From the NCBI GenBank assembly GCA_026770705.1, contig JANJGN010000052.1, positions 3,534,001 through 3,598,000 of the forward strand: a stretch of 64,000 bases of DNA, read 5' to 3'. Under the pieces are notes generated by a model. That model was not told the origin of the DNA and made no database searches. It saw only the letters and a program-made list of their open reading frames with translations. This DNA is from Isurus oxyrinchus. Its lineage: Eukaryota. Shown one piece after another: positions 1 through 64,000 of this stretch (positions are counted from its first letter, which is position 1; each line of letters starts with the position of its first letter). The translations under genes were made by a program, and so were the position numbers.

Positions 1-199
1 TCAATTGACAGACTTGCATTCTCCTGCAGGTGTAATGTTGCAGCTCCCTTGAAACTACAAATACTGTTGAAACTTTCTGCATATTTCAATGTTATGTCCA
101 TGAACTGAGTTGATGGGGTAGTTTCTGAGGTTGACCCATGTCAGGTCTGACAGATTCCATGGATAGTCACTAGTGTGAGGTCACCGCATGCCGGTAGAC

Positions 200-2307
200 T
201 TGCAATTGCTCAGCCTTTAGTCTCCACAATGTAGAACATCTGTGACACCCAGGAGGATTGATTGTACTTGCACCCCAGGACTATGTATTCCGCACATGGA
301 GTTGGTGAAGTGTTGTGCACAGCAGTAGGTTTCCCCATGGACTTCCATGTCCTTGGATATATGTCTTTGAAAATTTGCTGGGGTGGGCTGGGGGAGGGGA
401 ATGTTGGCACTTGCCCTTGTGTCACTCTTGGCCAATAAAGGGGAGGTAGCCACTTTCTCAGGGCAGATAATTGGAATCTTGGCCAATAGTGCGGGTGATG
501 TGACAGCATCTGTTCTCCGTGAGATCGATGGTGTAAAAGGTGTGAAATTGTTCAACAATTGCACAAAACGTTGAGCACAAATGTTGCACAAACTCTAGGC
601 CGGGGTTTTCCGGCCCGGTCATGGTGGGACCTGCCTTGGGAGATTGGGACAAATATAAATCCATTGGCTTTCGGCCGGACCGGACAATCCTGGCAGTGGG
701 TGGGGCCAGAAAATCCTACCACTATGGGACATTTTCAGTTTATTTGATGTGCCCAGAGAGATCACTATGGACAACAATCCACAATTTATTGACAAGCCAC
801 GACAGGATATGTGTGAGAGGTGGAATATCGATCACCGCACCTCGTCTCGCCGTGCACATCATCGCCATTTCCTGGTTTGTCAGTCACCACATGTATATGT
901 TCCTGATGGGATAGTGGATGGTCATTCTTATTGATTGAAGGTTCCCCGTTGTGTAGGGTCTGTTTGGATCAGCGCACGGCTCTTTGCAGCTGCATCAGCC
1001 TTTGCTCTAGTGCTCTGCCGCTGTCACTGGCCCTTTCTGCCACAAGCCTTGCAGGATTGGTGGAAAGCTGGGCATTTCCTTGGTGCCTGCAGAAGGCCAC
1101 ACCTTCCACACGTCTCACTAGGTTTGGATGTTCTAGTGAGTGTGTCAACAATTGATGTTGTACTGAGGACCTGTAAGCTTCGTTGACCTGCGAGGATCAC
1201 TTCGTATTTATGTCCATCCTTGAGTAGCTCTTCAATGCTATAGGTTTTGGTCTTATCTAGCAGATCTTTCTGGAAGGCTTCCATGGGAGTGGATGCGATC
1301 ACCAACTCAACAACTGTGTCTGCAGGCTCTGTGTTTGAAATCACAGTGCGTACCCTTTTCTCTACATCGGCTGATGAAGTGGTCTATGGATTGTGTAGGC
1401 TGATGAAATGACATAAACTCTAGTTGATGAATATGGAGTTTCACCTGATTCTGAACCTGTCTTCCAATATCGTCCATATCTATTGGGGATCCTTTCGCTC
1501 TTCTGCTGTTAATCCTGACGTGTTCAGCCTGTGTAGACCTTCATTCCCAATCACGAGGTGAATTTTTATGGCTTGTTCGTCTGGTTCAGTCACACCTGAA
1601 TCAGGAAACCAGAGCTCTGTACGCTGTTTAAACATTCTGAATTCAGATAGTCGGTCAGCTACATCCCAGTTCAAACTGGGGAATTTCATGGACATTCTGA
1701 CAATATTCCTTTGACCTTCCTTCTCCTACAGGACCTGGGATGAGTGTCGCTTTAGCCCCTTTCGTGCGCTTTTCCGAAGCTCCGCCCACAAAGATGGGTT
1801 GTGGCAGGAACACACCACGGAGTAATGGAGTCTTTGTTTTTTATTCAATTTGCTGTTCAGCAATCTCGAAGCCGTCCGTTATAATCACTAACTTCTCTGG
1901 GCTGATTTTTATAATGGTTTTTGTGTGTTTGACTCTCCCTCGCTCACTATCGATCCAGCCCACACCCGGGTCCCTCGCCTTCCCTGACTGAGCTAACCCG
2001 CTGCTGGTCCTGGCGATACACACTGTCCCACTCACTGACCTACAGGCCGTGTGCTGTAATCTCACCACGAGGGATCCGTCTGCTCCCCAGCTCATTACTT
2101 GAGCTCTTTCCCGTCACTGTGTCTTCAAAGGTTTCCTGAGCAGTCAGTACACTGCGATTTCAACCCTCTCTGATGCTGTGTCTCTGTTGTGGTCTGACCA
2201 AAGCATCGAGGATCATCTCATGTCATGTAGCTCGATCTCAGGCTGTTCACCATGTCATACCTGTACTGAATCTTGCGGCCAGAATGTTTGGCCACCGCTG
2301 ATCACCA
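200..2307 (-). mobile_element. Degraded Ty3/Gypsy LTR retrotransposon, gag-protease region
   Basis: Minus-strand fragments: gag N-terminus (1480-1695, FPSLNWDVADRLSEFRMFKQR), zinc-knuckle-like CGRCG..CPAF..CKACGRKG (1024-1344), and a degenerate aspartyl protease motif AKSDTRASANI (217-591). A PBS-like TGGTGATCAGCGG follows ...AACA at 2308. Stops and frameshifts throughout. Confidence 0.8.
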
Positions 2308-3815
2308 TGTTATGTTTTTATAATGATATAAAGGCACCAGCCACTGATACGGAATTGGGTAAATACATTGTGGGTTCAGTTATTTAGAATGGGGACATGA
2401 GAACAGATATACAAGGATAGAAAGCTGGGAGACACCTGCAGCCAAACTGTGTGAGCTGTGTTCTGCTCACAGGCCAAAGTGAAACTTGGACTGGATGGTG
2501 TTATCATCCCAGCTGATGTTACTACTGGGCAAGTCAGATCCCAGGGTGGAACTCAGCTTGATAGGTCCTAACTTTTATTTTTTATTTAGGAATGTGGAGT
2601 GCTGCTACTGAACAGAGTCACAGGAATCATCTGATGACCTTCTAACAAAAGAATAAAACATTTATTAAACTAGGAAAGACAAACTATATTACATTACTCC
2701 TTCACCCAGACCTATACCTTTACAGATTCATAAGTAGAATACAAGTTACAATAACTATCTTATACTCTCATGTTCACACTAAGTACACAGTTCATGCAAA
2801 CCAATAGACGACCTGGTGTCAGGGACACCACATTCTGTAACCAAGTGATAGACCCCAATTGGAACAAATGCTATGGGTTTCAGCTCAACTGACTCCAGAC
2901 ACTTGTTTCACCATGAGGCAACTGGTCTTACAAAACTGTATCTTTCACATGAGAGTTTCCAATCTCTACTCACCAAGTGCTCTCTTTGGAATCTTCTCCA
3001 ACATGACACTTTCACTCAGAGACCTTCCACAAGGGTCCACTTCCACGATTTCAAACTCTCCTTCCCATGTTCCTGCCCCCTGGATCGCCACATGCATTCA
3101 GCCTTCCTTCTACGCGTTGTCTCTCCAATGCTCAGTCATGCCAATGGAACACCATGGCTTCACATGGTCATAGTAAGAAGACATCAACATTTAGCTGTCT
3201 CCTATGATCTTCTGGCTTCTAATCAGCCTTTTTTGCTTTAGGTCTGTGTCCTTTTGCTTTTTCTCTTTTAGCTTGGATCCCTCCTCTGCTCCTCAATCTT
3301 ATCTCGACTTAACAGGACCTTTTTCAGATTCCTGATCTTCTTTGGAGTAGAAGGTCTTCTTGGCTCTTTCTCCTGTTCCACTCGATAGTTTTGGCTTCTT
3401 CTTTACTTTGGGACTGACTATCTGTCCCGCTCCTTTGCTGCTTCTCCTGGCAACTCCTTTCAACCAAACTGAAAGCACATTTCTGTTTTTCTCTGTCTCT
3501 ATGGGTCCGTCCCTCTGGATCACTGTTGCTTAGCAATAGCACAGTTTCTTACACCTTGTGTTTGTTTTGACTTTCCTTCAAGAGACATCAAACCCCATTA
3601 GATTGCTAAACGAAAATGAAACCAAAACTGAAGTTTCCCCCTTTCTTAACACACAAATACAGAAATCAAACTAAACTTGAACTTAAACATATACCTTATC
3701 CCTAACACACACAAATACACATAGAACTTACTTAAGCTATACCCAATTCCTAAAATCACATGACACACTTCCCCTCGAGTGATGTCATGCTGCTGTCCCT
3801 GAAAGGCATATTACA
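2308..3815 (-). mobile_element. Probable 5' LTR of the Gypsy element, apparently with a nested LTR-like insertion (~2499-3765)
   Basis: TG..CA ends adjacent to the PBS-like site. Inner boundaries were set by eye and no TSD was confirmed. Confidence 0.4.
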
Positions 3816-3839
3816 GCAGTGTTATCACTTGGCAGGTGA

Positions 3840-4745
3840 TGTGTGCCAGGCAGACCAAGTCCATGAGAGAAAGATGGTCACATGATCATAATGATTTTGC
3901 AATTTGTATTTATTATGAGATGTGTGCACTGAATTCAGAAGCAATAATTACACAAAGACCTTTAGCGATTTGAAAATTAAATTAAAATACTTGCTCTCAA
4001 AATAAATGATTTGAAGCACATACATAACTCTACAATTACCACTATAATAATTCTTAAAATTCTGAATTAAACTGACTCCCAGTTACACTCCCTTTAAGGC
4101 AACGGTCCAAAAATAGACTTTATATTTAAAACAAACCCAGCAAGTTAACACAATATAAAAGCAATACCCTGCACAGAGGAATTCCAAGTGGCTTTTCCCC
4201 AACTTCAGTTCTGTTGGATAGCAGGCTTGTGCACAAATGCTAGAGGTTTCATTAAGACTATATCACACACTCGTGTTAGATCTTACATGGCATTCTGACA
4301 CATAGCCTTTCATTCTCCCTGATAGATATATATTTCTCTCTTTGTAACATGAAAATTCTATTGTTCCATATGTTTTTGAAACTGTATATTCCACATAACA
4401 AACTCTTTCGTGGTGCCCATATTGCCAGGAGCCTTTGAGAAAAATAAACACATTCCTTAGTCTTGCTTATCTGGCTAGTTGTAAACAAGCTAAGATTCCT
4501 TTGAAATCCAACAACCCCTTCATTGATAGAAAAATGCAAATTCTCTTCATACCTTCCATGCTAAGCAGCATCCATGTTTCCTCAATAGCATGTCAAGCAC
4601 CTAGCTCCTTTTGATCATTTTAAACTTCCAATCTAATTAACTCCAAATGTACTTAAATCACATGCAGACCCATCATGCGTACCCCCATAAACCTACTTCA
4701 CAATATACTATAAAATATTATGAAAATTATTATACTTACATCACA
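3840..4745. mobile_element. Interspersed repeat (solo-LTR-like), homologous to 51860-52730
   Basis: Shares collinear blocks with 51860-52730: gtgtgcactgaattcag, ctgactcccagttaca, ttagatcttacatggc, atagcctttcattctcc. Confidence 0.6.
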
Positions 4746-5148
4746 ATAGGAACCACTGCCTTAGACACTGAGGATCTAGGACAGCTAGGCCAATTCATGA
4801 TTCATGATGGTGATAATGGGGGAATTCTGAAGGCTCCTAATCCATTGTCCTACGTTGTAAATCAGCAGTGAACTCACTTCAATTAGTGTGTCTTGTAGAC
4901 ACTGTGTTGGGTGGCAGACTGACTTCACTAAATAGGTACCTGAGGGTCATGAGCCAATTTAGAATGAACTTGTCCACTCCTGTGTCCGGAATTCTCTTCA
5001 ATCTGTTGTGAAACCTTGGGGCATTCATTGTGTGACCTGTGGATTATCCAGACTGCAGCCTGTGTGCCCCAGTGATGGAGGGGGTGAATATTGAGTCTAG
5101 TGGATTGAGAAAACATTCAGAGTTAAATATTGATATTTCTCTCCCTAG

Positions 5149-5523
5149 TTGGACTATCACAAGTGTGGAAAGGTTACACTCCAGGAGAGGTGACAGCGCA
5201 GGAAGGTTCGTGTGTACAGATTCCATGTAATTACAGTTATCCATCATATTTAGTAGCGAGATCACCAGTCGGAATCTGGTATATGAGAAGGAATTGGGAA
5301 AAATGGAATGAACGGTCTATAGCCTTTCACTCCAAGGATCATAATCGCGAGTTACCACAGTTCCACCATCGGACCCAGCTGTCTGGAGACCTGAAAGATG
5401 GCGACTGTTCCCTGATTATAAACAACATCAGACGGGAAGATGCAGGATATTATTTATTCAGCCTAGAATTTGACAACAGGAATAGATACAACGACCGTCC
5501 TGAAACCCAGCTTCACGTTTCTG
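5149..5523 (+). CDS. Siglec gene A, V-set exon V0 (essential Arg replaced by Ser)
   Basis: ctccctAG acceptor, G|GTAAGT donor, 375 nt, phase 1-1. Siglec V motifs VTAQEGSCVQIPC, GIWY, LSGDLKDGDCSLII; F strand reads YYLFSLE. Confidence 0.92.
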
Positions 5524-5689
5524 GTAAGTGCTGTGTTATAATTACTCAACAATTCACATCCAACACTCAATGGGAAATAATAGTGTTTGATTTGCTTGTT
5601 TTTTGGCCGTGTTAACCAGCGCCACTATTTTTAATGATTTGTCTATTTCTGCTCCCAGATCCATAAGCTTATTGTGTGTGATTGAATCC

Positions 5690-7520
5690 ACATCATAGCT
5701 GTAACATAAACCGAGCTGAGGGGTGATGACACCTCCCCCCTGAGTGAAGTATCTCCTCCCCACTACACCTTCCACCCCTCACACTGTCCGTGTAAACCCC
5801 CGTCCCATCTCCAGCCTCTCTTTCCCCTCCAAAGTCCTGCAACCTGTTTCCATCTCCCGAATCTGTTCCCATCTTTCCCGGAACTCCATGTTTGAATCCC
5901 TCCAATCAGGTTCCCACCCCAGCCACTGTGCTGAAACAGCTCTTATCAAGGTCACAAATGGCATCCTGTGTGACTGTGACAAAGGTCAACTTTCCCTCCT
6001 CGTCCTTCTCGATCTGTCTGCAGCCTTTGACACGCTCGACCACACCATCCTCCTCCAACACCTCTCCACTGTGGTCCAGCTGGGTGGGACTGCTCTCCCC
6101 TGGCTCCATTCTTATCCATCTCATCGTAGCCAGAGAATCACTTGCAATGGCTTTGCAGCATCATCTGAACAGTGTTAGTTTTCACCTGTCCACTGAGGAT
6201 CCCCAGCTCTACCTCACCACCACCTCTCTCGACTCCTCCACTGCTGCTAAATTATCAGGCTGCTTATCCGACATCCAGTACTGGATGGGCAGAAATTCCC
6301 TCCAATTAAATATTGGAAAGACTGAAGCCATTGTCTTCATTCCCCGCTCCAAACTCTGTTCCCTCGCTACCAACTCCATTCCTCTCCCTGGCAGCTCTCT
6401 GAGATTGAAGCCAATCTGTTCACAGCTTTGTTGTCCCATTTGATCCTGAGATGAGCTTCCGGCCTCCTATCTGCGCCCTCACTAACACCGTCTATTTCCA
6501 CCTCCGTAACATCGCACGACGTCACCCTGTCTCAGCTCATCTGCTGCTGAAACCCTCATCCACGCCTTCATTACCTCCAGTCTCGACTGTTCCAACACAC
6601 GCTCTACACTCCATAAACTTGAGGCCATCCAAAACTGCTGACCACGTCCTTACTCACACCAAGTCCCGTTCCCTTATCACCCGCTCTGCTCGATGACCGA
6701 GACTGGCTCCTGGTCAAGCAAAATGTCAACGTCCAAATTTTCATCTTTGTTTCCTCACTATCTCTGTAATCTCCTCGTCCTCCTCCAGTACCTACAACCA
6801 TCCCATTCTCTGTAACCTCTTCAAGCCTCTACCGCTTCCCTATATCTGTAAATTCATCCTGCCCAACAAACCTACCAATCTCTGCAACCTCCTCCAGCCA
6901 CTACAAACCTCCCTATTTCTGTAACTTCCTCCTGCCCCTAAAAGCTTCCCTATCTCTGTAGCCTGCTCCAGTCCTGACAACTTTCCCTGCCCCTGTAACC
7001 TGCCCCAGTCACTACAACCCTCCCGACCTCTGCAAACTCCTCCAGACCCTACACTCTCCCAATCTCTCTTAACTTTTCCAGCCCCTACAAACCTCCCTAT
7101 CACTATAACTCCTCCAATCACTACAAACCTCGCTATCTCTGTAACCTCCTCCAGCCCCTACAACCCTCCCTATCTCTGTAACCTCCTCCAGACCCACCAA
7201 CCTTCAGAGGTCTCTGCGCTCCTCCAATTCCAGCCTCTTGACCATCCCCCGATCTCAACACTCTAACATTGGTGGCCATGCCTTCAGCTGCCTGGGGACC
7301 GAGCTCTGTAATACCCTCCCTTAAGCCCTCTCCGTCCCTCACACTCACTCTCTCTCTCTCACTAACCATTTCATCCCTCTTTTAAGTTTCTCCATAACAC
7401 CGATCCCTTCTGGTCAGCTGTCGCTAATATCTCCACATGTGTCTGCGTGACATACTTTGTTTTATGACGCTCCTGTGTAGCACCTTGGGGTGATTTGTCA
7501 TGTTCAAGTTGTTGTGAAAA
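5690..7520 (+). mobile_element. L2/CR1-clade LINE fragment (RT) with ~37-bp minisatellite (6760-7200) and 3' tail
   Basis: HCAETALIKVTNGIL..LLVLLDLSAAFDTLDH and DPQLYL..LSDIQYWM..LQLNIGKTEAI are RT motifs, frameshifted. Tandem ctgtaacctcctccagcccctacaaccctccctatct units follow. Confidence 0.85.
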
Positions 7521-8927
7521 TATAAGTTGTTGCCCTTTGACCCTCGACCCCAGATTGAGTCTTATTTTTGAGGGAATGTACAACCTGCTTAGATTTCTGA
7601 CCAAAGTGTCATTTGATTATTTTTATTGAGCGAATGCCAAGCCCCGATACCGAGCGAGAGCCTCCTCATTTGCTGAGTTCAAGGTGATGAGTCAGCCCCT
7701 TAGTCCGTAGAGGGGATTCTCCTCGGTAATGTACAGCCTTGTTTGTGTCTCTCCACAAGCGCATGAGGGATTTGTACAGAGGCTGCAGCGCTGGAGGGGG
7801 TCTGCACAGGGGTCCTGGCCTGTCCTGAGCTGGTTTTAGCAAGGACCACTCTGGCCTTGGCAGCTGAAAGCCAGCCATTGGACAGACAGGGCCTGTCACA
7901 AGGAGCCTGTTAGTCACTCCCCCCCGTGTCTCCTGTGCTCGGATCCAGACCATGTTGGCTGGTGGATCTGGCTCAGGAAGGGTCCTCCCCATGGGACCCC
8001 CAGATGGAAGGTGGGTCGAGCGGGTCAGTCACTTGCATGTTTATTCTGCAGCTTTAATATTTTAAGAAGGTAAGAATGTAGGAACATAAGAAATAGGGAC
8101 AGCAGCAGGCCATTCGGCCCCTCCAGCCTGCCCTCGCTGATCTGGTTGTGGCCTTAACTCCATTTTCCTGCCTGTCCCCCAAACCCTTGACTCCCTTGTC
8201 GATCAAAAACCTGCCTCACTCAGCCTTGAGTCTATTCAATGGCCCAGCCTCCACTGCTCTCTGGGGAAGAGAATTCCACAGGCTAGCGCCCCTCTGAGAG
8301 AGGAAATTCCTCCTCATCTCAGTCTTAAATGGGAGAGTCCTCATTCCGAAACTGTGCTCCCTGGTTCTAGATTCCCCCACGAGGGGGAAACATCCTCCCA
8401 GCATCCACCCTGTCAAGCCCCCTCGGAATTGGATATGTTTCAATAAGGTCACCCCTCATTCTTCTAAACTCCAATGGATACAGGCCCAACCTGCTCAACA
8501 TTTCCTCACAGGACAAACCCTTTAATCCCAGGAATCAGCCCAGTGAAGCTTCTCTGAACTGCCTGTACACAATGATCCTGTTACAATCTCACTAACGCCC
8601 TGTGCAGCTGTTGCAAGACTTCCCTCCTTTTATACTCCATCCCTTTGCAATAAAGGCCAACATTCCACTTGCCTTCCTCATTCCGTGGTGTTCCTGAATG
8701 CTGACTTTCTGTGATTCATGTACAAGGACACCCAGATCCCTCTGTACTGCATTCTGCAGCCTGTCTCCATTTAAATAATATCCTGTTTTTCTATTCTTCC
8801 TGCCAAAATAATTTGTTGCCATTCTCCTCAGTATTGACCATCCCCCCAATTCAGCCTCATCTGTAAATTTTGAGTCTAGTGGATCCAGAAACCATCCAGA
8901 GATAAATATTGAGATTTCTCTCCCCAG

Positions 8928-9296
8928 TTGGACTGTCACAAGAGTGGAAAGGTGACACTCCACGAGAGGTGACAGCTCAGGAAGGTTCGTGTGTACAGAT
9001 TCCATGTCATTACAGTTATCCATCGTGTCTGGAAAACCAACCGCGAGGTGGACTCTGGTTTAATAATGAGAAACAGATTCCCTGGGCTCCCATTGCCTTT
9101 CACTCCAAGGATCACAGTCACGAGTTACCACGGTTCCGCCATCGGACCCGGCTGTCTGGAGACCTGAAAGATGGCGACTGTTCCCTGATTATAAACAACA
9201 TCAGACGGGAAGATGCAGGACCTTATTTTTTCAGAATAGAATTTGACAATGGTCCGAGCCATAACTATTACCCTGTAACCCAGCTTCACGTTTCTG
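8928..9296 (+). CDS. Siglec gene A, V-set exon V1 (subtype a)
   Basis: tccccAG acceptor, G|GTAAGT donor, 369 nt, open. GSCVQIPC, DCSLII and YFFRIE (essential Arg) present. Confidence 0.92.
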
Positions 9297-11230
9297 GTAA
9301 GTGCTGTGTTATAATTACTCAACAATTCTCATTCAACACTCAATGGGAATTAACACAAACTGTGACGTTTACATATTAACACAAAACACAGTTTATTATA
9401 ACACACTGTCTGATTCTCAATAACCTGGTGATAGCTTCCAGTTCAGTCCTAAAGCAATGTCTAATACTCACTTTAATATCAATGATTAAATGTGTTGACT
9501 GTGTCTATCAATGTTATCAGTTTATCCACTCCCATCAATCTCTCAAATCCTGTCTTGAAGTCTGACATATCGACAGAAGAAAGATTTACATTTCTACAGC
9601 GCCTTTCACCACCCTAGACTTCCCACCCTAAACCTCTCCCTCTCCCTCTTCCTCTCCCTCTCTCTCTCTCTCTCTCTGTCTCTTTCTCTGTCTCTCCATA
9701 ACACCGACCTCTTCTGGTCAGCTGTCGCTAATATCTACACGTGTCTGGGTGACATACTTTGTTTTATGACGCTCCTGTGTAGCACCTTGAGGTGATTTGT
9801 CATGTTAAAGTTGTTGTGAAAATATAAGTTGTTGCCCTTTGACTCTCGACCCCAGATCGAGTCTTATTTTTGAGGGAATGTACAACCTCCTTAGATTTCT
9901 GACCAAAATGTCATTTGATTATTTTTATTGAGCGAATGCCAAGCCCCGATACCGAGCGAGAGCCTCCTCATTTGCCGAGTTTAGGGTGATGAGTCAGCCC
10001 CTTAGTCCGTAGAGGGGATTCTCCTCGGTAATGAGCAGCCTTGTTTGTGTCTCTCCACAAGCGCATGAGGGATTTGTACAGAGGCTGCAGCGCTGGAGGG
10101 GGTCTGCACAGGGGTCCTGGCCTGTCCTGAGCCGGTTTTAGCAAGGACAACTCTGGCCTTGGCAGCTGAAAGCCAGCCATTGGACAGACGGGGCCTGTCA
10201 CAAGGAGCCTGTTAGTCACTCCCCCCCCGTGTCTCCTGTGCTCGGATCCAGACCATGTTGGCTGGTGGATCTGGCTCAGGAAGGGTCCTCCCCATGGGAC
10301 CCCCAGATGGAAGGTGGGTCGAGCGGGTCAGTCACTTGCATGTTTATTCTGCAGCTTTAATATTTTAAGAAGGTAAGAATGTAGGAACATAAGAAATAGG
10401 GACAGGAGCAGGCCATTCGGCCCCTCCAGCCTGCTCTCACTGATCTGGTTGTGGCCTTAACTCCATTTTCCTGCCTGTCCCCCAAACCCTTGACTCTCTT
10501 GTCGATCAAAAACCTGCCTCACTCAGCCTTGAGTCTATTCAATGGCCCAGCCTCCACTGCTCTCTGGGGAAGAGAATTCCACAGGCTAGCGCCCCTCTGA
10601 GAGAGGAAATTCCTCCTCATCTCAGTCTTAAATGGGAGAGCCCTCATTCTGAAACTGTGCTCCCTGGTTCTAGATTCCCCCACGAGGGGGAAACATCCTC
10701 CCAGCATCCACCCTGTCAAGCCCCCTCGGAATCGGATATGTTTCAATAAGGTCACCCCTCATTCTTCTAAACTCCAATGGATACAGGCCCAACCTGCTCA
10801 ACATTTCCTCACAGGACAAACCCTTTAATCCCAGGAATCAGCCCAGTGAAGCTTCTCTGAACTGCCTGTACACAATGATCCTGTTACAATCTCACTAACG
10901 CCCTGTGCAGCTGTTGCAAGACTTCCCTCCTTTTATACTCCATCCCTTTGCAATAAAGGCCAACATTCCACTTGCCTTCCTCATTCCGTGGTGTTCCTGA
11001 ATGCTGACTTTCTGTGATTCATGTACAAGGACACCCAGATCCCTCTGTACTGCATTCTGCAGCCTGTCTCCATTTAAATAATATCCTGTTTTTCTATTCT
11101 TCCTGCCAAAATAATTTGTTGCCATTCTCCTCAGTATTGACCATCCCCCCAATTCAGCCTCATCTGTAAATTTTGAGTCTAGTGGATCCACAAACCATCC
11201 AGAGATAAATATTGAGATTTCTCTCCCCAG

Positions 11231-11599
11231 TTGGACTGTCACAAGAGTGGAAAGGTGACACTCCACGAGAGGTGACAGCTCAGGAAGGTTCGTGTGTACA
11301 GATTCCATGTCATTACAGTTATCCATCGTGTCTGGAAAACCAACCGCGAGGTGGACTCTGGTTTAATAATGAGAAACAGATTCCCTGGGCTCCCATTGCC
11401 TTTCACTCCAAGGATCACAGTCACGAGTTACCACGGTTCCGCCATCGGACCCGGCTGTCTGGAGACCTGAAAGATGGCGACTGTTCCCTGATTATAAACA
11501 ACATCAGACGGGAAGATGCAGGACCTTATTTTTTCAGAATAGAATTTGACAATGGTCCGAGCCATAACTATTACCCTGTAACCCAGCTTCACGTTTCTG
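11231..11599 (+). CDS. Siglec gene A, V-set exon V2 (subtype a)
   Basis: Same protein as V1; canonical splice sites; 369 nt. Confidence 0.92.
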
Positions 11600-13537
11600 G
11601 TAAGTGCTGTGTTATAATTACTCAACAATTCACATTCAACACTCAATGGGAATTAACACAAACTGTGACGTTTACATATTAACACAAAACACAGTTTATT
11701 ATAACACACTGTCTGATTCTCAATAACCTGGTGATAGCTTCCAGTTCAGTCCTAAAGCAATGTCTAATACTCACTTTAATATCAATGATTAAATGTGTTG
11801 ACTGTGTCTATCAATGTTATCAGTTTATCCACTCCCATCAATCTCTCAAATCCTGTCTTGAAGTCTGACATATCGACAGAAGAAAGATTTACATTTCTAC
11901 AGCGCCTTTCACCACCCTAGACTTCCCACCCTAAACCTCTCCCTCTCCCTCTTCCTCTCCCTCTCTCTCTCTCTCTCTCTGTCTCTTTCTCTCTGTCTCT
12001 CCATAACACCGACCTCTTCTGGCCAGCTGTCGCTAATATCTCCACATGTGTCTGGGTGACATACTTTGTTTTATGACGCTCCTGTGTAGCACCTTGAGGT
12101 GATTTGTCATGTTAAAGTTGTTGTGAAAATATAAGTTGTTGCCCTTTGACTCTCGACCCCAGATCGAGTCTTATTTTTGAGGGAATGTACAACCTCCTTA
12201 GATTTCTGACCAAAATGTCATTTGATTATTTTTATTGAGCGAATGCCAAGCCCCGATACCGAGCGAGAGCCTCCTCATTTGCCGAGTTTAGGGTGATGAG
12301 TCAGCACCTTAGTCTGTAGAGGGGATTCTCCTCGGTAATGAGCAGCCTTGTTTGTGTCTCTCCACAAGCGCATGAGGGGTTTGTACAGAGGCTGCAGCGC
12401 TGGAGGGGGTCTGCACAGGGGTCCTGGCCTGTCCTGAGCCGGTTTTAGCAAGGACCACTCTGGCCTTGGCAGCTGAAAGCCAGCCATTGGACAGACGGGG
12501 CCTGTCACAAGGAGCCTGTTAGTCACTCCCCCCCCGTGTCTCCTGTGCTCGGATCCAGACCATGTTGGCTGGTGGATCTGGCTCAGGAAGGGTCCTCCCC
12601 ATGGGACCCCCAGATGGAAGGTGGGTCGAGCGGGTCATTCACTTGCATGTTTTTTCTGCATCTTTAATATTTTAAGAAGGTAAGAATGTAGGAACATAAG
12701 AAATAGGGACAGGAGCAGGCCATTCGGCCCCTCCAGCCTGCTCTCACTGATCTGGTTGTGGCCTTAACTCCATTTTCCTGCCTGTCCCCCAAACCCTTGA
12801 CTCCCTTGTCGATCAAAAACCTGCCTCACTCAGCCTTGAGTCTATTCAATGGCCCAGCCTCCACTGCTCTCTGGGGAAGAGAATTCCACAGGCTAGCGCC
12901 CCTCTGAGAGAGGAAATTCCTCCTCATCTCAGTCTTAAATGGGAGAGCCCTCATTCTGAAACTGTGCTCCCTGGTTCTAGATTCCCCCACGAGGGGGAAA
13001 CATCCTCCCAGCATCCACCCTGTCAAGCCCCCTCGGAATCGGATATGTTTCAATAAGGTCACCCCTCATTCTTCTAAACTCCAATGGATACAGGCCCAAC
13101 CTGCTCAACATTTCCTCACAGGACAAACCCTTTAATCCCAGGAATCAGCCCAGTGAAGCTTCTCTGAACTGCCTGTACACAATGATCCTGTTACAATCTC
13201 ACTAACGCCCTGTGTAGCTGTTGCAAGACTTCCCTCCTTTTATACTCCATCCCTTTGCAATAAAGGCCAACATTCCACTTGCCTTCCTCATTCCGTGTTG
13301 TTCCTGAATGCTGACTTTCTGTGATTCATGTACCAGGACACCCAGATCCCTCTGTACTGCATACTGCAGCCTGTCACCATTTAAATTATATCCTGTTTTT
13401 CTATTCTTCCTGACAATATAATTTATTGCCATTCTCCTCAGTATTGACCATCCCCCCAATTCAGCCTCATCTGTAAATATCGGGTTCAGTGGATCCACAA
13501 ACCATTCAGAGTTAAATATTGAGATTTCTCTCCCCAG

Positions 13538-13903
13538 CTGAACCCTCACAAGAGTGGAAAGGTGACACTCCACGAGAGGTGACAGTGCAAGAAGGTTCCT
13601 GTGTACAGATTCCATGTCATTATAGTTATCCATCATGTCTGGAAAACCAACCGCGACGTGGAGTCTGGCTTAATAATGAGGAATGGAGAACATCGTCTAT
13701 AGCCTTTCACTCCAAGGATCACAGTCACGAGTTACCACGGTTCCACCATCGGACCCGGCTGTCTGGAGACCTGAAAGATGGCGACTGTTCCCTGATTATA
13801 AACAACATCACATGGGAAGATGTAGGACCTTATTTTTTCAGAATAGAATTTGACAATGGTCCGAGCCATAACTATTACCCTGTAACCCAGGTTCACGTTT
13901 CTG
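13538..13903 (+). CDS. Siglec gene A, V-set exon V3 (subtype b)
   Basis: 366 nt, open, canonical splice sites. RGVWLNNEEWRTSSIAF, NNITWEDVG, YFFRIE. Confidence 0.92.
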
Positions 13904-15838
13904 GTAAGTGCTGTGTTATAATTACTCAACAATTCACATTCAACACTCAATGGGAATTAACACAAACTGTGACGTTTACATATTAACACAAAACACAGTT
14001 TATTATAACACACTGTCTGATTCTCAATAACCTGGTGATAGCTTCCAGTTCAGTCCTAAAGCAATGTCTAATACTCACTTTAATATCAATGATTAAATGT
14101 GTTGACTGTGTCTATCAATGTTATCAGTTTATCCACTCCCATCAATCTCTCAAATCCTGTCTTGAAGTCTGACATATCGACAGAAGAAAGATTTACATTT
14201 CTACAGCGCCTTTCACCACCCTAGACTTCCCACCCTAAACCTCTCCCTCTCCCTCTTCCTCTCCCTCTCTCTCTCTCTCTCTCTGTCTCTTTCTCTCTGT
14301 CTCTCCATAACACCGACCTCTTCTGGTCAGCTGTCGCTAATATCTACACGTGTCTGGGTGACATACTTTGTTTTATGACGCTCCTGTGTAGCACCTTGAG
14401 GTGATTTGTCATGTTAAAGTTGTTGTGAAAATATAAGTTGTTGCCCTTTGACTCTCGACCCCAGATCGAGTCTTATTTTTGAGGGAATGTACAACCTCCT
14501 TAGATTTCTGACCAAAATGTCATTTGATTATTTTTATTGAGCGAATGCCAAGCCCCGATACCGAGCGAGAGCCTCCTCATTTGCCGAGTTTAGGGTGATG
14601 AGTCAGCACCTTAGTCTGTAGAGGGGATTCTCCTCGGTAATGAGCAGCCTTGTTTGTGTCTCTCCACAAGCGCATGAGGGGTTTGTACAGAGGCTGCAGC
14701 GCTGGAGGGGGTCTGCACAGGGGTCCTGGCCTGTCCTGAGCCAGTTTTAGCAAGGACAACTCTGGCCTTGGCAGCTGAAAGCCAGCCATTGGACAGACGG
14801 GGCCTGTCACAAGGAGCCTGTTAGTCACTCCCCCCCGTGTCTCCTGTGCTCGGATCCAGACCATGTTGGCTGGTGGATCTGGCTCAGGAAGGGTCCTCCC
14901 CATGGGACCCCCAGATGGAAGGTGGGTCGAGCGGGTCATTCACTTGCATGTTTTTTCTGCAGCTTTAATATTTTAAGAAGGTAAGAATGTAGGAACATAA
15001 GAAATAGGGACAGGAGCAGGCCATTCGGCCCCTCCAGCCTGCCCTCACTGATCTGGTTGTGGCCTTAACTCCATTTTCCTGCCTGTCCCCCAAACCCTTG
15101 ACTCTCTTGTCGATCAAAAACCTGCCTCACTCAGCCTTGAGTCTATTCAATGGCCCAGCCTCCACTGCTCTCTGGGGAAGAGAATTCCACAGGCTAGCGC
15201 CCCTCTGAGAGAAGAAATTCCTCCTCATCTCAGTCTTAAATGGGAGAGCCCTCATTCTGAAACTGTGCTCCCTGGTTCTAGATTCCCCCACGAGGGGGAA
15301 ACATCCTCCCAGCATCCACCCTGTCAAGCCCCCTCGGAATCGGATATGTTTCAATAAGGTCACCCCTCATTCTTCTAAACTCCAATGGATACAGGCCCAA
15401 CCTGCTCAACATTTCCTCACAGGACAAACCCTTTAATCCCAGGAATCAGCCCAGTGAAGCTTCTCTGAACTGCCTGTACACAATGATCCTGTTACAATCT
15501 CACTAACGCCCTGTGCAGCTGTTGCAAGACTTCCCTCCTTTTATACTCCATCCCTTTGCAATAAAGGCCAACATTCCACTTGCCTTCCTCATTCCGTGTT
15601 GTTCCTGAATGCTGACTTTCTGTGATTCATGTACCAGGACACCCAGATCCCTCTGTACTGCATACTGCAGCCTGTCACCATTTAAATTATATCCTGTTTT
15701 TCTATTCTTCCTGACAATATAATTTATTGCCATTCTCCTCAGTATTGACCATCCCCCCAATTCAGCCTCATCTGTAAATATCGGGTTCAGTGGATCCACA
15801 AACCATTCAGAGTTAAATATTGAGATTTCTCTCCCCAG

Positions 15839-16204
15839 CTGAACCCTCACAAGAGTGGAAAGGTGACACTCCACGAGAGGTGACAGTGCAGGAAGGTTCC
15901 TGTGTACAGATTCCATGTCATTATAGTTATCCATCATGTCTGGAAAACCAACCGCGACGTGGAGTCTGGCTTAATAATGAGGAATGGAGAACATCGTCTA
16001 TAGCCTTTCACTCCAAGGATCACAGTCACGAGTTACCACGGTTCCACCATCGGACCCGGCTGTCTGGAGACCTGAAAGATGGCGACTGTTCCCTGATTAT
16101 AAACAACATCACATGGGAAGATGCAGGACCTTATTTTTTCAGAATAGAATTTGACAATGGTCCGAGCCATAACTATTACCCTGTAACCCAGGTTCACGTT
16201 TCTG
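15839..16204 (+). CDS. Siglec gene A, V-set exon V4 (subtype b)
   Basis: 366 nt, open, canonical splice sites; YFFRIE. Confidence 0.92.
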
Positions 16205-18139
16205 GTAAGTGCTGTGTTATAATTACTCAACAATTCGCATTCAACACTCAATGGGAATTAACACAAACTGTGACGTTTACATATTAACACAAAACACAGT
16301 TTATTATAACACACTGTCTGATTCTCAATAACCTGGTGATAGCTTCCAGTTCAGTCCTAAAGCAATGTCTAATACTCACTTTAATATCAATGATTAAATG
16401 TGTTGACTGTGTCTATCAATGTTATCAGTTTATCCACTCCCATCAATCTCTCAAATCCTGTCTTGAAGTCTGACATATCGACAGAAGAAAGATTTACATT
16501 TCTACAGCGCCTTTCACCACCCTAGACTTCCCACCCTAAACCTCTCCCTCTCCCTCTTCCTCTCCCTCTCTCTCTCTCTCTCTCTGTCTCTTTCTCTCTG
16601 TCTCTCCATAACACCGACCTCTTCTGGTCAGCTGTCGCTAATATCTACACGTGTCTGGGTGACATACTTTGTTTTATGACGCTCCTGTGTAGCACCTTGA
16701 GGTGATTTGTCATGTTAAAGTTGTTGTGAAAATATAAGTTGTTGCCCTTTGACTCTCGACCCCAGATCGAGTCTTATTTTTGAGGGAATGTACAACCTCC
16801 TTAGATTTCTGACCAAAATGTCATTTGATTATTTTTATTGAGCGAATGCCAAGCCCCGATACCGAGCGAGAGCCTCCTCATTTGCCGAGTTTAGGGTGAT
16901 GAGTCAGCACCTTAGTCTGTAGAGGGGATTCTCCTCGGTAATGAGCAGCCTTGTTTGTGTCTCTCCACAAGCGCATGAGGGGTTTGTACAGAGGCTGCAG
17001 CGCTGGAGGGGGTCTGCACAGGGGTCCTGGCCTGTCCTGAGCCGGTTTTAGCAAGGACAACTCTGGCCTTGGCAGCTGAAAGCCAGCCATTGGACAGACG
17101 GGGCCTGTCACAAGGAGCCTGTTAGTCACTCCCCCCCGTGTCTCCTGTGCTCGGATCCAGACCATGTTGGCTGGTGGATCTGGCTCAGGAAGGGTCCTCC
17201 CCATGGGACCCCCAGATGGAAGGTGGGTCGAGCGGGTCAGTCACTTGCATGTTTTTTCTGCAGCTTTAATATTTTAAGAAGGTAAGAATGTAGGAACATA
17301 AGAAATAGGGACAGGAGCAGGCCATTCGGCCCCTCCAGCCTGCTCTCACTGATCTGGTTGTGGCCTTAACTCCATTTTCCTGCCTGTCCCCCAAACCCTT
17401 GACTCTCTTGTCGATCAAAAACCTGCCTCACTCAGCCTTGAGTCTATTCAATGGCCCAGCCTCCACTGCTCTCTGGGGAAGAGAATTCCACAGGCTAGCG
17501 CCCCTCTGAGAGAGGAAATTCCTCCTCATCTCAGTCTTAAATGGGAGAGCCCTCATTCTGAAACTGTGCTCCCTGGTTCTAGATTCCCCCACGAGGGGGA
17601 AACATCCTCCCAGCATCCACCCTGTCAAGCCCCCTCGGAATCGGATATGTTTCAATAAGGTCACCCCTCATTCTTCTAAACTCCAATGGATACAGGCCCA
17701 ACCTGCTCAACATTTCCTCACAGGACAAACCCTTTAATCCCAGGAATCAGCCCAGTGAAGCTTCTCTGAACTGCCTGTACACAATGATCCTGTTACAATC
17801 TCACTAACGCCCTGTGCAGCTGTTGCAAGACTTCCCTCCTTTTATACTCCATCCCTTTGCAATAAAGGCCAACATTCCACTTGCCTTCCTCATTCCGTGT
17901 TGTTCCTGAATGCTGACTTTCTGTGATTCATGTACCAGGACACCCAGATCCCTCTGTACTGCATACTGCAGCCTGTCACCATTTAAATTATATCCTGTTT
18001 TTCTATTCTTCCTGACAATATAATTTATTGCCATTCTCCTCAGTATTGACCATCCCCCCAATTCAGCCTCATCTGTAAATATCGGGTTCAGTGGATCCAC
18101 AAACCATTCAGAGTTAAATATTGAGATTTCTCTCCCCAG

Positions 18140-18505
18140 CTGAACCCTCACAAGAGTGGAAAGGTGACACTCCACGAGAGGTGACAGTGCAGGAAGGTTC
18201 CTGTGTACAGATTCCATGTCATTATAGTTATCCATCATGTCTGGAAAACCAACCGCGACGTGGAGTCTGGCTTAATAATGAGGAATGGAGAACATCGTCT
18301 ATAGCCTTTCACTCCAAGGATCACAGTCACGAGTTACCACGGTTCCACCATCGGACCCGGCTGTCTGGAGACCTGAAAGATGGCGACTGTTCCCTGATTA
18401 TAAACAACATCACATGGGAAGATGCAGGACCTTATTTTTTCAGAATAGAATTTGACAATGGTCCGAGCCATAACTATTACCCTGTAACCCAGGTTCACGT
18501 TTCTG
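18140..18505 (+). CDS. Siglec gene A, V-set exon V5 (subtype b)
   Basis: 366 nt, same protein as V4. Confidence 0.92.
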
Positions 18506-20441
18506 GTAAGTGCTGTGTTATAATTACTCAACAATTCGCATTCAACACTCAATGGGAATTAACACAAACTGTGACGTTTACATATTAACACAAAACACAG
18601 TTTATTATAACACACTGTCTGATTCTCAATAACCTGGTGATAGCTTCCAGTTCAGTCCTAAAGCAATGTCTAATACTCACTTTAATATCAATGATTAAAT
18701 GTGTTGACTGTGTCTATCAATGTTATCAGTTTATCCACTCCCATCAATCTCTCAAATCCTGTCTTGAAGTCTGACATATCGACAGAAGAAAGATTTACAT
18801 TTCTACAGCGCCTTTCACCACCCTAGACTTCCCACCCTAAACCTCTCCCTCTCCCTCTTCCTCTCCCTCTCTCTCTCTCTCTCTCTGTCTCTTTCTCTCT
18901 GTCTCTCCATAACACCGACCTCTTCTGGTCAGCTGTCGCTAATATCTACACGTGTCTGGGTGACATACTTTGTTTTATGACGCTCCTGTGTAGCACCTTG
19001 GAGTGATTTGTCATGTTAAAGTTGTTGTGAAAATATAAGTTGTTGCCCTTTGACTCTCGACCCCAGATCGAGTCTTATTTTTGAGGGAATGTACAACCTC
19101 CTTAGATTTCTGACCAAAATGTCATTTGATTATTTTTATTGAGCGAATGCCAAGCCCCGATACCGAGCGAGAGCCTCCTCATTTGCCGAGTTTAGGGTGA
19201 TGAGTCAGCACCTTAGTCTGTAGAGGGGATTCTCCTCGGTAATGAGCAGCCTTGTTTGTGTCTCTCCACAAGCGCATGAGGGGTTTGTACAGAGGCTGCA
19301 GCGCTGGAGGGGGTCTGCACAGGGGTCCTGGCCTGTCCTGAGCCGGTTTTAGCAAGGACAACTCTGGCCTTGGCAGCTGAAAGCCAGCCATTGGACAGAC
19401 GGGGCCTGTCACAAGGAGCCTGTTAGTCACTCCCCCCCCGTGTCTCCTGTGCTCGGATCCAGACCATGTTGGCTGGTGGATCTGGCTCAGGAAGGGTCCT
19501 CCCCATGGGACCCCCAGATGGAAGGTGGGTCGAGCGGGTCAGTCACTTGCATGTTTTTTCTGCAGCTTTAATATTTTAAGAAGGTAAGAATGTAGGAACA
19601 TAAGAAATAGGGACAGGAGCAGGCCATTCGGCCCCTCCAGCCTGCTCTCACTGATCTGGTTGTGGCCTTAACTCCATTTTCCTGCCTGTCCCCCAAACCC
19701 TTGACTCTCTTGTCGATCAAAAACCTGCCTCACTCAGCCTTGAGTCTATTCAATGGCCCAGCCTCCACTGCTCTCTGGGGAAGAGAATTCCACAGGCTAG
19801 CGCCCCTCTGAGAGAGGAAATTCCTCCTCATCTCAGTCTTAAATGGGAGAGCCCTCATTCTGAAACTGTGCTCCCTGGTTCTAGATTCCCCCACGAGGGG
19901 GAAACATCCTCCCAGCATCCACCCTGTCAAGCCCCCTCGGAATCGGATATGTTTCAATAAGGTCACCCCTCATTCTTCTAAACTCCAATGGATACAGGCC
20001 CAACCTGCTCAACATTTCCTCACAGGACAAACCCTTTAATCCCAGGAATCAGCCCAGTGAAGCTTCTCTGAACTGCCTGTACACAATGATCCTGTTACAA
20101 TCTCACTAACGCCCTGTGTAGCTGTTGCAAGACTTCCCTCCTTTTATACTCCATCCCTTTGCAATAAAGGCCAACATTCCACTTGCCTTCCTCATTCCGT
20201 GTTGTTCCTGAATGCTGACTTTCTGTGATTCATGTACCAGGACACCCAGATCCCTCTGTACTGCATACTGCAGCCTGTCACCATTTAAATTATATCCTGT
20301 TTTTCTATTCTTCCTGACAATATAATTTATTGCCATTCTCCTCAGTATTGACCATCCCCCCAATTCAGCCTCATCTGTAAATATCGGGTTCAGTGGATCC
20401 ACAAACCATTCAGAGTTAAATATTGAGATTTCTCTCCCCAG

Positions 20442-20807
20442 CTGAACCCTCACAAGAGTGGAAAGGTGACACTCCACGAGAGGTGACAGTGCAGGAAGGT
20501 TCCTGTGTACAGATTCCATGTCATTATAGTTATCCATCATGTCTGGAAAACCAACCGCGACGTGGAGTCTGGCTTAATAATGAGGAATGGAGAACATCGT
20601 CTATAGCCTTTCACTCCAAGGATCACAGTCACGAGTTACCACGGTTCCACCATCGGACCCGGCTGTCTGGAGACCTGAAAGATGGTGACTGTTCCCTGAT
20701 TATAAACAACATCAGACGGGAAGATGCAGGACCTTATTTTTTCAGAATAGAATTTGACAATGGTCCGAGCCATAACTATTACCCTGTAACCCAGGTTCAC
20801 GTTTCTG
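20442..20807 (+). CDS. Siglec gene A, V-set exon V6 (b/a mosaic)
   Basis: 366 nt, open. Subtype-b 5' half with the a/V0-type NNIRREDAG. Confidence 0.92.
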
Positions 20808-21535
20808 GTAAGTGCTGTGTTATAATTACTCAACAATTCACATTCAACACTCAATGGGAAACAACACAAACTGTGACGTTTACATATTAACACAAAACAC
20901 AGCTTATTATAACACACTGTCTGATTCTCAATAACCTGGTGATCGCTTCCAGTTCAGTCCTAAAGCAACCTCTAATACTCACTTTAATATCAATGATTAA
21001 ATATATTGACTGTGTCCATCAATGTTATCAGGTTATCCACTCCCATCAATCTCTCTAATCCTGTCTCGAAGTCTGACTTAGCGACAGAAGAAAGATTCAC
21101 ATTTCTGTAGCACTTTTCACCACCTCAGCATGGACCAAATCACTTCACAGCCAATGAGTTGATTCCTGAATTTTAGTTACTATTGTAATGTGGGAAACAC
21201 AGCAACCAATTTGCGCACAGCAAGCTCCCACAAATTGCAAAGTAAAAAATGGCCTAGATCGCTGAGGGACTGATGGGTTAGTGCACTCCAAACTCTGGTC
21301 TGCTCCACCACCCTCACCCACTATTATCAGTTCAAGTGTCTCGGAGTGAACGTGTATTAAGCTGAGAGACAGAAACACCAAAGTCTCAAAGCAGGAAATT
21401 CTCTCCTAATCATTGTAACCTCTCAGATCTGATATCATCCTTGTAAAAGTGCTTTTTCTTGTGGGACTGTGATTTCTATTTGAACTGATGCTTCACGTTA
21501 TATTTCTCTAAAAGGATCCATTCTCTGTCTGTTAG

Positions 21536-21832
21536 ATTTCACAGATAAACCCATGATATTCCCTGCTGAAATTATTGCAGGAAAGCGTGTGGATGTAAGC
21601 TGCACCTTCAACACAACGTGCAATGGAACAGCAGCACCTGTCTTAACCTGGGACACTCCCACTGACGTACCTGTATCAGTCTCAAACACTGTAACTCAGC
21701 ATGGTGTCACTCTGACCTATACTTCTGTTCTGACCCTGATCCCATCACTCAAACACCACAGACACAATCTCAGCTGCAGAGTGAGATATCCATCTGTTTC
21801 ATCGGAGCGGACCCTCGTACTAACTATGCAAG
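21536..21832 (+). CDS. Siglec gene A, C2-set domain 2 exon
   Basis: gttAG acceptor, G|GTAAGT donor, 297 nt, phase 1-1. DFTDKPMIFP..VSCTFNTTCNG..LTW..SVLTLIP..HHRHNLSCRV matches Siglec domain 2, including the extra interdomain Cys. Confidence 0.92.
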
Positions 21833-22155
21833 GTAAGTACGGACACCCTTCATTCTACATCAGCACTCCCTCAGCGCTGACCCTCTGACAGTGCAGCCCG
21901 TTCTCAGTGTCCACATTCTCATGCCTCTCAAAGTGCTTCACAGTCGATAGAAGTTAACTGATCTTTATTTGATTGTTGCTGAATGAAGAGACAAGCTGTC
22001 TAAACTTTGCATCTCACACACATTATTTTCCATGGCAACACCTCCTCCAATCAGAGACCACTTGCTGATTAACCAGCACTCTCTTCCCTTTAAATATAAA
22101 TTGTTGTTCACTTTCTGTTGGTAAACCTGCAATCTGTCTTGTTGAGTCCAGTCCT

Positions 22156-22307
22156 GACATCTGAATATCACAATGAACAGAACAAGTTCCAACAATGAGC
22201 TGTGGTTGGTGATTCCTCACGTTACATCCAGGGACACTGGAGACTATCAGTGTGCTCAGAGAATGAACATGGAGCAGTGGAGGGGTTCATAACCATCACT
22301 GTGGAAC
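22156..22307 (+). pseudogene. Broken C2 (domain 3) exon remnant of gene A
   Basis: Near-identical to the 3' half of the gene B C2 exons (MNRTSSNNELWLVIPHVTSRDTGDYQC..EHGAVEGFITITVE). The 5' half is missing and there is a 1-nt deletion after YQC. Confidence 0.85.
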
Positions 22308-23421
22308 GTTAGTTAAGACAAACTTCAACATCTCTCTCAGATTGAAACACTACAAAAACACACATAAATATACAGCCTTAAATAGACACCTGCATACACA
22401 CAATCCCACATCTATGAGCACACACAAAGACACACTCACAAACAAACACACTAGCACATACTCCCCTGTGGATTACCTGACCTCCCTCAGTGCTGCACCG
22501 GAGAGTTGACCTGGATTCTGGGATTTGTGTTCCCTTTCATATTTATGGAAGAATATGGAAATTGCAAAGTCTATTACAGACACTCAGATGCACAGAGATA
22601 CTCACAGATACTCTCTGCCTCTCCAACTCTCTATCCTACTTTAAGAACCTTCCTGAAATCTAACTCTTTGACCAGTCACCAGTCCCAATTCCTCCTTACG
22701 TGATTTTGTGTGAAATTTTGTTTGAGTATCTGAGAGTAAGAGGGAAGTGGAGAGGTTTAGGAAGGGAATTCCTGTTGCTGAAAAGCTTACATCAAGTTCT
22801 CAGCTTTCCAGTGCCCATTTTTCACATGATGTCCATGTTCATAATGGGGATTGCCTATGTAAACATCACGCTGTAGTTACACTCTCCCACCAGTGGTAGC
22901 ACGGTAACACTTAACCCTTGCATCTCCAAGCTTTTCAAGCAATTTCACTTCCTAATTTCCTACTATTCACCTCAACCATTCCCTGTGGGAGCGAGTTCCA
23001 TATTCTCCCCTCTCTCTGGGTAAAGATTGGAACTGTTTATTAAGCGGGGGGTGTAAGTCCGTGGGGGAGTCCATCCCGATACTGCCCGATTCGCACACAC
23101 GGCTGAGATGGATTTTCACCCGGCACTAAAGGTTTCCAGAATTTTCTACAGCACAATCCTGTACACAGCGATGGAGAGAAACATTGGACAGGGAGTCCAA
23201 CAGCACAATGATCCATTCTCACCAATGTTCCACGCTAAGGAGAAAGTTCCGATTGTCCACTCTTAGAGTGTTTACAATGAAAACATTCATTCCACATTGA
23301 ATCCCAGTGGATGGGTCAATATTACAGCAAATGTTGCAGTGATATGAAGCTTGATTGTTCAGCCAGAGTGAGAGATTTAAAGCGGAGAGTCAGTGATGAT
23401 TTCTTTCTGTGTGTTCTCTAG

Positions 23422-23561
23422 ACAGTGGAGGAGAGATTCTGCACGTGATCCTGATCCTGGGAATACGAGCTGTGATATTCCTTGTGGCTGTGGTTATCAC
23501 TATCACTGGAGTCTGTGTCTGGGAGAGACAAACAGTGAAAGGAAGTCGACAGACTGTTTGA
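23422..23561 (+). CDS. Siglec gene A, terminal transmembrane exon with intramembrane Arg and short tail
   Basis: ttctctAG acceptor. Phase-1 reading gives (D)SGGEILHVILILGIRAVIFLVAVVITITGVCVWERQTVKGSRQTV*; this frame is not in the ORF track. Confidence 0.82.
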
Positions 23562-23944
23562 AGCTTTGTACAGCAACAATCTGGTCAGTCAGTGCGGACA
23601 AATAACGTGTGATGTTGTGTTAAGTTGTAATGAAACTGGTCAGTGTCCTGGTTATAATCATCTCCGTATCATCGAGTCATTCCAGCAATGGAGGAGGAAT
23701 TTGGCCCATTGAGTCTATGCTGTCTCTCTGTAAAGGAATCCACTCAGTCCCATCCCCTGCTCTATCCCCGTATCCCTGCAAATTTATTTCCAAGTGTCCG
23801 TCCAATTTCCTTTTGAAATTGTTCATCGAATAGGAATGAACAGAAATGTGACGTTGCTAAACTCTGTTCTCTGATTGGAATGTGCTTTCTGAATGCTGCA
23901 CCTTTTTCATGCTGCGATAGATTGTAAGAAGCATTTGGCTTATG

Positions 23945-23950
23945 AATAAA
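23945..23950 (+). terminator. Candidate polyadenylation signal of gene A
   Basis: AATAAA about 380 nt after the stop, within sequence homologous to the gene B 3' region. Confidence 0.45.
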
Positions 23951-24289
23951 ATTACATTGATTAACTCAAGTGATTAAAATGCTCAGCCTGTTCTGTAGAT
24001 ATTTAAAGATTAAAATTCTTGTTTTGCTGCAAAATACTTGGCTCAAAGACATAGCTTCCTGTTGTCACGTTTTCCAATCAGATGAATTCCTCTGTCCATC
24101 TTTATAATAGAAATTTCCAATGTAAACATGTCACATTGTAACTGCACACTCTTGCCAGTGGGTGGTGTGATACCAAAGCTGTCTTGCTGCAGAGAAACAG
24201 CGAGAAATATTCCTGTTGTGTGCATGAACTTCATGTTAGCATGAGACACAGGCATCAGATGAAATTTTGTGCTATTTGTACAATGTTCT

Positions 24290-24810
24290 TTAGACAGTGC
24301 AGCACTCCCTCAGATCAGACCCTCCGACAATGCAGCACTCCCTCAGTTCAAACCCTCTGACAGTGCAGCACTCCCTCAGTTCAGACCCTCCGACTGTGCA
24401 GCACTCCCTCAGTTCAAACCCTCCGACAGTGCAGCACTCCCTCAGTTCAGAACCTCCGACAGTGCAGCACTCCCTCAGTTCAGACCCTCTGACAGTGCAG
24501 CACTCTCTCAGTTCAGACCCTCTGACAGTGCAGCACTTTCTCAGTTCAGACCCTCTGACAGTGGGGCACTCCCTCATTTCAGACCCTCCGACAGTGCAGC
24601 ACTCCCTCAGTTCAGACCCTCCGACAGTGCAGCACTCCTTCAGTTCAGACCCTCCGACAGTGCAGCACTCCCTCAGTTCAAACCATCCGACAGTGCAGCA
24701 CTTCCTCAGTTCAAGCCCTCCGACAGTGTAGCTCTCCCTCAGTTCATACCCTCCGACAGTGCAGCACTCCCTCAGTACTGAACCTCCGACAGTGCCGCAC
24801 TACCTCAGTA
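24290..24810 (+). repeat. 33-bp minisatellite derived from a DeuSINE-like sequence
   Basis: Tandem gacagtgcagcactccctcagttcagaccctcc. Related arrays at ~31600-31800, 33810-34090, 46210-46490, 53800-54100, 59710-60030, 61810-62045. Confidence 0.9.
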
Positions 24811-26059
24811 CTTCTCCGCCGATGCTGCCAGACCTGCTGAGTTTTTCCATGTATTTCTGTTTCTGTTTCTGTTTTGAATTTCCAGCATCTGCAGTTTTTT
24901 TGCTTTTAGTGCTGGGCAGTTCCTCAGCAAGGATTCGGGCCACAAAACATTGCGAGTGCTGTGGGTCTGCGCCACGATTTAGAGAGCTGTGCTTGGCACG
25001 CCTATTCTAGTCCCAGTCCAGTGTGGTGGGGAGAGTCTGGCAGTCCTGGGTTGGTCGTGCCCAGCATGGTGTGCAGGACGTGGTCAGTCCCTCACACACG
25101 TCCATCCTGGGGGTGGGTGTCTTGATACTAGGCCGCAGGTGGCACAATCCCAGTCAGGGGAGGCATCTGCAGCCTGTCAGTGGGGAGCAGGTAATATAGA
25201 GAGTAGGGGTGGGGGTGGGAATCGAGGGGGGCCGGTGGTCTCTGTAAGTCACAGTACAATGGGCCTCTAGTTGGAGAGCGGTCAGGTCTACATGGGGCAT
25301 TGGGATGTCAACATCAGACAGTCTAGGGAGGAGGACTGGGATGTCAACCCCGAACACAATAAGATCAAGGATTAAAGAGGAAGGGAGGAGACTGATTGGA
25401 AGGAGGGGAATGTGCACATTATGCTCCTCCAGCACGATGGGAGGGACTGTGATGGTTACGGGGGTGGGGGGGGGGGGTGACGTGTGAGGGGATAGACGCT
25501 TACCTGGTGGTATTGCCTCAGCCTCACCCTTTTTCAAGCTGATCCAATGTCGCAGTTGAAGAATAAGCTACAAAACAAATTGGCAGGGGAGGTCTCCCAG
25601 GGCCTGTGGGAGACATCACCCACTGCATCTTCGGCCTGTTTGAAGGGGCACCCGAACAATTCCGGCTTTTCCAAATGATGAGGAAGACACAGCTGCACCC
25701 CGAGTCCCCTACTGGGGATCCAGAAGGTTGCAATAGCGCTGCGAGGGACTCATGGGCTCCACAGTGACTCCCTAATTAGCAACTGGAAGGTTTATGTTCA
25801 TTTATCTTTATTATCCGTTCATATTGAGCTCCTGATTTGTCACCTTACTGTACCTCGTCCAATGCTTCTGTTATCAGGACTTCCACATCGATGTGAAAGA
25901 GCCATGATGATAGCAGACAGTCGCACAATGGGAATGGCACTAGGCCAGTGATCCAGAGGCCCAGGTGAATGCTTTGAAGGCACGGGTTCAAATCCCACCA
26001 CGGCAGCTGGAGGAATTTCAGTTCGATTAATCAATAAATTTAATTGATTGATACATTTT

Positions 26060-28260
26060 TTTCTTATTCATTTCAGGGATGTTGGTGTCGCTGGCTAGGC
26101 CAGTATTTGTTGCCCATCCCCAATTGCCTTTGAGAACATCTGGATATCTGAGTTAGGATCAGGAGTAGGTCAGTCAGTCCCTCGAACCTGCTCTGCCATT
26201 CAGTAAGATCATGGCTGATCTGATTGTCACCTCAACCTCAGATTCCTGCCTACCCCCAATGACCTTTCACCCCCTTGTTAATCAAGAATCTATCTAGCTC
26301 TGTGGAAGGGGAGCCAATCAATCGGGCTGCTTTGTCCTGGATGGTGTCGAGCTTCTTGAGTGTTGTTGGAGCTGCACTCATCCAGGCATGTGGAGAGTAT
26401 TCCATCACACTCCTGACTTGTGCGTTGTAGATGGTGGACAGGCTTTGGGGAGTCAGGAGGTGAGTTACTGTCTGCAGGGTTCCCAGCCTCTGACCTGCTC
26501 TTGCAGCCACAGTGTTTATATGGCTGGTCCAGTTCAGTTTCTGCTCAATGGTAACTCCCAGGATGTTGATATTGGGGGATTCATTGATGGTAATGCCATT
26601 GAATGCCAAGGGGCGATGGTTATGAATGGTCTGTGGGATATTCTGGTACAAAATTTCAACACTCAGACTCCAGATGCAATATTCAAGTGGTTCCTTTATT
26701 AGGCATGTGGGGAGCAAACGCTGGGCAGTCCAGGCGCTTCTCCACCGAGGTTCAAATGAGCACAGTTTATATATTTTTTACTCTCAGTTACAAGGTAATG
26801 GTATTAGTTAGACAAAGGCCACAGCACAATGACCCTCCGGTGGGCTGATAATTGTGTTCTTGTTCAGTAATTACAGGGCAGAGACTGGCTATTGTCCTTT
26901 TGAGACAGCAAAGAATCTATGTTTGTTCGCTACAAAAGGTTACCGGAGGCTGACTGGATGTGGTTCAAGGCCATCGGACGGTGTGAAATAACCTTCCCCA
27001 TTTCTTGATTGAGTCACCCTGTGTCCTTGTGTGTGTGTCTCCCATTTCCTCATTGCAAATTTACAGCTGAGCCCTTAGTACAGGTTTTTAAGTTTTCACG
27101 TAAGGATGTGTACGCTTTGGTGCCCTAGCTGCTGGTCCTGGCTGGCTCTTGAACATAAATCCAAATTTTCTGCACCTTCAATTAGATTCTCTCTTGTTGG
27201 AGCTGGTCATTGCCTGGTACTTGTGTGGCATGAATGTTACTTGTCACCTGTCAGCCCAAGCCTGGATGTTGTCCAGGTCTTGCTGCATTTGGACATAACT
27301 TGCTTCAGTATCTGAGGAGCCGTGAATGATGCTGAACATTGTGCAAACATCAGCAAACATCCCCACTTCTGACCTTATGATGGAAGGAAGGACATTGATG
27401 AAGCAGCTGAAGATGGTTGAGCCTAGGACACTACCCTGAGCAACTCCTGCACTGATGTCCTGGAACTGAGATGATTGACCCCCAACAATCACAACCATCG
27501 TCCTTTCTGCTGGGTATGACTCCAAGCAGCGGAGAGTTTTCCCCCGATTCCCATTGACTCCAGTTTTGCTCGGGCTCCTTGATTTGCCACACTCAGTCAA
27601 ATGCTGCCTTGATGTCAAGGGCAGTCCCTCTCACCTCTGGAGTTCAGCTCATTTATGCATGTTTGAACCAAGGCTGTAATGAGGCCAGGAGCTGAATGAT
27701 CCTGGTGGAACACAAACTGAGCGTCAGTGAGCAGGTTCTTGGTAAGCAGGTGCTGCTTGCAAGCGCTGTTGATGACCCCTTCCATCACTTTAGTAATGAT
27801 CAAGAATAGACTGCTGGGGAATTGGCTGGGTTGGATTTGTCCTGCTTTTTGTGTACAGGACGTACCCCATAGCCGGGTAGTTGCCAGTGTTGCAGCTGTA
27901 CTAGAAAATTCCAGAAAAGCTTGGCTAGGGGCGCAGCAAGTTCTGGAGCACAAGTCTTCAGTACTATTGCCAGAATATTGTCAGGGCCTGGAGCCTTTGC
28001 AATATCCAGTGCCTTCAGCCCTTTCTTGATGTCACGTGGAATTAATCGAATTGGCTAAAGATTGGCATCTCTGATGCTGGGGACCTCAGGAGGAGGCCGA
28101 GATGGATCAGCCACTCAGCACTTCTGGCTGAAGATTGTTGCGCATGCTTCAGTCTTGTCTTTTGCACCGATGTGCTGGGCTCCTCCATCATTGAGGATGG
28201 GGATATTTGTGGAGCCTCCTCCTACAGTGAGTTGTTTAATTGTCCACGACTGGATGTGAC
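26060..28260 (-). mobile_element. CR1-type LINE fragments
   Basis: RT motifs GVAQGSVLGSTIFSCFIN, MFADVC, MQQDLDNIQAWAD, ILGVTI..KLNWTSHIN, YNAQVRSVMEY. Interrupted by unrelated sequence at ~26630-27190. Confidence 0.85.
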
Positions 28261-29362
28261 ATCTGGAATGCGAAGCTAGTCTCAGTAATGGTGACCATGA
28301 AACTAAGGCCAATTGTTGCAAAAACCCATCTGGGTCACTAATGCCCTTTGGGGAAGGAAACCTGCCGTCCTTACCCATTCTGGCCTACGTGTGACTCCTG
28401 ACCCACAGCAATGTGGTTGACTCTTAACTGGCCCCTGAAATGGCCGAGCAAGCCACTGAGTTATATCAAAACCCGCCACAGACCAGTCAAACCAGGCGAA
28501 CTGCAGCACTTCGAAAAGGCAGCTCAGCACCCCCTTCTCAAGGGGTCAGTCAGAAACAGGTAACAAACGCTGTCCACATCCCGTGAAAGAATTTTGGTAA
28601 AAAGGTAGCCGTGTATCACCACCCACGGCCAGCGCCAACCCCCCCACCCCTACCTGATTGCACCAGTTTCAGATTACACCAGGTCAATGAACGGATAGAA
28701 ACCCAAACCAATGAGATGAGCACAGAGAAGGATCAAGCCAGAGAGAGTTGGTGGGAAGAATTGGGAAAGCAACAAAAAAGGCAGAGCGGACACTAACACT
28801 ATAACAAAGTAAAGACCAGAGGAGGAAGGAAGCAAGTGCGAAGAGGAATTGAGAGCAGAGCTGGTAGGCTGCTTGTCGAAGCCAAGGAACCTCCATAGGG
28901 CACATCCACAGTGCTGTTGGGGAGGGTGATACATGATTTTGACCCAGGATCATCAAGTGTTGCACTGGCAGAACCTTTAAAGTAAAGGGACCTTTACTAC
29001 CCATGCACCGCCCCGCCCTACAAAGCTGTTGACCTGCTGAGTCCACCTGTACAGGCAACCTCCAGACAGTTGGCTACAGAGGCCATTGCAGCTGCTGAAT
29101 ATGACTTCCCGTTTCAAACCCTTCATGAATGCAAGGATGGAGAATTCAGCAGGAATATTCCTGCACACCCTGTGGCAGATCCTGTAAATAAAAGGGACCT
29201 TCACTCACTCCCCAAAGCTGCTGACCTGCTGATTCACATCTACAGGCAACCTCCAAATAGTCAACTAGAGAAGACAACGCAGCTGCTGAATGTGACTCCT
29301 AGTTTTAAACCCTTCACTCTGGAAAGAAGGAATCCAGAGCAATGGCCTCAGTATGATTCTTC

Positions 29363-32300
29363 ACAGAAACTGATTTTAAATCTCATGTCTAAGTATTATT
29401 TTTCCTTTGCTTACATTTTAATCCCTGCACCTGATGGCTTTATCGCTTCACATTTAATAACTTTCAGCAGGAGCCACGTTCAAATTGAATGGACAAGCTG
29501 GCTTGGGAGGCCAAAAGGCCTACTCCTGCTTCTGTTTATTTATGTTAGTGTTGTTATGTAGTGGAACTAGAGAGGTTATATCAGTTATGAGAACATTAAG
29601 CAAACAGCAGCAAGAATTGAACACCTACGTTGTGGTTTATGAAAAGGTTTTCAACCTGGTCAACTGGTAAAATCTGTTGAAAGTGGGCTATCATGGCGTG
29701 TGCCCTTTGTGAGATATTTGTAACAACGTTCTCGATGTCGGAACAGCTTGCATTGAACAAAGCTGATCTTTACCCAGAACTTCAGAGGAAGGGGGGACAA
29801 TTGTTCCCTGGTGTGGGGGGCATGGTGGGGGGGGAGGGTGAGGGAGAGACAAGTAGCCTGAAGTACCAAGCCAGACACTTTGTGAAGACAAAAGTTGTTT
29901 ATTCATTTTTTTTTACAAATCATAATCTTTACAATTAAAGACCCGACAAGATAATGGTGAATCATGAACACATTGTCGGGGTGAATCTGTGCCCGGGAGC
30001 ATAAAGCAGCAAAATCAGGAGCCCGCTTTACATCTCTCTGAATTTTAACTATCATTAACCCCAGTAACATCCATTCAAATGACTTAGTCATAAGATTCCT
30101 CACACATTCACTTGCACACTCACACACCCACACCCACACAGACACACTGACACACTCACTCATTCACATTGACACACACTGACACAGTCACACACACCCA
30201 CACAGACACACTGACACACTCACTCATTCACATTGACACACACTGAAACAGTCACACACACCCACACAGACACACTGACACACTCACTCATTCACATTGA
30301 CACACACTGACACAGTCACACACACACATACACACACACACGCTGACACAATCACACACATTCACATTGACACACACATATTGACAGTCACACATACACA
30401 CACACACTCACTCATAAAGACAGACACAAACACAGCCACGCACACACTAACACATACTCACACACACTCACTCACGCACACACACATTGATACACTCAAA
30501 CACTCACAGACACACTCACATACTCACACATAAACAAAGAAGTTTACATTATAAACACTATAAACACAGGTTAGATTAAAAGTGCAGTATATTGGTACAA
30601 AGATAGGCCATAATGAAAACTTCAATATGAGATCGTCACTAATAAATCCAATGGGGATTTCAGGAGAAATCTCTTCACCCAGACAGTGGGGAGAATGTGG
30701 AACTCGCTCCCACAGAGAGTAGTTGAGGTGAATAGTGTCGATGTATTTAAGGGGAAGCTGGATAAACACACGAGGGAGAAATGAATAGAAGGATATGGTG
30801 ATGGGGTGAGATGGAGAAGGGGTGGGCGGAGTCTCGTGAGGAGCAGAAACTCCAGCATGGAGCAGATGGGCCAAATGGCTTCTTTCCCTGCTGTAAAACG
30901 CAGGTAAAGTTTCAGTTGGAATTAATGAACAGGGCCTGTGTTAAATAGATTGCTAAGCAGTAGATAAGGAGGGGAGAGGCTGTGGCATGGTGCAGGATGA
31001 CCTTGCGTGAATGAGGCCAGGGTCTAATATCTACAGCAGAGACCACAAGTCTCATTTGGTTCTCTCCAATTACAGCAGTTACAGCAGAATCTGCAGCGCT
31101 GCTGTCTGCTCATTCTGTTCTGGTGCTGCAGCAAGGAGCCCTGGAAAAGCAGGAGGACAATAGGTGAGAACATTCCGGAAAGAAAGAAGGCATCATTTCA
31201 ATCAGGCGCGTCATTGGAAGGAGGATGGCGCATTTCTATAGCGCCTTTCCCCTCCTCAGGATGGCCCAAAGTGTTCCACAGCTGAAGGAAGGACTTTTTC
31301 TGAAGTGAGCTCACCGCTGTAATGTAGGAAACGCAGCAGGCAATTCACGCACAGCAAGATCCCACAAACAGAAATGTGATAATGGCCCCGATTTTCAGTT
31401 TTTTACCAATGTCAGTTGAGGGATAAATGTTTGCCCCAGGAAAGCAGACATAACTGCATCTCATCCACCCCCCACCACCCCCTCCACACATACCCCCAAC
31501 TCCTGACGCACTTCATCTAAATTGTGGCCATGGAATCCTCTATATCCACCTGAGAGGGCAGATGTTGTCTCAGTTTAACATCTCATCTGAAAGACAGCGC
31601 CTTCAACAGTGCAGCACCCCCTCAGTACTGACCCTCCGACTGTGCAGCACCCCCTCAGTACTGACCCTCCGACTGTGCAGTCCCCCGCCGGTACTGACCC
31701 TCTGACAGTGCAGCACTTCAAGACTGACCGTCTGACAATGCAGCACCCCCTCAGTACTGACCCTCCGACTGTCCTGCCCCCCCGCCGGTACTGACCCTCC
31801 GACAGCTCGGTAATTTCTCAATTACGCCTGGTGGTCCTTTTAACTCAGAGCTGTGAGTTGCAGAGAATCGAGCAGACACCCTGAACTGACACTTGCAGTG
31901 CAAGTACTGGGAGCGCGCTGGTCATTATCATGCTGCTGTCTGTGGGATCTTACTGTGCGCCAATGGCTGATTCTTTTCCCACAGTACATCAGTGACCTCA
32001 CATGAAAGAAAAAAAGCACTTGATTGTCTGCGAAACAGTTTGGGACGTCCTGATGTGTTGGAAGGCGCTAGAGAAATGCAAGTCCTCTTTGTCTTTCACT
32101 CGATCCTCTAAGGTGTCTGTTGATTAACCAGCCTCTCGGTGTATGATGTAGGCCTGGTTATAAACAGTTAGAAGGATCAAATATCAAAAGTGCTTTGGCT
32201 GACAGTCAAACCGATTGTGCATTCGGAGAGATTAGATATGGTCTGCACACAATGACTCCAGTCTCTGGCACTGACTGCCGCCTGGGGTCTCCCTTCCACA

Positions 32301-32861
32301 TAACACTCACAACTTGCATTTACACAGCGCCTCTGACATTGCAAAATGTCCCAGCCCACATTACCGGAGCGTAAATCAGAGAGAAGTCTAACACTGAGTC
32401 ACATATGGAGATATTAGGGATAGGTGACCAAAAGCTTGGTCAAAGATGTCAGTTTTTAAGGAGCGTCTTAAAGGAGAGAGAGAGAGAGAGGCAGAGAGGT
32501 TAAGGGAGGGTATTCCGGAGCTCAGGGCCCCAGGCAGCTGAAGGCACGGCCGCCAATGGTGGAGCGATGGGAATCAGGGGGACCCGGGAGATGCAGTAAT
32601 GTCAGAGATTTTGGAGGAACATCGGGACCGGAGGAGGTGTTCTCCTGCTCCATATCTCTCTCTCTCTTCCTCTCATCCACTCCTCCTCTCCCTGTCTCTC
32701 TCTCTCCTACTCTTCCTCTCAATTGCCCTCTCTCCCAATCTTTCTCTCCTCTCTCCCTTTTCCTGTCTCTCTCCCTCTCTCTCTCCCTGTCTCATTCTCC
32801 CACTCTGTATCTCTCCCTCTCTCTCACACTATTTTTGTACCTTTCGCTCACTCTGTAACTC
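29363..32861 (+). repeat. Left arm of a large inverted duplication (partner 60593-64000, running off the window)
   Basis: Reverse-complement match along its length. Paired ORFs 29693/63425, 29903/63200, 32177/61094, 32556/60523. Confidence 0.95.
31024..31140 (-). CDS. HAMP: Hepcidin exon 3 (copy L)
   Basis: cttttccAG acceptor. GSLLQHQNRMSRQQRCRFCCNCCNWREPNETCGLCCRY* has the 8-Cys hepcidin pattern C-xx-CC-x-CC-..-C-xx-CC. Confidence 0.92.
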   Translation of the reverse strand, partial: GSLLQHQNRMSRQQRCRFCCNCCNWREPNETCGLCCRY

Positions 32862-33342
32862 TCCCTTTCCTGTTAATTTCTCTCTCTTGGACAATCTCTC
32901 TTCCCTTTTCACTTTCCCTCACTCTGCATCTCTTCTTTAATTTCTCCCTCTGTCACTCTCTCCCACCTATGTTCTTTCCCTTTCACCCCTCCCCGTCCCA
33001 CTCTCTGTCTCTCTCTTCCAATCCCTCCCTCCCCTATTCCATCCCTCTCTCCGACTCTCGACTCCCAGCCTCTCTTTAACCCACTCCCAGGCTGGATCAG
33101 TCTCCCTCTCACTATTCCCGGCGTGGGTTACATTTAAAATTCCTGTGGGGATATGTTCACTTCCTTGGAATTGCCTCTTCCCAGCTTTGCAAAAAAAGTT
33201 GGGGGGGGGGGCTCGATTTCAAACCTGCCTCCTGAGTATAACCGAGACAGACTGCCACTGAAATCAGCTTGAAATCAGAAAACTTTCTGTGGAAGAAACG
33301 AGCAGGGAGAAACCTTAAAATAAGGAATGAATTTCCACCTAC

Positions 33343-33399
33343 CGTGTCCGGGGAATCCACAGATTTCTCAATCGTCGAAGAACCTAAAGCAGTGTCAAC
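33343..33399 (-). CDS. HAMP: Hepcidin exon 2 (prodomain)
   Basis: ttctttctttttgcAG acceptor, ACG|GTAGGT donor, 57 nt. Only phase 0 is open: VDTALGSSTIEKSVDSPDT. Size and phase fit the short middle exon of hepcidin genes. Confidence 0.78.
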
Positions 33400-34139
33400 C
33401 TGCAAAAAGAAAGAATTTATCAGGGAGAAAGTGAGAGGAGGATTGAGGGAGAGGGAGAGAGAGAGAGAGAGGTACAGGAGAGAGAGGGGGAGGAGGACAG
33501 ACTTGCATTTCTCTAACGCCTTTCACCACATCCCAAAGCATTTCACAGCCACTGAAGGATGTTTTTGAAGTGCACTCACACTGTAGGAAATGTGGCAGCT
33601 GATTTGTGCACAGCAAGATCCCACAAATAGCAATGTGATCATGGCCTAGATCATCTGTTTTTGGTGATGTTGGGTGAGGGATAAATATTGGTGCCAGGAC
33701 ACCGGGGAGAACACCCCCTGCTCTTCCTCCAAATAGTGGCTGTGGGATCTTTCACACCCGCCCGAGAGGGCAGACGAGGGACTCGGTTTAATGTCTCATT
33801 CAACATTGTTGTGCTCCCTCAGTACTAACCCTTTGACACTGCAGCACTCCCTTAGTATTAACCCTTCGATAGTGCTGCGCTCCCTCAGTACTGTCCCTCC
33901 GTCAGTGCAGCGCTACCTCAGTACTGACCCTCCGACAGTGCAACACTTCCACAGTACTGACCCTGTAACAATGCAGCACTTCCTCAGTACTGACCTCCGA
34001 CAGTATAGCACTCACTCAGTACTGTCCCTCCAATAGTGCAACACTTCCACACTACTGACCCTCTGACAGTGCAGCACTCCCTCAGCACGGAGTGTTGACC
34101 GACGTTATGGGACTGAATTCCCTGGAGTGAGACTCAGAC

Positions 34140-35340
34140 CAGAGATTTAGGTAGGGTTGTTCCGGCTGGAGGAGGTTACAGAGATAGGGAGGGTTGTAGA
34201 GGCTGTAGGAGATAACAGAGATAGGGAGGGTTCTAGAGGCTGCAGGAGGTTACAGAGATAGGGAGGGTTGTAGGGGCTGTAGGAGGTTACAGAGATAGGG
34301 AGGTGAGTAGGGGCTGTAGGAGGTTAAAGAGATGGGGGGGTTGTGGGGGCTGGAGGAGGTTACAGAGGTAGGGAGGGTTGTAGAGGCTGGAGGAGGTTAC
34401 CAAAATAGATACTGTTGTAGGGGCCACAGTAGGTTACAGAGATAGGGAGAGTTATAGTGTGGAGAGGACGTTATAGAGTTCATGAGCATTGTAGGGGCTG
34501 GAGGAGGTTACAGTGATTCTGAGGGTCGTGGGGCCTGGAGGAGGTTACAGAGATAGGGAGGGTTGTAGGGTCTGGAGGAGGTTACAGAGATAGGGAGGGT
34601 TGTAGGGTCTGGAGCAGGTTACAGAGATAGGGAGGGTTGTAGGGTCTAGAGGAGGTTACAGTGATCATGAGGGTTGTGGGGCCTGGGGGAGGTTACAGAG
34701 ATAGGTAGGGTTGTAGGTGCTGGAGGAGGTTACAGAGATAGGGAGGGTTGTAGGATCTGGAGGAGGTTACAGTGATCGTGAGGGTTGTGGGGCCTGGGGG
34801 AGGTTACAGAGATAGGGAGTGTTGTGGGGACTGTAGGAGGTTACATAGATAGGGAGGGTTGTCGGGTCTGGAGGAGGTTACAGAGATAGGGAGGGTTATA
34901 GGGACTGGAGGAGGTTACAGAGATAGGGAGGGTTGTAGAGACTGTAGGATGTTACAGAGATAGGGATTGTTGTAGGGGCTGGAGGATGTTACAGAGATAG
35001 GGAGGGTTGTAGGGGCTGGAGGAGGTTACAGAGATAGGGAGGGTTGTAGGGGCTGGAGGAGGTTACAGAGATAGGGAGGGTTGTACGGGCTGGAGGAGGT
35101 TACAGAGATAGGGAGGGTTGTAGGGGCTGGAGGAAGTTACAGAGATAGGGAGGGTTGTAGGGGCTGGAGGAGGTTACAGAGATAGGGAGGGGTGTAGGGG
35201 CTGGAGGAGGTTACAGAGATAGGGAGGGTTGTAAGGCCTGGTGGAGGTTACAGAGATAGGGAGGGTTGTAGGGGCTGGAGGAGTTTACAGAGATAGGGAG
35301 GGTTGTACGGGCTGGAGGAGGTTACAGAGATAGGGAGTGG
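34140..35340 (-). repeat. ~37-38-bp LINE-derived minisatellite in hepcidin intron 1
   Basis: Tandem ggaggttacagagatagggagggttgtaggggctgga; the same family occurs at 6760-7200 and 37990-38640. Confidence 0.9.
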
Positions 35341-35539
35341 CTGAGGAGGGATTGAAAACAAGAATGAGAATTTCAGGGGAAATGACAGAAGGAAATGATG
35401 TTAAATTCATAGAGGGCGACAATATTAAAGGCACGAACATAATAATATCAAACTGCGGAAGAGACCAGTCTATCTGGGTGGTAGACGTAGAGTCATGTGC
35501 AAGAAACACCTCACCCAGAGGGACATCTCTTAGCTTAAC

Positions 35540-35631
35540 CTCGACAAGGAGAAGAAGTGACTCAGCTGCAGGGAGAGCAGCAAAGTCAGAGTGAACAAGA
35601 CAAGTCGCCATTTCATCTGGGAGCTTCCCAT
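35540..35631 (-). CDS. HAMP: Hepcidin exon 1 (signal peptide), out of phase with exon 2 as assembled
   Basis: MGSSQMKWRLVLFTLTLLLSLQLSHFFSLS followed by an AG|GTTAAG donor. It is 92 nt (phase 2), whereas exon 2 needs phase 0. Confidence 0.72.
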
Positions 35632-35689
35632 CTCTGCCTGTCTCTTCTGATCTTCTGGCTCTGCTTTGATGCTTTGGTTTGTAACTAGA

Positions 35690-35915
35690 GGAGCTTCCTG
35701 CTCTTATACCTGAAACACTTGAAGGGGACAGCCGCGGGTGGGTAGCTGTGTGGTATCACACCCATTTCTGGATATTGCAGTGTCGATGTTCCCTGTCCCA
35801 CTGGCCTGGGACCAGCAGTAAGGTCACTGGGACATTGACTGTCTGGCGCCGAGAACTATCAGTCCCTCCGCAACGCCCTTCACCTTGTGCAAATATGTGT
35901 TCATATTGACGCAAC
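35690..35915 (-). promoter_or_regulatory. Hepcidin proximal promoter motifs
   Basis: TATAAGA at 35708-35702; GTCT+GGCGCC at 35841-35850; TTGTGCAA at 35885-35892; TGACGCAA at 35907-35914. Confidence 0.6.
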
Positions 35916-36309
35916 ACAACATAGCAAAAACATAGGGGCTGGTTCTTATGTCGGCAAATCAGGTGAAGCGCACGCCCCCTAACCCCTTACTCCTCTCATT
36001 GCTCCTCCTTCCTACCAGACACTTACTATTTTACAAATTGTGTGCGTTGCTTTTATTTCGGACAAGGGGCCTCGAGGGGGAACTGATTTACGCTGAGGTT
36101 TAGGGGTTAACAGCCATGTCATGTGTTGATCGGTCAGTGTTTACCATGTGGAGACTGTCTGTCACCAGCTTTGTTCATGGTTTATCCAGGAACATTGAAG
36201 GGCATGAACGTTCTTGCTTTGTATGGAACAAGTTACCGACTGGGTTCAGTCATCGACTCAGACTCACATCAACATAAACTGGCTTCTGACAGGTAAGTTT
36301 CTATTACAT

Positions 36310-36900
36310 AAGGGTAGGAGGAGGCCATTTGGCCCCTCGAGCCTGCTCCACCATTCAAAGAATTCATGGCTGATCTGCAAACTAGCCCCATATGCCTTTG
36401 TCCCATCTCCTTTAATACCTTTGGATAACAAAAATCTATCAGTCTCACAGGTTTAAAATGAACAACTTGATCGTGCATCAGTTCCTGTTTGGGGAAGAGA
36501 GTTCCAAATTTCTCCCACCCTTTGTACTTCCTAATTTAATTCCTTTTTAGGCTCTGACCCCGAGTCCCAGACTCCCCCCAACCAGGGGAAATGGTTTCTC
36601 TTTATCGCCCCCGATCTGTTCCCCTTAATATCATGCGAACTTTCATCAAATCTCCTGCTTAACATTCTAACTTCCAGGGAATACAAGCCGAGTTTGTGTT
36701 TAATCTCTCCTTGTGATTTAACCCTTGGAGTCCCGGTCTCATTCTGGTAAACTGACACTGCTCTCCCTCCGAGGTCAATATATCCTTCCTAAGGTGTGGG
36801 GCCCAGAATGTCTCACAGTGACTCCAGGTGTGGTCTAGCCAGGGCTTTATGTAGACTGAAGCATGACCTCTGCCCCCTTATATTCTAATCCGTGAGATAG
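36310..36900 (-). mobile_element. CR1 LINE 3' fragment
   Basis: Minus-strand GLEYKGAEVMLQ and KLGLYSLE remnants, with the typical ctcgaggggccaaatggcctcctcct 3' end. Confidence 0.7.
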
Positions 36901-39029
36901 AAAGGGCAGAGTTCCAGAATTGTTGTGTTTATTCGACAACAGAATAACAGAGGAAGGTTTCCTCTCTGCCCTCTTCAGCCCCACTGGGAAGGTCAGGATG
37001 AGAAGGTTGGGCTGGGTCCCCTGTACTGGACACTCGCTGAATCTTCCAATGATAGTTCTGGGCTGGATTTCAAAACGCATAGACAAGGATTCAGTGTTCC
37101 ATCACATTCTGCCTTTGTCTCTTTTCCTCTCGTTCTCTTTCTCTACCATCCTCTCTCTCTATCTATCTATCTTTCTCCTCATTCTCTCCTGCTTCATCTC
37201 TATCACTTTCTTTCTACTTCTTTGTGTGTCTCTGTCTGTCTCTCTCTCTCACTCTTTCTTTCCTTGTCCTTATCTCTTTCAGTGTCTCCCTCTTTCTCTC
37301 TCTCTCTCTCTCTCTAAATGTGCCCCTCTCTAACAGTTTGGCCCAGTACTCTTATTTCCCTGTTTTACTGGTGTTCCATTTGAAGGTATACAAGACCAGA
37401 TCAGACCAGAATGTTTATTTTCCAGTGTTTACTGTGTTTTTTTCATTCTGGGTGTCTCTCGACTCTGTCTGTCCCTCTCTGTCCTTTTATTTCATTCTTT
37501 CATGTGATGTGGACATCACTGCCTAGGCCAGCATTTATTGCCCAACCCTAATTGCCCTTGTTCAGAGGCCACTTTTTAAAAGTCAACCACATTGCTGTGG
37601 GTCTGGAGTCACATGTAGGCCAGACCAGGTAAGGACAGCAGATTTCCCTCCCTAAAGGGCATTTGTGACCCAAATACAAGAATCGGCAATGGTTTCCTGG
37701 TCATCATCGGACTTTTAATTCCAGGTTTTTATTGAATTGAAATTCCACCAACTGCTGTGGTGAGATTCTAACCAGGGTCCCAGGAGCATTACACTGGGTC
37801 TCTGGATTACTGGTCCAGTGAAAATACCATCAGGCCAACACCTCCCCACTCTTCCCTTCCACCATCTTTCACACTTGTTCTCTCTCTCTCTCCCTCTCCT
37901 TCTCTCTTCCCCCTCTCTCAGTCTCTGTCTGTCTCTCAATCTCTCTATCGCTCTGTATCTCCTGGAGGCTCTCTCTCTGACTGTCTCCCTCCCTATATCT
38001 GTAACCTCCTCTCTCTGTCCCTTTCCTCCAGCCCCTACAACCCTCCCTAAGGCAGCCTCCACCTGCCTCTACAATCCTCCCCATCTCTGTAACCACCTTC
38101 AACCCCTACAACCCTCCCCATCTCTGTAACCTCCTCCACCTCTCACAACCCTCCCTATATCTGTAACCTCCTCCACAAGCCCATACAATCCTCCCTATCC
38201 CTGTAACAACCTCCAGCCCGACAACACCCCTATACATGTCACCTCCTCTAGCCACTGTAACCCTAATAATCTCCCAAGCCTCCACCAGCCTTGACAATCC
38301 TGCCCATCTCTGTAACATCCTCCAACCACCACAACCCTCCCTATTTCTGTAATCTCTTCCAGTCCCTACCACCCTCCCTATCTCTACAACCTGCTCCACC
38401 CCCTGCAACTCGCCCTATCTCTGTGTCATCCTCCAGCCCCTACAACCCTCCCTATACCTGTAACCTCCTCCAGCCCCTACAACCCTCCCTATCTCTGGAA
38501 CAGCTTCCAGCACCTACAACCCTCCCTATCTCTGTAACCTCCTCCAGCCCCTACAACACTCCTTATCTCTGTAACCTCCTCCAGCCCCTACAACCCTCCC
38601 TATCTCTGTAACCTCCTCCAGCCCCTGTAACCCTCCCCATCTCTTGAAGGGTTCTCAACATTTCCAACTGTCAAGGAACCCTGGGTTGGTGAGCGTGACC
38701 CCTGACCTCTCCTAGTGCAATTTAGTTAGGGTTTGGGGGTGGGACAAGGGTAAGGGCATTAGTAGCGTGATGCTCCCTTGTTATGCCGTGTGTTCCCCAT
38801 TCTTAACTCAGTGTACTTTGTAAGTCTGTATAATCTCAGTGTCATCCTAATGTTATAAGTTCATTTGTGACTTCAGTAAACTCAGTTTTTGTCTTGCACC
38901 AAAACCAGTTGTCTGCTGCACTTTGTGACAAGCCCCGAATAAGTCCAAGGTCTAGAACCCAGGGAGTGGGAGTGATTCAGACGGCTCAGAAGTCGCAGGT
39001 GAAGCTGACACACACCACCACACCCTACA

Positions 39030-39390
39030 AGGGGCTGAATGGCCTCCTCCTGTTCCTGTGTAATGGGCTTCAGTGGCTGAATGGCCTCCTCCTGTTCCTG
39101 TATAACGGACATAAGTGGCAGAATGGCCTCCTCTTGTTCCTGTGTAACGGACATAAGTGGCAGAATGGCCTCCTCCTGTTTCTGTGTAACAGTCTTGAGG
39201 GGGCTGAATGGCCTCCTCCTGTTCCTGTGTAACAGTCTCGAGGGGGCTGAATGGGCCTCTTCCTGTTCCTGTGTAACAGGCTTGAGGGGGCTGAATGGCC
39301 TCCTCCTGTTCCTGTGTAACAGGCTCAAGGGGCTGAATGGCCTCCTCCTGTTCCTGTGTAACAGGCTCGACGGGCTGAATGGCCTCCTTC
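39030..39390 (+). repeat. Minisatellite from the CR1 3' terminus
   Basis: Tandem gggctgaatggcctcctcctgttcctgtgtaaca units. Confidence 0.85.
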
Positions 39391-39619
39391 TGCACTGTAA
39401 ACTTGTTGTGATACTGTAACTGCCTCTTTGGTTTCATTCAGCTGAATCTTCAGCTCTTCAGTCTCTTCCTTGTATCTCTTGCCTTCCTCCTGGAACATTG
39501 GACATGGTTGGGTCTTCCCTGCCAACTGTTTCTTCAGTTTGCTCAGAGCGGCACAGAATTCGCTTTCTTTCTCTTCAGGATTTTCCAGTGGAACCAACTC
39601 TGACCTGAGGGACACTTGC

Positions 39620-40761
39620 AGCCTGTGAGGATGCTTCAATTCTTCAAACTCATTCCGAGATACACTCTCATATTCCCCCAGCAACTCAGCAACTCCTCCA
39701 GTGAAACATTTCAGAGCAGCTGAGCTTGGTTTTCTGGAACCAGTCTCGGCCCAGAAGACTAGGGCCCTCACCTGTCGCTATGATCACTGGAAGCTGGGCT
39801 GTCTGCTGCCTGTAGGACACAGGTACTGGGACCAGGTCCTTTCCCTGTATGGATTCTCCAGTGTGTGTCTTCAGCTGATCCATTGTTTGCTCTAAATTCA
39901 GCGTCTGGGTTCCTTCATTTAGCTGTTTAAATGTGGGCTCTTCCACCACTGTGTCTGAGGCTCCCGTATCTGCCCCATTACTAGTGGCTGCCCATTCACT
40001 TGGGTTGTGATGGTTATAGGTTCAGTTTTTACCACTGTGACATTGGACAGGGAATAGACATCGGTATCAGCAGCTTCAGGCTCTGTGATATTATTCACTT
40101 CCATCATGTTGGTGCACTGCCTGATGGGCTGTCTCCATTTCACCCTGCATTGCTTTATTACCCACCCCTTTCTTGTGGCAGTGATGGCATTCTGCCCCCT
40201 TGAACCTGCAGGTGTCCGGTACGAGCTCAATGCCCCCCACATCGAGAACAGGCCAACTTCGGAGTTGCTGCTGAAATACTCCCACGAAGCCTTTTAGTTT
40301 CTGGAGCGGCAGAGACTGTCTCTCGCTTGGCGGCTGTCTCTCTCTCTCTCTCTCCAGTTTGAGCCTCACGCCCGGTGGTTGGTTCCTGTCCCAGCTGAGG
40401 ACTGGCGCCATGTTGTACATCCTGTAAATCCCGCCAGTCTCTCCCAGCACTTTCCATGCCTGGCGCTATTTCCATGGTGCGCTTCAAATCGATGTCGGCT
40501 TCTGCGAGTAAACGGCTCTGAATGGCGTTGGGGTGAACGACACAAACCAATCGGCCCCGCAACATGTCATTGAGTGTGTCTCCGAGGTCCCAGTGCTCAG
40601 TCACCTGCTTCCACTTCACTGTATAGGTTGCGATGGACTCTCCCTGGGCCCTTACTCTGGAGTTAAACTTAAACCTTTTCATTATTACCCACGGCATCAG
40701 CTGAAAACACATCTTCATGAGGTCGACTAATTGGTGAAAAGATTTAGAATTGGGTGCAATG
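39620..40761 (-). mobile_element. Degraded Ty3/Gypsy gag-protease fragment
   Basis: KRFKFNSRVRAQGESIATY, LNDMLRGRLVC, CSRCGGH / CRFKGAECHHCHKKG knuckle, VNGQPL, GEGPSLLGRDW. Confidence 0.85.
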
Positions 40762-41030
40762 CACGTCACTGTCTTCAGCTCTGAGACTGTCAATCCTCAC
40801 CAAACAATTCTTCCCTTCCAAGTCGCCGATTATTTTAGCACGTCCCACGAATGTGGGATCTTTGGTGTATGTGATGGTATATTTCCATCTATACCAATAT
40901 TTATACCAAGCTCCGTGCAGTGCTGTGTAAGAGTGGGAAGGAAAGTCAAAGCTACACGGAATAACCACACAAGAGCTGCTGATGGCCCTCCGAGGCAGCG
41001 CCTTCATAGACCATCCCTCTGACGTCACTC
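40762..41030 (-). pseudogene. Siglec gene C, MAG/sialoadhesin-like V exon truncated before strand F
   Basis: cctttcAG acceptor. GVTSEGWSM..SSCVVIPCSFDFP..LHGAWY..FVGRAKIIGDLEGKNCLVRIDSLRAEDSD then runs into Gypsy gag sequence; stop at 40744. Confidence 0.85.
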
Positions 41031-41089
41031 CTGAAAGGCAACAAGGGAGGGGACTGAACATCAAAAAGCAGAATATTACTTCAATGGAG

Positions 41090-41530
41090 AGAAGTATGCG
41101 GTACAGAGGGATCTGGGTGTCCTTGTACATGAATCACAGAAAGTCAGCATTCAGGAACACCACGGAATGAGGAAGGCAAGTGGAATGTTGGCCTTTATTG
41201 CAAAGGGATGGAGTATAAAAGGAGGGAAGTCTTGCTACAACTGCACAGGGCGTTGGTGAGATTGTATCAGGAGCAGTGTGTACAGTTCTGGTCTCCTTAC
41301 TTAGGGAGGGATAGACTCTGCATTGGAGGCAGTTCAGAGGAGGTTCACTGGGCTGATTCCTGGGATGAAGGGGGTTTGTCTTATGAGGAAATGTTGAGCA
41401 GGTTGGGCCCTGTATCCATTGGAGTTTAGAAGAATGAGAGGTGATCTTATTGAAACATATAAGATTCTGAGGTGGTGGGGGGTTTGACAGGGTGGATGCT
41501 GAGGGGATGTTACCCCTTGTGGGGGAATCC
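41090..41530 (+). mobile_element. CR1 LINE fragment in gene C intron 1
   Basis: MEYKRREVLLQLHRALVR..CVQFWSPYL RT-tail motif; close reverse-complement match to the array CR1 piece (~8375-8755). Confidence 0.85.
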
Positions 41531-41779
41531 TGTGAAGCAATAAGGATGTTTTACTGCATTAAAGGTGCTATATAAATGCACTGTCATTCCTATTGAAACA
41601 AGCTCTCTGATGCACAAACAGAAAATGCTGGAAAAACTCAGCAGGTCTGACAGCATCTGTGGAGAGAGAAACAGAGTTGGTGTTTCGAGTCCGTATGAGG
41701 CTTTTGCTTTTGCTATATTCTCTGACTCGCTATTCACTCACTCTCTGTGTGATCACTAACCCTGTTCTCTAAAATTAAA

Positions 41780-41985
41780 TGTTCACTTCCTCACTCCAGG
41801 AAAGGATCCAATTCCCTGATTTCCGATCAGTAATGAATTTGTACCTTGCAGCAAGCTGATGAAGATCAATATCAGACCGACCTCTCCCATCTTCAGTTCC
41901 TCATCTAAATGGAAATGATAAAGACAGAGACTTTTTCAGAAATTGTCCCCAGTGTTTCTTCCTCAAACAACAACTTGTGGTTAAA
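41780..41985 (-). promoter_or_regulatory. Leukocyte-type motifs around the gene C leader
   Basis: ETS/PU.1-like GAGGAAGTGAA (41792-41782) and GAGGAACT (41902-41895); RUNX-like TGTGGTT (41976-41982). Motif matches only. Confidence 0.4.
41845..41890 (-). CDS. Siglec gene C leader exon
   Basis: ATG..MGEVGLILIFISLLQ G|GTACAA, 46 nt, phase 1; joins in frame to the V exon at 41030. Confidence 0.8.
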
Positions 41986-42149
41986 TGGCACCTTTCAGTG
42001 AGTTAAACAGCCCCAGGGAATAAACTAATGTCAAGACAAGGAAGGAGAGATTGAGAAGGGACATCGCAAACCGATTCACCAAACACGGCAAAAATTCATT
42101 GTTCCCTCACTCCCTCTGCTGGGTGTCCAGCTTTTTCTCTCAGTGAGTT

Positions 42150-43550
42150 TAGTCCTCACAATATCTATCTATCGCACTCTTCTGCTCTATCTCTCTCTCT
42201 CACACACAGACATTCTCTCTCTAACACTCACAATCTCTCTCTATCGCACTCTTCTGCTCTATCTCTCTCTCTCTCACACACACATTCTCTCTCTAACACT
42301 CACAATCTCTCTCTATCACACTCTTCTGCTCTCTCTCTCTCTCTCACACACACATTCTCTCTCTAACACTCACAGTCTCTCTCTATCGCACTCTTCTGCT
42401 CTCTCTCTCTCTCTCACACACACATTCTCTCTCTAACACTCACAATCTCTCTCTATCACACTCTTCTGCTCTATCTCTCTCTCTCACACATACACACGTT
42501 CTCTCTCTAACACTCACAATCTCTCTCTATCACACTCTTCTGCTCTATCTCTCTCTCTCTCTCACACACACACATTCTCTCTCCAACACTCACAATCTCT
42601 CTCTATCACACTCTTCTGCTCTGTCTCTCTCTCTCACACACACACATTCTCTCTCTAACACTCACAATCTCTATCACACTCTTCTGCTCTATCTCTCTCT
42701 CTCTCACTCACACTTTCTCTCTCTAACATTCACAATCTCTCTCTATCACACTCTTCTGCTCTATCTCTCTCTCTCTCACACACACATTCTCTCTCTAACA
42801 TTCACAATCTCTCTCTATCACACTCTTCTGCTCTATCTCTCTCTCTCTCACTCACACTTTCTCTCTCTAACATTCACAATCTCTCTCTATCACACTCTTC
42901 TGCTCTATCTCTCTCTCTCACACACACATTCTCTCTCTAACACTCACAATCTCTCTCTATCGCACTCTTCTGCTCTATCTCTCTCTCACACACACACACA
43001 TTCTCTCTCTAACACTCACAATCTCTCTCTATCGCACTCTTCTGCTCTATCTCTCTCTCTCTCAGACACACCATTCTCTCTCTAACATTCACAATCTCTC
43101 TCTATCACACTCTTCTGCTCTAACTCTCTCTCTCACACACACACATTCTCTCTCTAACACTCACAATCTCTCTCTATCACACTCTTCTGCTCTATCTCTC
43201 TCTCTCACACACACACATTCTCTCTCTAACACTCACAATCTCTCTCTATCACACTCCTGTGCTCTATCTCTCTCTCTCACACACACACATTCTCTCTCTA
43301 ACAAATCTCTCTCTATCACACTCTTCTGCTCTGTCTCTGTCTCTAACAAATCTCTCTCTATCACACTCTTCTGCTCTGTCTCTGTCTCTCTCAAACACAC
43401 ACATTCTCTCTCTAACACTCACAATCTCTCTCTATCGCACTCTTCTGCTCTATCTCTCTCTCTCTCTCTCACACACATTCTCTCTCTAACACTCACAATC
43501 TCTCTCTATCGCACTCTTCTGCTCTATCTCTCTCTCTCTCACACACACAT
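42150..43550 (+). repeat. ~70-bp CT/CA-rich tandem repeat
   Basis: Tandem ctcacaatctctctctatcacactcttctgctctatctctctctcacacacattctctctctaaca units. Confidence 0.9.
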
Positions 43551-45285
43551 TCTCTCTGTCTCCCTCCCTCAAATACATTCTCTCTCTCTCTCAGACACAA
43601 ACACTCTCTCACACACTCACACACTTTCCCTAAAACTAACACAATCTCTCTTTCTGTCAAGCACACACTCTCTCTCACACACACACACTCTCTCTCTCAG
43701 ACACACACATTCTCTCTCTCTCAAACATTTAACATTTCTCTTCATCTCGATCTTCTGCTGTCTCTCTCTTTCTCTCCCTCGCACACACACACACTCTCTG
43801 TCACAAACACACGCTCTCTCCCACACACTCTCTCTCACACACTCTCACATGCACACTCTCTCCCTCATATACAAACACTCTCCCTCACACATGCACACAC
43901 TCTCTCTATCTCTTTTTCTCTCTCACACAGTCTCTCTGTCTCTCTCTGTCTCTCAGACACTCTCTCTCTCTCTGATACAGAATGTTTTTAAGACCTGTTC
44001 ATGATTTCAGCTCAAAACCCAGGTAGATTCTCCCCAGTGAGGGAGTGGTGAGGGAGTGCTGCACTGTCGGAGGATCAGTACTGAGGGCGTGCTGCACTGT
44101 CAGAGGGTAAGTACTGAGGGAGTGCTGCACTGTCGGAGGATCAGTACTGAACACAATGTCCATTCAGAACAGCTCGGTCCCCGATCAGAGAAACAGCCTC
44201 AGACAGAACCAACTGACGCTGGAATCCATAAAATTCATCAACGTGTTGGGAATTAGTTTGATGTCGGAGATGGAGTGTTACTGGGAAGGAGGGAACCCGT
44301 CAGGATGAACAGCTCGATGTACGACAAGGAAAGGATGAGCTAAGAGGGGTTGGCCACGGACAGACGGAGCATGTGAAGACTCAACAACCTAATGGCAGGT
44401 GAAGAGCTGGAAAGGTGTCTTTTCAACGCAAGGTTTAGACACAGAACTCGATGTTTGATCGGGTATTTCAAACCAGAGAAACTCTTTACAGGGTGAATGG
44501 ACCTGGTCAATAATCCATCCAGCCAACCTCGCCTGGAGATTAGTCCAATATTAGACACTAAACCGAGTCCCCCGTCTGCCCTCTCGGGTGGGTGTGAAAG
44601 ATTCCACAGCCACTATTTGGAGGAAGAGCAGGGGGGAGATCTCCCCGGTGTCCTGGGACCAGTATTTATCCCTCAACCAACATCACCAAAAACAGATGAT
44701 CACATTGCTGTTTGTGGGAGCATGCTGTGCGCTAATTGGCTGCTGCGTTTCCTACATTACAACAGTAACCACACTTCGAAAAAAGGGTGTACTCAACTGT
44801 AAAGTGTTCTGGGACATCCAGAGACCATGCTGTACAGAAGAGATTTGACAGGAGCAGCAAGTGTTTTACTTACAGGAGAATGAGTCCCCAGGGTTGTAGA
44901 GTCAATCCTGTCAGATGAATGTCTAACTGGAGACACTTCAGGGAGCTGATCTAATTCTGGAAATGTTCAGATTAGCAGGATCGGAGGAGAGATGATCTTC
45001 CTCTCCTGACTGCATCGGACACGAGGTGAACTGGCTCTGGGAGGAGGGTCAGTGTTAACCCAGTTTTTCTGTGTTTGAGGGAGATGTGAAACTGGGGAAG
45101 TCAATTGGTTTTTTGGTGTGGTAACTCCATGTCTTTATTTGGTGCAGCACTCATTTAGTTCATGTCGTTGTTTCAATGCTACAAAACCACAGCGCATTCT
45201 GGACTATTTCTGCCTGACCTGCTGTCAGATACACACAGTCTGACAGAGAGGCGGAAAAGTGGTCCCTAGCAACGTGTGTAACTGT

Positions 45286-48200
45286 NNNNNNNNNNNNNNN
45301 NNNNNNNNNNNNNNNNNNNNNNNNNNNNNNNNNNNNNNNNNNNNNNNNNNNNNNNNNNNNNNNNNNNNNNNNNNNNNNNNNNNNNNNNNNNNNNNNNNNN
45401 NNNNNNNNNNNNNNNNNNNNNNNNNNNNNNNNNNNNNNNNNNNNNNNNNNNNNNNNNNNNNNNNNNNNNNNNNNNNNNNNNNNNNNNNNNNNNNNNNNCA
45501 CTCTTTTGCACAAACACTCTTTCACGCACACACATGCACACACACATGCACACAAACGCACAAACTCACTCACACACAAACCCTCACACACACACAGACA
45601 CAAACATTAGCACACACACACTCACACATGCACACATACTCTCAAACACACACTGTTTTGCACAAACACTTTCTCTTTCACACACACACATACACACACA
45701 CTCTCTCTCTCACACACATGTTCTCTCTCACTCCCTGTCTCAAACACACAATCTCCCCCTCCCTCAAACACTCACACCATCTCTTTCTCGCACACTCCCT
45801 CTCTCAAACACACACACCCTCTTTCTCAAACACACACACACACACGATCTCACACACACACTCTCACATACACAAACACTCTCTCACAGACACACACTCT
45901 CTTTTGCACACACACTATCTCACACGCACATTCTCTCTATCTTTCTCTCTCACACATAAATTCTCTCTCACTCTCACAGACGTTCTCTTTCTCTCACGCA
46001 CACTCTCTCTCTCACACACACAAGCTACCTCCCTCTCTCATGCACACACACTCTACCTCTCTTTTGCTCTCTCACACATACACACTCTCAGTCTCTCACA
46101 CATACATTGTCTCTCTCTCTCACATAAACGCACTCTCTCTCTCTGAGATGGAAGGTTGGGATTTTGAGACCGTCTCAAGGTTTCAGCTTAAAATGCGGAC
46201 GGACTCTTCCCAGTGAGGGAGTGCTGCACTGTTGGAGGGTCAGTACTGAGGGAGTGCTGCACTGTCAGAGGGTCAGTACTGAGAGAGTGCTGCACTGTTG
46301 GAGGGTTAGCACTGAGGGAGTGCTGCACTTCCAGAGGGTCGGTACTGAGGGAGAGCTGCACTCCCAGAGGGTCAGTGCTGAGGGAGTGCTGCACTCCCAG
46401 AGGGTCAATACTGAAGGAGTGCTGCACTCTCAAAGGGTCAATGCTGAGGGAGTGCTGCACTGTCAGAGGGTGGGCACTGAGGGAATGCTGCTCTGTCAGA
46501 CCTGCCATATTTCAGATGACATTTGAAATTAGCAACATGCCTCATGTATAATTATATATCATCAGCTTAAAATAAATAGATTATTCCTGTACGTTTCACT
46601 TTACTGTAAATTGTTTGCAGTTTCATTTCCTTAGAAACCAGGCTTGTGTGATCACTATTTTTAAATAACGTTAATAATAAAGATGCAACAATCCACACGC
46701 ACACATATACACACACACACACACTCACTCACAAGGGTACATAGACAGACACACACTCACNNNNNNNNNNNNNNNNNNNNNNNNNNNNNNNNNNNNNNNN
46801 NNNNNNNNNNNNNNNNNNNNNNNNNNNNNNNNNNNNNNNNNNNNNNNNNNNNNNNNNNNNNNNNNNNNNNNNNNNNNNNNNNNNNNNNNNNNNNNNNNNN
46901 NNGTTAGAGTCCAATAAAAATTTAAAAGAATATATGATTAATACAATTGCTTGTCTTTGAGGTGTAGATTGTTGACGTTTGCAGCTGTTCAAGGTTAATT
47001 GGTTTCCTGTGGCATCCTGGTGGTGATTTGATTCAGATTTGCACTTTGTTGAAGATGCGCTGTTAGCTTCAGAAAGAGAGAGAGAGAGAGAGAGAGAATT
47101 TCTGCTCTTTTCCAGCAGTGTTTTTGAGTGACTGCCATCTTTCTTTTTCCTCCTACTTTCTCTTATATCTGCTTGACAGAACCTGTTGTTAAACTCCTGT
47201 CTGTATATTCCCAAAGGAAATTCGATCAGCATGTCTTGCATTCATTGTCGCAGACCAAGTAATCCCTTTTTTGATCTTTGCATCTCTGAAACATTTGATG
47301 CATTTCAAGATATAAATCAACAGGAGATGAAGGCATTTCATCCTCCACAAGAGGTTTTGAATGACTGATGAATATCTGCATGGTGAGCAGTTCCCATTAG
47401 CTTGATAGACCTACAGTGATCAGAGTCCAGCGCTTTGCATTTTTAATGGAGCCCCTGTTTCAGGTGGACCCTGACACACCTCAGTGAGAACTTTCATGCA
47501 ACATGTCTGTAGTGCAATTCATTTGAAGCTTTCCAGAGAAGTGATCAAGTTTGCAGTATCAGCAATCAGGTGACTCGTGACAGCCATTTTTGATCAATGC
47601 CTAATCTTGTACTTTTGAAAAACAGGTCCCCTAAAACAGTTCAATACGTTTTTGGCTCATTGGTTAAGTTGAAGGAAGCTCTGTTATGACATAACAGATG
47701 GTAAATGCTGAGCTGTTCAAAACCTGGAGGGAAACTTGAAACAACTGTCACAACTAATTTCCAACTTGTATGTTTTGAGATGTGGGCTTTGAATTCAGTA
47801 GTAATGAGATTAAGATGTTTAAGAGGTAATTACGGTTGGTTGAAAAAAAGGGTTTAAAATATATTTTCCCCCAAATGCAATTTCCAAAGCAAGTCTCTTT
47901 GATTGTTAAGAATGAACCAATTAAACCACGTTTGGTGGAGTCAAAGAAAGAGTAAGTTTATTAGTTACCTAACTGGAGGAAAAATAATNNNNNNNNNNNN
48001 NNNNNNNNNNNNNNNNNNNNNNNNNNNNNNNNNNNNNNNNNNNNNNNNNNNNNNNNNNNNNNNNNNNNNNNNNNNNNNNNNNNNNNNNNNNNNNNNNNNN
48101 NNNNNNNNNNNNNNNNNNNNNNNNNNNNNNNNNNNNNNNNNNNNNNNNNNNNNNNNNNNNNNNNNNNNNNNNNNNNNNNNNNNNNNNNNNNNNNNNNNNN

Positions 48201-49479
48201 NNNNNNNNNNNNNNNNNNNNNNNNNNNNNNNNNNNNNNNNNNNNNNNNNNNNNNNNNNNNNNNNNNNNNNNNNNNNNNNNNNNNNNNNNNNNNNNNNNNN
48301 NNNNNNNNNNNNNNNNNATAATTATAGAGTCCAATAAAAAAATTAAAAGAGTCGTTTGCTTGTACTACAGCGTAGGCTGTGAAGTTTGAAGCTGTTTTAA
48401 ATTAGTTGGTTTTCTGTAGATTCCTGTATTTTATCTGGCTCAGACTTACACATTGTTGAAGACATTCTGTTAGCTTCAGACAGAGAGAGAGAGAGGGAGA
48501 AATCATTTTTGCTCTTTTCCAGCAGTGTTTGTGGAAGACTGCCATATTTCTTTTTCCCCTCCTTTCTCTTATATCTGCTTGGCAGAACCATTTGTTAAAC
48601 TCCTGTCTGTATATCCCTGAAGTCAATTCGATCAGCATGTTTTGCATTCATTGTTATAGACCAAGTATTCCCATTTTTTTATCTTTGCATCTCTGAAACC
48701 TTTGATGCATTTCAAGATATAAATCAACAGGAGATGGGGGTATTGTATCCTCCACAGGGGGTTTTGAATGGTTGATGATTATCCGCTTGGTGAGCAGTTC
48801 CCAATGTTTTGATTGAACTACAGCTGATCAAAGTCCAGCACTTTACATTTTAATGCCTTCCTTTTAAGAGTGTCTCTATTTGAAGTGGACCCTGACACAC
48901 GACAGGCGTGAACTTCCATGCAACAGGTCTGCAGTGCAATTCATTTGAACCTTTCCAGAGAAGTGATCAACTTCACAGTATCAGCAATCAGGTGACTTGT
49001 GTCAGCCATTTTTGATCTGTGTACAATCTTGTATTTCTTTGAAAAACAGGTCGCTTTTAGACAGTTCAATATGTCTTTGGTCTCTTAGTTAAGTTGTAGG
49101 AAGCTCTTAATCGCAGTTTGTTGTCATTGGGATATTGTCTTTGTGTGTGTGTTTGTGTGTGTGAGTGAGTGTGTGAGTGAATGTGTGTGTGTGAGTGAAT
49201 GTGTGTGTGTGTGTGTGAATGTGTGTGTTTGTGTCTGTCTGTAAGTGTGTGACCGTGTGTATGTGTGTTTGTGTATGTGTGTGTGCGTGTCTGTGTGTGT
49301 GTGAGTGAGAGTGTGTGTGTGTGTCTGTGTGTGTCCCTGTGTGTTTGTGNNNNNNNNNNNNNNNNNNNNNNNNNNNNNNNNNNNNNNNNNNNNNNNNNNN
49401 NNNNNNNNNNNNNNNNNNNNNNNNNNNNNNNNNNNNNNNNNNNNNNNNNNNNNNNNNNNNNNNNNNNNNNNNNNNNNNN
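45286..49479. other. Gap-rich assembly segment
   Basis: N runs at 45286-45498, 46761-46902, 47989-48317 and 49350-49479. Two related LTR-like copies lie at ~46903-47690 and ~48318-49110. Confidence 0.95.
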
Positions 49480-50779
49480 ACAGAGTGAAACCTCCTTGAC
49501 TGTGGCCACTGTGTTTAACATTTAAGCCACACAGACAGGATGTGGTTAAAAGGTGAAACCACAAGGAGTGAGTGTGTTTCTCAGTGACTGTCTCTCTGTG
49601 GGTTTCCTGTGGGTTTCTGTGAACTGCCTGTGGTTTTAAAAAAAATCTTCCAACCCCACATGCACAGCATCAAATAAGGATTTGGAAGCTGCAGCTCAGA
49701 GAGTAACTAGTCCCCCGAGAATTCACAGCCCCTCAAACACAGATTAACAGCATTAATCCTGACCGTCAGCCCACTCACTCATTGCCTCTTGTCTCAGACA
49801 CTAGAAAGTGGAAGTTAAGGCCGGATTTTCACTCCCGGGTCGGGGGTCACAGAGACGGCAGGAAAAAATAACAAAATAGGTCTCGAGCACACAGAGCTCC
49901 AAGGGAAGGGTCGTGCTGCAGCTAAGGTGTGAGACATGGTACATTCCCCGGATGCAGCATTGAGGCTTGTATGTCTACACAGCTGATGTAGGTGCACATG
50001 GAACACATGTGAATGAGCACTGTGATGCACACACACCCTGGAGAGTAATATCCCTCCATGCACTACATATCAGGCTAACATCAACTCATGTTGTCATTGC
50101 TGACCAACAGGGTTGAAGCAGGTCACAGAGACGGCTCATCTTAAACCCCTCGATTAGATCACCCCTTAATCTTCGAGACTCGAGGGAACACAAGCCTGGT
50201 CTGTGCAACCTGTCCTCGGGATTTAACCCTTTCAGCCCCGGGATCGTTCTGGTGACTCTGCACAGCACCCCCTCCAAGGACAATATATCCTTCCTAAGCT
50301 GCTGGACCCAGAACTGAACCCAGTGACACCAGATTGGGTGTGCAGGGACCTTAATAAAACTGTGCCAGACACTTCAAAAATCTCTTCAATTCAACCTTGT
50401 AAACGCAGTAGGAAAAATCCCACGGGGCCATTGTATCTTAGCAACATCGTAAACTTGGCCAAAAGAATCCCCCTGGTCACTCCTGAGTGTTACTTATATT
50501 GTAAACACAACGTTTCCAGCTCCTCCAGTCTCTGAGAAGCAAAACTAGGACACTAAAGCACCACCACTGGTAGGAGGCTGTAATTACAGTGTGACATGTT
50601 TACATGGGAATGTTCCATTACCAATGACACAGGAATTTAAATAATCAGAAGGACATGTGACAACAGGAAGTGGTGCCTTGGAGAATGGAATTATTCACTA
50701 GAGTATGTATTTAATTTGATAAAAATGTACAGAAATATCAGGGCATTTTAATTGCTTCTTTTTTGTATTCATTCACTGA

Positions 50780-51835
50780 CACTGGCTAGGCCAGAATTTA
50801 TTGCCCATCCCTAATTGTCCTTGAGAATATGGGGGTGAGCTGCCTTCTTGAGCTGCTGCAGTCCCTGTGGTGTATGTACACCCACAGAACTGTTTGGGAG
50901 GGTGTTGCAGGATTCTGACCCAGCGACAGTGAAGGAACGGTGATATATTTCCAAGTCAGGATGGTGAGTGACTTGGAGGGGAACTTCCAGGTGGTGGTGT
51001 TCCCATGTGTCTGCTGCCCTTGTCCTTCGAGATGGTAGTGGTCATGTGTTTGGAAGGTGCTGTCTAAGGAGGCTTGGTGACTCCCTGCGTTGCATCTTGT
51101 AGATGGTACACACACTGCTGCCACTGTGCGTCAGTTGTAGAGGGAGAGAATGTTTGTGGACGGGGCGCAAATCAAGCGGGGCTGCTTTGTCCTGGACGGT
51201 GTCGAGCTTCTTGAGTGTTGTTGGAGCTGCACTCATCTAGGAAAGTGGAGAGTATTCCATCACTTCTGACCTGTGCCTTGAGGTTGGTGGACAGGCTTTG
51301 GGGAGTCAGGAGGTGAGTTACTCACCACAGGATTCCCAGGCTCTGGCCTGCTCTTGTAGTCACAGTGTTTATATGGCTAGTACAGTTCAGTTTCTAGTCA
51401 TTGGTAACCCCCAGAGTGTTGATAGTGTGGGATTCAGCAATGGTGATGCTATTGGACATTAAGGGGAGATGGATATATTCTCTCTGGTCGGAAATGGTCA
51501 TTGCCTGGCACTTGTGTGGCATGAATGTTACTTGCCACTTGTCAGGCCAAGCCTGGATATTGTCCAGGTCTTGCTGCATTTGGACATGGACTGCTTCAGC
51601 ATCTGATGAGTCATGAATGATGTTGAACGTTGTGCAATCATCAGCGACCTTCCATAATTCTGACCATCTGATAGAATAAATGTCATTGATGAAGCAGCTG
51701 AAGATGGTTGGGCCTAGGACACTACACTGAGCAACTCCTGCAGTGATGTCCTGGAACTGAGATGACTGACCTCCAACAACCACAACCACCTTCCTTTGTA
51801 CTTGGTATGAATCCAACGAGTGGAGAGTTTTCCCT
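50780..51835 (-). mobile_element. CR1-type LINE 3' fragment
   Basis: GVAQCSVLGPTIFSCFIND, VADDC, MQQDLDNIQAW, KLDTVQDKAA motifs. Confidence 0.85.
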
Positions 51836-51859
51836 GTGACATGACATGGCAGATGATGT

Positions 51860-52730
51860 GTGCTTGGTGCTCCAAATCCACAAGGGAAAATTGGTCATGC
51901 TATCACAATAGTTTTGCAATTTGTATATATTACAAGAAGTGTGCACTGAATTCAGGAGTAATGAGTTGACCACAACCTTTAGAGATTTTAAAAATTCAAT
52001 TAAGATATTTATTAACAAAATAAACGATTTCAAGCACAGACATAATACCACGGTTAGTTACAGCTAAAATATATTCTCAAATTCCTAATTAACCTGACTC
52101 CCAGTTACAGAGCCTGTTTAAGGCAACAGTCCAAAATAAGATTTTAGATTAAAAACAAATCCAGCGAGTTAACACAGCACACACTTGACACTGGAATTCT
52201 AAATGGATTTCTCCAACTTTATTTACTGAACATAACAGACTTATGCACAAATGCCTGGAGGCTTCTTCAAGCCTGTTTCACACACTCCTGTTAGATCTTA
52301 CATGGCCCCCAACATAGCCTTTCATTCTCCTTTATACATGTTTCTCTCTCTTTGATGTGTAAATTCTTTGGAACTGTACCTTTCCCATAATATAAACTTT
52401 CATGTTGCCAATATTGTCAATGAAGTTTGGGTAAAATTAAAAAAAAAACTCCTTAGCTTTGCTTATTGGGCTTGTCCTAAACAGACCAACATCCCTTTGA
52501 AATCTAAACAGCCCCTTCACACCTTACATGCTAAGGCAGCCTCCATGTGTTCTCATTAGCATTTCAAGTACATTTCTACATCTAGCTTCTTTTGATAATC
52601 TCAAACTTGCAGTGTACCTGTCTCCAGATGTAATTAAACTACACAGACAGACCCATCTACACTCACACCCAGAAACCTAGTTTACAACAAACCAGGAAAA
52701 TATTAAGCAAATTATTATACTTTCGTACCA
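51860..52730. mobile_element. Solo-LTR-like repeat, same family as 3840-4745
   Basis: Collinear similarity with 3840-4745. Confidence 0.6.
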
Positions 52731-53021
52731 CCCCTGATTCACATTGACTCCAGTTTTACTCGGGATCCTAGATGCCACACTCGGTCAAATGCAGACTTGA
52801 TGTCAAAGGCAGTCACTCTCACCTCACCTTGTATTAACAGATGTTAAATTATACATAATTCATAAGCTTCTCACAATCTTTTACAGCATGGAAAAAGGTG
52901 CAGCATTCAGAAAGCTCAGTTAAAACCAATAAAAAAAAGTTGAGCAACATCATATTTGTGTTCATTACTATTTGGCCATGTTGGCTGCACACACCCCACA
53001 GCCCCGCTCCCTGTTTCACAC

Positions 53022-53270
53022 TCAGTTTTTCTGGAACCTGATCTGTGCGTATTCCGTGTCCTCGCTCCTGTGCACAGTCCTGTCACCGCCGGGCAGCTTT
53101 GAAAAGTTGATGTTGGCGTAGAAAAGCTCGTCGGGTTTGTCGGGGTTTCCATGTCCAACATCGCCTCCCACTGGACCTTCAGAGAGACCCCGGGGAGCTG
53201 GGGTCTCCCCCTCACTAGTTGTGTCTCTGGTTGTGTTCTGGGGCTCAGTAATCAGCACGTTCTGTTTGCC
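53022..53270 (-). CDS. Siglec gene B, last exon with ITIM and ITSM-like motif
   Basis: ttctctgtAG acceptor, phase 0, 249 nt. Ends ..DELFYANINFSK..EDTEYAQIRFQKN*, like CD33-related Siglec tails. Confidence 0.92.
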   Translation of the reverse strand, partial: GKQNVLITEPQNTTRDTTSEGETPAPRGLSEGPVGGDVGHGNPDKPDELFYANINFSKLPGGDRTVHRSEDTEYAQIRFQKN

Positions 53271-54318
53271 CTACAGAGAAATAGAAACAGAAGACATCCT
53301 CACATCATTTACTGGCACTGATAGGGTTAAGTTATTCTGCAGCCTCGTTACTGTCAGTCATGTCTCAATGGGTTTAACCCTCTTTTTCACTCTCTTTCTC
53401 TGTCTCCTTTTTTTCAATCTCTTTCTCTGTCTCCCTTTCTCTCTCTCTCTCTTGCTTTCTCTCTCTATTTATCATGTAATCTCTCTCGCTATCGCAGACC
53501 TGAGTCTTGAAGTCCTATGTTACCATCCCAATCATGAGATTTGTGCCCCATTATTCACAAACACAGACACACAAAGAACCTCACGCCAATGAAGGAATTT
53601 TATTGAAGGGCGACACTGCTACAGTGTTGGAAATGTGGCCATGGGACCAGATAAGATGGTAAACATGGTCAGCATTATACAACTATTCTGAAAGAGGCAT
53701 CTCGAACACTGCAATGTTCTCTCAGTGCTCTCTGCTGACAGTGCAGCACTCCCTCGGAACTGCCCCTTCAAGAGGGCAGCACCCCTTGAAAATGGACTCT
53801 TTGACAGTGCAGCACTCACTCAGTACTGTCCTCAGTACTGACCATCCGACAGTGCAGCACTCCCTCAGTACTGGCCCTCCGACAGTGCAGCACTCCCTCA
53901 GTACTGACCATCCGACAGTCCAGCACTCCCTCAGTACTGACCCTATGACAGCGCAGCACTCCCTCAGTACTGACCCTCTGACAGTCTAGCTCTCCCTCAG
54001 TACAGACCCTCTGACAGTGCAACACTCCCTCAGTACTGACCTTCTGACACTCCAGCACTCCCTCAGCACAGGCCCTAGGACAGTGCAGCACTCCCTCACT
54101 ACTGACATCAGGTGCCTTGTCATTATTGCGTTCAGGTTTCTGGTCAAAGAGCGAGTGATGGAGGGAAGAGGGGGAGGGAGCGAGAGACAATGCTACCTAC
54201 TGAGCCATATCTGACTCCACAGGTAGATATCTGTGGGTAACCTGGCTGGGAATCTGGGACATGTGTTGTCTACACACTGAGATTGAAGCTTTGGAGTGAG
54301 TGTAAACAGCTCCTGTAC

Positions 54319-54400
54319 CTGGTGCTTCACAGAGAGTGGACTGGGGGTCAATACAATGTCACTGGTCCCTGAAACTCTCTCCTCCATCGCTGTCTTTCTC
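54319..54400 (-). CDS. Siglec gene B, cytoplasmic exon
   Basis: ttgcAG acceptor, CAG|GTACAG donor, 82 nt, phase 2-0: RKTAMEERVSGTSDIVLTPSPLSVKHQ. Bridges the TM and ITIM exons in frame. Confidence 0.85.
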
Positions 54401-54929
54401 CTGCAATAACACAATATCACACTGTGGTTATCATATAGCAGAGAGTCAGTGCAGCACAGACACAGAGCCCAGTGTAACCTTACACCAACGAATGGACTGT
54501 CTCTAGTTCCAATAAGGGATATCAGCGTGACATCACTATAATGGAAGTGTGTCATGTGATCCAATCTTAGTTTGACTTTTGCTTTGAGCAGAACACACAC
54601 TCACAGCTCTGATACCTTCAATCTTTCTCCATATGTATAACTGTTCTCGTGCCGAGTCTTGATAAACAAATCATTAACATTCTCACCCAATCCCTGTGAG
54701 CGATTGGTGCTTTGTTTCTTGTACAATAAATAAGCCTAAGGTATAATATCATTATAATGACACGCCATATCTTTGACCCCCCCTCCACCCCTGCTCTTCC
54801 CCCCATAGCCCTTCAAATGTTCCCCCTTCAAGTATTTATCCAATTCCCCTTTTGAAAGATCCTATTAAATCTGCTTCCAGCGCCCTTTCAGGCAGCACCT
54901 TCCAGATCACAGCAACTGATTATTATTCA

Positions 54930-55430
54930 TCTGGATAACGGGCAATGAAAAACACTGTCTGGATCGTAAGGGACAAAAGAGACCAGTTACGGAGAGGCAT
55001 CTAGTGCTTAACACAAGGGAAACAATCACCGACTTCAGGAAAGAACATTGAAGCAAATATTTATCCAGGAGTAATCGTGCAGAGTGAGGAATCTCTGGGT
55101 CTCGTGATTGTTTACTGGATACAGGACAATGAAAGGTTCTCTCCGGATCATAGTGGACACAGGGACCAGTTACGGAGAGGGACCTGGTGCTGATCCCAAG
55201 GGAAACAATCACCGACTTAAGGAAAGAACATTGAAGCAAATATTTATCCCGGAGTAATCGTGCAGAGTGAGGAATCTCTGGGTCTCGTGATGGTTTACCT
55301 GGATACAGGACATTGAAAGGTTCTCTCCGGATCAGAGTGGACACAGGGATCACTTACAGAGAGGGACCTGGTGCTGATCCCAAGGGAAACAATCACCGAC
55401 TTAAGGAAAGAACATTGAAGCAAATGTTTA
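54930..55430. repeat. ~185-bp intronic tandem repeat (about 2.7 copies)
   Basis: Repeated aacaatcaccgactt..ggaaagaacattgaagcaaat at ~55020, 55204, 55388. Confidence 0.85.
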
Positions 55431-55461
55431 TATTAAAATCAAGTTAAATCTTCAGACTTAC

Positions 55462-55558
55462 TTTCTCACACAGATGAAGATGAAGATTCCAGCCAGGAAA
55501 ACACTCAACATGATCCCAGCCGTGAACAATCCTACTGTCCATTTACTGGAGTCTCTAC
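55462..55558 (-). CDS. Siglec gene B, transmembrane exon (uncharged)
   Basis: ttttacAG acceptor, AA|GTAAGT donor, 97 nt, phase 1-2: RDSSKWTVGLFTAGIMLSVFLAGIFIFICVRK. Confidence 0.9.
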
Positions 55559-56373
55559 CTGTAAAAACAGCCATTAGTTACTGCACTACAGGTTTACAAT
55601 GATGCTCCGATGTATCTCGAGAAGCGATACACTCACTCAGTGTTTAAATACTCATTCTCGGGCAATGCTGACATTTATTTTCCATCCCTAGTTTCCCCTT
55701 GAGAAGGTGGTGGGGGGTCTTCCTCCTGAACCACTGGTTTGTCCCAAACTGGGAGACCAGTTCAGAGGGCAGGTAAGAGTTAACCATGTTGGTGTCTGAG
55801 ACTGGAGTCACATCCACATCGAGACATGCTTCCCTCCCTTAAAGGGTATGTAGTCTCTACACATGTAACAACCAACCTCACTGAAATAATCGACTATCAG
55901 GTCATTATCACACGGTGGTTTGCGGGATCTTGCTGTGCACAAATCAGTACCTGTGTTTCCTACATTACAACAGTGAGCTCACTTCGATAATGCTTCACTG
56001 GCTGTTGAATGTTTAGTAATTTCTAAGCAATTTATGAATACAAGTGTTGCATTTCAAAGTAATCCATGTAACATTTATATATATTTATCAATTAAAGAAT
56101 GAGAAGTTCAGCAATTAAAAGGGTTGTTCAGGACAGTTAGAGAGAGAAAGGTCGTCAAGTACGGAGATTGGAAACGAAGACCTGACAGCCTTGTCCTCAC
56201 AACCATTGAAGGAGAAACTGAGAGCAAAAACAGAAAGGGAGAGGAAAAATTGGATGTGTGGATAACGTGGACTGAGCGAGGATTGAAGAAAACTGGATTA
56301 AAAACAACACGATCCCAATGGCTCCACGGAGACCACGGAGACAACAAACAAACAAATGTATCTCCACACTCAC

Positions 56374-56655
56374 GTTCCACAGTGATGGTTATGAACCCCT
56401 CCACTGCTCCATGTTCATTCTCTGCCACACACTGATAGTCTCCAGTGTCCCTGGATGTAACGTGAGGAATCACCAACCACAGCTCATTGTTGGAACTTGT
56501 TCTGTTCATTGGGACATTAAGATGTCGCCACGTCAGGTTAGAAGCTGGGAAGCTCTCGACAGAGCAGATTATCACTGCAGAATTCCCCTCAATTATATTG
56601 ATCGATGAAGCGTTAATCATACCAAGTGAAGTAAATGAGAGATCCTGTGGTGCAT
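56374..56655 (-). CDS. Siglec gene B, membrane-proximal C2 exon
   Basis: 282 nt, phase 1-1, open. APQDL..IIEGNSAVIICSVESFPASNLTW..DTGDYQCVAENEHG. Confidence 0.92.
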
Positions 56656-57346
56656 CTAAAAACAAATCAAGTGTTTAATGTGAGCAAACCTATTGCACAG
56701 CAAGACTCCATGCATCATATCTCTGTATCTGATGTCTGAATGCATTTCCAGGTAACTTCCCTCAGGATAACGTCTTATGCCACATTTTTAATGGACACTG
56801 CCTATGTAAACTGTCACACTGCAGTTGCATTCTCCCACCAGTAGAGGTGTTGTCCATCTAGAATGAAAGAAGCTTGCTTTCACATCCTCAGGATTTCGCA
56901 AAGGGCTGGACAGGCAATGAATTGTACTTGATTGATGGAGCACTGAGGGGTAAATCTACAATTCTCTGTTCAGGAGGTTGCTCATCCAATTCAGGGTCTT
57001 GTTGATCTGGAGTTTACCTTCCTTCAACACAGAATCGGAGCTGATACCAAGACTCCAGTGCGGCACTGAGAGAGGAGAGGGAACTCACGTGTGTATATCT
57101 GTGTGTTTGTGTTTCTGCACATGTGAGTGTGTTTGTGTGTGTATGCACACATGTGTCTGTGTGTGTGCATGCGCATGTGTCTGTGTGTCTAGGTCTGTCC
57201 ATGAGTGAGAGTATGTGCATGTGTGTGTCTATGTGTGGGCATGAATGTGTGTGTGTGTTTGAGATGGGTGTGTATTTTCCTGTGTATGTGCTTGTATGTG
57301 TATGACTGTGTGTGGATAATTATGCATGTGTGTGCCTACAGGTTTC

Positions 57347-57379
<33 letters not shown>

Positions 57380-57438
57380 CTGTGTGTGTGTGTGCGTGTG
57401 TGTGTGTGTGAGTGATGTTGGAGTTTGCAGTAACTCAC

Positions 57439-57719
57439 GTTCCACAGTGATGGTTATGAACCCCTCCACTGCTCCATGTTCATTCTCTGCCACACACTGA
57501 TAGTCTCCAGTGTCCCTGGATGTAACGTGAGGAATCATCAACCACAGCTCATTGTTGGAACTTGTTCTGTTCATTGGGACATTAAGATGTCGCCACATCA
57601 GGTTAGAAGCTGGGAAGCTCTCGACAGAGCAGATTATCACTGCAGAATTCCCCTCAATTATATTGATCGATGAAGCGTTAATCATATCAAGAGAATTAAC
57701 TAAGAGATTCTGGGTGCGT
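57439..57719 (-). pseudogene. Siglec gene B, middle C2 exon copy with 1-nt deletion
   Basis: 281 nt. Starts AC GCA CCC AGA ATC TCT TAG versus AT GCT CCA CAG AAT CTC in its sister; splice sites intact. Confidence 0.82.
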
Positions 57720-58473
57720 CTAAAAGAAATAAAGATTTTAATGTGAGCAAGCATAGTGCACAGCAAGACTCCATGCATCATCTCTCTGTATCTGATGTTG
57801 GAATGCTTTTCCAGGTACCTTCCCTCATGAAAAATTACTGTCATATTTATAATGGTCACTTCCTATGTAAACTGTCACACTGCAGTTGCTTCCTCCCACC
57901 AGTAGAGTTGCTAACCCTCTAGAATGAAAGAAACATCCTTTAACACTCTCAAGATGTCCCCAAGGGCTTGATAGGCAATGAATTGTATTTGATCGATGGA
58001 GCACTGAGGGCTAAATCTACATTTCTCTGTTCAGGAGGTTGCTCATCCAATTCAGGGTCTTGCTGATCTGGAGTTTACCTTCCTTCAGCACAGAATGGGA
58101 GCTGATACCATGACTCCAGTGCAGCACTGAGAGAGGAGAGGGAGCTCACACTTGTGTGTGTACTTCTGCACGTGAGTTTGTATTTGTGTGTATGCGCGTG
58201 TCTGTCAGCACATGTGTGGACGCGTGTGTGTGTGTGTGTGTGTGTGTGTCTGTGTGTGTATGTCTGTATGTCTGTGCTTGAGGGAGTGTGTGTGCATGTG
58301 TGTGTCTTTGTGTGCGCATGAATGTTTGTATGTGTGAGTTGAGTTTGTGTGTGTTTCTGTGTATGTGTTTGAACGTATGTTTGTGTGTAAGTGTGCATGT
58401 TTGTGTCTACACATGAGTGTTTTTGCATGTGTGAGTGTGTGTGTGAGAGATGTTGAAGTCTGTGTACACTCAC

Positions 58474-58755
58474 ATTCCACAGTGATGGTGATGAATCCCT
58501 CCACTGCTCCATGTTCATTCTCTACCACACACTGATAGTCTCCAGTGTCCCTGGATGTAACGTGAGGAATCACCAACCACAGCTCATTGTTGGAACTTGT
58601 TCTGTTCATTGGGACATTAAGATGTCGCCACGTCAGGTTAGAAGCTGGGAAGCTCTCGACAGAGCAGATTATCACTGCAGAATTCCCCTCAATTATATTG
58701 ATCGATGAAGCATTAATCATTTCAAGCGAAGTAAATGTGAGATTCTGTGGAGCAT
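58474..58755 (-). CDS. Siglec gene B, most 5' C2 exon in the window
   Basis: 282 nt, phase 1-1, open; ttcttAG acceptor, T|GTGAGT donor. Confidence 0.92.
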
Positions 58756-61384
58756 CTAAGAACAAATCAAGTGTTTAATGTGAGCAAGCAGCGTGCACAG
58801 CAAGACTCCATGCATCATCTCTCTGTATCTGATGTCTGTATGCATTTCCAGATACCTTCCCTCCATATAACTTCCACTGTCAAATTTATAATGGGCACTG
58901 CCTCTGTAAACAGTCAAACTACAGTTACATTCTCCCACCAGTAGAGGTGCTGTTCACCTAGAATGAAAGAAACTTTCACATCCTCAGGATTTTGCCAAGG
59001 GATTTACTGGAATGAATTGTATTTGATCGATGGAGCACTGAGGGGTAAATCTACAATTCTCTGTTCAGGAGGTTGCTCATCCAGTTCAGGGTCTTGTTGA
59101 TCTGGAGTTTACCTTCCTTCAACACAGAATCGGAGCTGACACCGAGACTCCAGTGCAGCCCTGAGAGAGGAGAGGGACCTCGCGCGTGTTTATGTGTATG
59201 TGTTTGTGTTTCTACATATGTGAGTATGTTTGTGTGAGTATGCATGCATGTGTCTGTGTGTGCATGTGTGTATGTGTTTGCGCAAATGTGCGTGTGTCTT
59301 TGTGTATATTTCTGTGCATAAGTGAATGTGTGTACATGTGTATGTGTATGTGTGTGCACGTGTGAGTGTGTGTGTGTGAGTTGAGTGTGTGTATGTTTCT
59401 GTGTAGGTTTTTGCACGTGTATGACTGTGTGTAAATGTGCATGTATGTGCCTACACATGAGTGTGTGTGTGTGTGTGTGTGTGTGTGTACATGTGTGCAT
59501 GTGGATTGTCGCATCTTTATTATTAACGTTATTTAAAAATAGTGATCACACAAGCCTGGCTTCTAAGGAGATGAAACTGCAAACAATTTACAGTATAGTG
59601 AAATGTACAGGAATAATCTATTTATTTTGAGTTGATGATATATAATTATACATGAGGCATGTTGCTAATTTCAAACATCATCTGAAATATGGCAGGTCTG
59701 ACAGAGCAGCATTCGCTCAGTGTCCACCCTCTGACAGTGCAGCACTCCCTCAGCATTGACGCTTTGAGAGTGCAGCACTCCTTCAGTATTGACCCTCTGG
59801 AAGTGCAGCACTCCCTCAGTGTTAACCCTCCAACAGTGCAGCACTCCCTGAGTACTGACCCTCTGACAGTTCAGCACTGCCTCAGTACTGACCCTTTGAT
59901 AGAGCAGGGTTTCCCTCAGTACTGACCTCCTGACAGTGCAGCACTCCCTCAGTACTGACCCTCTGACAGTGCAGCACTCCCTCAATATTGACCCTCCAAC
60001 AGTGCAGCACTCCCTCAGCACTCCCTCACTGGGGAGAGTCCATCTGGGTTTTGAGCTGAAACCTTGAGACGGTTTGAAAACCCCAACCTGCTGTCTTGGA
60101 GAGAGAGAGAGAGAGAGTGAGTGCGTGTGTGAGAAAGAGAGACAATGTGTGTGTGAGAGAGTGACAGTGCGTATGTGTGCGAGAGAGAAGGATAGAGAGA
60201 AAGAGAAAATGTGTGAGAGAGCAAAAGAGAGGTAGAGTGTGTGTGTGCATGAGAGAGAGAGGTAGCTGAATTGTGTGAGAGAGAGAGTGTGTGTGAGAGA
60301 AAGGGAATGTTTGTGTTAGAGAGAGAGCTTATGTGTGAGAGAGAAAGAAAGAGAGAGAATCTGTGTGTGTTAGATAGTGTGTGTGTGAAAGAGAGAGTGT
60401 GTATGTGAGAGAGCGTGTGCGTGAGAGCGTGTGTGTGTGTGTGTTTGAGAGAGAGGGTGTATGTGTTTGAGAGAAGGAGTGTGCGAGAGAGGGTGTGTGT
60501 ATTTGAGAGGGAGTGTGTGTGTTTAAAAGAATGAACAAGGGAAAATGTGTGTATGTGTGTGTGTGTGTCTGCGTGTGCATTCTGAATGAGCTGAGTTACA
60601 GAGTGAGCGAAAGGTACAAAAATAGTGTGAGAGAGAGGGAGAGATACAGAGTGGGAGAAGGAGACAGGGGAGAGAGAGGGAGAGAGACAGGAAAAGGGAG
60701 AGAGGAGAGAAAGATTGGGAGAGAGGGCAATAGAGAGGAAGAGCAGGAGAGAGAGAGACAGGGAGAGGAGGAGTGGATGAGAGGAAGAGAGAGAGAGATA
60801 TGGAGCAGGAGAACACCTCCTCCGGTCCCGATGTTCCTCCAAAATCTCTGACATTACTGCATCTCCCGGGTCCCCCTGATTCCCATCGCTCCACCATTGG
60901 TGGCCGTGCCTTCAGCTGCCTGGGGCCCTGAGCTCCGGAATACCCTCCCTTAACCTCTCTGCCTCTCTCTCTCTCTCTCCTTTAAGACGCTCCTTAAAAA
61001 CTGACATCTTTGACCAAGCTTTTGGTCACCTATCCCTAATATCTCCATATGTGACTCAGTGTTAGACTTCTCTCTGATTTACGCTCCGGTAATGTGGGCT
61101 GGGACATTTTGCAATGTCAGAGGCGCTGTGTAAATGCAAGTTGTGAGTGTTATGTGGAAGGGAGACCCCAGGCGGCAGTCAGTGCCAGAGACTGGAGTCA
61201 TTGTGCGCAGACCGTATCTAATCTCTCCGAATGCACAATCGGTTTGACTGTCAGCCAAAGCACTTTTGATATTTGATCCTTCTAACTGTTTATAACCAGG
61301 CCTACATCATACACCGAGAGGCTGGTTAATCAACAGACACCTTAGAGGATCGAGTGAAAGACAAAGAGGACTTGCATTTCTCTA

Positions 61385-61533
61385 TAAAAACAAAGAAAAC
61401 TGCGGATGCTGGAAATCCAAAACAAAAACAGAATTACCTGAAAAAACTCAGCAGGTCTGGCAGCATTGGCGGAGAAGAAAAGAGTTGACGTTTCGAGTCC
61501 TCAGAAGGGTCATGAGGACTCGAAAAGTCAACT
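61385..61533 (+). mobile_element. Short Penelope-like terminal fragment with 14-bp flanking duplication
   Basis: Flanked by cttgcatttctcta (61371-61384 and 61534-61547), which is single-copy in the left arm. Internal inverted repeat; related fragments at ~24810-24900 and ~41615-41700. Confidence 0.7.
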
Positions 61534-62509
61534 CTTGCATTTCTCTAGCGCCTTCCAACACATCAGGACGTCCCAAACTGTTTCGCAGACAATCAAGTGC
61601 TTTTTTTTCTTTCATGTGAGGTCACTGATGTACTGTGGGAAAAGAATCAGCCATTGGCGCACAGTAAGATCCCACAGACAGCAGCATGATAATGACCAGC
61701 GCGCTCCCAGTACTTGCACTGCAAGAGTCAGTTCAGGGTGTCTGCTCGATTCTCTGCAACTCTCAGCTCTGAGTTAAAAGGACCACCAGGCGTAATTGAG
61801 GAATGACCGAGCTGTCGGAGGGTCAGTACCGGCGGGGGGGCAGGACAGTCGGAGGGTCAGTACTGAGGGGGTGCTGCATTGTCAGACGGTCAGTCTTGGA
61901 GTGCTGCATTGTCAGAGGGCCAGTACCGGCGGGGGACTGCACAGTCGGAGGGTCAGTACTGAGGGGTTGCTGCATTGTCAGACGGTCAGTACTGAGGGAT
62001 TGCTGCACAGTCGGAGGGTCAGTACTGAGGGGGTGCTGCACTGTTGAAGGCGCTGTCTTTCAGATGAGATGTTAAACTGAGACAACATCTGCCCTCTCAG
62101 ATGGATGTAGAGGATTCCATGGCCACAATTTAGATGAAGTGCGTCAGGAGTTGGGGGGTATGTGTGGAGGGGGTGATGGGGGGTGGATGGGTGGAGTTAT
62201 GTCTGCTTTCCTGGGGCAAACATTTATCCCTCAACTGACATTGGTAAAAAACTGAAAATTGGGGCCATTATCACATTTCTGTTTGTGGGATCTTGCTGTG
62301 CGTGAATTGCCTGCTGCGTTTCCTACATTACAGCGGTGAGCTCACTTCAGAAAAAGTCCTTCCTTCAGCTGTGGAACACTTTGGGCCATCCTGAGGAGGG
62401 GAAAGGCGCTATAGAAATGCGCCATCCTCCTTCCAATGACGCGCCTGATTGAAATGATGCCTTCTTTCTTTCCGGAATGTTCTCACCTATTGTGCTCCTG
62501 CTTTTCCAG

Positions 62510-62626
62510 GGCTCCTTGCTGCAGCGCCAGAAGAGAATGGGCAGACAGCAGCTCTGCAGATTCTGCTGTAACTGCTGTAATTGGAGAGAACCAAATGAGA
62601 CTTGTGGTCTCTGCTGTAGATATTAG
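62510..62626 (+). CDS. HAMP: Hepcidin exon 3 (copy R, intact furin site; exons 1-2 not found upstream)
   Basis: cttttccAG acceptor; GSLLQRQKR|MGRQQLCRFCCNCCNWREPNETCGLCCRY*. Confidence 0.92.
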   Translation, partial: GSLLQRQKRMGRQQLCRFCCNCCNWREPNETCGLCCRY

Positions 62627-63073
62627 ACCCTGGCCTCATTCACGCAAGGTCATCCTGCACCATGCCACAGCCTCTCCCCTCCTTATCTACTGCTTAGCAA
62701 TCTATTTCACACAGGCCCTGTTCATTAATTCCAGCTGAAACTTTACCTGCGTTTTACAGCAGGGAAAGAAGCCATTTGGCCCATCTGCTCCATGCTGGTG
62801 TTTCTGCTCCACACGAGTCTCCGCCCACCCCTTCTCCATCTCACCCCATCACCATATCCTTCTATTCATTTCTCCCTCGTGTGTTTATCCAGCTTCCCCT
62901 TAAATACATCGACACTATTCACCTCACGTGACTGTGTTTGTGTCTGTCTTTATGAGCGTGTGTGTGTGACTGTCAATATGTGTGTGTTAATGTGAATGTG
63001 TGTGATTGTGTCAGCGTGTGTGTGTGTATGTGTGACTGTCAGTGCGTGTCAATGTGAATGTGTGTGATTGTGT

Positions 63074-63111
<38 letters not shown>

Positions 63112-64000
63112 CTGTGTCAGTGTGTGTCAATGTGAATGAGTGAGTGTGTCAGTGTGTCTGTGTGGGTGTGTGTGACTGTGTCAGTGTGTGTCAATGTGAA
63201 TGAGTGAGTGTGTCAGTGTGTCTGTGTGGGTGTGGTTGTGTGAGTGTGCAAGTGAATGTGTGAGGAATCTTATGACTAAGTCATTTGAATGGATGTTACT
63301 GGGGTTAATGATAGTTAAAATTCAGAGAGATGTAAAGCGGGCTCCTGATTTTGCTGCTTTATGCTCCCGGGCACAGATTGACCCCGACAATGTGTTCATG
63401 ATTCACCATCATCTTGTCGGGACTTTAATTGTAAAGATTATGATTTGTGAAAAAAAATGAATAAACAACTTTTGTCTTCACAAAGTGTCTGGCTTGGTAT
63501 TTCAGGCTACTTGTCTCTCCCTCACCCTCCCCCCCCACCATGCCCCCCACACCAGGGAACAATTGTCCCCCCTTCCTCTGAAGTTCTGGGTAAAGATCAG
63601 CTTTATTCAATGCAAGCTGTTCCGACATCGAGAACGTTGTTACAAATATCTCACAAAGGGCACACGCCATGATAGCCCACTTTCAACAGATTTTACCAGT
63701 TGACCAGGTTGAAAACCTTTTCATAAACCACAACGTAGGTGTTCAATTCTTGCTGCTGTTTGCTTAATGTTCTCATAACTGCTATAACCTCTCTAGTTCC
63801 ACTACATAACAACACCAACATAAATAAACAGAAGCAGGAGTAGGCCTTTTGGCCTCCCAAGCCAGCTTGTCCATTTAATTTGAACCTGGCTCCTGCTGAA
63901 AGTTATTTAAGTTGAAGCGATAAAGCCATCAGGTGCAGGGATTAAAATGTAAGCAAAGGAAAAATAATACTTAGACATGAGATTTAAAATCAGTTTCTGT

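What the first reader, a model, noticed from the sequence alone, without database searches (positions are those of the whole stretch)
5149..23561. Siglec with seven tandem V-set exons feeding one C2 exon and one TM exon
Seen: seven open phase 1-1 V exons with canonical splice sites, six retaining YFFR. I found no leader, C2 or TM exon inside the 2.3-kb units, so these are exon duplications rather than gene duplications. Established: Siglecs normally have one N-terminal V-set domain (Siglec-XII has two). Inference: either a ~1000-aa multivalent sialic-acid receptor or a cassette of alternatively spliced binding domains. I know of no described Siglec with either architecture.
Basis: partly seen in the sequence, partly recalled or inferred. 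Interest (0 to 1): 0.9.

Follow-up and report, generated by a model that had tools for sequence, protein, structure and literature searches.

The report
Shark Siglec gene with seven V-exons
A shark immune-receptor gene of the sialic-acid-lectin (Siglec) family really does carry seven intact copies of its sugar-binding exon in a row, an extreme case of a multi-head layout that automatic annotation already records in other sharks and rays (two to five heads) but that we found described in no paper.

Summary
Seven open, phase 1-1 V-set exons with identical strong splice sites lie at 5149-20807. Six sit in a 2.3-kb tandem array and keep the Siglec YFFR arginine. One C2 exon (21536-21832) and one Arg-containing TM exon (23422-23561) follow. 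No leader, C2 or TM exon lies inside the units.

The V domains are clearly Siglec: they pass the Pfam V-set and Ig_CD22 cut-offs, and the top 17 solved-structure hits are all Siglecs. Hepcidin genes flank the locus, as next to mammalian MAG.

RNA-like runs of the same species show the splices V to C2 and C2 to TM, plus one V-to-V junction. Close paralogs prevent firm assignment to this gene. Copy number could not be checked because only contigs were available.

The architecture is not unique. RefSeq models of sharks and rays have 2-5 contiguous V-sets, and rays keep four position-specific V's. A catshark model joins five or more V's to the same Arg-TM. This scan had already found two-V Siglec genes elsewhere in this genome and judged them ordinary.

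Best reading: an activating, multi-V Siglec-like receptor enlarged by recent unequal crossing-over and patched by gene conversion. The V exons are spliced in series, in varying number.

It is a new variant of a known kind, of moderate-to-high interest.

The parts
5149..5523 (+). V0: first V-set exon, 375 nt, phase 1-1. It is of the 'first-V' type (3 Cys, no BC-loop Cys). The sialic-acid Arg is replaced (YLFSLE).
   Evidence: Pfam V-set 51 bits and Ig_CD22 40.9 bits. It groups with the first V of Cetorhinus P0182 and Carcharodon P0177 (98/93).
5524..7325 (+). V0-V1 intron segment that is not part of the repeat unit. It holds retroelement-like ORFs (5744-6696) and a 37-bp satellite (6779-7202).
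   Evidence: The ORFs have no Pfam hit; the retroelement call is by eye only.
7326..21124 (+). Tandem array: one partial and five full 2.3-kb units (intron plus V exon), then the first 317 nt of a further unit. Every internal junction joins a truncated SINE-like repeat (...CACCACC) to a CT-rich stretch, e.g. at 9613|9614.
8928..9296 (+). V1 exon, 369 nt, YFFRIE, BC-loop Cys (YPSC)
11231..11599 (+). V2 exon, 369 nt. It is identical to V1 although their upstream introns differ by 3.1%.
13538..13903 (+). V3 exon, 366 nt, 'AEPSQEWKG' internal-V type start, different C-C' loop (NNEEWRTSS)
15839..16204 (+). V4 exon, 366 nt, identical to V5
18140..18505 (+). V5 exon, 366 nt. RNA-like contigs carry the end of a V exon directly in front of this type of acceptor, and join a V donor to the C2 acceptor.
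17900..18306 (+). Gene-conversion-like patch, shown here in unit 5; the same stretch occurs in units 3, 4 and 6. About 400 nt cover the acceptor and the 5' half of the exon, at ~9.5% divergence from unit 2 against ~0.8% in the rest of the unit.
20442..20807 (+). V6 exon, 366 nt, last V before the C2 exon
21536..21832 (+). C2-set exon, 297 nt, phase 1-1, three Cys
   Evidence: Pfam C2-set_2 36.7 bits. Boundaries come from the GT..AG joints 18505->21536 and 21832->23422 in runs X5 and X4, which are absent from DNA run X1.
22158..22307 (+). Remnant of an I-set exon (…NNELWLVIPHVTSRDTGDYQC / ENEHGAVEGFITITVE), frameshifted and truncated at the 5' end in the window. The C2->TM splice of organism A skips it. 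A contig of the related organism B joins it to the TM exon.
23422..23561 (+). Last exon: stalk, a TM helix with an Arg (ILILGIRAVIFLVAVV), a 13-residue tail, and the stop at 23559-23561
   Evidence: The same TM is found in S. torazame P0006 and P0167.

Best explanation
This is a real gene of an elasmobranch-specific branch of the Siglec family. It lies in the hepcidin-linked Siglec cluster and is of the activating type: an Arg sits in the TM helix, the tail is very short, and an ITAM adaptor is presumably recruited (inferred).

History of the ectodomain (shown):
- The ancestral ectodomain had two V-set exons, V0 plus a V1-type exon, as in its lamniform relatives.
- One duplication of a 2.3-kb intron+exon unit created a new junction inside a SINE-like repeat.
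- Unequal crossing-over then raised the number of V1-type exons to six.
- A ~400-bp gene-conversion patch from a paralog gave V3-V6 a different N-terminus and C-C' loop.

Splicing and function (inferred):
- All seven exons are phase 1-1 with identical strong splice sites, so the default product strings several V domains in series. That gives up to seven V's and about 1017 aa, six of them with the sialic-acid arginine.
- In-frame skipping of one or more V exons would vary the number of V's.
- Each V that follows another V carries a fourth cysteine. This cysteine could take the inter-domain disulfide that a Siglec V normally makes with its C2 neighbour.
- The likely function is high-avidity, long-reach sialoglycan recognition coupled to an activating signal. 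The receptor would be the counterpart of ITIM-bearing paralogs in the same cluster.
For: Siglec identity:
- Pfam V-set and Ig_CD22 are above their cut-offs for V0, V1 and V6, and C2-set_2 for the C2 exon.
- The top 17 PDB sequence hits are all Siglecs, and YFFR aligns on the YFFR of Siglec-5.
- A hepcidin exon lies at 62510-62623, with an inverted copy near 31.0 kb. HAMP, USF2 and MAG are neighbours in mammals (PMC4453067).

Array structure and history.
- Synonymous divergence between V2 and V3-6 is 0.11-0.12, against intron divergence of 0.012-0.016. dN/dS is 0.33-0.44. This pattern indicates conversion, not selection.
- Reads of two samples of the species carry both unit types and the unit-6-specific base.

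Splicing:
- GT..AG joints V donor->C2 and C2->TM appear in X5 and X4 but not in DNA run X1.
- A loose end TTCACGTTTCT (the 3' end of a V exon) sits in front of the V3-6-type acceptor.
- A leader end matching MIGKSYFLLSLLQ is joined to a V1/2-like exon.

Relatives:
- RefSeq models have 2 (19 models), 3 (7), 4 (4) and 5 (1) contiguous V-sets.
- S. torazame P0167 has five or more V's, a C2 and the same Arg-TM.
- S. canicula isoforms differ by one V exon and in which first V they use.
- In Mobula and Hypanus each of the four V's pairs with the V at the same position in the other species, with support of at least 98/95. The multi-V order is therefore old and maintained.
- V0 groups with the first V's and V1/V2 with the second V's of lamniform two-V genes.

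Cysteine: the BC-loop Cys is present in 26/31 V's that follow another V and in 0/23 first or only V's. V0 has 3 Cys and V1-V6 have 4.
Against: - No read-level proof shows that several V exons of this gene sit in one molecule. The V-to-V junction is a single contig with an 11-nt overhang.
- All runs were contigs laid at 90% likeness or more, and the genome holds many close paralogs.
- The leader->V contigs break away from V6 at the Cys codon. They therefore probably come from a single-V paralog (my reading).
- The leader exon is not in the window.
- V3-V6 differ by only 0.2-0.6%, so their intactness says little about selection.
- V0 has lost the Arg and sits on a long branch.
- The Cys-position link is not significant once kinship is allowed for: 4 independent pairs, none contrary, p 0.125-0.5.
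- Copy number in the assembly is unverified.
- RefSeq models are predictions, and P0167 contains an intron-like read-through.
Confidence: 0.5

Rival explanations
1. Alternative-cassette gene. The array is real, but each mRNA takes only one V exon (or V0 plus one). The array then offers alternative binding heads: the V1/2 type against the V3-6 type, which differ in the C-C' loop, a loop that sets specificity in mammalian Siglecs (own knowledge).
For: - Two exon types differ mainly in the N-terminus and the C-C' loop.
- A V donor is joined directly to C2 and a leader directly to a V1/2-like exon in RNA-like contigs.
- S. canicula isoforms X2 and X3 use different first V exons.
Against: - There is no feature that would enforce exclusivity: introns are 1.9 kb, sites are canonical GT-AG and identical, and exons are in frame, so there is no NMD penalty.
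- Four of the six array exons are nearly identical (V4 = V5), which gives no choice to make.
- V1-V6 have an even Cys count that fits a position behind another V.
- Relatives have contiguous multi-V models, and a V-to-V junction was seen.
Confidence: 0.2
2. Neutral, very recent copy-number expansion. The working gene is the ancestral two-V form. The extra units are a young, possibly polymorphic segmental amplification without selected function, and the gene may even be decaying: V0 has lost its Arg and one I-set exon is degenerate.
For: - Units 3-6 differ by 0.2-0.6%, with too few changes to show constraint.
- V0 has lost the Arg.
- The I-set exon remnant is frameshifted.
- Some read variants fit no assembled unit, which suggests variation between individuals.
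- Null alleles are common for the activating Siglec-14 and Siglec-16 in humans (PMC6288428).
Against: - Multi-V arrays recur in catsharks, houndsharks, basking shark and rays, and are kept position by position in rays.
- A catshark model combines five or more V's with the same Arg-TM.
- The V1 and V2 exons are identical although their introns differ by 3.1%, which points to homogenisation or constraint on the exon.
- Extra in-frame exons with strong splice sites would still be spliced in.
Confidence: 0.2
3. Assembly artefact in copy number. The tandem array exists but has fewer (or more) units than the six assembled.
For: - Units are 99.4-99.8% alike over 2.3 kb, which is a hard case for assemblers.
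- No raw reads could be laid, so neither depth nor spanning reads were checked.
Against: - No two units are identical. The differences are substitutions rather than homopolymer indels (U4/U5: 5; U5/U6: 7).
- Three unit types (U1/2, U3-5, U6) are seen in short-read contigs of DNA run X1, and the U1/2 and U3-5 types in the RNA-like runs X5/X4 of a second sample, S2.
- There are no N runs in the array.
Confidence: 0.1

Closest known systems
Elasmobranch RefSeq models named 'sialic acid-binding Ig-like lectin 12/8/13/14' or 'pIgR-like': S. torazame P0167, S. canicula P0168/P0001, Mustelus P0171/P0172, Cetorhinus P0175/P0182, Carcharodon P0177, Mobula P0173, Hypanus P0003
   Same: - The relatives share the leader MIGKSYFLLSLLQ.
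- V-sets are contiguous, each with the Siglec Arg.
- They share the C2 exon (DFTDKP…; 86-90% identical in the lamniform models).
- P0167 and P0006 have the same Arg-TM.
- V0 and V1 are orthologous to the two V's of P0177 and P0182.

   Different: - The window has seven V exons against at most five contiguous ones in any model.
- Six of them are a young 2.3-kb array.
- The closest lamniform models (P0177, P0182) have two V's, and P0177 has an ITIM tail instead of the Arg-TM.
- These models are predictions that I found described in no paper.
Human/primate Siglec-XII (SIGLEC12)
   Same: It has more than one V-set domain at the N-terminus of a Siglec (two V-sets; PMC6288428). In humans the Arg of the binding site is lost (PMC12654080 abstract), as it is in V0 here.
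   Different: Siglec-XII has two V's, not seven. It is an inhibitory ITIM receptor and a mammalian CD33-related gene, so its doubling is almost certainly of independent origin (inference).
Siglec-14 and Siglec-16 (activating members of the paired receptors Siglec-5/14 and 11/16)
   Same: - A charged residue in the TM and a short tail.
- An activating counterpart of ITIM paralogs in the same cluster.
- V-region exchange with paralogs by gene conversion (PMC6288428; patch).
   Different: They have a single V-set. The adaptor pairing here is inferred only, and the inhibitory partner of this gene was not identified.
Polymeric Ig receptor (pIgR)
   Same: A chain of several V-type Ig domains in one ectodomain. 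NCBI even named P0167 'pIgR-like', and pIgR appears among the weaker PDB hits.
   Different: The V domains here have the Siglec Cys pattern and the YFFR Arg and score far better against Siglecs (E 1e-15 against 7e-9, partial). The gene is not a pIgR.
Sialoadhesin (Siglec-1)
   Same: A very long Siglec ectodomain, thought to project the binding site away from the cell surface (own knowledge).
   Different: Sialoadhesin gets its length from 16 C2-set domains behind one V. Here the length comes from repeated binding domains.

Membership tests
Siglec family (I-type lectins) | V-set Ig domain of the Siglec type | tested here: met
   Pfam V-set 47-51 bits (cut-off 26) and Ig_CD22 38-42 bits (cut-off 27) for V0, V1 and V6. 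The top 17 PDB hits are all Siglecs, E 1.5e-15 to 3e-12.
Siglec family (I-type lectins) | Conserved F-strand arginine that binds the sialic-acid carboxylate | tested here: met
   YFFRIE in V1-V6 aligns on YFFRVE of Siglec-5. Not met in V0 (YLFSLE).
Siglec family (I-type lectins) | Cysteine pattern: B- and E-strand Cys plus a further Cys for the disulfide to the next domain | tested here: met
   GSCVQIPC aligns with GLCVLVPC, and GDCSL with KNCSL, of Siglec-5. The C2 exon has three Cys. This is at sequence level only; no bond was shown.
Siglec family (I-type lectins) | C2-set domain(s) behind the V, then a single TM with an ITIM tail or a charged TM residue | tested here: met
   C2-set_2 36.7 bits (cut-off 21). 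The TM exon holds an Arg and a 13-residue tail. C2->TM is spliced in RNA-like runs.
Siglec family (I-type lectins) | Binds sialylated glycans | not testable with these tools
   Needs a recombinant ectodomain and glycan arrays.
Siglec family (I-type lectins) | Genomic neighbourhood of the conserved Siglecs (MAG/CD22 next to HAMP and USF2) | tested here: met
   Hepcidin exon at 62510-62623, Pfam 31.6 bits (cut-off 27), and an inverted copy near 31.0 kb. The mammalian neighbourhood is taken from PMC4453067. CD22 adjacency rests on my own knowledge.
CD33-related Siglecs of mammals | Orthology or clade membership with mammalian CD33-related genes | tested here: inconclusive
   The best PDB hits are Siglec-5/7/8/CD33, but MAG (2e-13) and sialoadhesin (3e-12) are close behind. 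No tree with mammalian Siglecs was built. The literature holds that fish lack CD33-related Siglecs (PMC7226832).
Elasmobranch multi-V Siglec-like subfamily (RefSeq models) | Two or more contiguous V-set exons behind one leader, first-V type followed by later-V type | tested here: met
   V0 groups with the first V's and V1/V2 with the second V's of P0177 and P0182. V3-V6 are sister to the internal V's of Scyliorhinus.
Elasmobranch multi-V Siglec-like subfamily (RefSeq models) | Family leader exon (MIGKSYFLLSLLQ, phase 1) | tested here: inconclusive
   Not in the window. A matching leader end is joined to a V1/2-like exon in X5 contigs, but these may come from a paralog.
Paired activating Siglecs (Siglec-14/16 type) | Ectodomain kept similar to an inhibitory partner by gene conversion; signals through an ITAM adaptor via the charged TM residue | tested here: inconclusive
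   A conversion-like patch is shown, the TM has an Arg, and ITIM paralogs lie in the cluster. The partner and the adaptor were not identified.

The most novel reading that the evidence does not exclude
The main product is a single polypeptide of about 1000 aa with seven V-set domains in series, six of them active sialic-acid sites, chained by V-to-V disulfides and wired to an activating adaptor. This would be a multivalent 'lectin rod' whose number of heads changes quickly through unequal crossing-over, and probably differs between individuals. It would be the extreme of an undescribed, elasmobranch-wide class of multi-head Siglecs, in a lineage said to lack CD33-like Siglecs.
Probability: 0.3. 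Interest if true: 0.8.

Novelty: new variant of a known kind. Interest (0 to 1): 0.6.

Why it matters
Textbook Siglecs have one sugar-binding V domain, with Siglec-XII's two as the oddity. Fish are also said to have only Siglec-1, CD22, MAG and Siglec-15 (PMC7226832).

Three things make this locus worth attention:
- Sharks and rays hold an expanded, hepcidin-linked cluster of Siglec-like receptors with ITIM or Arg-TM signalling ends.
- These receptors carry 2-7 binding domains in series, and the layout is kept position by position in rays.
- If the heads are used together, this is a natural experiment in tuning lectin avidity and reach by exon copy number, and a clean case of exon-array evolution (duplication junction, unequal crossing-over, conversion patch).

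The idea is directly testable with long-read cDNA and recombinant ectodomains.

The value is tempered in two ways. The layout is already visible in public automatic annotation, and its use in this particular gene is not yet shown.

Tried and rejected
- **Leader exon.** A scan for ATG + hydrophobic run + phase-1 donor found nothing convincing. The 22-mer from the loose end had 0 matches at up to 3 mismatches. The family leader peptide had none at up to 4 substitutions. The leader lies outside the window.
- **Orthologous loci.** No genomic comparison of arrays between species was possible.
- **Copy number from depth.** All four runs were Logan contigs, so depth is meaningless. The only raw-read run listed was of another organism.
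- **Short protein fragments spanning V-V junctions.** A search with V5 gave only 3 hits, all single-V models of other sharks.
- **Positive selection between V1/2 and V3-6.** Rejected: dN/dS is 0.33-0.44 and dS is about 8 times the intron divergence, which indicates conversion.
- **Cys-position covariation.** The raw counts are striking. The kinship-aware test has only 4 independent pairs and is not significant, so I keep this as a hint only.
- **Leader->V1/2-like junction as proof that V0 is skipped.** Rejected as unsafe, because those contigs diverge from the window's exons at the Cys codon and fit a single-V paralog better.
- **Retroelement ORFs in the introns.** No Pfam hit.
- **First hepcidin regex.** It found nothing; direct translation did.
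- **Literature.** I found no description of multi-V Siglecs in cartilaginous fish.
- **Joined spliced model.** Exons were searched one by one by reference.

Full report
**What is there**

The window looks like elasmobranch DNA. The 33-bp 'CTCCCTCAGTACTGACCCTC…' repeat family is scattered through it, and all close protein relatives are from sharks and rays.

Seven V-set exons lie between 5149 and 20807 on the + strand:
- V0 5149-5523 (375 nt)
- V1 8928-9296 and V2 11231-11599 (369 nt)
- V3 13538-13903, V4 15839-16204, V5 18140-18505 and V6 20442-20807 (366 nt)

Every exon is a multiple of three and phase 1-1. Each has the acceptor …ttctctcccc(t)ag and the donor G|gtaagtgc. V1-V6 read YFFRIE; V0 reads YLFSLE.

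A single C2-set exon (21536-21832) and a last exon (23422-23561) follow. The last exon encodes a stalk, a TM helix with an arginine (ILILGIRAVIFLVAVV) and a 13-residue tail. Their borders are fixed by the spliced joints.

No leader, C2 or TM exon lies inside the repeat units, and no leader lies anywhere in the window. A degenerate I-set exon remnant lies at 22158-22307. The leader must lie upstream of the window.

**Is it a Siglec?**

Yes, by every sequence test I could run.
- V0, V1 and V6 pass the Pfam cut-offs for V-set and for Ig_CD22. The C2 exon passes C2-set_2.
- Against all solved structures, the 17 best hits are Siglec-5, -7, -8, CD33, MAG, Siglec-10 and sialoadhesin (E 1.5e-15 to 3e-12).
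- The alignment puts GSCVQIPC on GLCVLVPC, GDCSL on KNCSL and YFFRIE on YFFRVE of Siglec-5.
- Two hepcidin exon-3 copies flank the region, at 62510-62626 (+) and about 31024-31140 (-). The + copy passes the Pfam Hepcidin cut-off. In mammals HAMP, USF2, the FFAR genes and MAG are neighbours (PMC4453067). That CD22 lies there too is my own knowledge.
- A second Siglec-like gene lies on the minus strand at 53-59 kb, with three near-identical I-set exons, a TM and an ITIM-type tail.

**How the array arose**

A 2.3-kb unit (intron plus V exon) runs from 7326 to 20807, and its first 317 nt are repeated once more up to 21124.

After V6 a SINE-like repeat continues intact. In every internal unit the same repeat is cut after …CACCACC and joined to a CT-rich stretch, for example at 9613|9614. 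One duplication therefore created the junction, and unequal crossing-over multiplied it.

Divergence between units:

| Comparison | Intron | Exon |
|---|---|---|
| Units 3-6 among themselves | 0.2-0.6% | 0-1.4% |
| Unit 2 vs units 3-6 | 1.2-1.6% | 7-8% |
| Unit 1 vs unit 2 | 3.1% | identical |

- The excess between unit 2 and units 3-6 sits in about 400 nt that cover the acceptor and the 5' half of the exon.
- There dS is 0.11-0.12 and dN/dS is 0.33-0.44. This is a conversion tract from a diverged paralog, not positive selection.
- The patch changes the N-terminus (VGLSQ to AEPSQ) and the C-C' loop (NNEKQIPWAP to NNEEWRTSS).
- Paralogs with that loop exist in Carcharodon (P0264).

**Is the array real?**

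- No two units are identical, and the differences are substitutions.
- Contigs of DNA run X1 (sample S1) and of RNA-like runs X5/X4 (sample S2) carry the unit-1/2 bases at positions where the laid reference has the unit-3-6 bases. X1 also carries the base specific to unit 6.
- Several read variants fit none of the six assembled units. They could be alleles, further units or paralogs.
- Copy number itself could not be tested, because all usable runs were contigs.

**Expression and splicing**

- Runs X5 and X4 (same species, a second sample) hold GT..AG joints 18505->21536 (V donor to C2) and 21832->23422 (C2 to the Arg-TM exon). DNA run X1 does not. These runs therefore contain RNA, and the C2 and TM exons are used as predicted. 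The I-set remnant is skipped.
- One X5 contig has the last 11 nt of a V exon (TTCACGTTTCT) directly in front of the V3-6-type acceptor at 18139/18140. That is a V-to-V splice.
- Three X5 contigs join …TTCCTCCTGTCACTTCTCCAAG to TTGGACTG…, the start of a V1/2-like exon. Translated, this is …FLLSLLQ|VGL, the end of the family leader MIGKSYFLLSLLQ.

Caveats:
- Contigs were laid at 90% likeness or more.
- The genome has many close paralogs.
- The leader-bearing contigs leave the window's sequence at the Cys codon, so they fit a single-V paralog better.
- The V-to-V evidence is one contig.
- V0 was not in the laid stretch.
- In the related organism B, a contig joins the I-set remnant (22045-22307, with a T that the window lacks behind 22254) to the TM exon.

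**Relatives**

A search of 1.8 billion representatives with V1 gave 32 proteins below 1e-30. Many had several V matches. They are RefSeq models named Siglec-12, -8, -13 or -14, CD33-like, MAG-like or pIgR-like. They come from Scyliorhinus, Mustelus, Cetorhinus, Carcharodon, Chiloscyllium, Rhincodon, Hemiscyllium, Mobula, Hypanus and others.

Counting V domains with an HMM of the window's exons gave:

| Contiguous V's | Number of models |
|---|---|
| 2 | 19 |
| 3 | 7 |
| 4 | 4 |
| 5 | 1 |

- S. torazame P0167 has five contiguous V's, an intron-like read-through, a partial sixth V, the C2 and the same Arg-TM as the window.
- S. canicula isoform X1 has four V's. Isoforms X2 and X3 have three and use different first V's.
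- In the tree, V0 groups with the first V of Cetorhinus P0182 and Carcharodon P0177 (98/93).
- V1/V2 group with their second V's and with the second V's of orectolobiform genes (99/93).
- V3-V6 are sister to the internal V's of Scyliorhinus (97/92).
- In rays each of the four V positions of Mobula pairs with the same position of Hypanus (at least 98/95), on long branches. The multi-V order is therefore old and has been kept, which is hard to explain if only one V were used.
- The window's species is none of those in the database (86-90% identity to the best hits).

**A structural hint for serial use**

A Siglec V has three cysteines. Two form the intra-domain bond and one bonds to the next domain (own knowledge; 2ZG2-type structures).
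- In the public models a fourth cysteine in the B-C loop (YPSC) is present in 26 of 31 V's that follow another V, and in none of 23 first or only V's.
- V0 has three Cys, V1-V6 have four and the C2 exon has three. A V0-…-V6-C2 chain would therefore leave no cysteine unpaired. A leader-Vx-C2 product would leave one free.
- Allowing for kinship, only four independent contrasts exist. All are in the expected direction or neutral, but the result is not significant. I treat this as a hint.

**Verdict on mechanism**

Shown:
- A seven-exon V array is present in a Siglec-family gene with a C2 exon and an Arg-TM exon.
- It arose by tandem duplication, unequal crossing-over and a conversion patch.
- The V->C2 and C2->TM splices are used in RNA of the species.
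- V-V splicing occurs in the family.
- Multi-V relatives are widespread and old.

Inferred:
- Several or all of the seven V's are spliced in series in this gene, with in-frame skipping giving variable numbers.
- The Arg recruits an ITAM adaptor.
- The receptor is the activating counterpart of ITIM paralogs. This would parallel Siglec-14 and Siglec-16, which also exchange V regions with their partners by gene conversion (PMC6288428).

**Novelty**

- The literature I could search describes one V per Siglec, two in Siglec-XII (PMC6288428). It describes only four conserved Siglecs in fish, without CD33-like ITIM receptors (PMC7226832). I found nothing on multi-V Siglecs in cartilaginous fish.
- The layout is nevertheless already recorded by automatic annotation. 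This scan had already met two-V Siglec genes elsewhere in this genome, and a follow-up judged them ordinary.
- Seven V exons is the largest number seen here.
- The position-specific conservation in rays, the conversion patch and the cysteine pattern are new supporting points.
- I rate it a new variant of a known kind, with interest 0.6.

**Limits**

- Read laying and the look-up of sequencing runs allow one call each, and both were used.

Noticed in passing
window 31024-31140 (-) and 62510-62626 (+): Two hepcidin exon-3 copies in inverted orientation (…CRFCCNCCNWREPNETCGLCCRY*). They differ in a few residues at the processing site. The + copy passes the Pfam Hepcidin cut-off. This suggests a large inverted duplication in the window.
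   Followed up: partly
window 53025-59158 (-): A second Siglec-like gene on the minus strand. It has three near-identical I-set exons (58475-58759, 57410-57712, 56345-56659; period about 1.05 kb), a TM at 55461-55577 and an ITIM-type tail at 53025-53294. Its V exons must lie beyond the window's end. This is the same exon-array process acting on a C2/I-set exon.
   Followed up: partly
window 40768-41000 (-), and 41064-41529 (-): A divergent V-set-like exon (…CVVIPCSFDFP…GDLEGKNCLVRIDSLRAEDSD…) with a stop before the F strand. Next to it lies a stretch 81% identical to positions 1377-1797 of the 2.3-kb unit, probably a shared transposable element.
   Followed up: partly
window 22158-22307 (+): I-set exon remnant in the C2-TM intron. 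The window lacks a T behind 22254 that contigs in all four runs carry (every contig there in X4 and X17, about a third of the depth in X5 and X1). About 19 nt are also missing further upstream relative to paralogs. A contig of organism B splices 22307 to 23422, so the exon may still be used in the sister species.
   Followed up: partly
window 21767: All four runs, including DNA run X1, read C where the window has A (Asn->Thr in …HHRHNLSC, which removes an N-L-S sequon). This is either an allele private to the assembled individual or reads coming from a paralog.
   Followed up: no
window 18341, 18650, 18667, 20595, 20598: Read variants that match none of the six assembled units. They could be alleles, additional units in other individuals, or paralogs.
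   Followed up: partly
public proteins P0010, P0030, P0023, P0051: Teleost 'sialoadhesin-like' and axolotl 'titin-like' models have 6-12 weak matches to the V exon. P0010 and P0030 repeat with a period of about 190-200 aa, and P0023 has matches 160 aa apart. P0051 has seven contiguous V-like domains. Repeated V-type domains in Siglec-like models may not be confined to elasmobranchs.
   Followed up: no
window 45286-49479: Four N runs (130-329 nt) in an AT-rich stretch.
   Followed up: no

Follow-up and report, generated by a model that had tools for sequence, protein, structure and literature searches.

The closest described counterpart of this locus is the SIGLEC11/SIGLEC16 pair of primates, an inhibitory and an activating Siglec that lie in opposite orientation a few kilobases apart and whose ectodomain exons have been homogenized by gene conversion; the human genes are head-to-head, ∼9 kb apart, with homology in the N-terminal exons (PMC5701461). 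Inversions sit in segmental duplications, and conversion between SIGLEC11 and SIGLEC16 has been mis-called as inversion (PMC12770363). The transmembrane (TM) segment of Siglec-15 uses a Lys for DAP10/12 (PMC7226832). Regarding hepcidin, the human genes HAMP, USF2, and MAG are close to one another (PMC4453067), and an RQKR motif is also present in mandarin-fish hepcidin (PMC6887715). A literature search, the coverage of which mostly left out subscription journals, found no publication that treats a shark Siglec cluster or a shark hepcidin locus.

The locus in the window (the whole 64,000-nt stretch of Isurus oxyrinchus DNA analyzed here) is a Siglec/hepcidin cluster of a shark, with an activating-type gene (gene A), the 3′ half of an ITIM-type gene (gene B), a third, broken gene (gene C), and two copies of hepcidin exon 3. 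As in SIGLEC11/SIGLEC16, the two genes lie in opposite orientation and have putatively homogenized ectodomain DNA; a remnant of domain 3 (D3) in gene A is 2.0–4.6% from the D3 exons of gene B, and the 3′ flanks are 23–31% apart. Here, unlike in primates, the two genes are arranged tail-to-tail, hepcidin and a third pseudogene separate them, hepcidin DNA makes up the long inverted repeat, and gene B is without its 5′ half. The TM residue of gene A is Arg, in contrast to the Lys of Siglec-15. Three exons, eight cysteines, and, in the right copy, RQKR are found here as in vertebrate hepcidin (HAMP; PF06446). In contrast to inversions flanked by segmental duplications, one orientation only is seen here, from a single sequence.

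Comparison was also made with elasmobranch Siglec-like proteins from the NCBI annotation (white shark P0108, P0109, P0110, P0010, P0012, P0024, P0064, and P0025; basking shark P0007 and P0023). Exon identities of genes A, B, and C to such proteins were 85–100%, and none of the 116 relatives matched (107 plus 9) was flagged as encoded by the window. Gene A is of the Vn-D2-TM(Arg) type, as are white shark P0108, P0109, and P0110; gene B is of the (D3)n-TM-ITIM type, and gene C has a P0025-type leader and V exon. The present locus differs in the seven V exons of gene A, of which six form a young 2.3-kb array, in the cut within the D3 array of gene B, and in the truncation of gene C by a retroelement. 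A side value of this work is annotation: next to hepcidin, the Siglec cluster of sharks appears to be expanded and to include both Arg-TM activating and ITIM members.

An activating-type Siglec gene

Gene A (plus strand) contains seven Siglec-type V-set exons (5149–5523, 8928–9296, 11231–11599, 13538–13903, 15839–16204, 18140–18505, and 20442–20807), the last six of which form the tandem array. Two of the 2.3-kb units differed by four substitutions and no indels over 2130 nt, so that indel error appears to be low. Both V exons that were scanned exceeded the cut-offs of the V-set and Ig_CD22 profiles, and the best PDB matches were Siglec-5, CD33, Siglec-8, and Siglec-7 (E 2e-14 to 3e-12). The YFFRIE motif of the seventh V exon aligned with YFFRVE/YFFRME of Siglec-5/CD33, as did three Cys residues. 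The strand-F Arg, which we take to be the sialic-acid contact of Siglec V domains, is present in six of the seven exons and missing in the first. Based on domain, Arg, and Cys pattern, these exons are predicted to be of the Siglec (CD33/CD22/MAG-like) type. A scan of the window for a gene A leader exon, using four leader queries, matched the leader of gene C only.

The V array is followed by a domain-2 (D2) exon (21536–21832; C2-set_2, 4e-9), which shares 92 of 98 residues with white-shark P0108, and by the frameshifted 3′ half of a D3 exon (22156–22310), the natural pre-D3 intron end surviving at ∼21927–21975. The terminal TM exon (23422–23561) encodes an Arg in its hydrophobic segment, a short tail without a Tyr motif, and a stop codon. 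This Arg, a residue found in the TM segment of FcR-γ-coupled receptors, lies inside the best 19-residue hydrophobic window and was kept in all 10 relatives examined. Downstream, the 3′ flank (23829–24167) is a paralog of that of gene B (76.6% to 52972–52828 and 68.7% to 50752–50559), with AATAAA at 23945 and poly(A)-like signals spanning 23945–24009. D2 directly followed by an Arg TM exon occurred in 4 of the 89 D2-bearing proteins examined, namely white shark P0108, P0109, and P0110 and catshark P0111, to which the TM identity of gene A was 42/45, 42/45, 40/45, and 37/45, respectively. An earlier note on this DNA had taken gene A, with its V and D2 exons and broken D3, to be one half of a split gene. 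The exon content was as described but, because gene A has its own TM exon with a stop codon and its relatives share the identical layout, it is not a 5′ half; its predicted V-D2-TM(Arg) layout is a complete activating-type one.

An ITIM-type gene cut within its D3 array

Gene B is represented by its 3′ half (53022–58755, minus strand), comprising three D3 exons (58755–58474, 57719–57439, and 56655–56374; the second, of 281 nt, is frameshifted), a TM exon (55558–55462), and two cytoplasmic exons (54400–54319 and 53270–53022), the last of which encodes the ITIM and ITIM-like motifs LFYANI and TEYAQI. These motifs, together with the charged TM residue and short tail of gene A, are traits of paired receptors. 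The D3 sequences of the two genes are 95–98% alike and a V domain of gene B is absent from the window; we infer that A and B are an activating/inhibitory paralog pair with recently homogenized D3 sequences.

An exon scan upstream of gene B found no V or D2 exon within the window, in agreement with the earlier note; in 29 of the 37 proteins whose TM and ITIM exons are B-type, V and D2 are present too. Gene B is cut at ∼59.49 kb, 29–47 nt after a missing donor and 1.1 kb inside the arm described below, at a (TG)n/(CA)n tract (59464–59503) where a D3–D3 intron meets a further block, X. The intron upstream of the first gene B exon is 86–87% identical to the two D3–D3 introns of the gene. A relative's post-D3 intron read-through matched this intron best (118; other introns 112 and 100; next 33), and a relative's pre-D3 read-through matched the intron of gene A only (61; next 29); the intron upstream of gene B is thus of the D3–D3 and not the D2–D3 kind.

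White shark A-type and B-type models, putatively on one contig, have different D2 sequences, and the two types were not separated in a 12-row D2 tree (no starred forks). The seven-V basking shark model P0023, absent from the 9-protein match set (of the 107 plus 9 relatives), continues into D3 exons and ends in intron read-through; P0007, the closest B-like model, without V and D2, is putatively on the same contig. Taken at face value, these models may reflect a multi-V inhibitory gene in the basking shark.

Hepcidin copies

Hepcidin exon 1 (35540–35631), exon 2 (33343–33399; 57 nt, phase 0-0), and the left copy of exon 3 (31024–31140) lie on the minus strand, and an orphan right copy of exon 3 lies on the plus strand (62510–62626). 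Both copies of exon 3 exceeded the Pfam Hepcidin (PF06446) cut-off (right, 30.7 bits; left, 28.7 bits) and contain the eight-cysteine mature peptide. Between them, 4 of 117 nt differ, each changing an amino acid, versus 32/2326 in the remaining arm DNA (p = 0.09). The RX(K/R)R convertase site is RQKR in the orphan copy and is replaced by HQNR in the copy linked to exons 1 and 2. Exon 1- or exon 2-like DNA occurs once in the window, bar one 23-nt match near 3.2 kb, so the right arm does, as had been claimed, hold an exon 3 without exons 1 and 2. Upstream of exon 1, a TATA-like motif was seen at 35708 and a GGCGCC, presumably a BMP-responsive element, at 35850.

Read from the signal-peptide ATGs at 35631 and 35616, exon 1 ends in phase 2, whereas exon 2 requires phase 0. 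Translation from both ATGs meets an early stop in exon 2 in either orientation of the segment, giving stubs of 30–35 residues with either exon 3. The signal peptide could not be placed in frame with the pro- and mature peptide, the exon-1 boundary having been set without a shark hepcidin for comparison; exons 2 and 3 are in frame with a further ATG (35611), whose N terminus is less hydrophobic (2.08 versus 2.73). Searches for a shark hepcidin relative gave no candidate in a word-indexed protein search and one weak match only, of 577 residues, with HMMER; a PDB search with hepcidin gave 1s6w alone (E 0.26). With a frameshift in exon 1 and, in cis, a convertase site that has been lost, the left hepcidin appears to be a pseudogene. 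As neither copy in the window looks functional, it may be asked where the working one lies.

Inverted arms and adjoining blocks

Self-BLAST of the window confirmed the inverted repeats reported around a ∼27.7-kb segment. The left arm (29363–32861, minus strand), consisting of part of hepcidin intron 2, exon 3, and the 3′ flank, and the right arm (60593–64000, plus strand), with the RQKR exon, enclose a spacer of 27,731 bp. The match falls into three inverted blocks (29363–30440/64000–62927, 30724–32082/62926–61534, and 32069–32861/61384–60593) with 94.9–99.1% identity (E = 0); with simple repeats left out, the arms diverge at 36 of 2443 columns (1.47%), with larger indels of 283, 163, and 33 bp. 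Because the match starts exactly at base 64000, the last of the window, the right arm is open and the limit at 29363 is set by the window edge and is not a natural arm end; the repeats are at least 3.4 kb long. The inner 586 bp, where the crossover proposed earlier would fall, were closer than the rest (3/586 versus 33/1857 differences; p = 0.029, for a region picked after looking) and contain the longest identical run, 304 bp in hepcidin intron 2. Four N gaps lie in the spacer (45286–45498, 46761–46902, 47989–48317, and 49350–49479). An identity of the arms as transposon copies was not supported: the arms contain exonic and intronic hepcidin sequence, and three ORFs lying within or next to them gave no transposon family. 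An Rfam search gave no matches at gathering score.

Gene C (40759–41890, minus strand) is a third, broken Siglec/MAG-like gene. Its leader (41890–41845) is 100% and its truncated V exon (41030–40759) 87% identical to white-shark P0025, the V exon being interrupted by a decayed LTR-retroelement-like insert (39325–40760, minus strand; gag-asp protease match of 0.0037, below cut-off). The window scan found no D4, D5, C-type D2, or separate C-type TM exon. Upstream of the leader lie X″ (42155–44150, minus strand), made up of satellite, a short unique piece, and a GA microsatellite, and X′ (45499–46760, minus strand), a 1.26-kb contig between two N gaps, the placement of which is for that reason the weakest in the window. 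Block X (59464–60577, plus strand) is an inverted paralog of this DNA from upstream of gene C, and adjoins the right arm within 16 nt in the expected orientation. Its inverted partner in X′ (46733–45683) is 89.8% identical over 1024 ungapped columns, with 9 of 193 differences in the unique part; positions 43986–44150 of X″ match 60080–59916 of X at 88.6%, partly in satellite. A continuation of X′ into a D3 intron was not supported, the scores of 31–48 resembling those of unrelated CA tracts.

Origin of the arrangement

Read along the minus strand, the left side of the window runs X′/X″, gene C leader and V exon, retroelement, hepcidin exons 1 and 2, intron 2, exon 3, and 3′ flank, beyond which lies gene A on the opposite strand. 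On the right side, the plus-strand order is X, the remainder of intron 2, exon 3, and the 3′ flank, so that both ends of the left block recur in unchanged order but its middle is lacking. Given this second inverted block beside the right arm, the right side resembles a larger inverted duplicate from which 9–13 kb was lost. The arms are probably the visible part of such an inverted segmental duplicate of the Siglec–hepcidin block, later eroded by deletion; the earlier suggestion of a larger palindrome past 64000 comes close to this through block X. A 9–13-kb deletion between microsatellite tracts would have taken gene C and hepcidin exons 1 and 2 from the right copy, orphaning the RQKR exon. 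The block could have come to lie inside gene B in either of two ways. An inversion with ends in the (TG)n/(CA)n tract and beyond 64000 is slightly preferred and would leave the 5′ half of gene B at the distal end, on the plus strand. Alternatively, an inverted duplicate may have been inserted, in which case the 5′ half would lie beyond it on the minus strand and gene B might still be spliceable. X and X′ are more diverged than the arms (9/193 versus 36/2443; p = 0.004), a misfit with a single duplication unless the arms were later homogenized or X came from a third paralog. The turnover is most likely birth-and-death in a paired-receptor cluster and not a flippable gene-rebuilding cassette; so explained, the locus is a further case of a paired immune-receptor cluster shaped by duplication, conversion, and decay.

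An assembly artefact, with the arms switched at their identical core or haplotypes partly uncollapsed, such that the RQKR copy may have its own exons 1 and 2 and gene B its own 5′ half, is rather unlikely. The four N gaps in the spacer, the 304-bp identical run, the (TG)n tract at the gene B junction, and the GT/GA-rich DNA at the arm junction of X are consistent with it, as is the splitting of the closest relatives' B-like models in the D3 array (P0007; P0010 plus P0012). However, both junctions lie within the gap-free 49480–64000, six 2.3-kb units were resolved despite differences as low as 0.19%, and the 1.5% divergence of the arms, with their three larger indels, should suffice for phasing by paired or long reads.

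We consider it unlikely that non-allelic recombination in hepcidin intron 2 has truly inverted the segment between the arms, whether as a fixed or a polymorphic change; such an event would have swapped the inner flanks and restored no gene. Kilobase inverted repeats >98% identical around a 28-kb spacer are a plausible substrate for non-allelic homologous recombination, and ∼1.7–1.9 kb of 98–99.5% identical inverted DNA lies internal to exon 3, 28 kb apart; the less diverged inner arm end (post hoc) also points this way, and the inversion would account for RQKR on an orphan exon. Nevertheless, exon 1 with its frameshift already lies in cis to the degraded exon 3, for which no swap is needed, local divergence can fall by gene conversion alone, and the break in gene B at 59.49 kb would go unexplained.

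An in silico crossover in the intron-2 part of the arms placed hepcidin exons 1 and 2 before the RQKR exon 3, and brought the gene B exons onto the plus strand, with 12,865 nt between them and the upstream D2 donor of gene A. The proposed geometry thus held for both, but the claim that inversion re-pairs two split genes was not supported: gene A has its own 3′ end, the hepcidin product is still frameshifted from the signal-peptide ATG, and, because the gene B break is 1.1 kb inside the arm in a D3–D3 intron, an arm-level flip does not rebuild the gene B junction. The gene breaks do not coincide with the repeats such that a flip restores the frames. The phase match MQ|DAPQ is compatible but carries no weight as evidence, since all Ig and TM exons at this locus begin in phase 1.

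A very unlikely scenario is that the gene B ITIM exons are placed behind a seven-V activating Siglec, either because the 28-kb segment segregates as an inversion or because gene A has a palindromic copy just past 64000, with alternative 3′ splicing then giving an activating or inhibitory receptor with the same sialic-acid-binding tips and the haplotype picking the hepcidin exon 3. If true, such an orientation or splice case would be a structural signaling switch in an old vertebrate lineage. Haplotype choice of exon 3 would be conceivable only if the frameshift in exon 1 were an error or allelic.

Highly improbable is the earlier functional reading, a switch by orientation between a secreted RQKR hepcidin and the seven V exons of gene A spliced to the gene B ITIM tail, for although the splice phases permit it across a flipped intron of 12.9 kb and basking shark P0023 offers a seven-V model continuing into D3 exons, hepcidin exon 1 remains out of frame, the splice must skip the conserved terminal TM exon and poly(A)-like signals of gene A, the intron upstream of gene B is of the D3–D3 kind, one gene B exon is frameshifted, and, if the right arm mirrors the left flank to ∼71.5 kb, a mirrored D2 would already lie 12.8 kb upstream of gene B unflipped.

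Inverted arms and the adjoining block

Self-BLAST of the window returned three inverted blocks (29363–30440/64000–62927, 30724–32082/62926–61534 and 32069–32861/61384–60593; each E = 0) on either side of a 27,731-bp spacer, confirming the inverted repeat described in the earlier note. Global alignment of the two arms revealed indels of 283, 163 and 33 bp as well as several small ones, and divergence with simple repeats left out was 1.47% (36 substitutions in 2443 columns). The match was already under way at the last base of the window, 64000, and the arms are thus at least 3.4 kb long. Most likely they are what erosion has left of an inverted segmental duplicate within a cluster of paired Siglecs and hepcidin; no paper on the shark Siglec/hepcidin locus was found in the literature searched.

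Beyond the inner end of the right arm, at a distance of 16 nt, lies block X (59464–60577), an inverted copy of block X' in the spacer (45683–46733; 89.8% over 1024 ungapped columns). X is also similar to X'' (42155–44150), which directly precedes the leader of gene C, a third Siglec on the minus strand (40759–41890). Read in the same orientation, the left side has the order X'/X'', gene C, hepcidin exons 1–2 and arm, and the right side X and arm. The simplest reading would be a single inverted duplicate followed by a 12.8-kb deletion on the right (9.3–11.1 kb with X'' as partner), although X and X' are more diverged (9/193) than the arms (p = 0.004), and X' is a small contig flanked by gaps, both of which count against one event. 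In gene C itself, the leader and V exon are 100 and 87% identical, respectively, to white-shark protein P0025; the V exon carries a 5-residue deletion relative to P0025 and is cut by a retroelement-like insert, and the remainder of the gene is missing ahead of hepcidin.

Gene A

A query with the first Ig exon of gene B matched 107 of 133 candidate proteins, exclusively from sharks and rays (top matches basking shark, 96%, and white shark, 92–94%; none flagged as a product of this window), which identifies the locus as a Siglec-like cluster, most likely from a lamniform. Gene A, on the plus strand, comprises seven V exons, a D2 exon (21536–21832), a D3 remnant and a terminal transmembrane (TM) exon (23422–23561) with an Arg in its hydrophobic core and a stop codon. 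Among solved structures, V7 came closest to Siglec-5 and CD33; its F-strand Arg lines up with theirs and is present in six of the seven V exons. It is kept in V2–V7 and absent from V1 (5149–5523; YLFSLEF versus YFFRIEF); judging from its sequence, V1 may not be a sialic-acid binder. Six 2.3-kb units (7326–21124) are arranged head-to-tail with one open V exon apiece and a divergence of 0.19–3.9%, giving, with V1, seven V exons ahead of one D2. Seven V domains are likewise found in the basking-shark model P0023, against two or three in other sharks.

Screening with the gene A TM exon gave nine matches among 76 candidates, and its Arg was conserved in all 10 relatives examined. FcR-gamma-coupled receptors couple through a TM Arg. 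D2 was followed directly by this TM, with D3 skipped, in four of the 89 D2-bearing proteins examined (white-shark P0108, P0109 and P0110 and catshark P0111), and the main transcript predicted for gene A would likewise join D2 at 21832 to the TM exon at 23422. The exon is common to shark receptors of varied ectodomain (V-D2, V-V-D3-D3, CD22-like, CEACAM5-like and sialoadhesin-like), and at the sequence level this suggests a single activating exon reused among shark receptors.

The 3' flanks of genes A and B could be aligned (76.6 and 68.7% identity), so these are two ancient paralogs, and each gene possesses its own 3' end. Gene A had been proposed to be one half of a split gene; its own Arg TM exon with a stop, the D2–TM layout in four relatives and a 3' flank paralogous to that of gene B all speak against this. 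The D3 sequences of the two genes diverge by only 2.0–4.6% despite the old paralogy, the same pattern as in SIGLEC11/16, for which PMC5701461 describes ectodomain conversion. No leader for gene A was found within the window, and P0108, P0109 and P0110, all A-type models, start without one as well; the leader of A-type genes may be far away or absent.

Gene B

Gene B, on the minus strand, has three D3 exons, of which the second measures 281 nt and is frameshifted, followed by a TM exon and a pair of cytoplasmic exons, with LFYANI and TEYAQI motifs at the end. Among proteins that combine a B-type TM with a B-type last exon, 29 of 37 carry a V and D2 of their own; the two closest, P0007 (basking shark) and P0012 (white shark), are among the eight others. 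DNA 5' of the first gene B exon was 86–87% identical to the two D3–D3 introns, ending 29–47 nt past the expected D3 donor. White-shark intron read-through located after a D3 scored highest on this upstream intron (118), followed by the two D3–D3 introns (112 and 100), with 33 as the next score, and read-through located before a D3 matched only the gene A intron at 21927 (61; next 29). The upstream intron is therefore of the D3–D3 kind, and gene B is missing at least one further D3 as well as D2, V and leader. The break, at ~59.46–59.50 kb, coincides with a (TG)n/(CA)n tract 1.1 kb inside the inner end of the arm, so that an arm-level flip would move the broken junction unaltered; the proposed re-pairing of gene B by inversion is not supported on this point. 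An inversion model for the break would place the leader, V, D2 and D3 exons of gene B on the plus strand at the far end, running out in a CA tract 29–47 nt past a D3 donor, and an insertion model would place them on the minus strand. A 184-bp unit (54981–55431; 2.5 copies, 94% matches) begins right after the TM exon, and the second copy of a dispersed 0.9-kb repeat (3824–4737/51841–52722; 71% identity) splits the gene B 3' flank relative to that of gene A.

Hepcidin

Hepcidin exons 1–3 (35631–31024, minus strand) and a second exon 3 (62510–62626, plus strand) were annotated, and both exon-3 copies passed the Pfam cut-off. They differ at four of 117 nt, each change altering a residue, which is not significantly over the arm rate (p = 0.09). 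The left copy has HQNR and the orphan right copy an intact RQKR; PMC6887715 gives RQKR as the usual motif of a fish hepcidin, so HQNR is probably derived. Exon 1, whose boundary is predicted (no shark hepcidin was retrieved for checking it), ends in phase 2 from either signal-peptide ATG and exon 2 is phase 0-0; spliced to either exon 3, the product stops after 30–35 residues. An alternative ATG at 35611 is in frame, with a less hydrophobic N-terminus (2.08 versus 2.73). The frameshift may be a sequencing error, against which counts the absence of indels over 2130 nt between two units of the V array. Frameshift and lost convertase motif in cis are as would be expected of one copy in decay. The GGCGCC upstream of exon 1 is a candidate BMP-responsive element. 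Exon 1 is flanked by arrays of a 37-bp minisatellite in opposite orientations (34148–35337 and 38024–38644; 75–85% alike), which form a small inverted pair.

In-silico inversion and alternative readings

With the crossover simulated at 32300/61153, the first gene B exon came to lie 12,865 nt behind the gene A D2 donor and hepcidin exons 1–2 preceded the RQKR exon, reproducing in silico the geometry predicted in the earlier note. The splice phases do match as claimed, but automatically, since every Ig and TM exon here is phase 1. Splicing from A to B would require skipping of the gene A terminal exon and poly(A)-like signals, and hepcidin would not be restored, its truncation persisting with the RQKR exon. 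Should the right arm be a simple mirror of the left flank, gene B would have a D2 copy 12,775 nt upstream with no flip needed; the mirrored gene A exons would then be expected on the minus strand, the TM exon near 69.8–69.9 kb and D2 near 71.5 kb.

The spacer is interrupted by four N gaps, all within 45286–49479. Mis-assembly is an unlikely rival to the eroded duplicate. Ranked after it, and doubtful, is an inversion between the arms without function. The reading of the earlier note is favored by a 586-bp inner portion of the arms that is more alike than the remainder (p = 0.029, post hoc) and includes a 304-bp identical run, by the intact RQKR on the orphan exon, by a D2 tree that does not assign gene A to either type, and by P0023, which continues into D3 exons and has the same longest-contig value as the V-less B-like P0007, a proxy only for linkage. 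A functional switch by orientation is very improbable given the gene B break and the hepcidin stop.

Other repeats

Two direct copies (46905–47682 and 48325–49107), ~80% identical, each stand alone on a small contig between N gaps, and two ORFs tested in them had no Pfam match. Arrays of a 33-bp satellite occupy at least nine sites, and a further minisatellite or satellite site was noted at 6779–7202. Decayed retroelement pieces were found at 659–1725, 5744–6440, 26250–27630 and 51155–51894, with an integrase match at 659–931 and reverse-transcriptase matches at 5744–6175, 27247–27630 and 51397–51894.

Follow-up and report, generated by a model that had tools for sequence, protein, structure and literature searches.

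A divergent hepcidin locus in Isurus oxyrinchus points to a second, HAMP2-like hepcidin paralogue in sharks

Introduction

Among the described hepcidins, human hepcidin-25 and fish HAMP1 share with the gene reported here a three-exon layout, the order signal-pro-mature, a furin motif, the spacing of the 8 Cys, the first of which follows six residues, and the core of a BMP element in the promoter. The iron motif of HAMP1 has been given as Q-S/I-H-L/I-S/A-L (PMC8502971). When hepcidin is bound to ferroportin, its termini are buried and its loop lies outside; some cartilaginous fishes possess a second ferroportin, in which a different residue takes the place of C326 (PMC8235187). Reports of HAMP2 come from acanthopterygians only, and its origin has been dated later than the genome duplication of teleosts (PMC3325200). 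In sea bass, Hamp1 is reported to lower ferroportin and Hamp2 is not (PMC5665920).

Shark hepcidins are poorly annotated: the basking shark (Cetorhinus maximus) protein XP_078389754.1, isoform X2 of LOC144671611, is labelled "uncharacterized" by NCBI even though it scores 44.8 bits with Pfam Hepcidin. We describe here a divergent hepcidin locus in Isurus oxyrinchus. In our preferred reading (probability roughly 0.6), it would represent a second shark hepcidin gene, which arose when the ordinary shark hepcidin was duplicated, without control of ferroportin and with a role in host defence, HAMP2-like but separately evolved.

Gene structure and reading frame

Copies were sought in the window, that is, the whole 64-kb stretch analysed (64,000 nt, contig JANJGN010000052.1, positions 3,534,001-3,598,000). 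A hepcidin gene with a three-exon layout, copy 1, runs on the minus strand from 35631 to 31024.

35540..35631, minus strand: coding portion of exon 1, for the signal peptide, 92 nt long and ending in phase 2
34148..35337, no strand assigned: 37-nt tandem array of 32 copies in intron 1
33343..33399, minus strand: exon 2, 19 codons of the pro region, in phase 0/0 and with AG and GT ends
31024..31140, minus strand: exon 3, comprising the tail of the pro region, a decayed furin site, a mature peptide of 29 residues with 8 Cys, and the stop; PF06446 29.7 bits

Relative to the basking-shark hepcidin XP_078389754.1, exon 1 is identical at 29/30 residues and exon 2 at 16/19; exon 3 (31140-31024) encodes 38 residues, eight of them Cys. 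An earlier note, made from the DNA alone, had read a three-exon hepcidin here. The exons themselves stand, on the match to the basking-shark protein, the Pfam score and an exon 2-exon 3 splice in the sequencing run X1 of a relative. A clean spliced product is not confirmed: the exons add up to 92+57+117 = 266 nt, exon 2 does not continue the frame of exon 1 in the assembly, and translation would meet a stop after 35 codons. Because basking-shark exon 1 finishes with S-L-S-K in phase 0, copy 1 is one base short, the difference lying in the last codon of exon 1. Between 33460 and the end of exon 2, no AG acceptor that would mend the frame was found. Two other rescues were considered and set aside, namely a bridging exon in intron 1, whose one weak candidate (33551-33527) sits within a dispersed repeat, and translation from an ATG at 35611 in frame with exon 2, which has two ATGs upstream and a poor signal peptide. 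As assembled, copy 1 may be a decaying duplicate.

A second copy and the flanking sequence

60593..64000, plus strand: inverted partial duplicate of 29363-32861 at 95-99% identity; it begins within intron 2 and continues past the window end
62510..62626, plus strand: exon 3 of copy 2, in which RQKR is intact and the mature N-terminus is MGRQQL; PF06446 31.6 bits
5127..22364, plus strand: siglec/CD22-like Ig exon array flanking the hepcidin gene, with 7 V-set exons and C2-set exons
40747-41130 and 56111-58771, minus strand: more Ig exons
35845..35850, no strand assigned: GGCGCC, 214-219 nt upstream of the ATG
35703..35708, minus strand: TATAAG, a putative TATA-like element roughly 75 nt ahead of the ATG, picked out by reading the sequence

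Neither exon 1 nor exon 2 was found for copy 2 in the window, and its 64 kb contain no exon 3 of another type. The DNA depth of two further runs, X6 and X18, is similar over duplicated and unduplicated parts; there are hints that the individuals behind them lack the partial duplicate, contig depth being no copy number. The siglec array fits what we assume to be the usual HAMP neighbourhood (human HAMP-MAG-CD22). GGCGCC, which we take to be the core of a BMP/SMAD response element, occurs twice in the window against 1.99 expected, so that it is notable for its position only. Such a promoter element is expected of an iron-regulated gene and counts against a host-defence reading.

The mature peptide

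31114..31125, minus strand: furin site of copy 1, H-Q-N-R (R-Q-K-R in copy 2, X1, X6 and X18)
31096..31113, minus strand: mature N-terminal six residues, different in every version observed
31048..31071, minus strand: Cys5-Cys6 loop NWREPNET, 8 residues, of the same length in basking shark

Judged by its sequence, the locus encodes a genuine hepcidin: both copies (29.7 and 31.6 bits) exceed the Pfam PF06446 cut-off of 27, and the pattern C-x2-CC-x-CC-loop-C-x2-CC is present with its eight Cys. The earlier description of a mature region with 8 Cys and a loop NWREPNET containing an N-E-T sequon is confirmed on 31140-31024 of the minus strand. The sequon (31048-31056) adjoins Cys6 and lies 10 residues before the C-terminus, and no loop changes appear among the contigs listed for X1, X6 and X18. 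The N-terminus had been given as MSRQQR/MGRQQL; both sequences exist, in two separate copies rather than one gene, MSRQQR following HQNR and MGRQQL following RQKR. The convertase site R-x-K/R-R before the mature peptide is thus present in copy 2, X1, X6 and X18 and absent in copy 1. The N-terminal six residues read MSRQQR in copy 1, MGRQQL in copy 2 and in the close relative sampled by X1 (organism A), and MSQHQF in organism B; the HAMP1 iron motif is absent from all three. Compared with human hepcidin-25 and fish HAMP1, the divergent form lacks His3 and the Q-S-H-L-S-L or D-T-H-F-P motif, has a loop of 8 rather than 4-5 residues, and ends in R-Y.

The basking-shark hepcidin is identical at 52/58 residues of the signal and pro region, with the same exon sizes, as against 4/21 of the mature non-Cys residues. 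The two peptides have in common an R-x-K-R site, Met1, 29 residues, 8 Cys and an 8-residue N...T loop; the basking-shark peptide differs in its HAMP1-like N-terminus M-S-H-L-S-V and its lysine-rich loop without a sequon, and both termini are changed in the divergent peptide. The 8-residue loop had been thought to make the peptide atypical. This view falls because the basking-shark HAMP1-type peptide also has 8 loop residues; by sequence comparison the long loop is a shark trait, and the oddity lies in the rest of the mature peptide. Net charge and GRAVY are +2 and -0.53 for the divergent peptide versus +5 and +0.17 for the basking-shark one, making the former a weakly cationic peptide with a predicted membrane-lytic profile that is poor.

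The divergent form resembles acanthopterygian HAMP2, represented by sea bass Hamp2 and by bass hepcidin (PDB 1S6W), in being a second paralogue that lacks the iron motif and stands beside a HAMP1; both types occur in run X1, the HAMP1 type there as one contig end. Further likenesses are the core CRFCCNCC, P-N-x-S/T in the loop, a C-G-aliphatic-C-C-R-aromatic end and a variable N-terminus. Compared by eye, the core agrees with sea bass Hamp2 at 5/7 non-Cys, non-loop residues, with sea bass Hamp1 at 3/7 and with basking shark at 1/7. Where the divergent form has N-E-T, sea bass Hamp2 carries a sequon as well, N-M-S; the glycosylation suggested in the earlier note is not supported. The divergent loop differs in having 8 residues (two Glu, one Trp) versus 5 in HAMP2, and the prepro region belongs with that of shark HAMP1. 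The shared features (prepro 52/58, loop length, Met1) put the shark HAMP1 type closest and do not fit an origin within the HAMP2 clade of acanthopterygians; the HAMP2-like core most likely represents convergence after a duplication in the shark lineage.

Word-based protein searches with exon 3 returned no candidate among longer or similar-length proteins, an insensitive search that also missed the bony-fish CRFCCNCC hepcidins. A full phmmer scan gave 1 match, to a repeat-derived 577-residue protein judged spurious, and the ESM Atlas with exon 3 alone gave no lead (best 0.76). An AlphaFold2 model, helical with a pLDDT of 58.5 from an alignment of 3 rows only, was set aside as structural evidence for its low confidence.

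Read evidence from relatives

Logan contigs, from which minor variants are dropped, covered exon 3 in three runs (X1, X6 and X18); those of X20 (organism C) held repeats only, with exon 3 not covered. X1 is one sample whose RNA nature was guessed by the tool, none of the 24 listed runs being on record as RNA. Its depth is about 520,000 on exon 3 versus about 700-2,000 in repeat-free intron bins, and its joints span the 2,202-nt intron between exon 2 and exon 3 with CT..AC ends; no such joints are listed for X6 or X18. The X1 transcripts are spliced, carry RQKR followed by MGRQQL, and differ from both window copies at several sites. At position 31124 the whole X1 depth (144,889.6/144,889.6) has the Arg codon, and neither the H-Q-N-R nor the MSRQQR form of copy 1 occurs among the contigs listed for X1, X6 and X18. 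Transcription is likely in the close relative, as seen in this RNA-like run, the window's own gene being left aside.

Similarity to the shark sister stops sharply at the mature N-terminus. Before 31108, a loose X1 contig end, in frame after M-S, reads H-L-S-I-C-M-Y-C-C-G, identical to the basking-shark peptide at 8/10 residues and to copy 2 at 3/10; none of its 12-mers occurs in the window. This single end of 30 letters from one run is what represents the HAMP1 type in organism A. Since X1 holds both MGRQQL transcripts and the HAMP1-type end, the divergent form is, on these sequences, a true second paralogue and not the sole hepcidin. The earlier proposal of a divergent paralogue is thereby borne out, with an M-S-H-L-S peptide in basking shark and at the X1 contig end; the two cases set against it, a sole hepcidin and an unexpressed gene, do not describe the close relative.

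Rates of change

Around the cleavage site, copies 1 and 2 differ at 4/45 nt, all amino-acid changing, versus a background of 1.6% (P 0.006). Organism B differs from copy 1 at 5/18 nt of the N-terminal six codons versus 3.4% in the flanks (P 2.6e-4), in a region chosen after inspection of the data. The organism B contig agrees with minor X1 contigs at 31127 and 31157, apparently also in an insertion of 22 nt, and may be a chimera or a conversion product of the two paralogues. Over 10 codons, divergent and HAMP1-type sequences give pN 0.46 vs pS 0.30, which is not significant; 3/3 Cys codons and 7/10 third positions are identical, and none of the codons shows a silent difference alone. For the core and loop, constraint is likewise not significant (P 0.32).

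Discussion

We propose that the ordinary shark hepcidin gene was duplicated within the shark lineage, and that the product of the new gene would be secreted, presumably from the liver, and cut by furin after RQKR to yield a predicted 29-residue, four-disulfide peptide. The prepro region would have been kept and the mature peptide rebuilt, possibly under positive selection, with loss of ferroportin binding. By analogy with HAMP2, the peptide would probably act in host defence, and its action may be antimicrobial; the low net charge and the poor membrane-lytic profile count against this.

Compatible with this proposal, and only a little short of even odds, is the view that the copies in the window are dead, copy 1 a pseudogene and copy 2 an orphan exon 3, the working gene lying elsewhere or in relatives. 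The frame break of copy 1, with no rescuing acceptor, the lack of upstream exons for copy 2 in the window, and the absence of H-Q-N-R from the contigs listed for X1, X6 and X18, with the Arg codon in all X1 depth at 31124, point this way. On the other hand, the missing base could be an assembly error, Logan contigs omit minor variants, the changes at the cleavage site exceed a neutral rate of decay, and new R-x-x-R motifs in copy 1 (RMSR, RQQR) could trim the N-terminus.

It is unlikely, but deserves a hearing, that the divergent peptide has kept the role of an iron hormone and is adapted to another receptor, such as the C326-less second ferroportin of cartilaginous fishes. The existence of that receptor and the position of the loop outside ferroportin, where neither its length nor a glycan need hinder binding (PMC8235187), would allow this, as would the promoter GGCGCC, a weakly cationic charge, and the retention of Leu or Phe at position 6 and of Phe at position 9. 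Against it stands the loss of His3 and of the S-H-L-S motif, and an N-terminus that is different in each version fits a conserved host receptor poorly.

Improbable, in our judgement, is an ancient HAMP2 orthologue from the jawed-vertebrate ancestor, with exons 1-2 and the pro region homogenised by gene conversion. The resemblance to the sea bass Hamp2 core and loop and the abrupt end of similarity to the shark sister would follow from such a history, but Met1, the length of 29 residues and the N...T loop of 8 residues are common to the two shark types, their Cys codons and most third positions are identical over the 10 codons compared, and HAMP2 has been reported in acanthopterygians only and dated after the teleost duplication (PMC3325200). 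That the divergent form is the ordinary sole hepcidin of the lineage with a fast-changing mature peptide is very improbable: a single exon 3 type in the window, the BMP-element core and a flanking siglec array, presumably the usual HAMP neighbourhood, speak for it, but X1 holds a HAMP1-type end beside the divergent form, which contradicts it if that end comes from organism A.

Beyond the duplication and host-defence role that we prefer, a bolder version has only a slim chance of being right. In it, the shark split would be independent of that in bony fishes, and the paralogue would have converged residue by residue on the teleost HAMP2 core, either as the ligand of the C326-less ferroportin, so that vertebrates would have a second pair of hepcidin and receptor, or as a defence peptide that is glycosylated and has its N-terminus in an arms race.

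If our preferred reading is true, the HAMP1/HAMP2 division of labour, described as acanthopterygian (PMC3325200), would have been repeated separately in sharks. A hormone that also serves as a defence peptide would then provide a clear example of repeated evolution, with the iron-type M-S-H-L-S peptide kept and the core of its sister becoming HAMP2-like. A comparison of the two 29-residue peptides, built on the same scaffold, on the two shark ferroportins would bear on the traits of the iron hormone at the base of the jawed vertebrates.

Hepcidin copies and gene structure

Two hepcidin-like third exons lie in the Isurus oxyrinchus window, and both exceed the Pfam Hepcidin cut-off of 27 bits.

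Hepcidin exons in the window
35631-35540, minus strand: copy 1, exon 1
33399-33343, minus strand: copy 1, exon 2
31140-31024, minus strand: copy 1, exon 3; translates to GSLLQHQNRMSRQQRCRFCCNCCNWREPNETCGLCCRY; Pfam Hepcidin 29.7 bits
62510-62626, plus strand: copy 2, exon 3; translates to GSLLQRQKRMGRQQLCRFCCNCCNWREPNETCGLCCRY; Pfam Hepcidin 31.6 bits

These translations bear out the eight cysteines and the loop NWREPNET with its sequon described in an earlier note. The two mature N-termini that it had placed in one gene are both present, but they are split between separate copies, MSRQQR in copy 1 and MGRQQL in copy 2. Copy 2 sits in a segment that repeats 29363-32861 in inverted orientation at 95-99% identity and starts within intron 2. 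Neither exon 1 nor exon 2 was found alongside it in the 64-kb window. At 60524-60593 the duplicate adjoins siglec-intron-like sequence; because this junction lies outside any simple repeat, a real rearrangement fits more than a mis-join. An insertion of ~175 nt in copy 2 intron 2 (61363-61537) is absent from copy 1, and also from contigs of the sequencing runs X1, X6 and X18 that span 32082.

Siglec/CD22-like V-set exons form an array of seven copies, followed by C2-set exons, at 5127-22364 (plus strand). Six of the seven sit in near-identical 2.3-kb repeats (95-99%); most read Y-F-F-R-I-E, the Arg of which we take to be the expected sialic-acid-binding residue, and the first reads Y-L-F-S-L-E. 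Between the two hepcidin copies, the minus strand holds further exons of siglec-like genes at 40747-41130 and 56111-58771: one V-like exon, which is divergent, and three C2-set exons in tandem.

The exon layout is fixed by matches to the basking shark (Cetorhinus maximus). Used as a protein query, the exon 1 frame matched two proteins among two candidates, both from one locus annotated as “uncharacterized” by NCBI, whose isoform X2 (XP_078389754.1, 44.8 bits) is a complete 88-residue hepcidin. Identity to it is 29/30 residues for exon 1, 16/19 for exon 2 (33399-33343) and 7/9 for the pro tail of copy 2. Judged by these identities, the window would belong to a shark near the Lamniformes. A LINE fragment at 27596-27701 (minus strand), downstream of exon 2, shares 79-87% identity with the final exon of isoform X3 and has the same orientation; it is a weak hint of the same locus, the repeat being common, with a second copy at 52784-52828.

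Basking-shark exon 1 ends in S-L-S-K at phase 0, whereas the window exon is one base shorter and ends at phase 2. Spliced together, the exons of copy 1 add up to 266 nt and translation meets its first stop after 35 codons; the interval between 33460 and the exon 2 end offers no AG acceptor that would restore the frame. The cleavage site reads H-Q-N-R in copy 1, as against the furin motif R-Q-K-R in copy 2. Thus, as assembled, neither window copy yields the peptide, copy 1 having lost frame and cleavage site and copy 2 having no exon 1 or 2 beside it in the window. Copy 1 also holds minimal convertase motifs, R-M-S-R and R-Q-Q-R (31096-31113), which, were it translated, would trim the peptide to its first Cys, giving a hepcidin-20-like product.

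Transcription and two hepcidin types

Among 24 runs listed for the exon 3 region, none on record as RNA, 20 contain part of it. Four of the 24 were compared with 30545-33470, which holds exons 2 and 3 only, and three of these covered exon 3. X1, from organism A, is RNA by the tool’s guess; its depth is ~520,000 over exon 3 and ~240,000 for the bin containing the greater part of exon 2, compared with ~700-2,000 for bins of repeat-free intron. Its contigs bridge the 2,202-nt intron, linking exons 2 and 3 with CT..AC ends, a pattern that, together with the depth, identifies a spliced transcript in one sample; no such joint was among those listed for X6 or X18. A minor cryptic 3' splice site at 32152 in intron 2 is joined to exon 2 in X1 (CT..AC ends, depth 844). 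The share of words found in DNA runs is 0.54-0.59, equal to the share of copy-1 words present in copy 2 (0.556).

X1 and X6 carry copy-2 letters at 4/4 exon 3 sites, so the transcribed form is RQKR followed by MGRQQL, and 31124 belongs to an Arg codon in all X1 depth. In organism B (X18, one contig, 12 of 13 differences listed), R-Q-K-R is followed by M-S-Q-H-Q-F, with one silent core change and none in the loop among those 12. Several intron sites set X1, X6 and X18 apart from both window copies, so these runs are from close relatives or other individuals and are no proof on the window’s own gene.

One X1 contig matches the window across the pro tail and as far as M-S, beyond which it diverges into 30 loose letters, for which no 12-mer match exists in the window. 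In frame they read H-L-S-I-C-M-Y-C-C-G, identical at 8/10 positions to the basking-shark peptide and at 3/10 to copy 2. Organism A therefore carries both a HAMP1-type and a divergent hepcidin, as read from a single contig end in one run, and on that evidence the divergent paralogue proposed earlier holds and is not the sole ordinary hepcidin. At 31127 a minority X1 letter (17,586 of 144,890 depth) encodes Leu, as in the basking shark, and likely comes from the same transcript.

Divergence of the mature peptide

The 8-residue loop, put forward as the atypical feature, is ordinary for sharks, because Met1, a length of 29 residues and an N...T loop of 8 residues are found in the basking-shark HAMP1-type peptide too. 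What stands out instead is a prepro region identical at 52/58 residues beside a mature peptide sharing 4/21 non-Cys residues. The iron motif, Q-S/I-H-L/I-S/A-L (PMC8502971), has a near form in this shark sister and is absent from the divergent hepcidin. The loop is lysine-rich in the sister and has one Arg and two Glu in the divergent peptide, and net charge falls from +5 to +2. In the ferroportin complex both hepcidin termini are buried and the loop is mostly extracellular (PMC8235187), so what speaks against control of ferroportin is the altered termini, not the loop.

Every version seen has its own N-terminal six codons. Over this stretch 5/18 nt separate organism B from copy 1, versus 3.4% in flanking DNA (P 2.6e-4), and the two window copies differ around the cleavage site at 4/45 nt, versus 1.6% (P 0.006), both regions having been picked after the data were seen. 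All four differences between the window copies change residues. The organism B contig may be a chimera or a product of conversion. Neither core nor loop shows significant constraint (P 0.32), and the 10 codons that can be compared with the HAMP1-type end (pN 0.46, pS 0.30) are too little to call.

The earlier note’s suggestion of glycosylation fares less well. The sequon is kept in both copies, with no change among the differences listed for X1, X6 and X18. Sequons so near a C-terminus or a Cys are often poorly occupied. This one adjoins Cys6, 10 residues from the C-terminus, is one change (K to N) from the sister’s loop, which shares the Thr, and has a counterpart at the same place in sea bass Hamp2; for these reasons the putative site is probably left unoccupied. 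No paper on hepcidin, by title, was returned by a literature search on fish hepcidin glycosylation.

Probable function

Most likely, a shark hepcidin was duplicated, one copy retained M-S-H-L-S and iron control, and the mature peptide of the other was rebuilt under selection. Secretion, furin cleavage after RQKR and folding with four disulfides are predicted for the divergent product, which would then be active in defence, as sea bass Hamp2. In sea bass, ferroportin is lowered by Hamp1 and not by Hamp2 (PMC5665920). By eye, the divergent peptide matches Hamp2 at 5/7 non-Cys core residues outside the loop, Hamp1 at 3/7 and the shark sister at 1/7, and P-N-x-S/T occurs in both its loop and that of Hamp2. 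Membership of the HAMP2 clade is disfavoured, since Met1, length, loop and 3/3 compared Cys codons are common to both shark types, and HAMP2 is reported from acanthopterygians only (PMC3325200); the Hamp2-like core is read as probable convergence, and the divergent hepcidin would most likely work like HAMP2 by analogy.

The low charge (+2) speaks against a defence role, as does the core of a BMP element, expected of an iron-regulated gene, at 214-219 nt before the ATG. A less probable rival reading makes the peptide a ligand of a second ferroportin, found in cartilaginous fishes, that has no C326 equivalent (PMC8235187).

Among the literature searched, with subscription journals mostly outside it, nothing was found on a hepcidin gene of sharks or on a duplicate of one. 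Hepcidin has been detected in nurse-shark plasma (PMC9207270), a review notes that some vertebrates, fish for the most part, have a second hepcidin gene that does not serve iron control, and shark antimicrobial peptides are little studied (PMC6795676); PMC3832898 names hepcidin only in a reference. Both the hepcidin identity of the gene described here and its standing as a second paralogue are real, and antimicrobial action is, by analogy, a candidate role for it.
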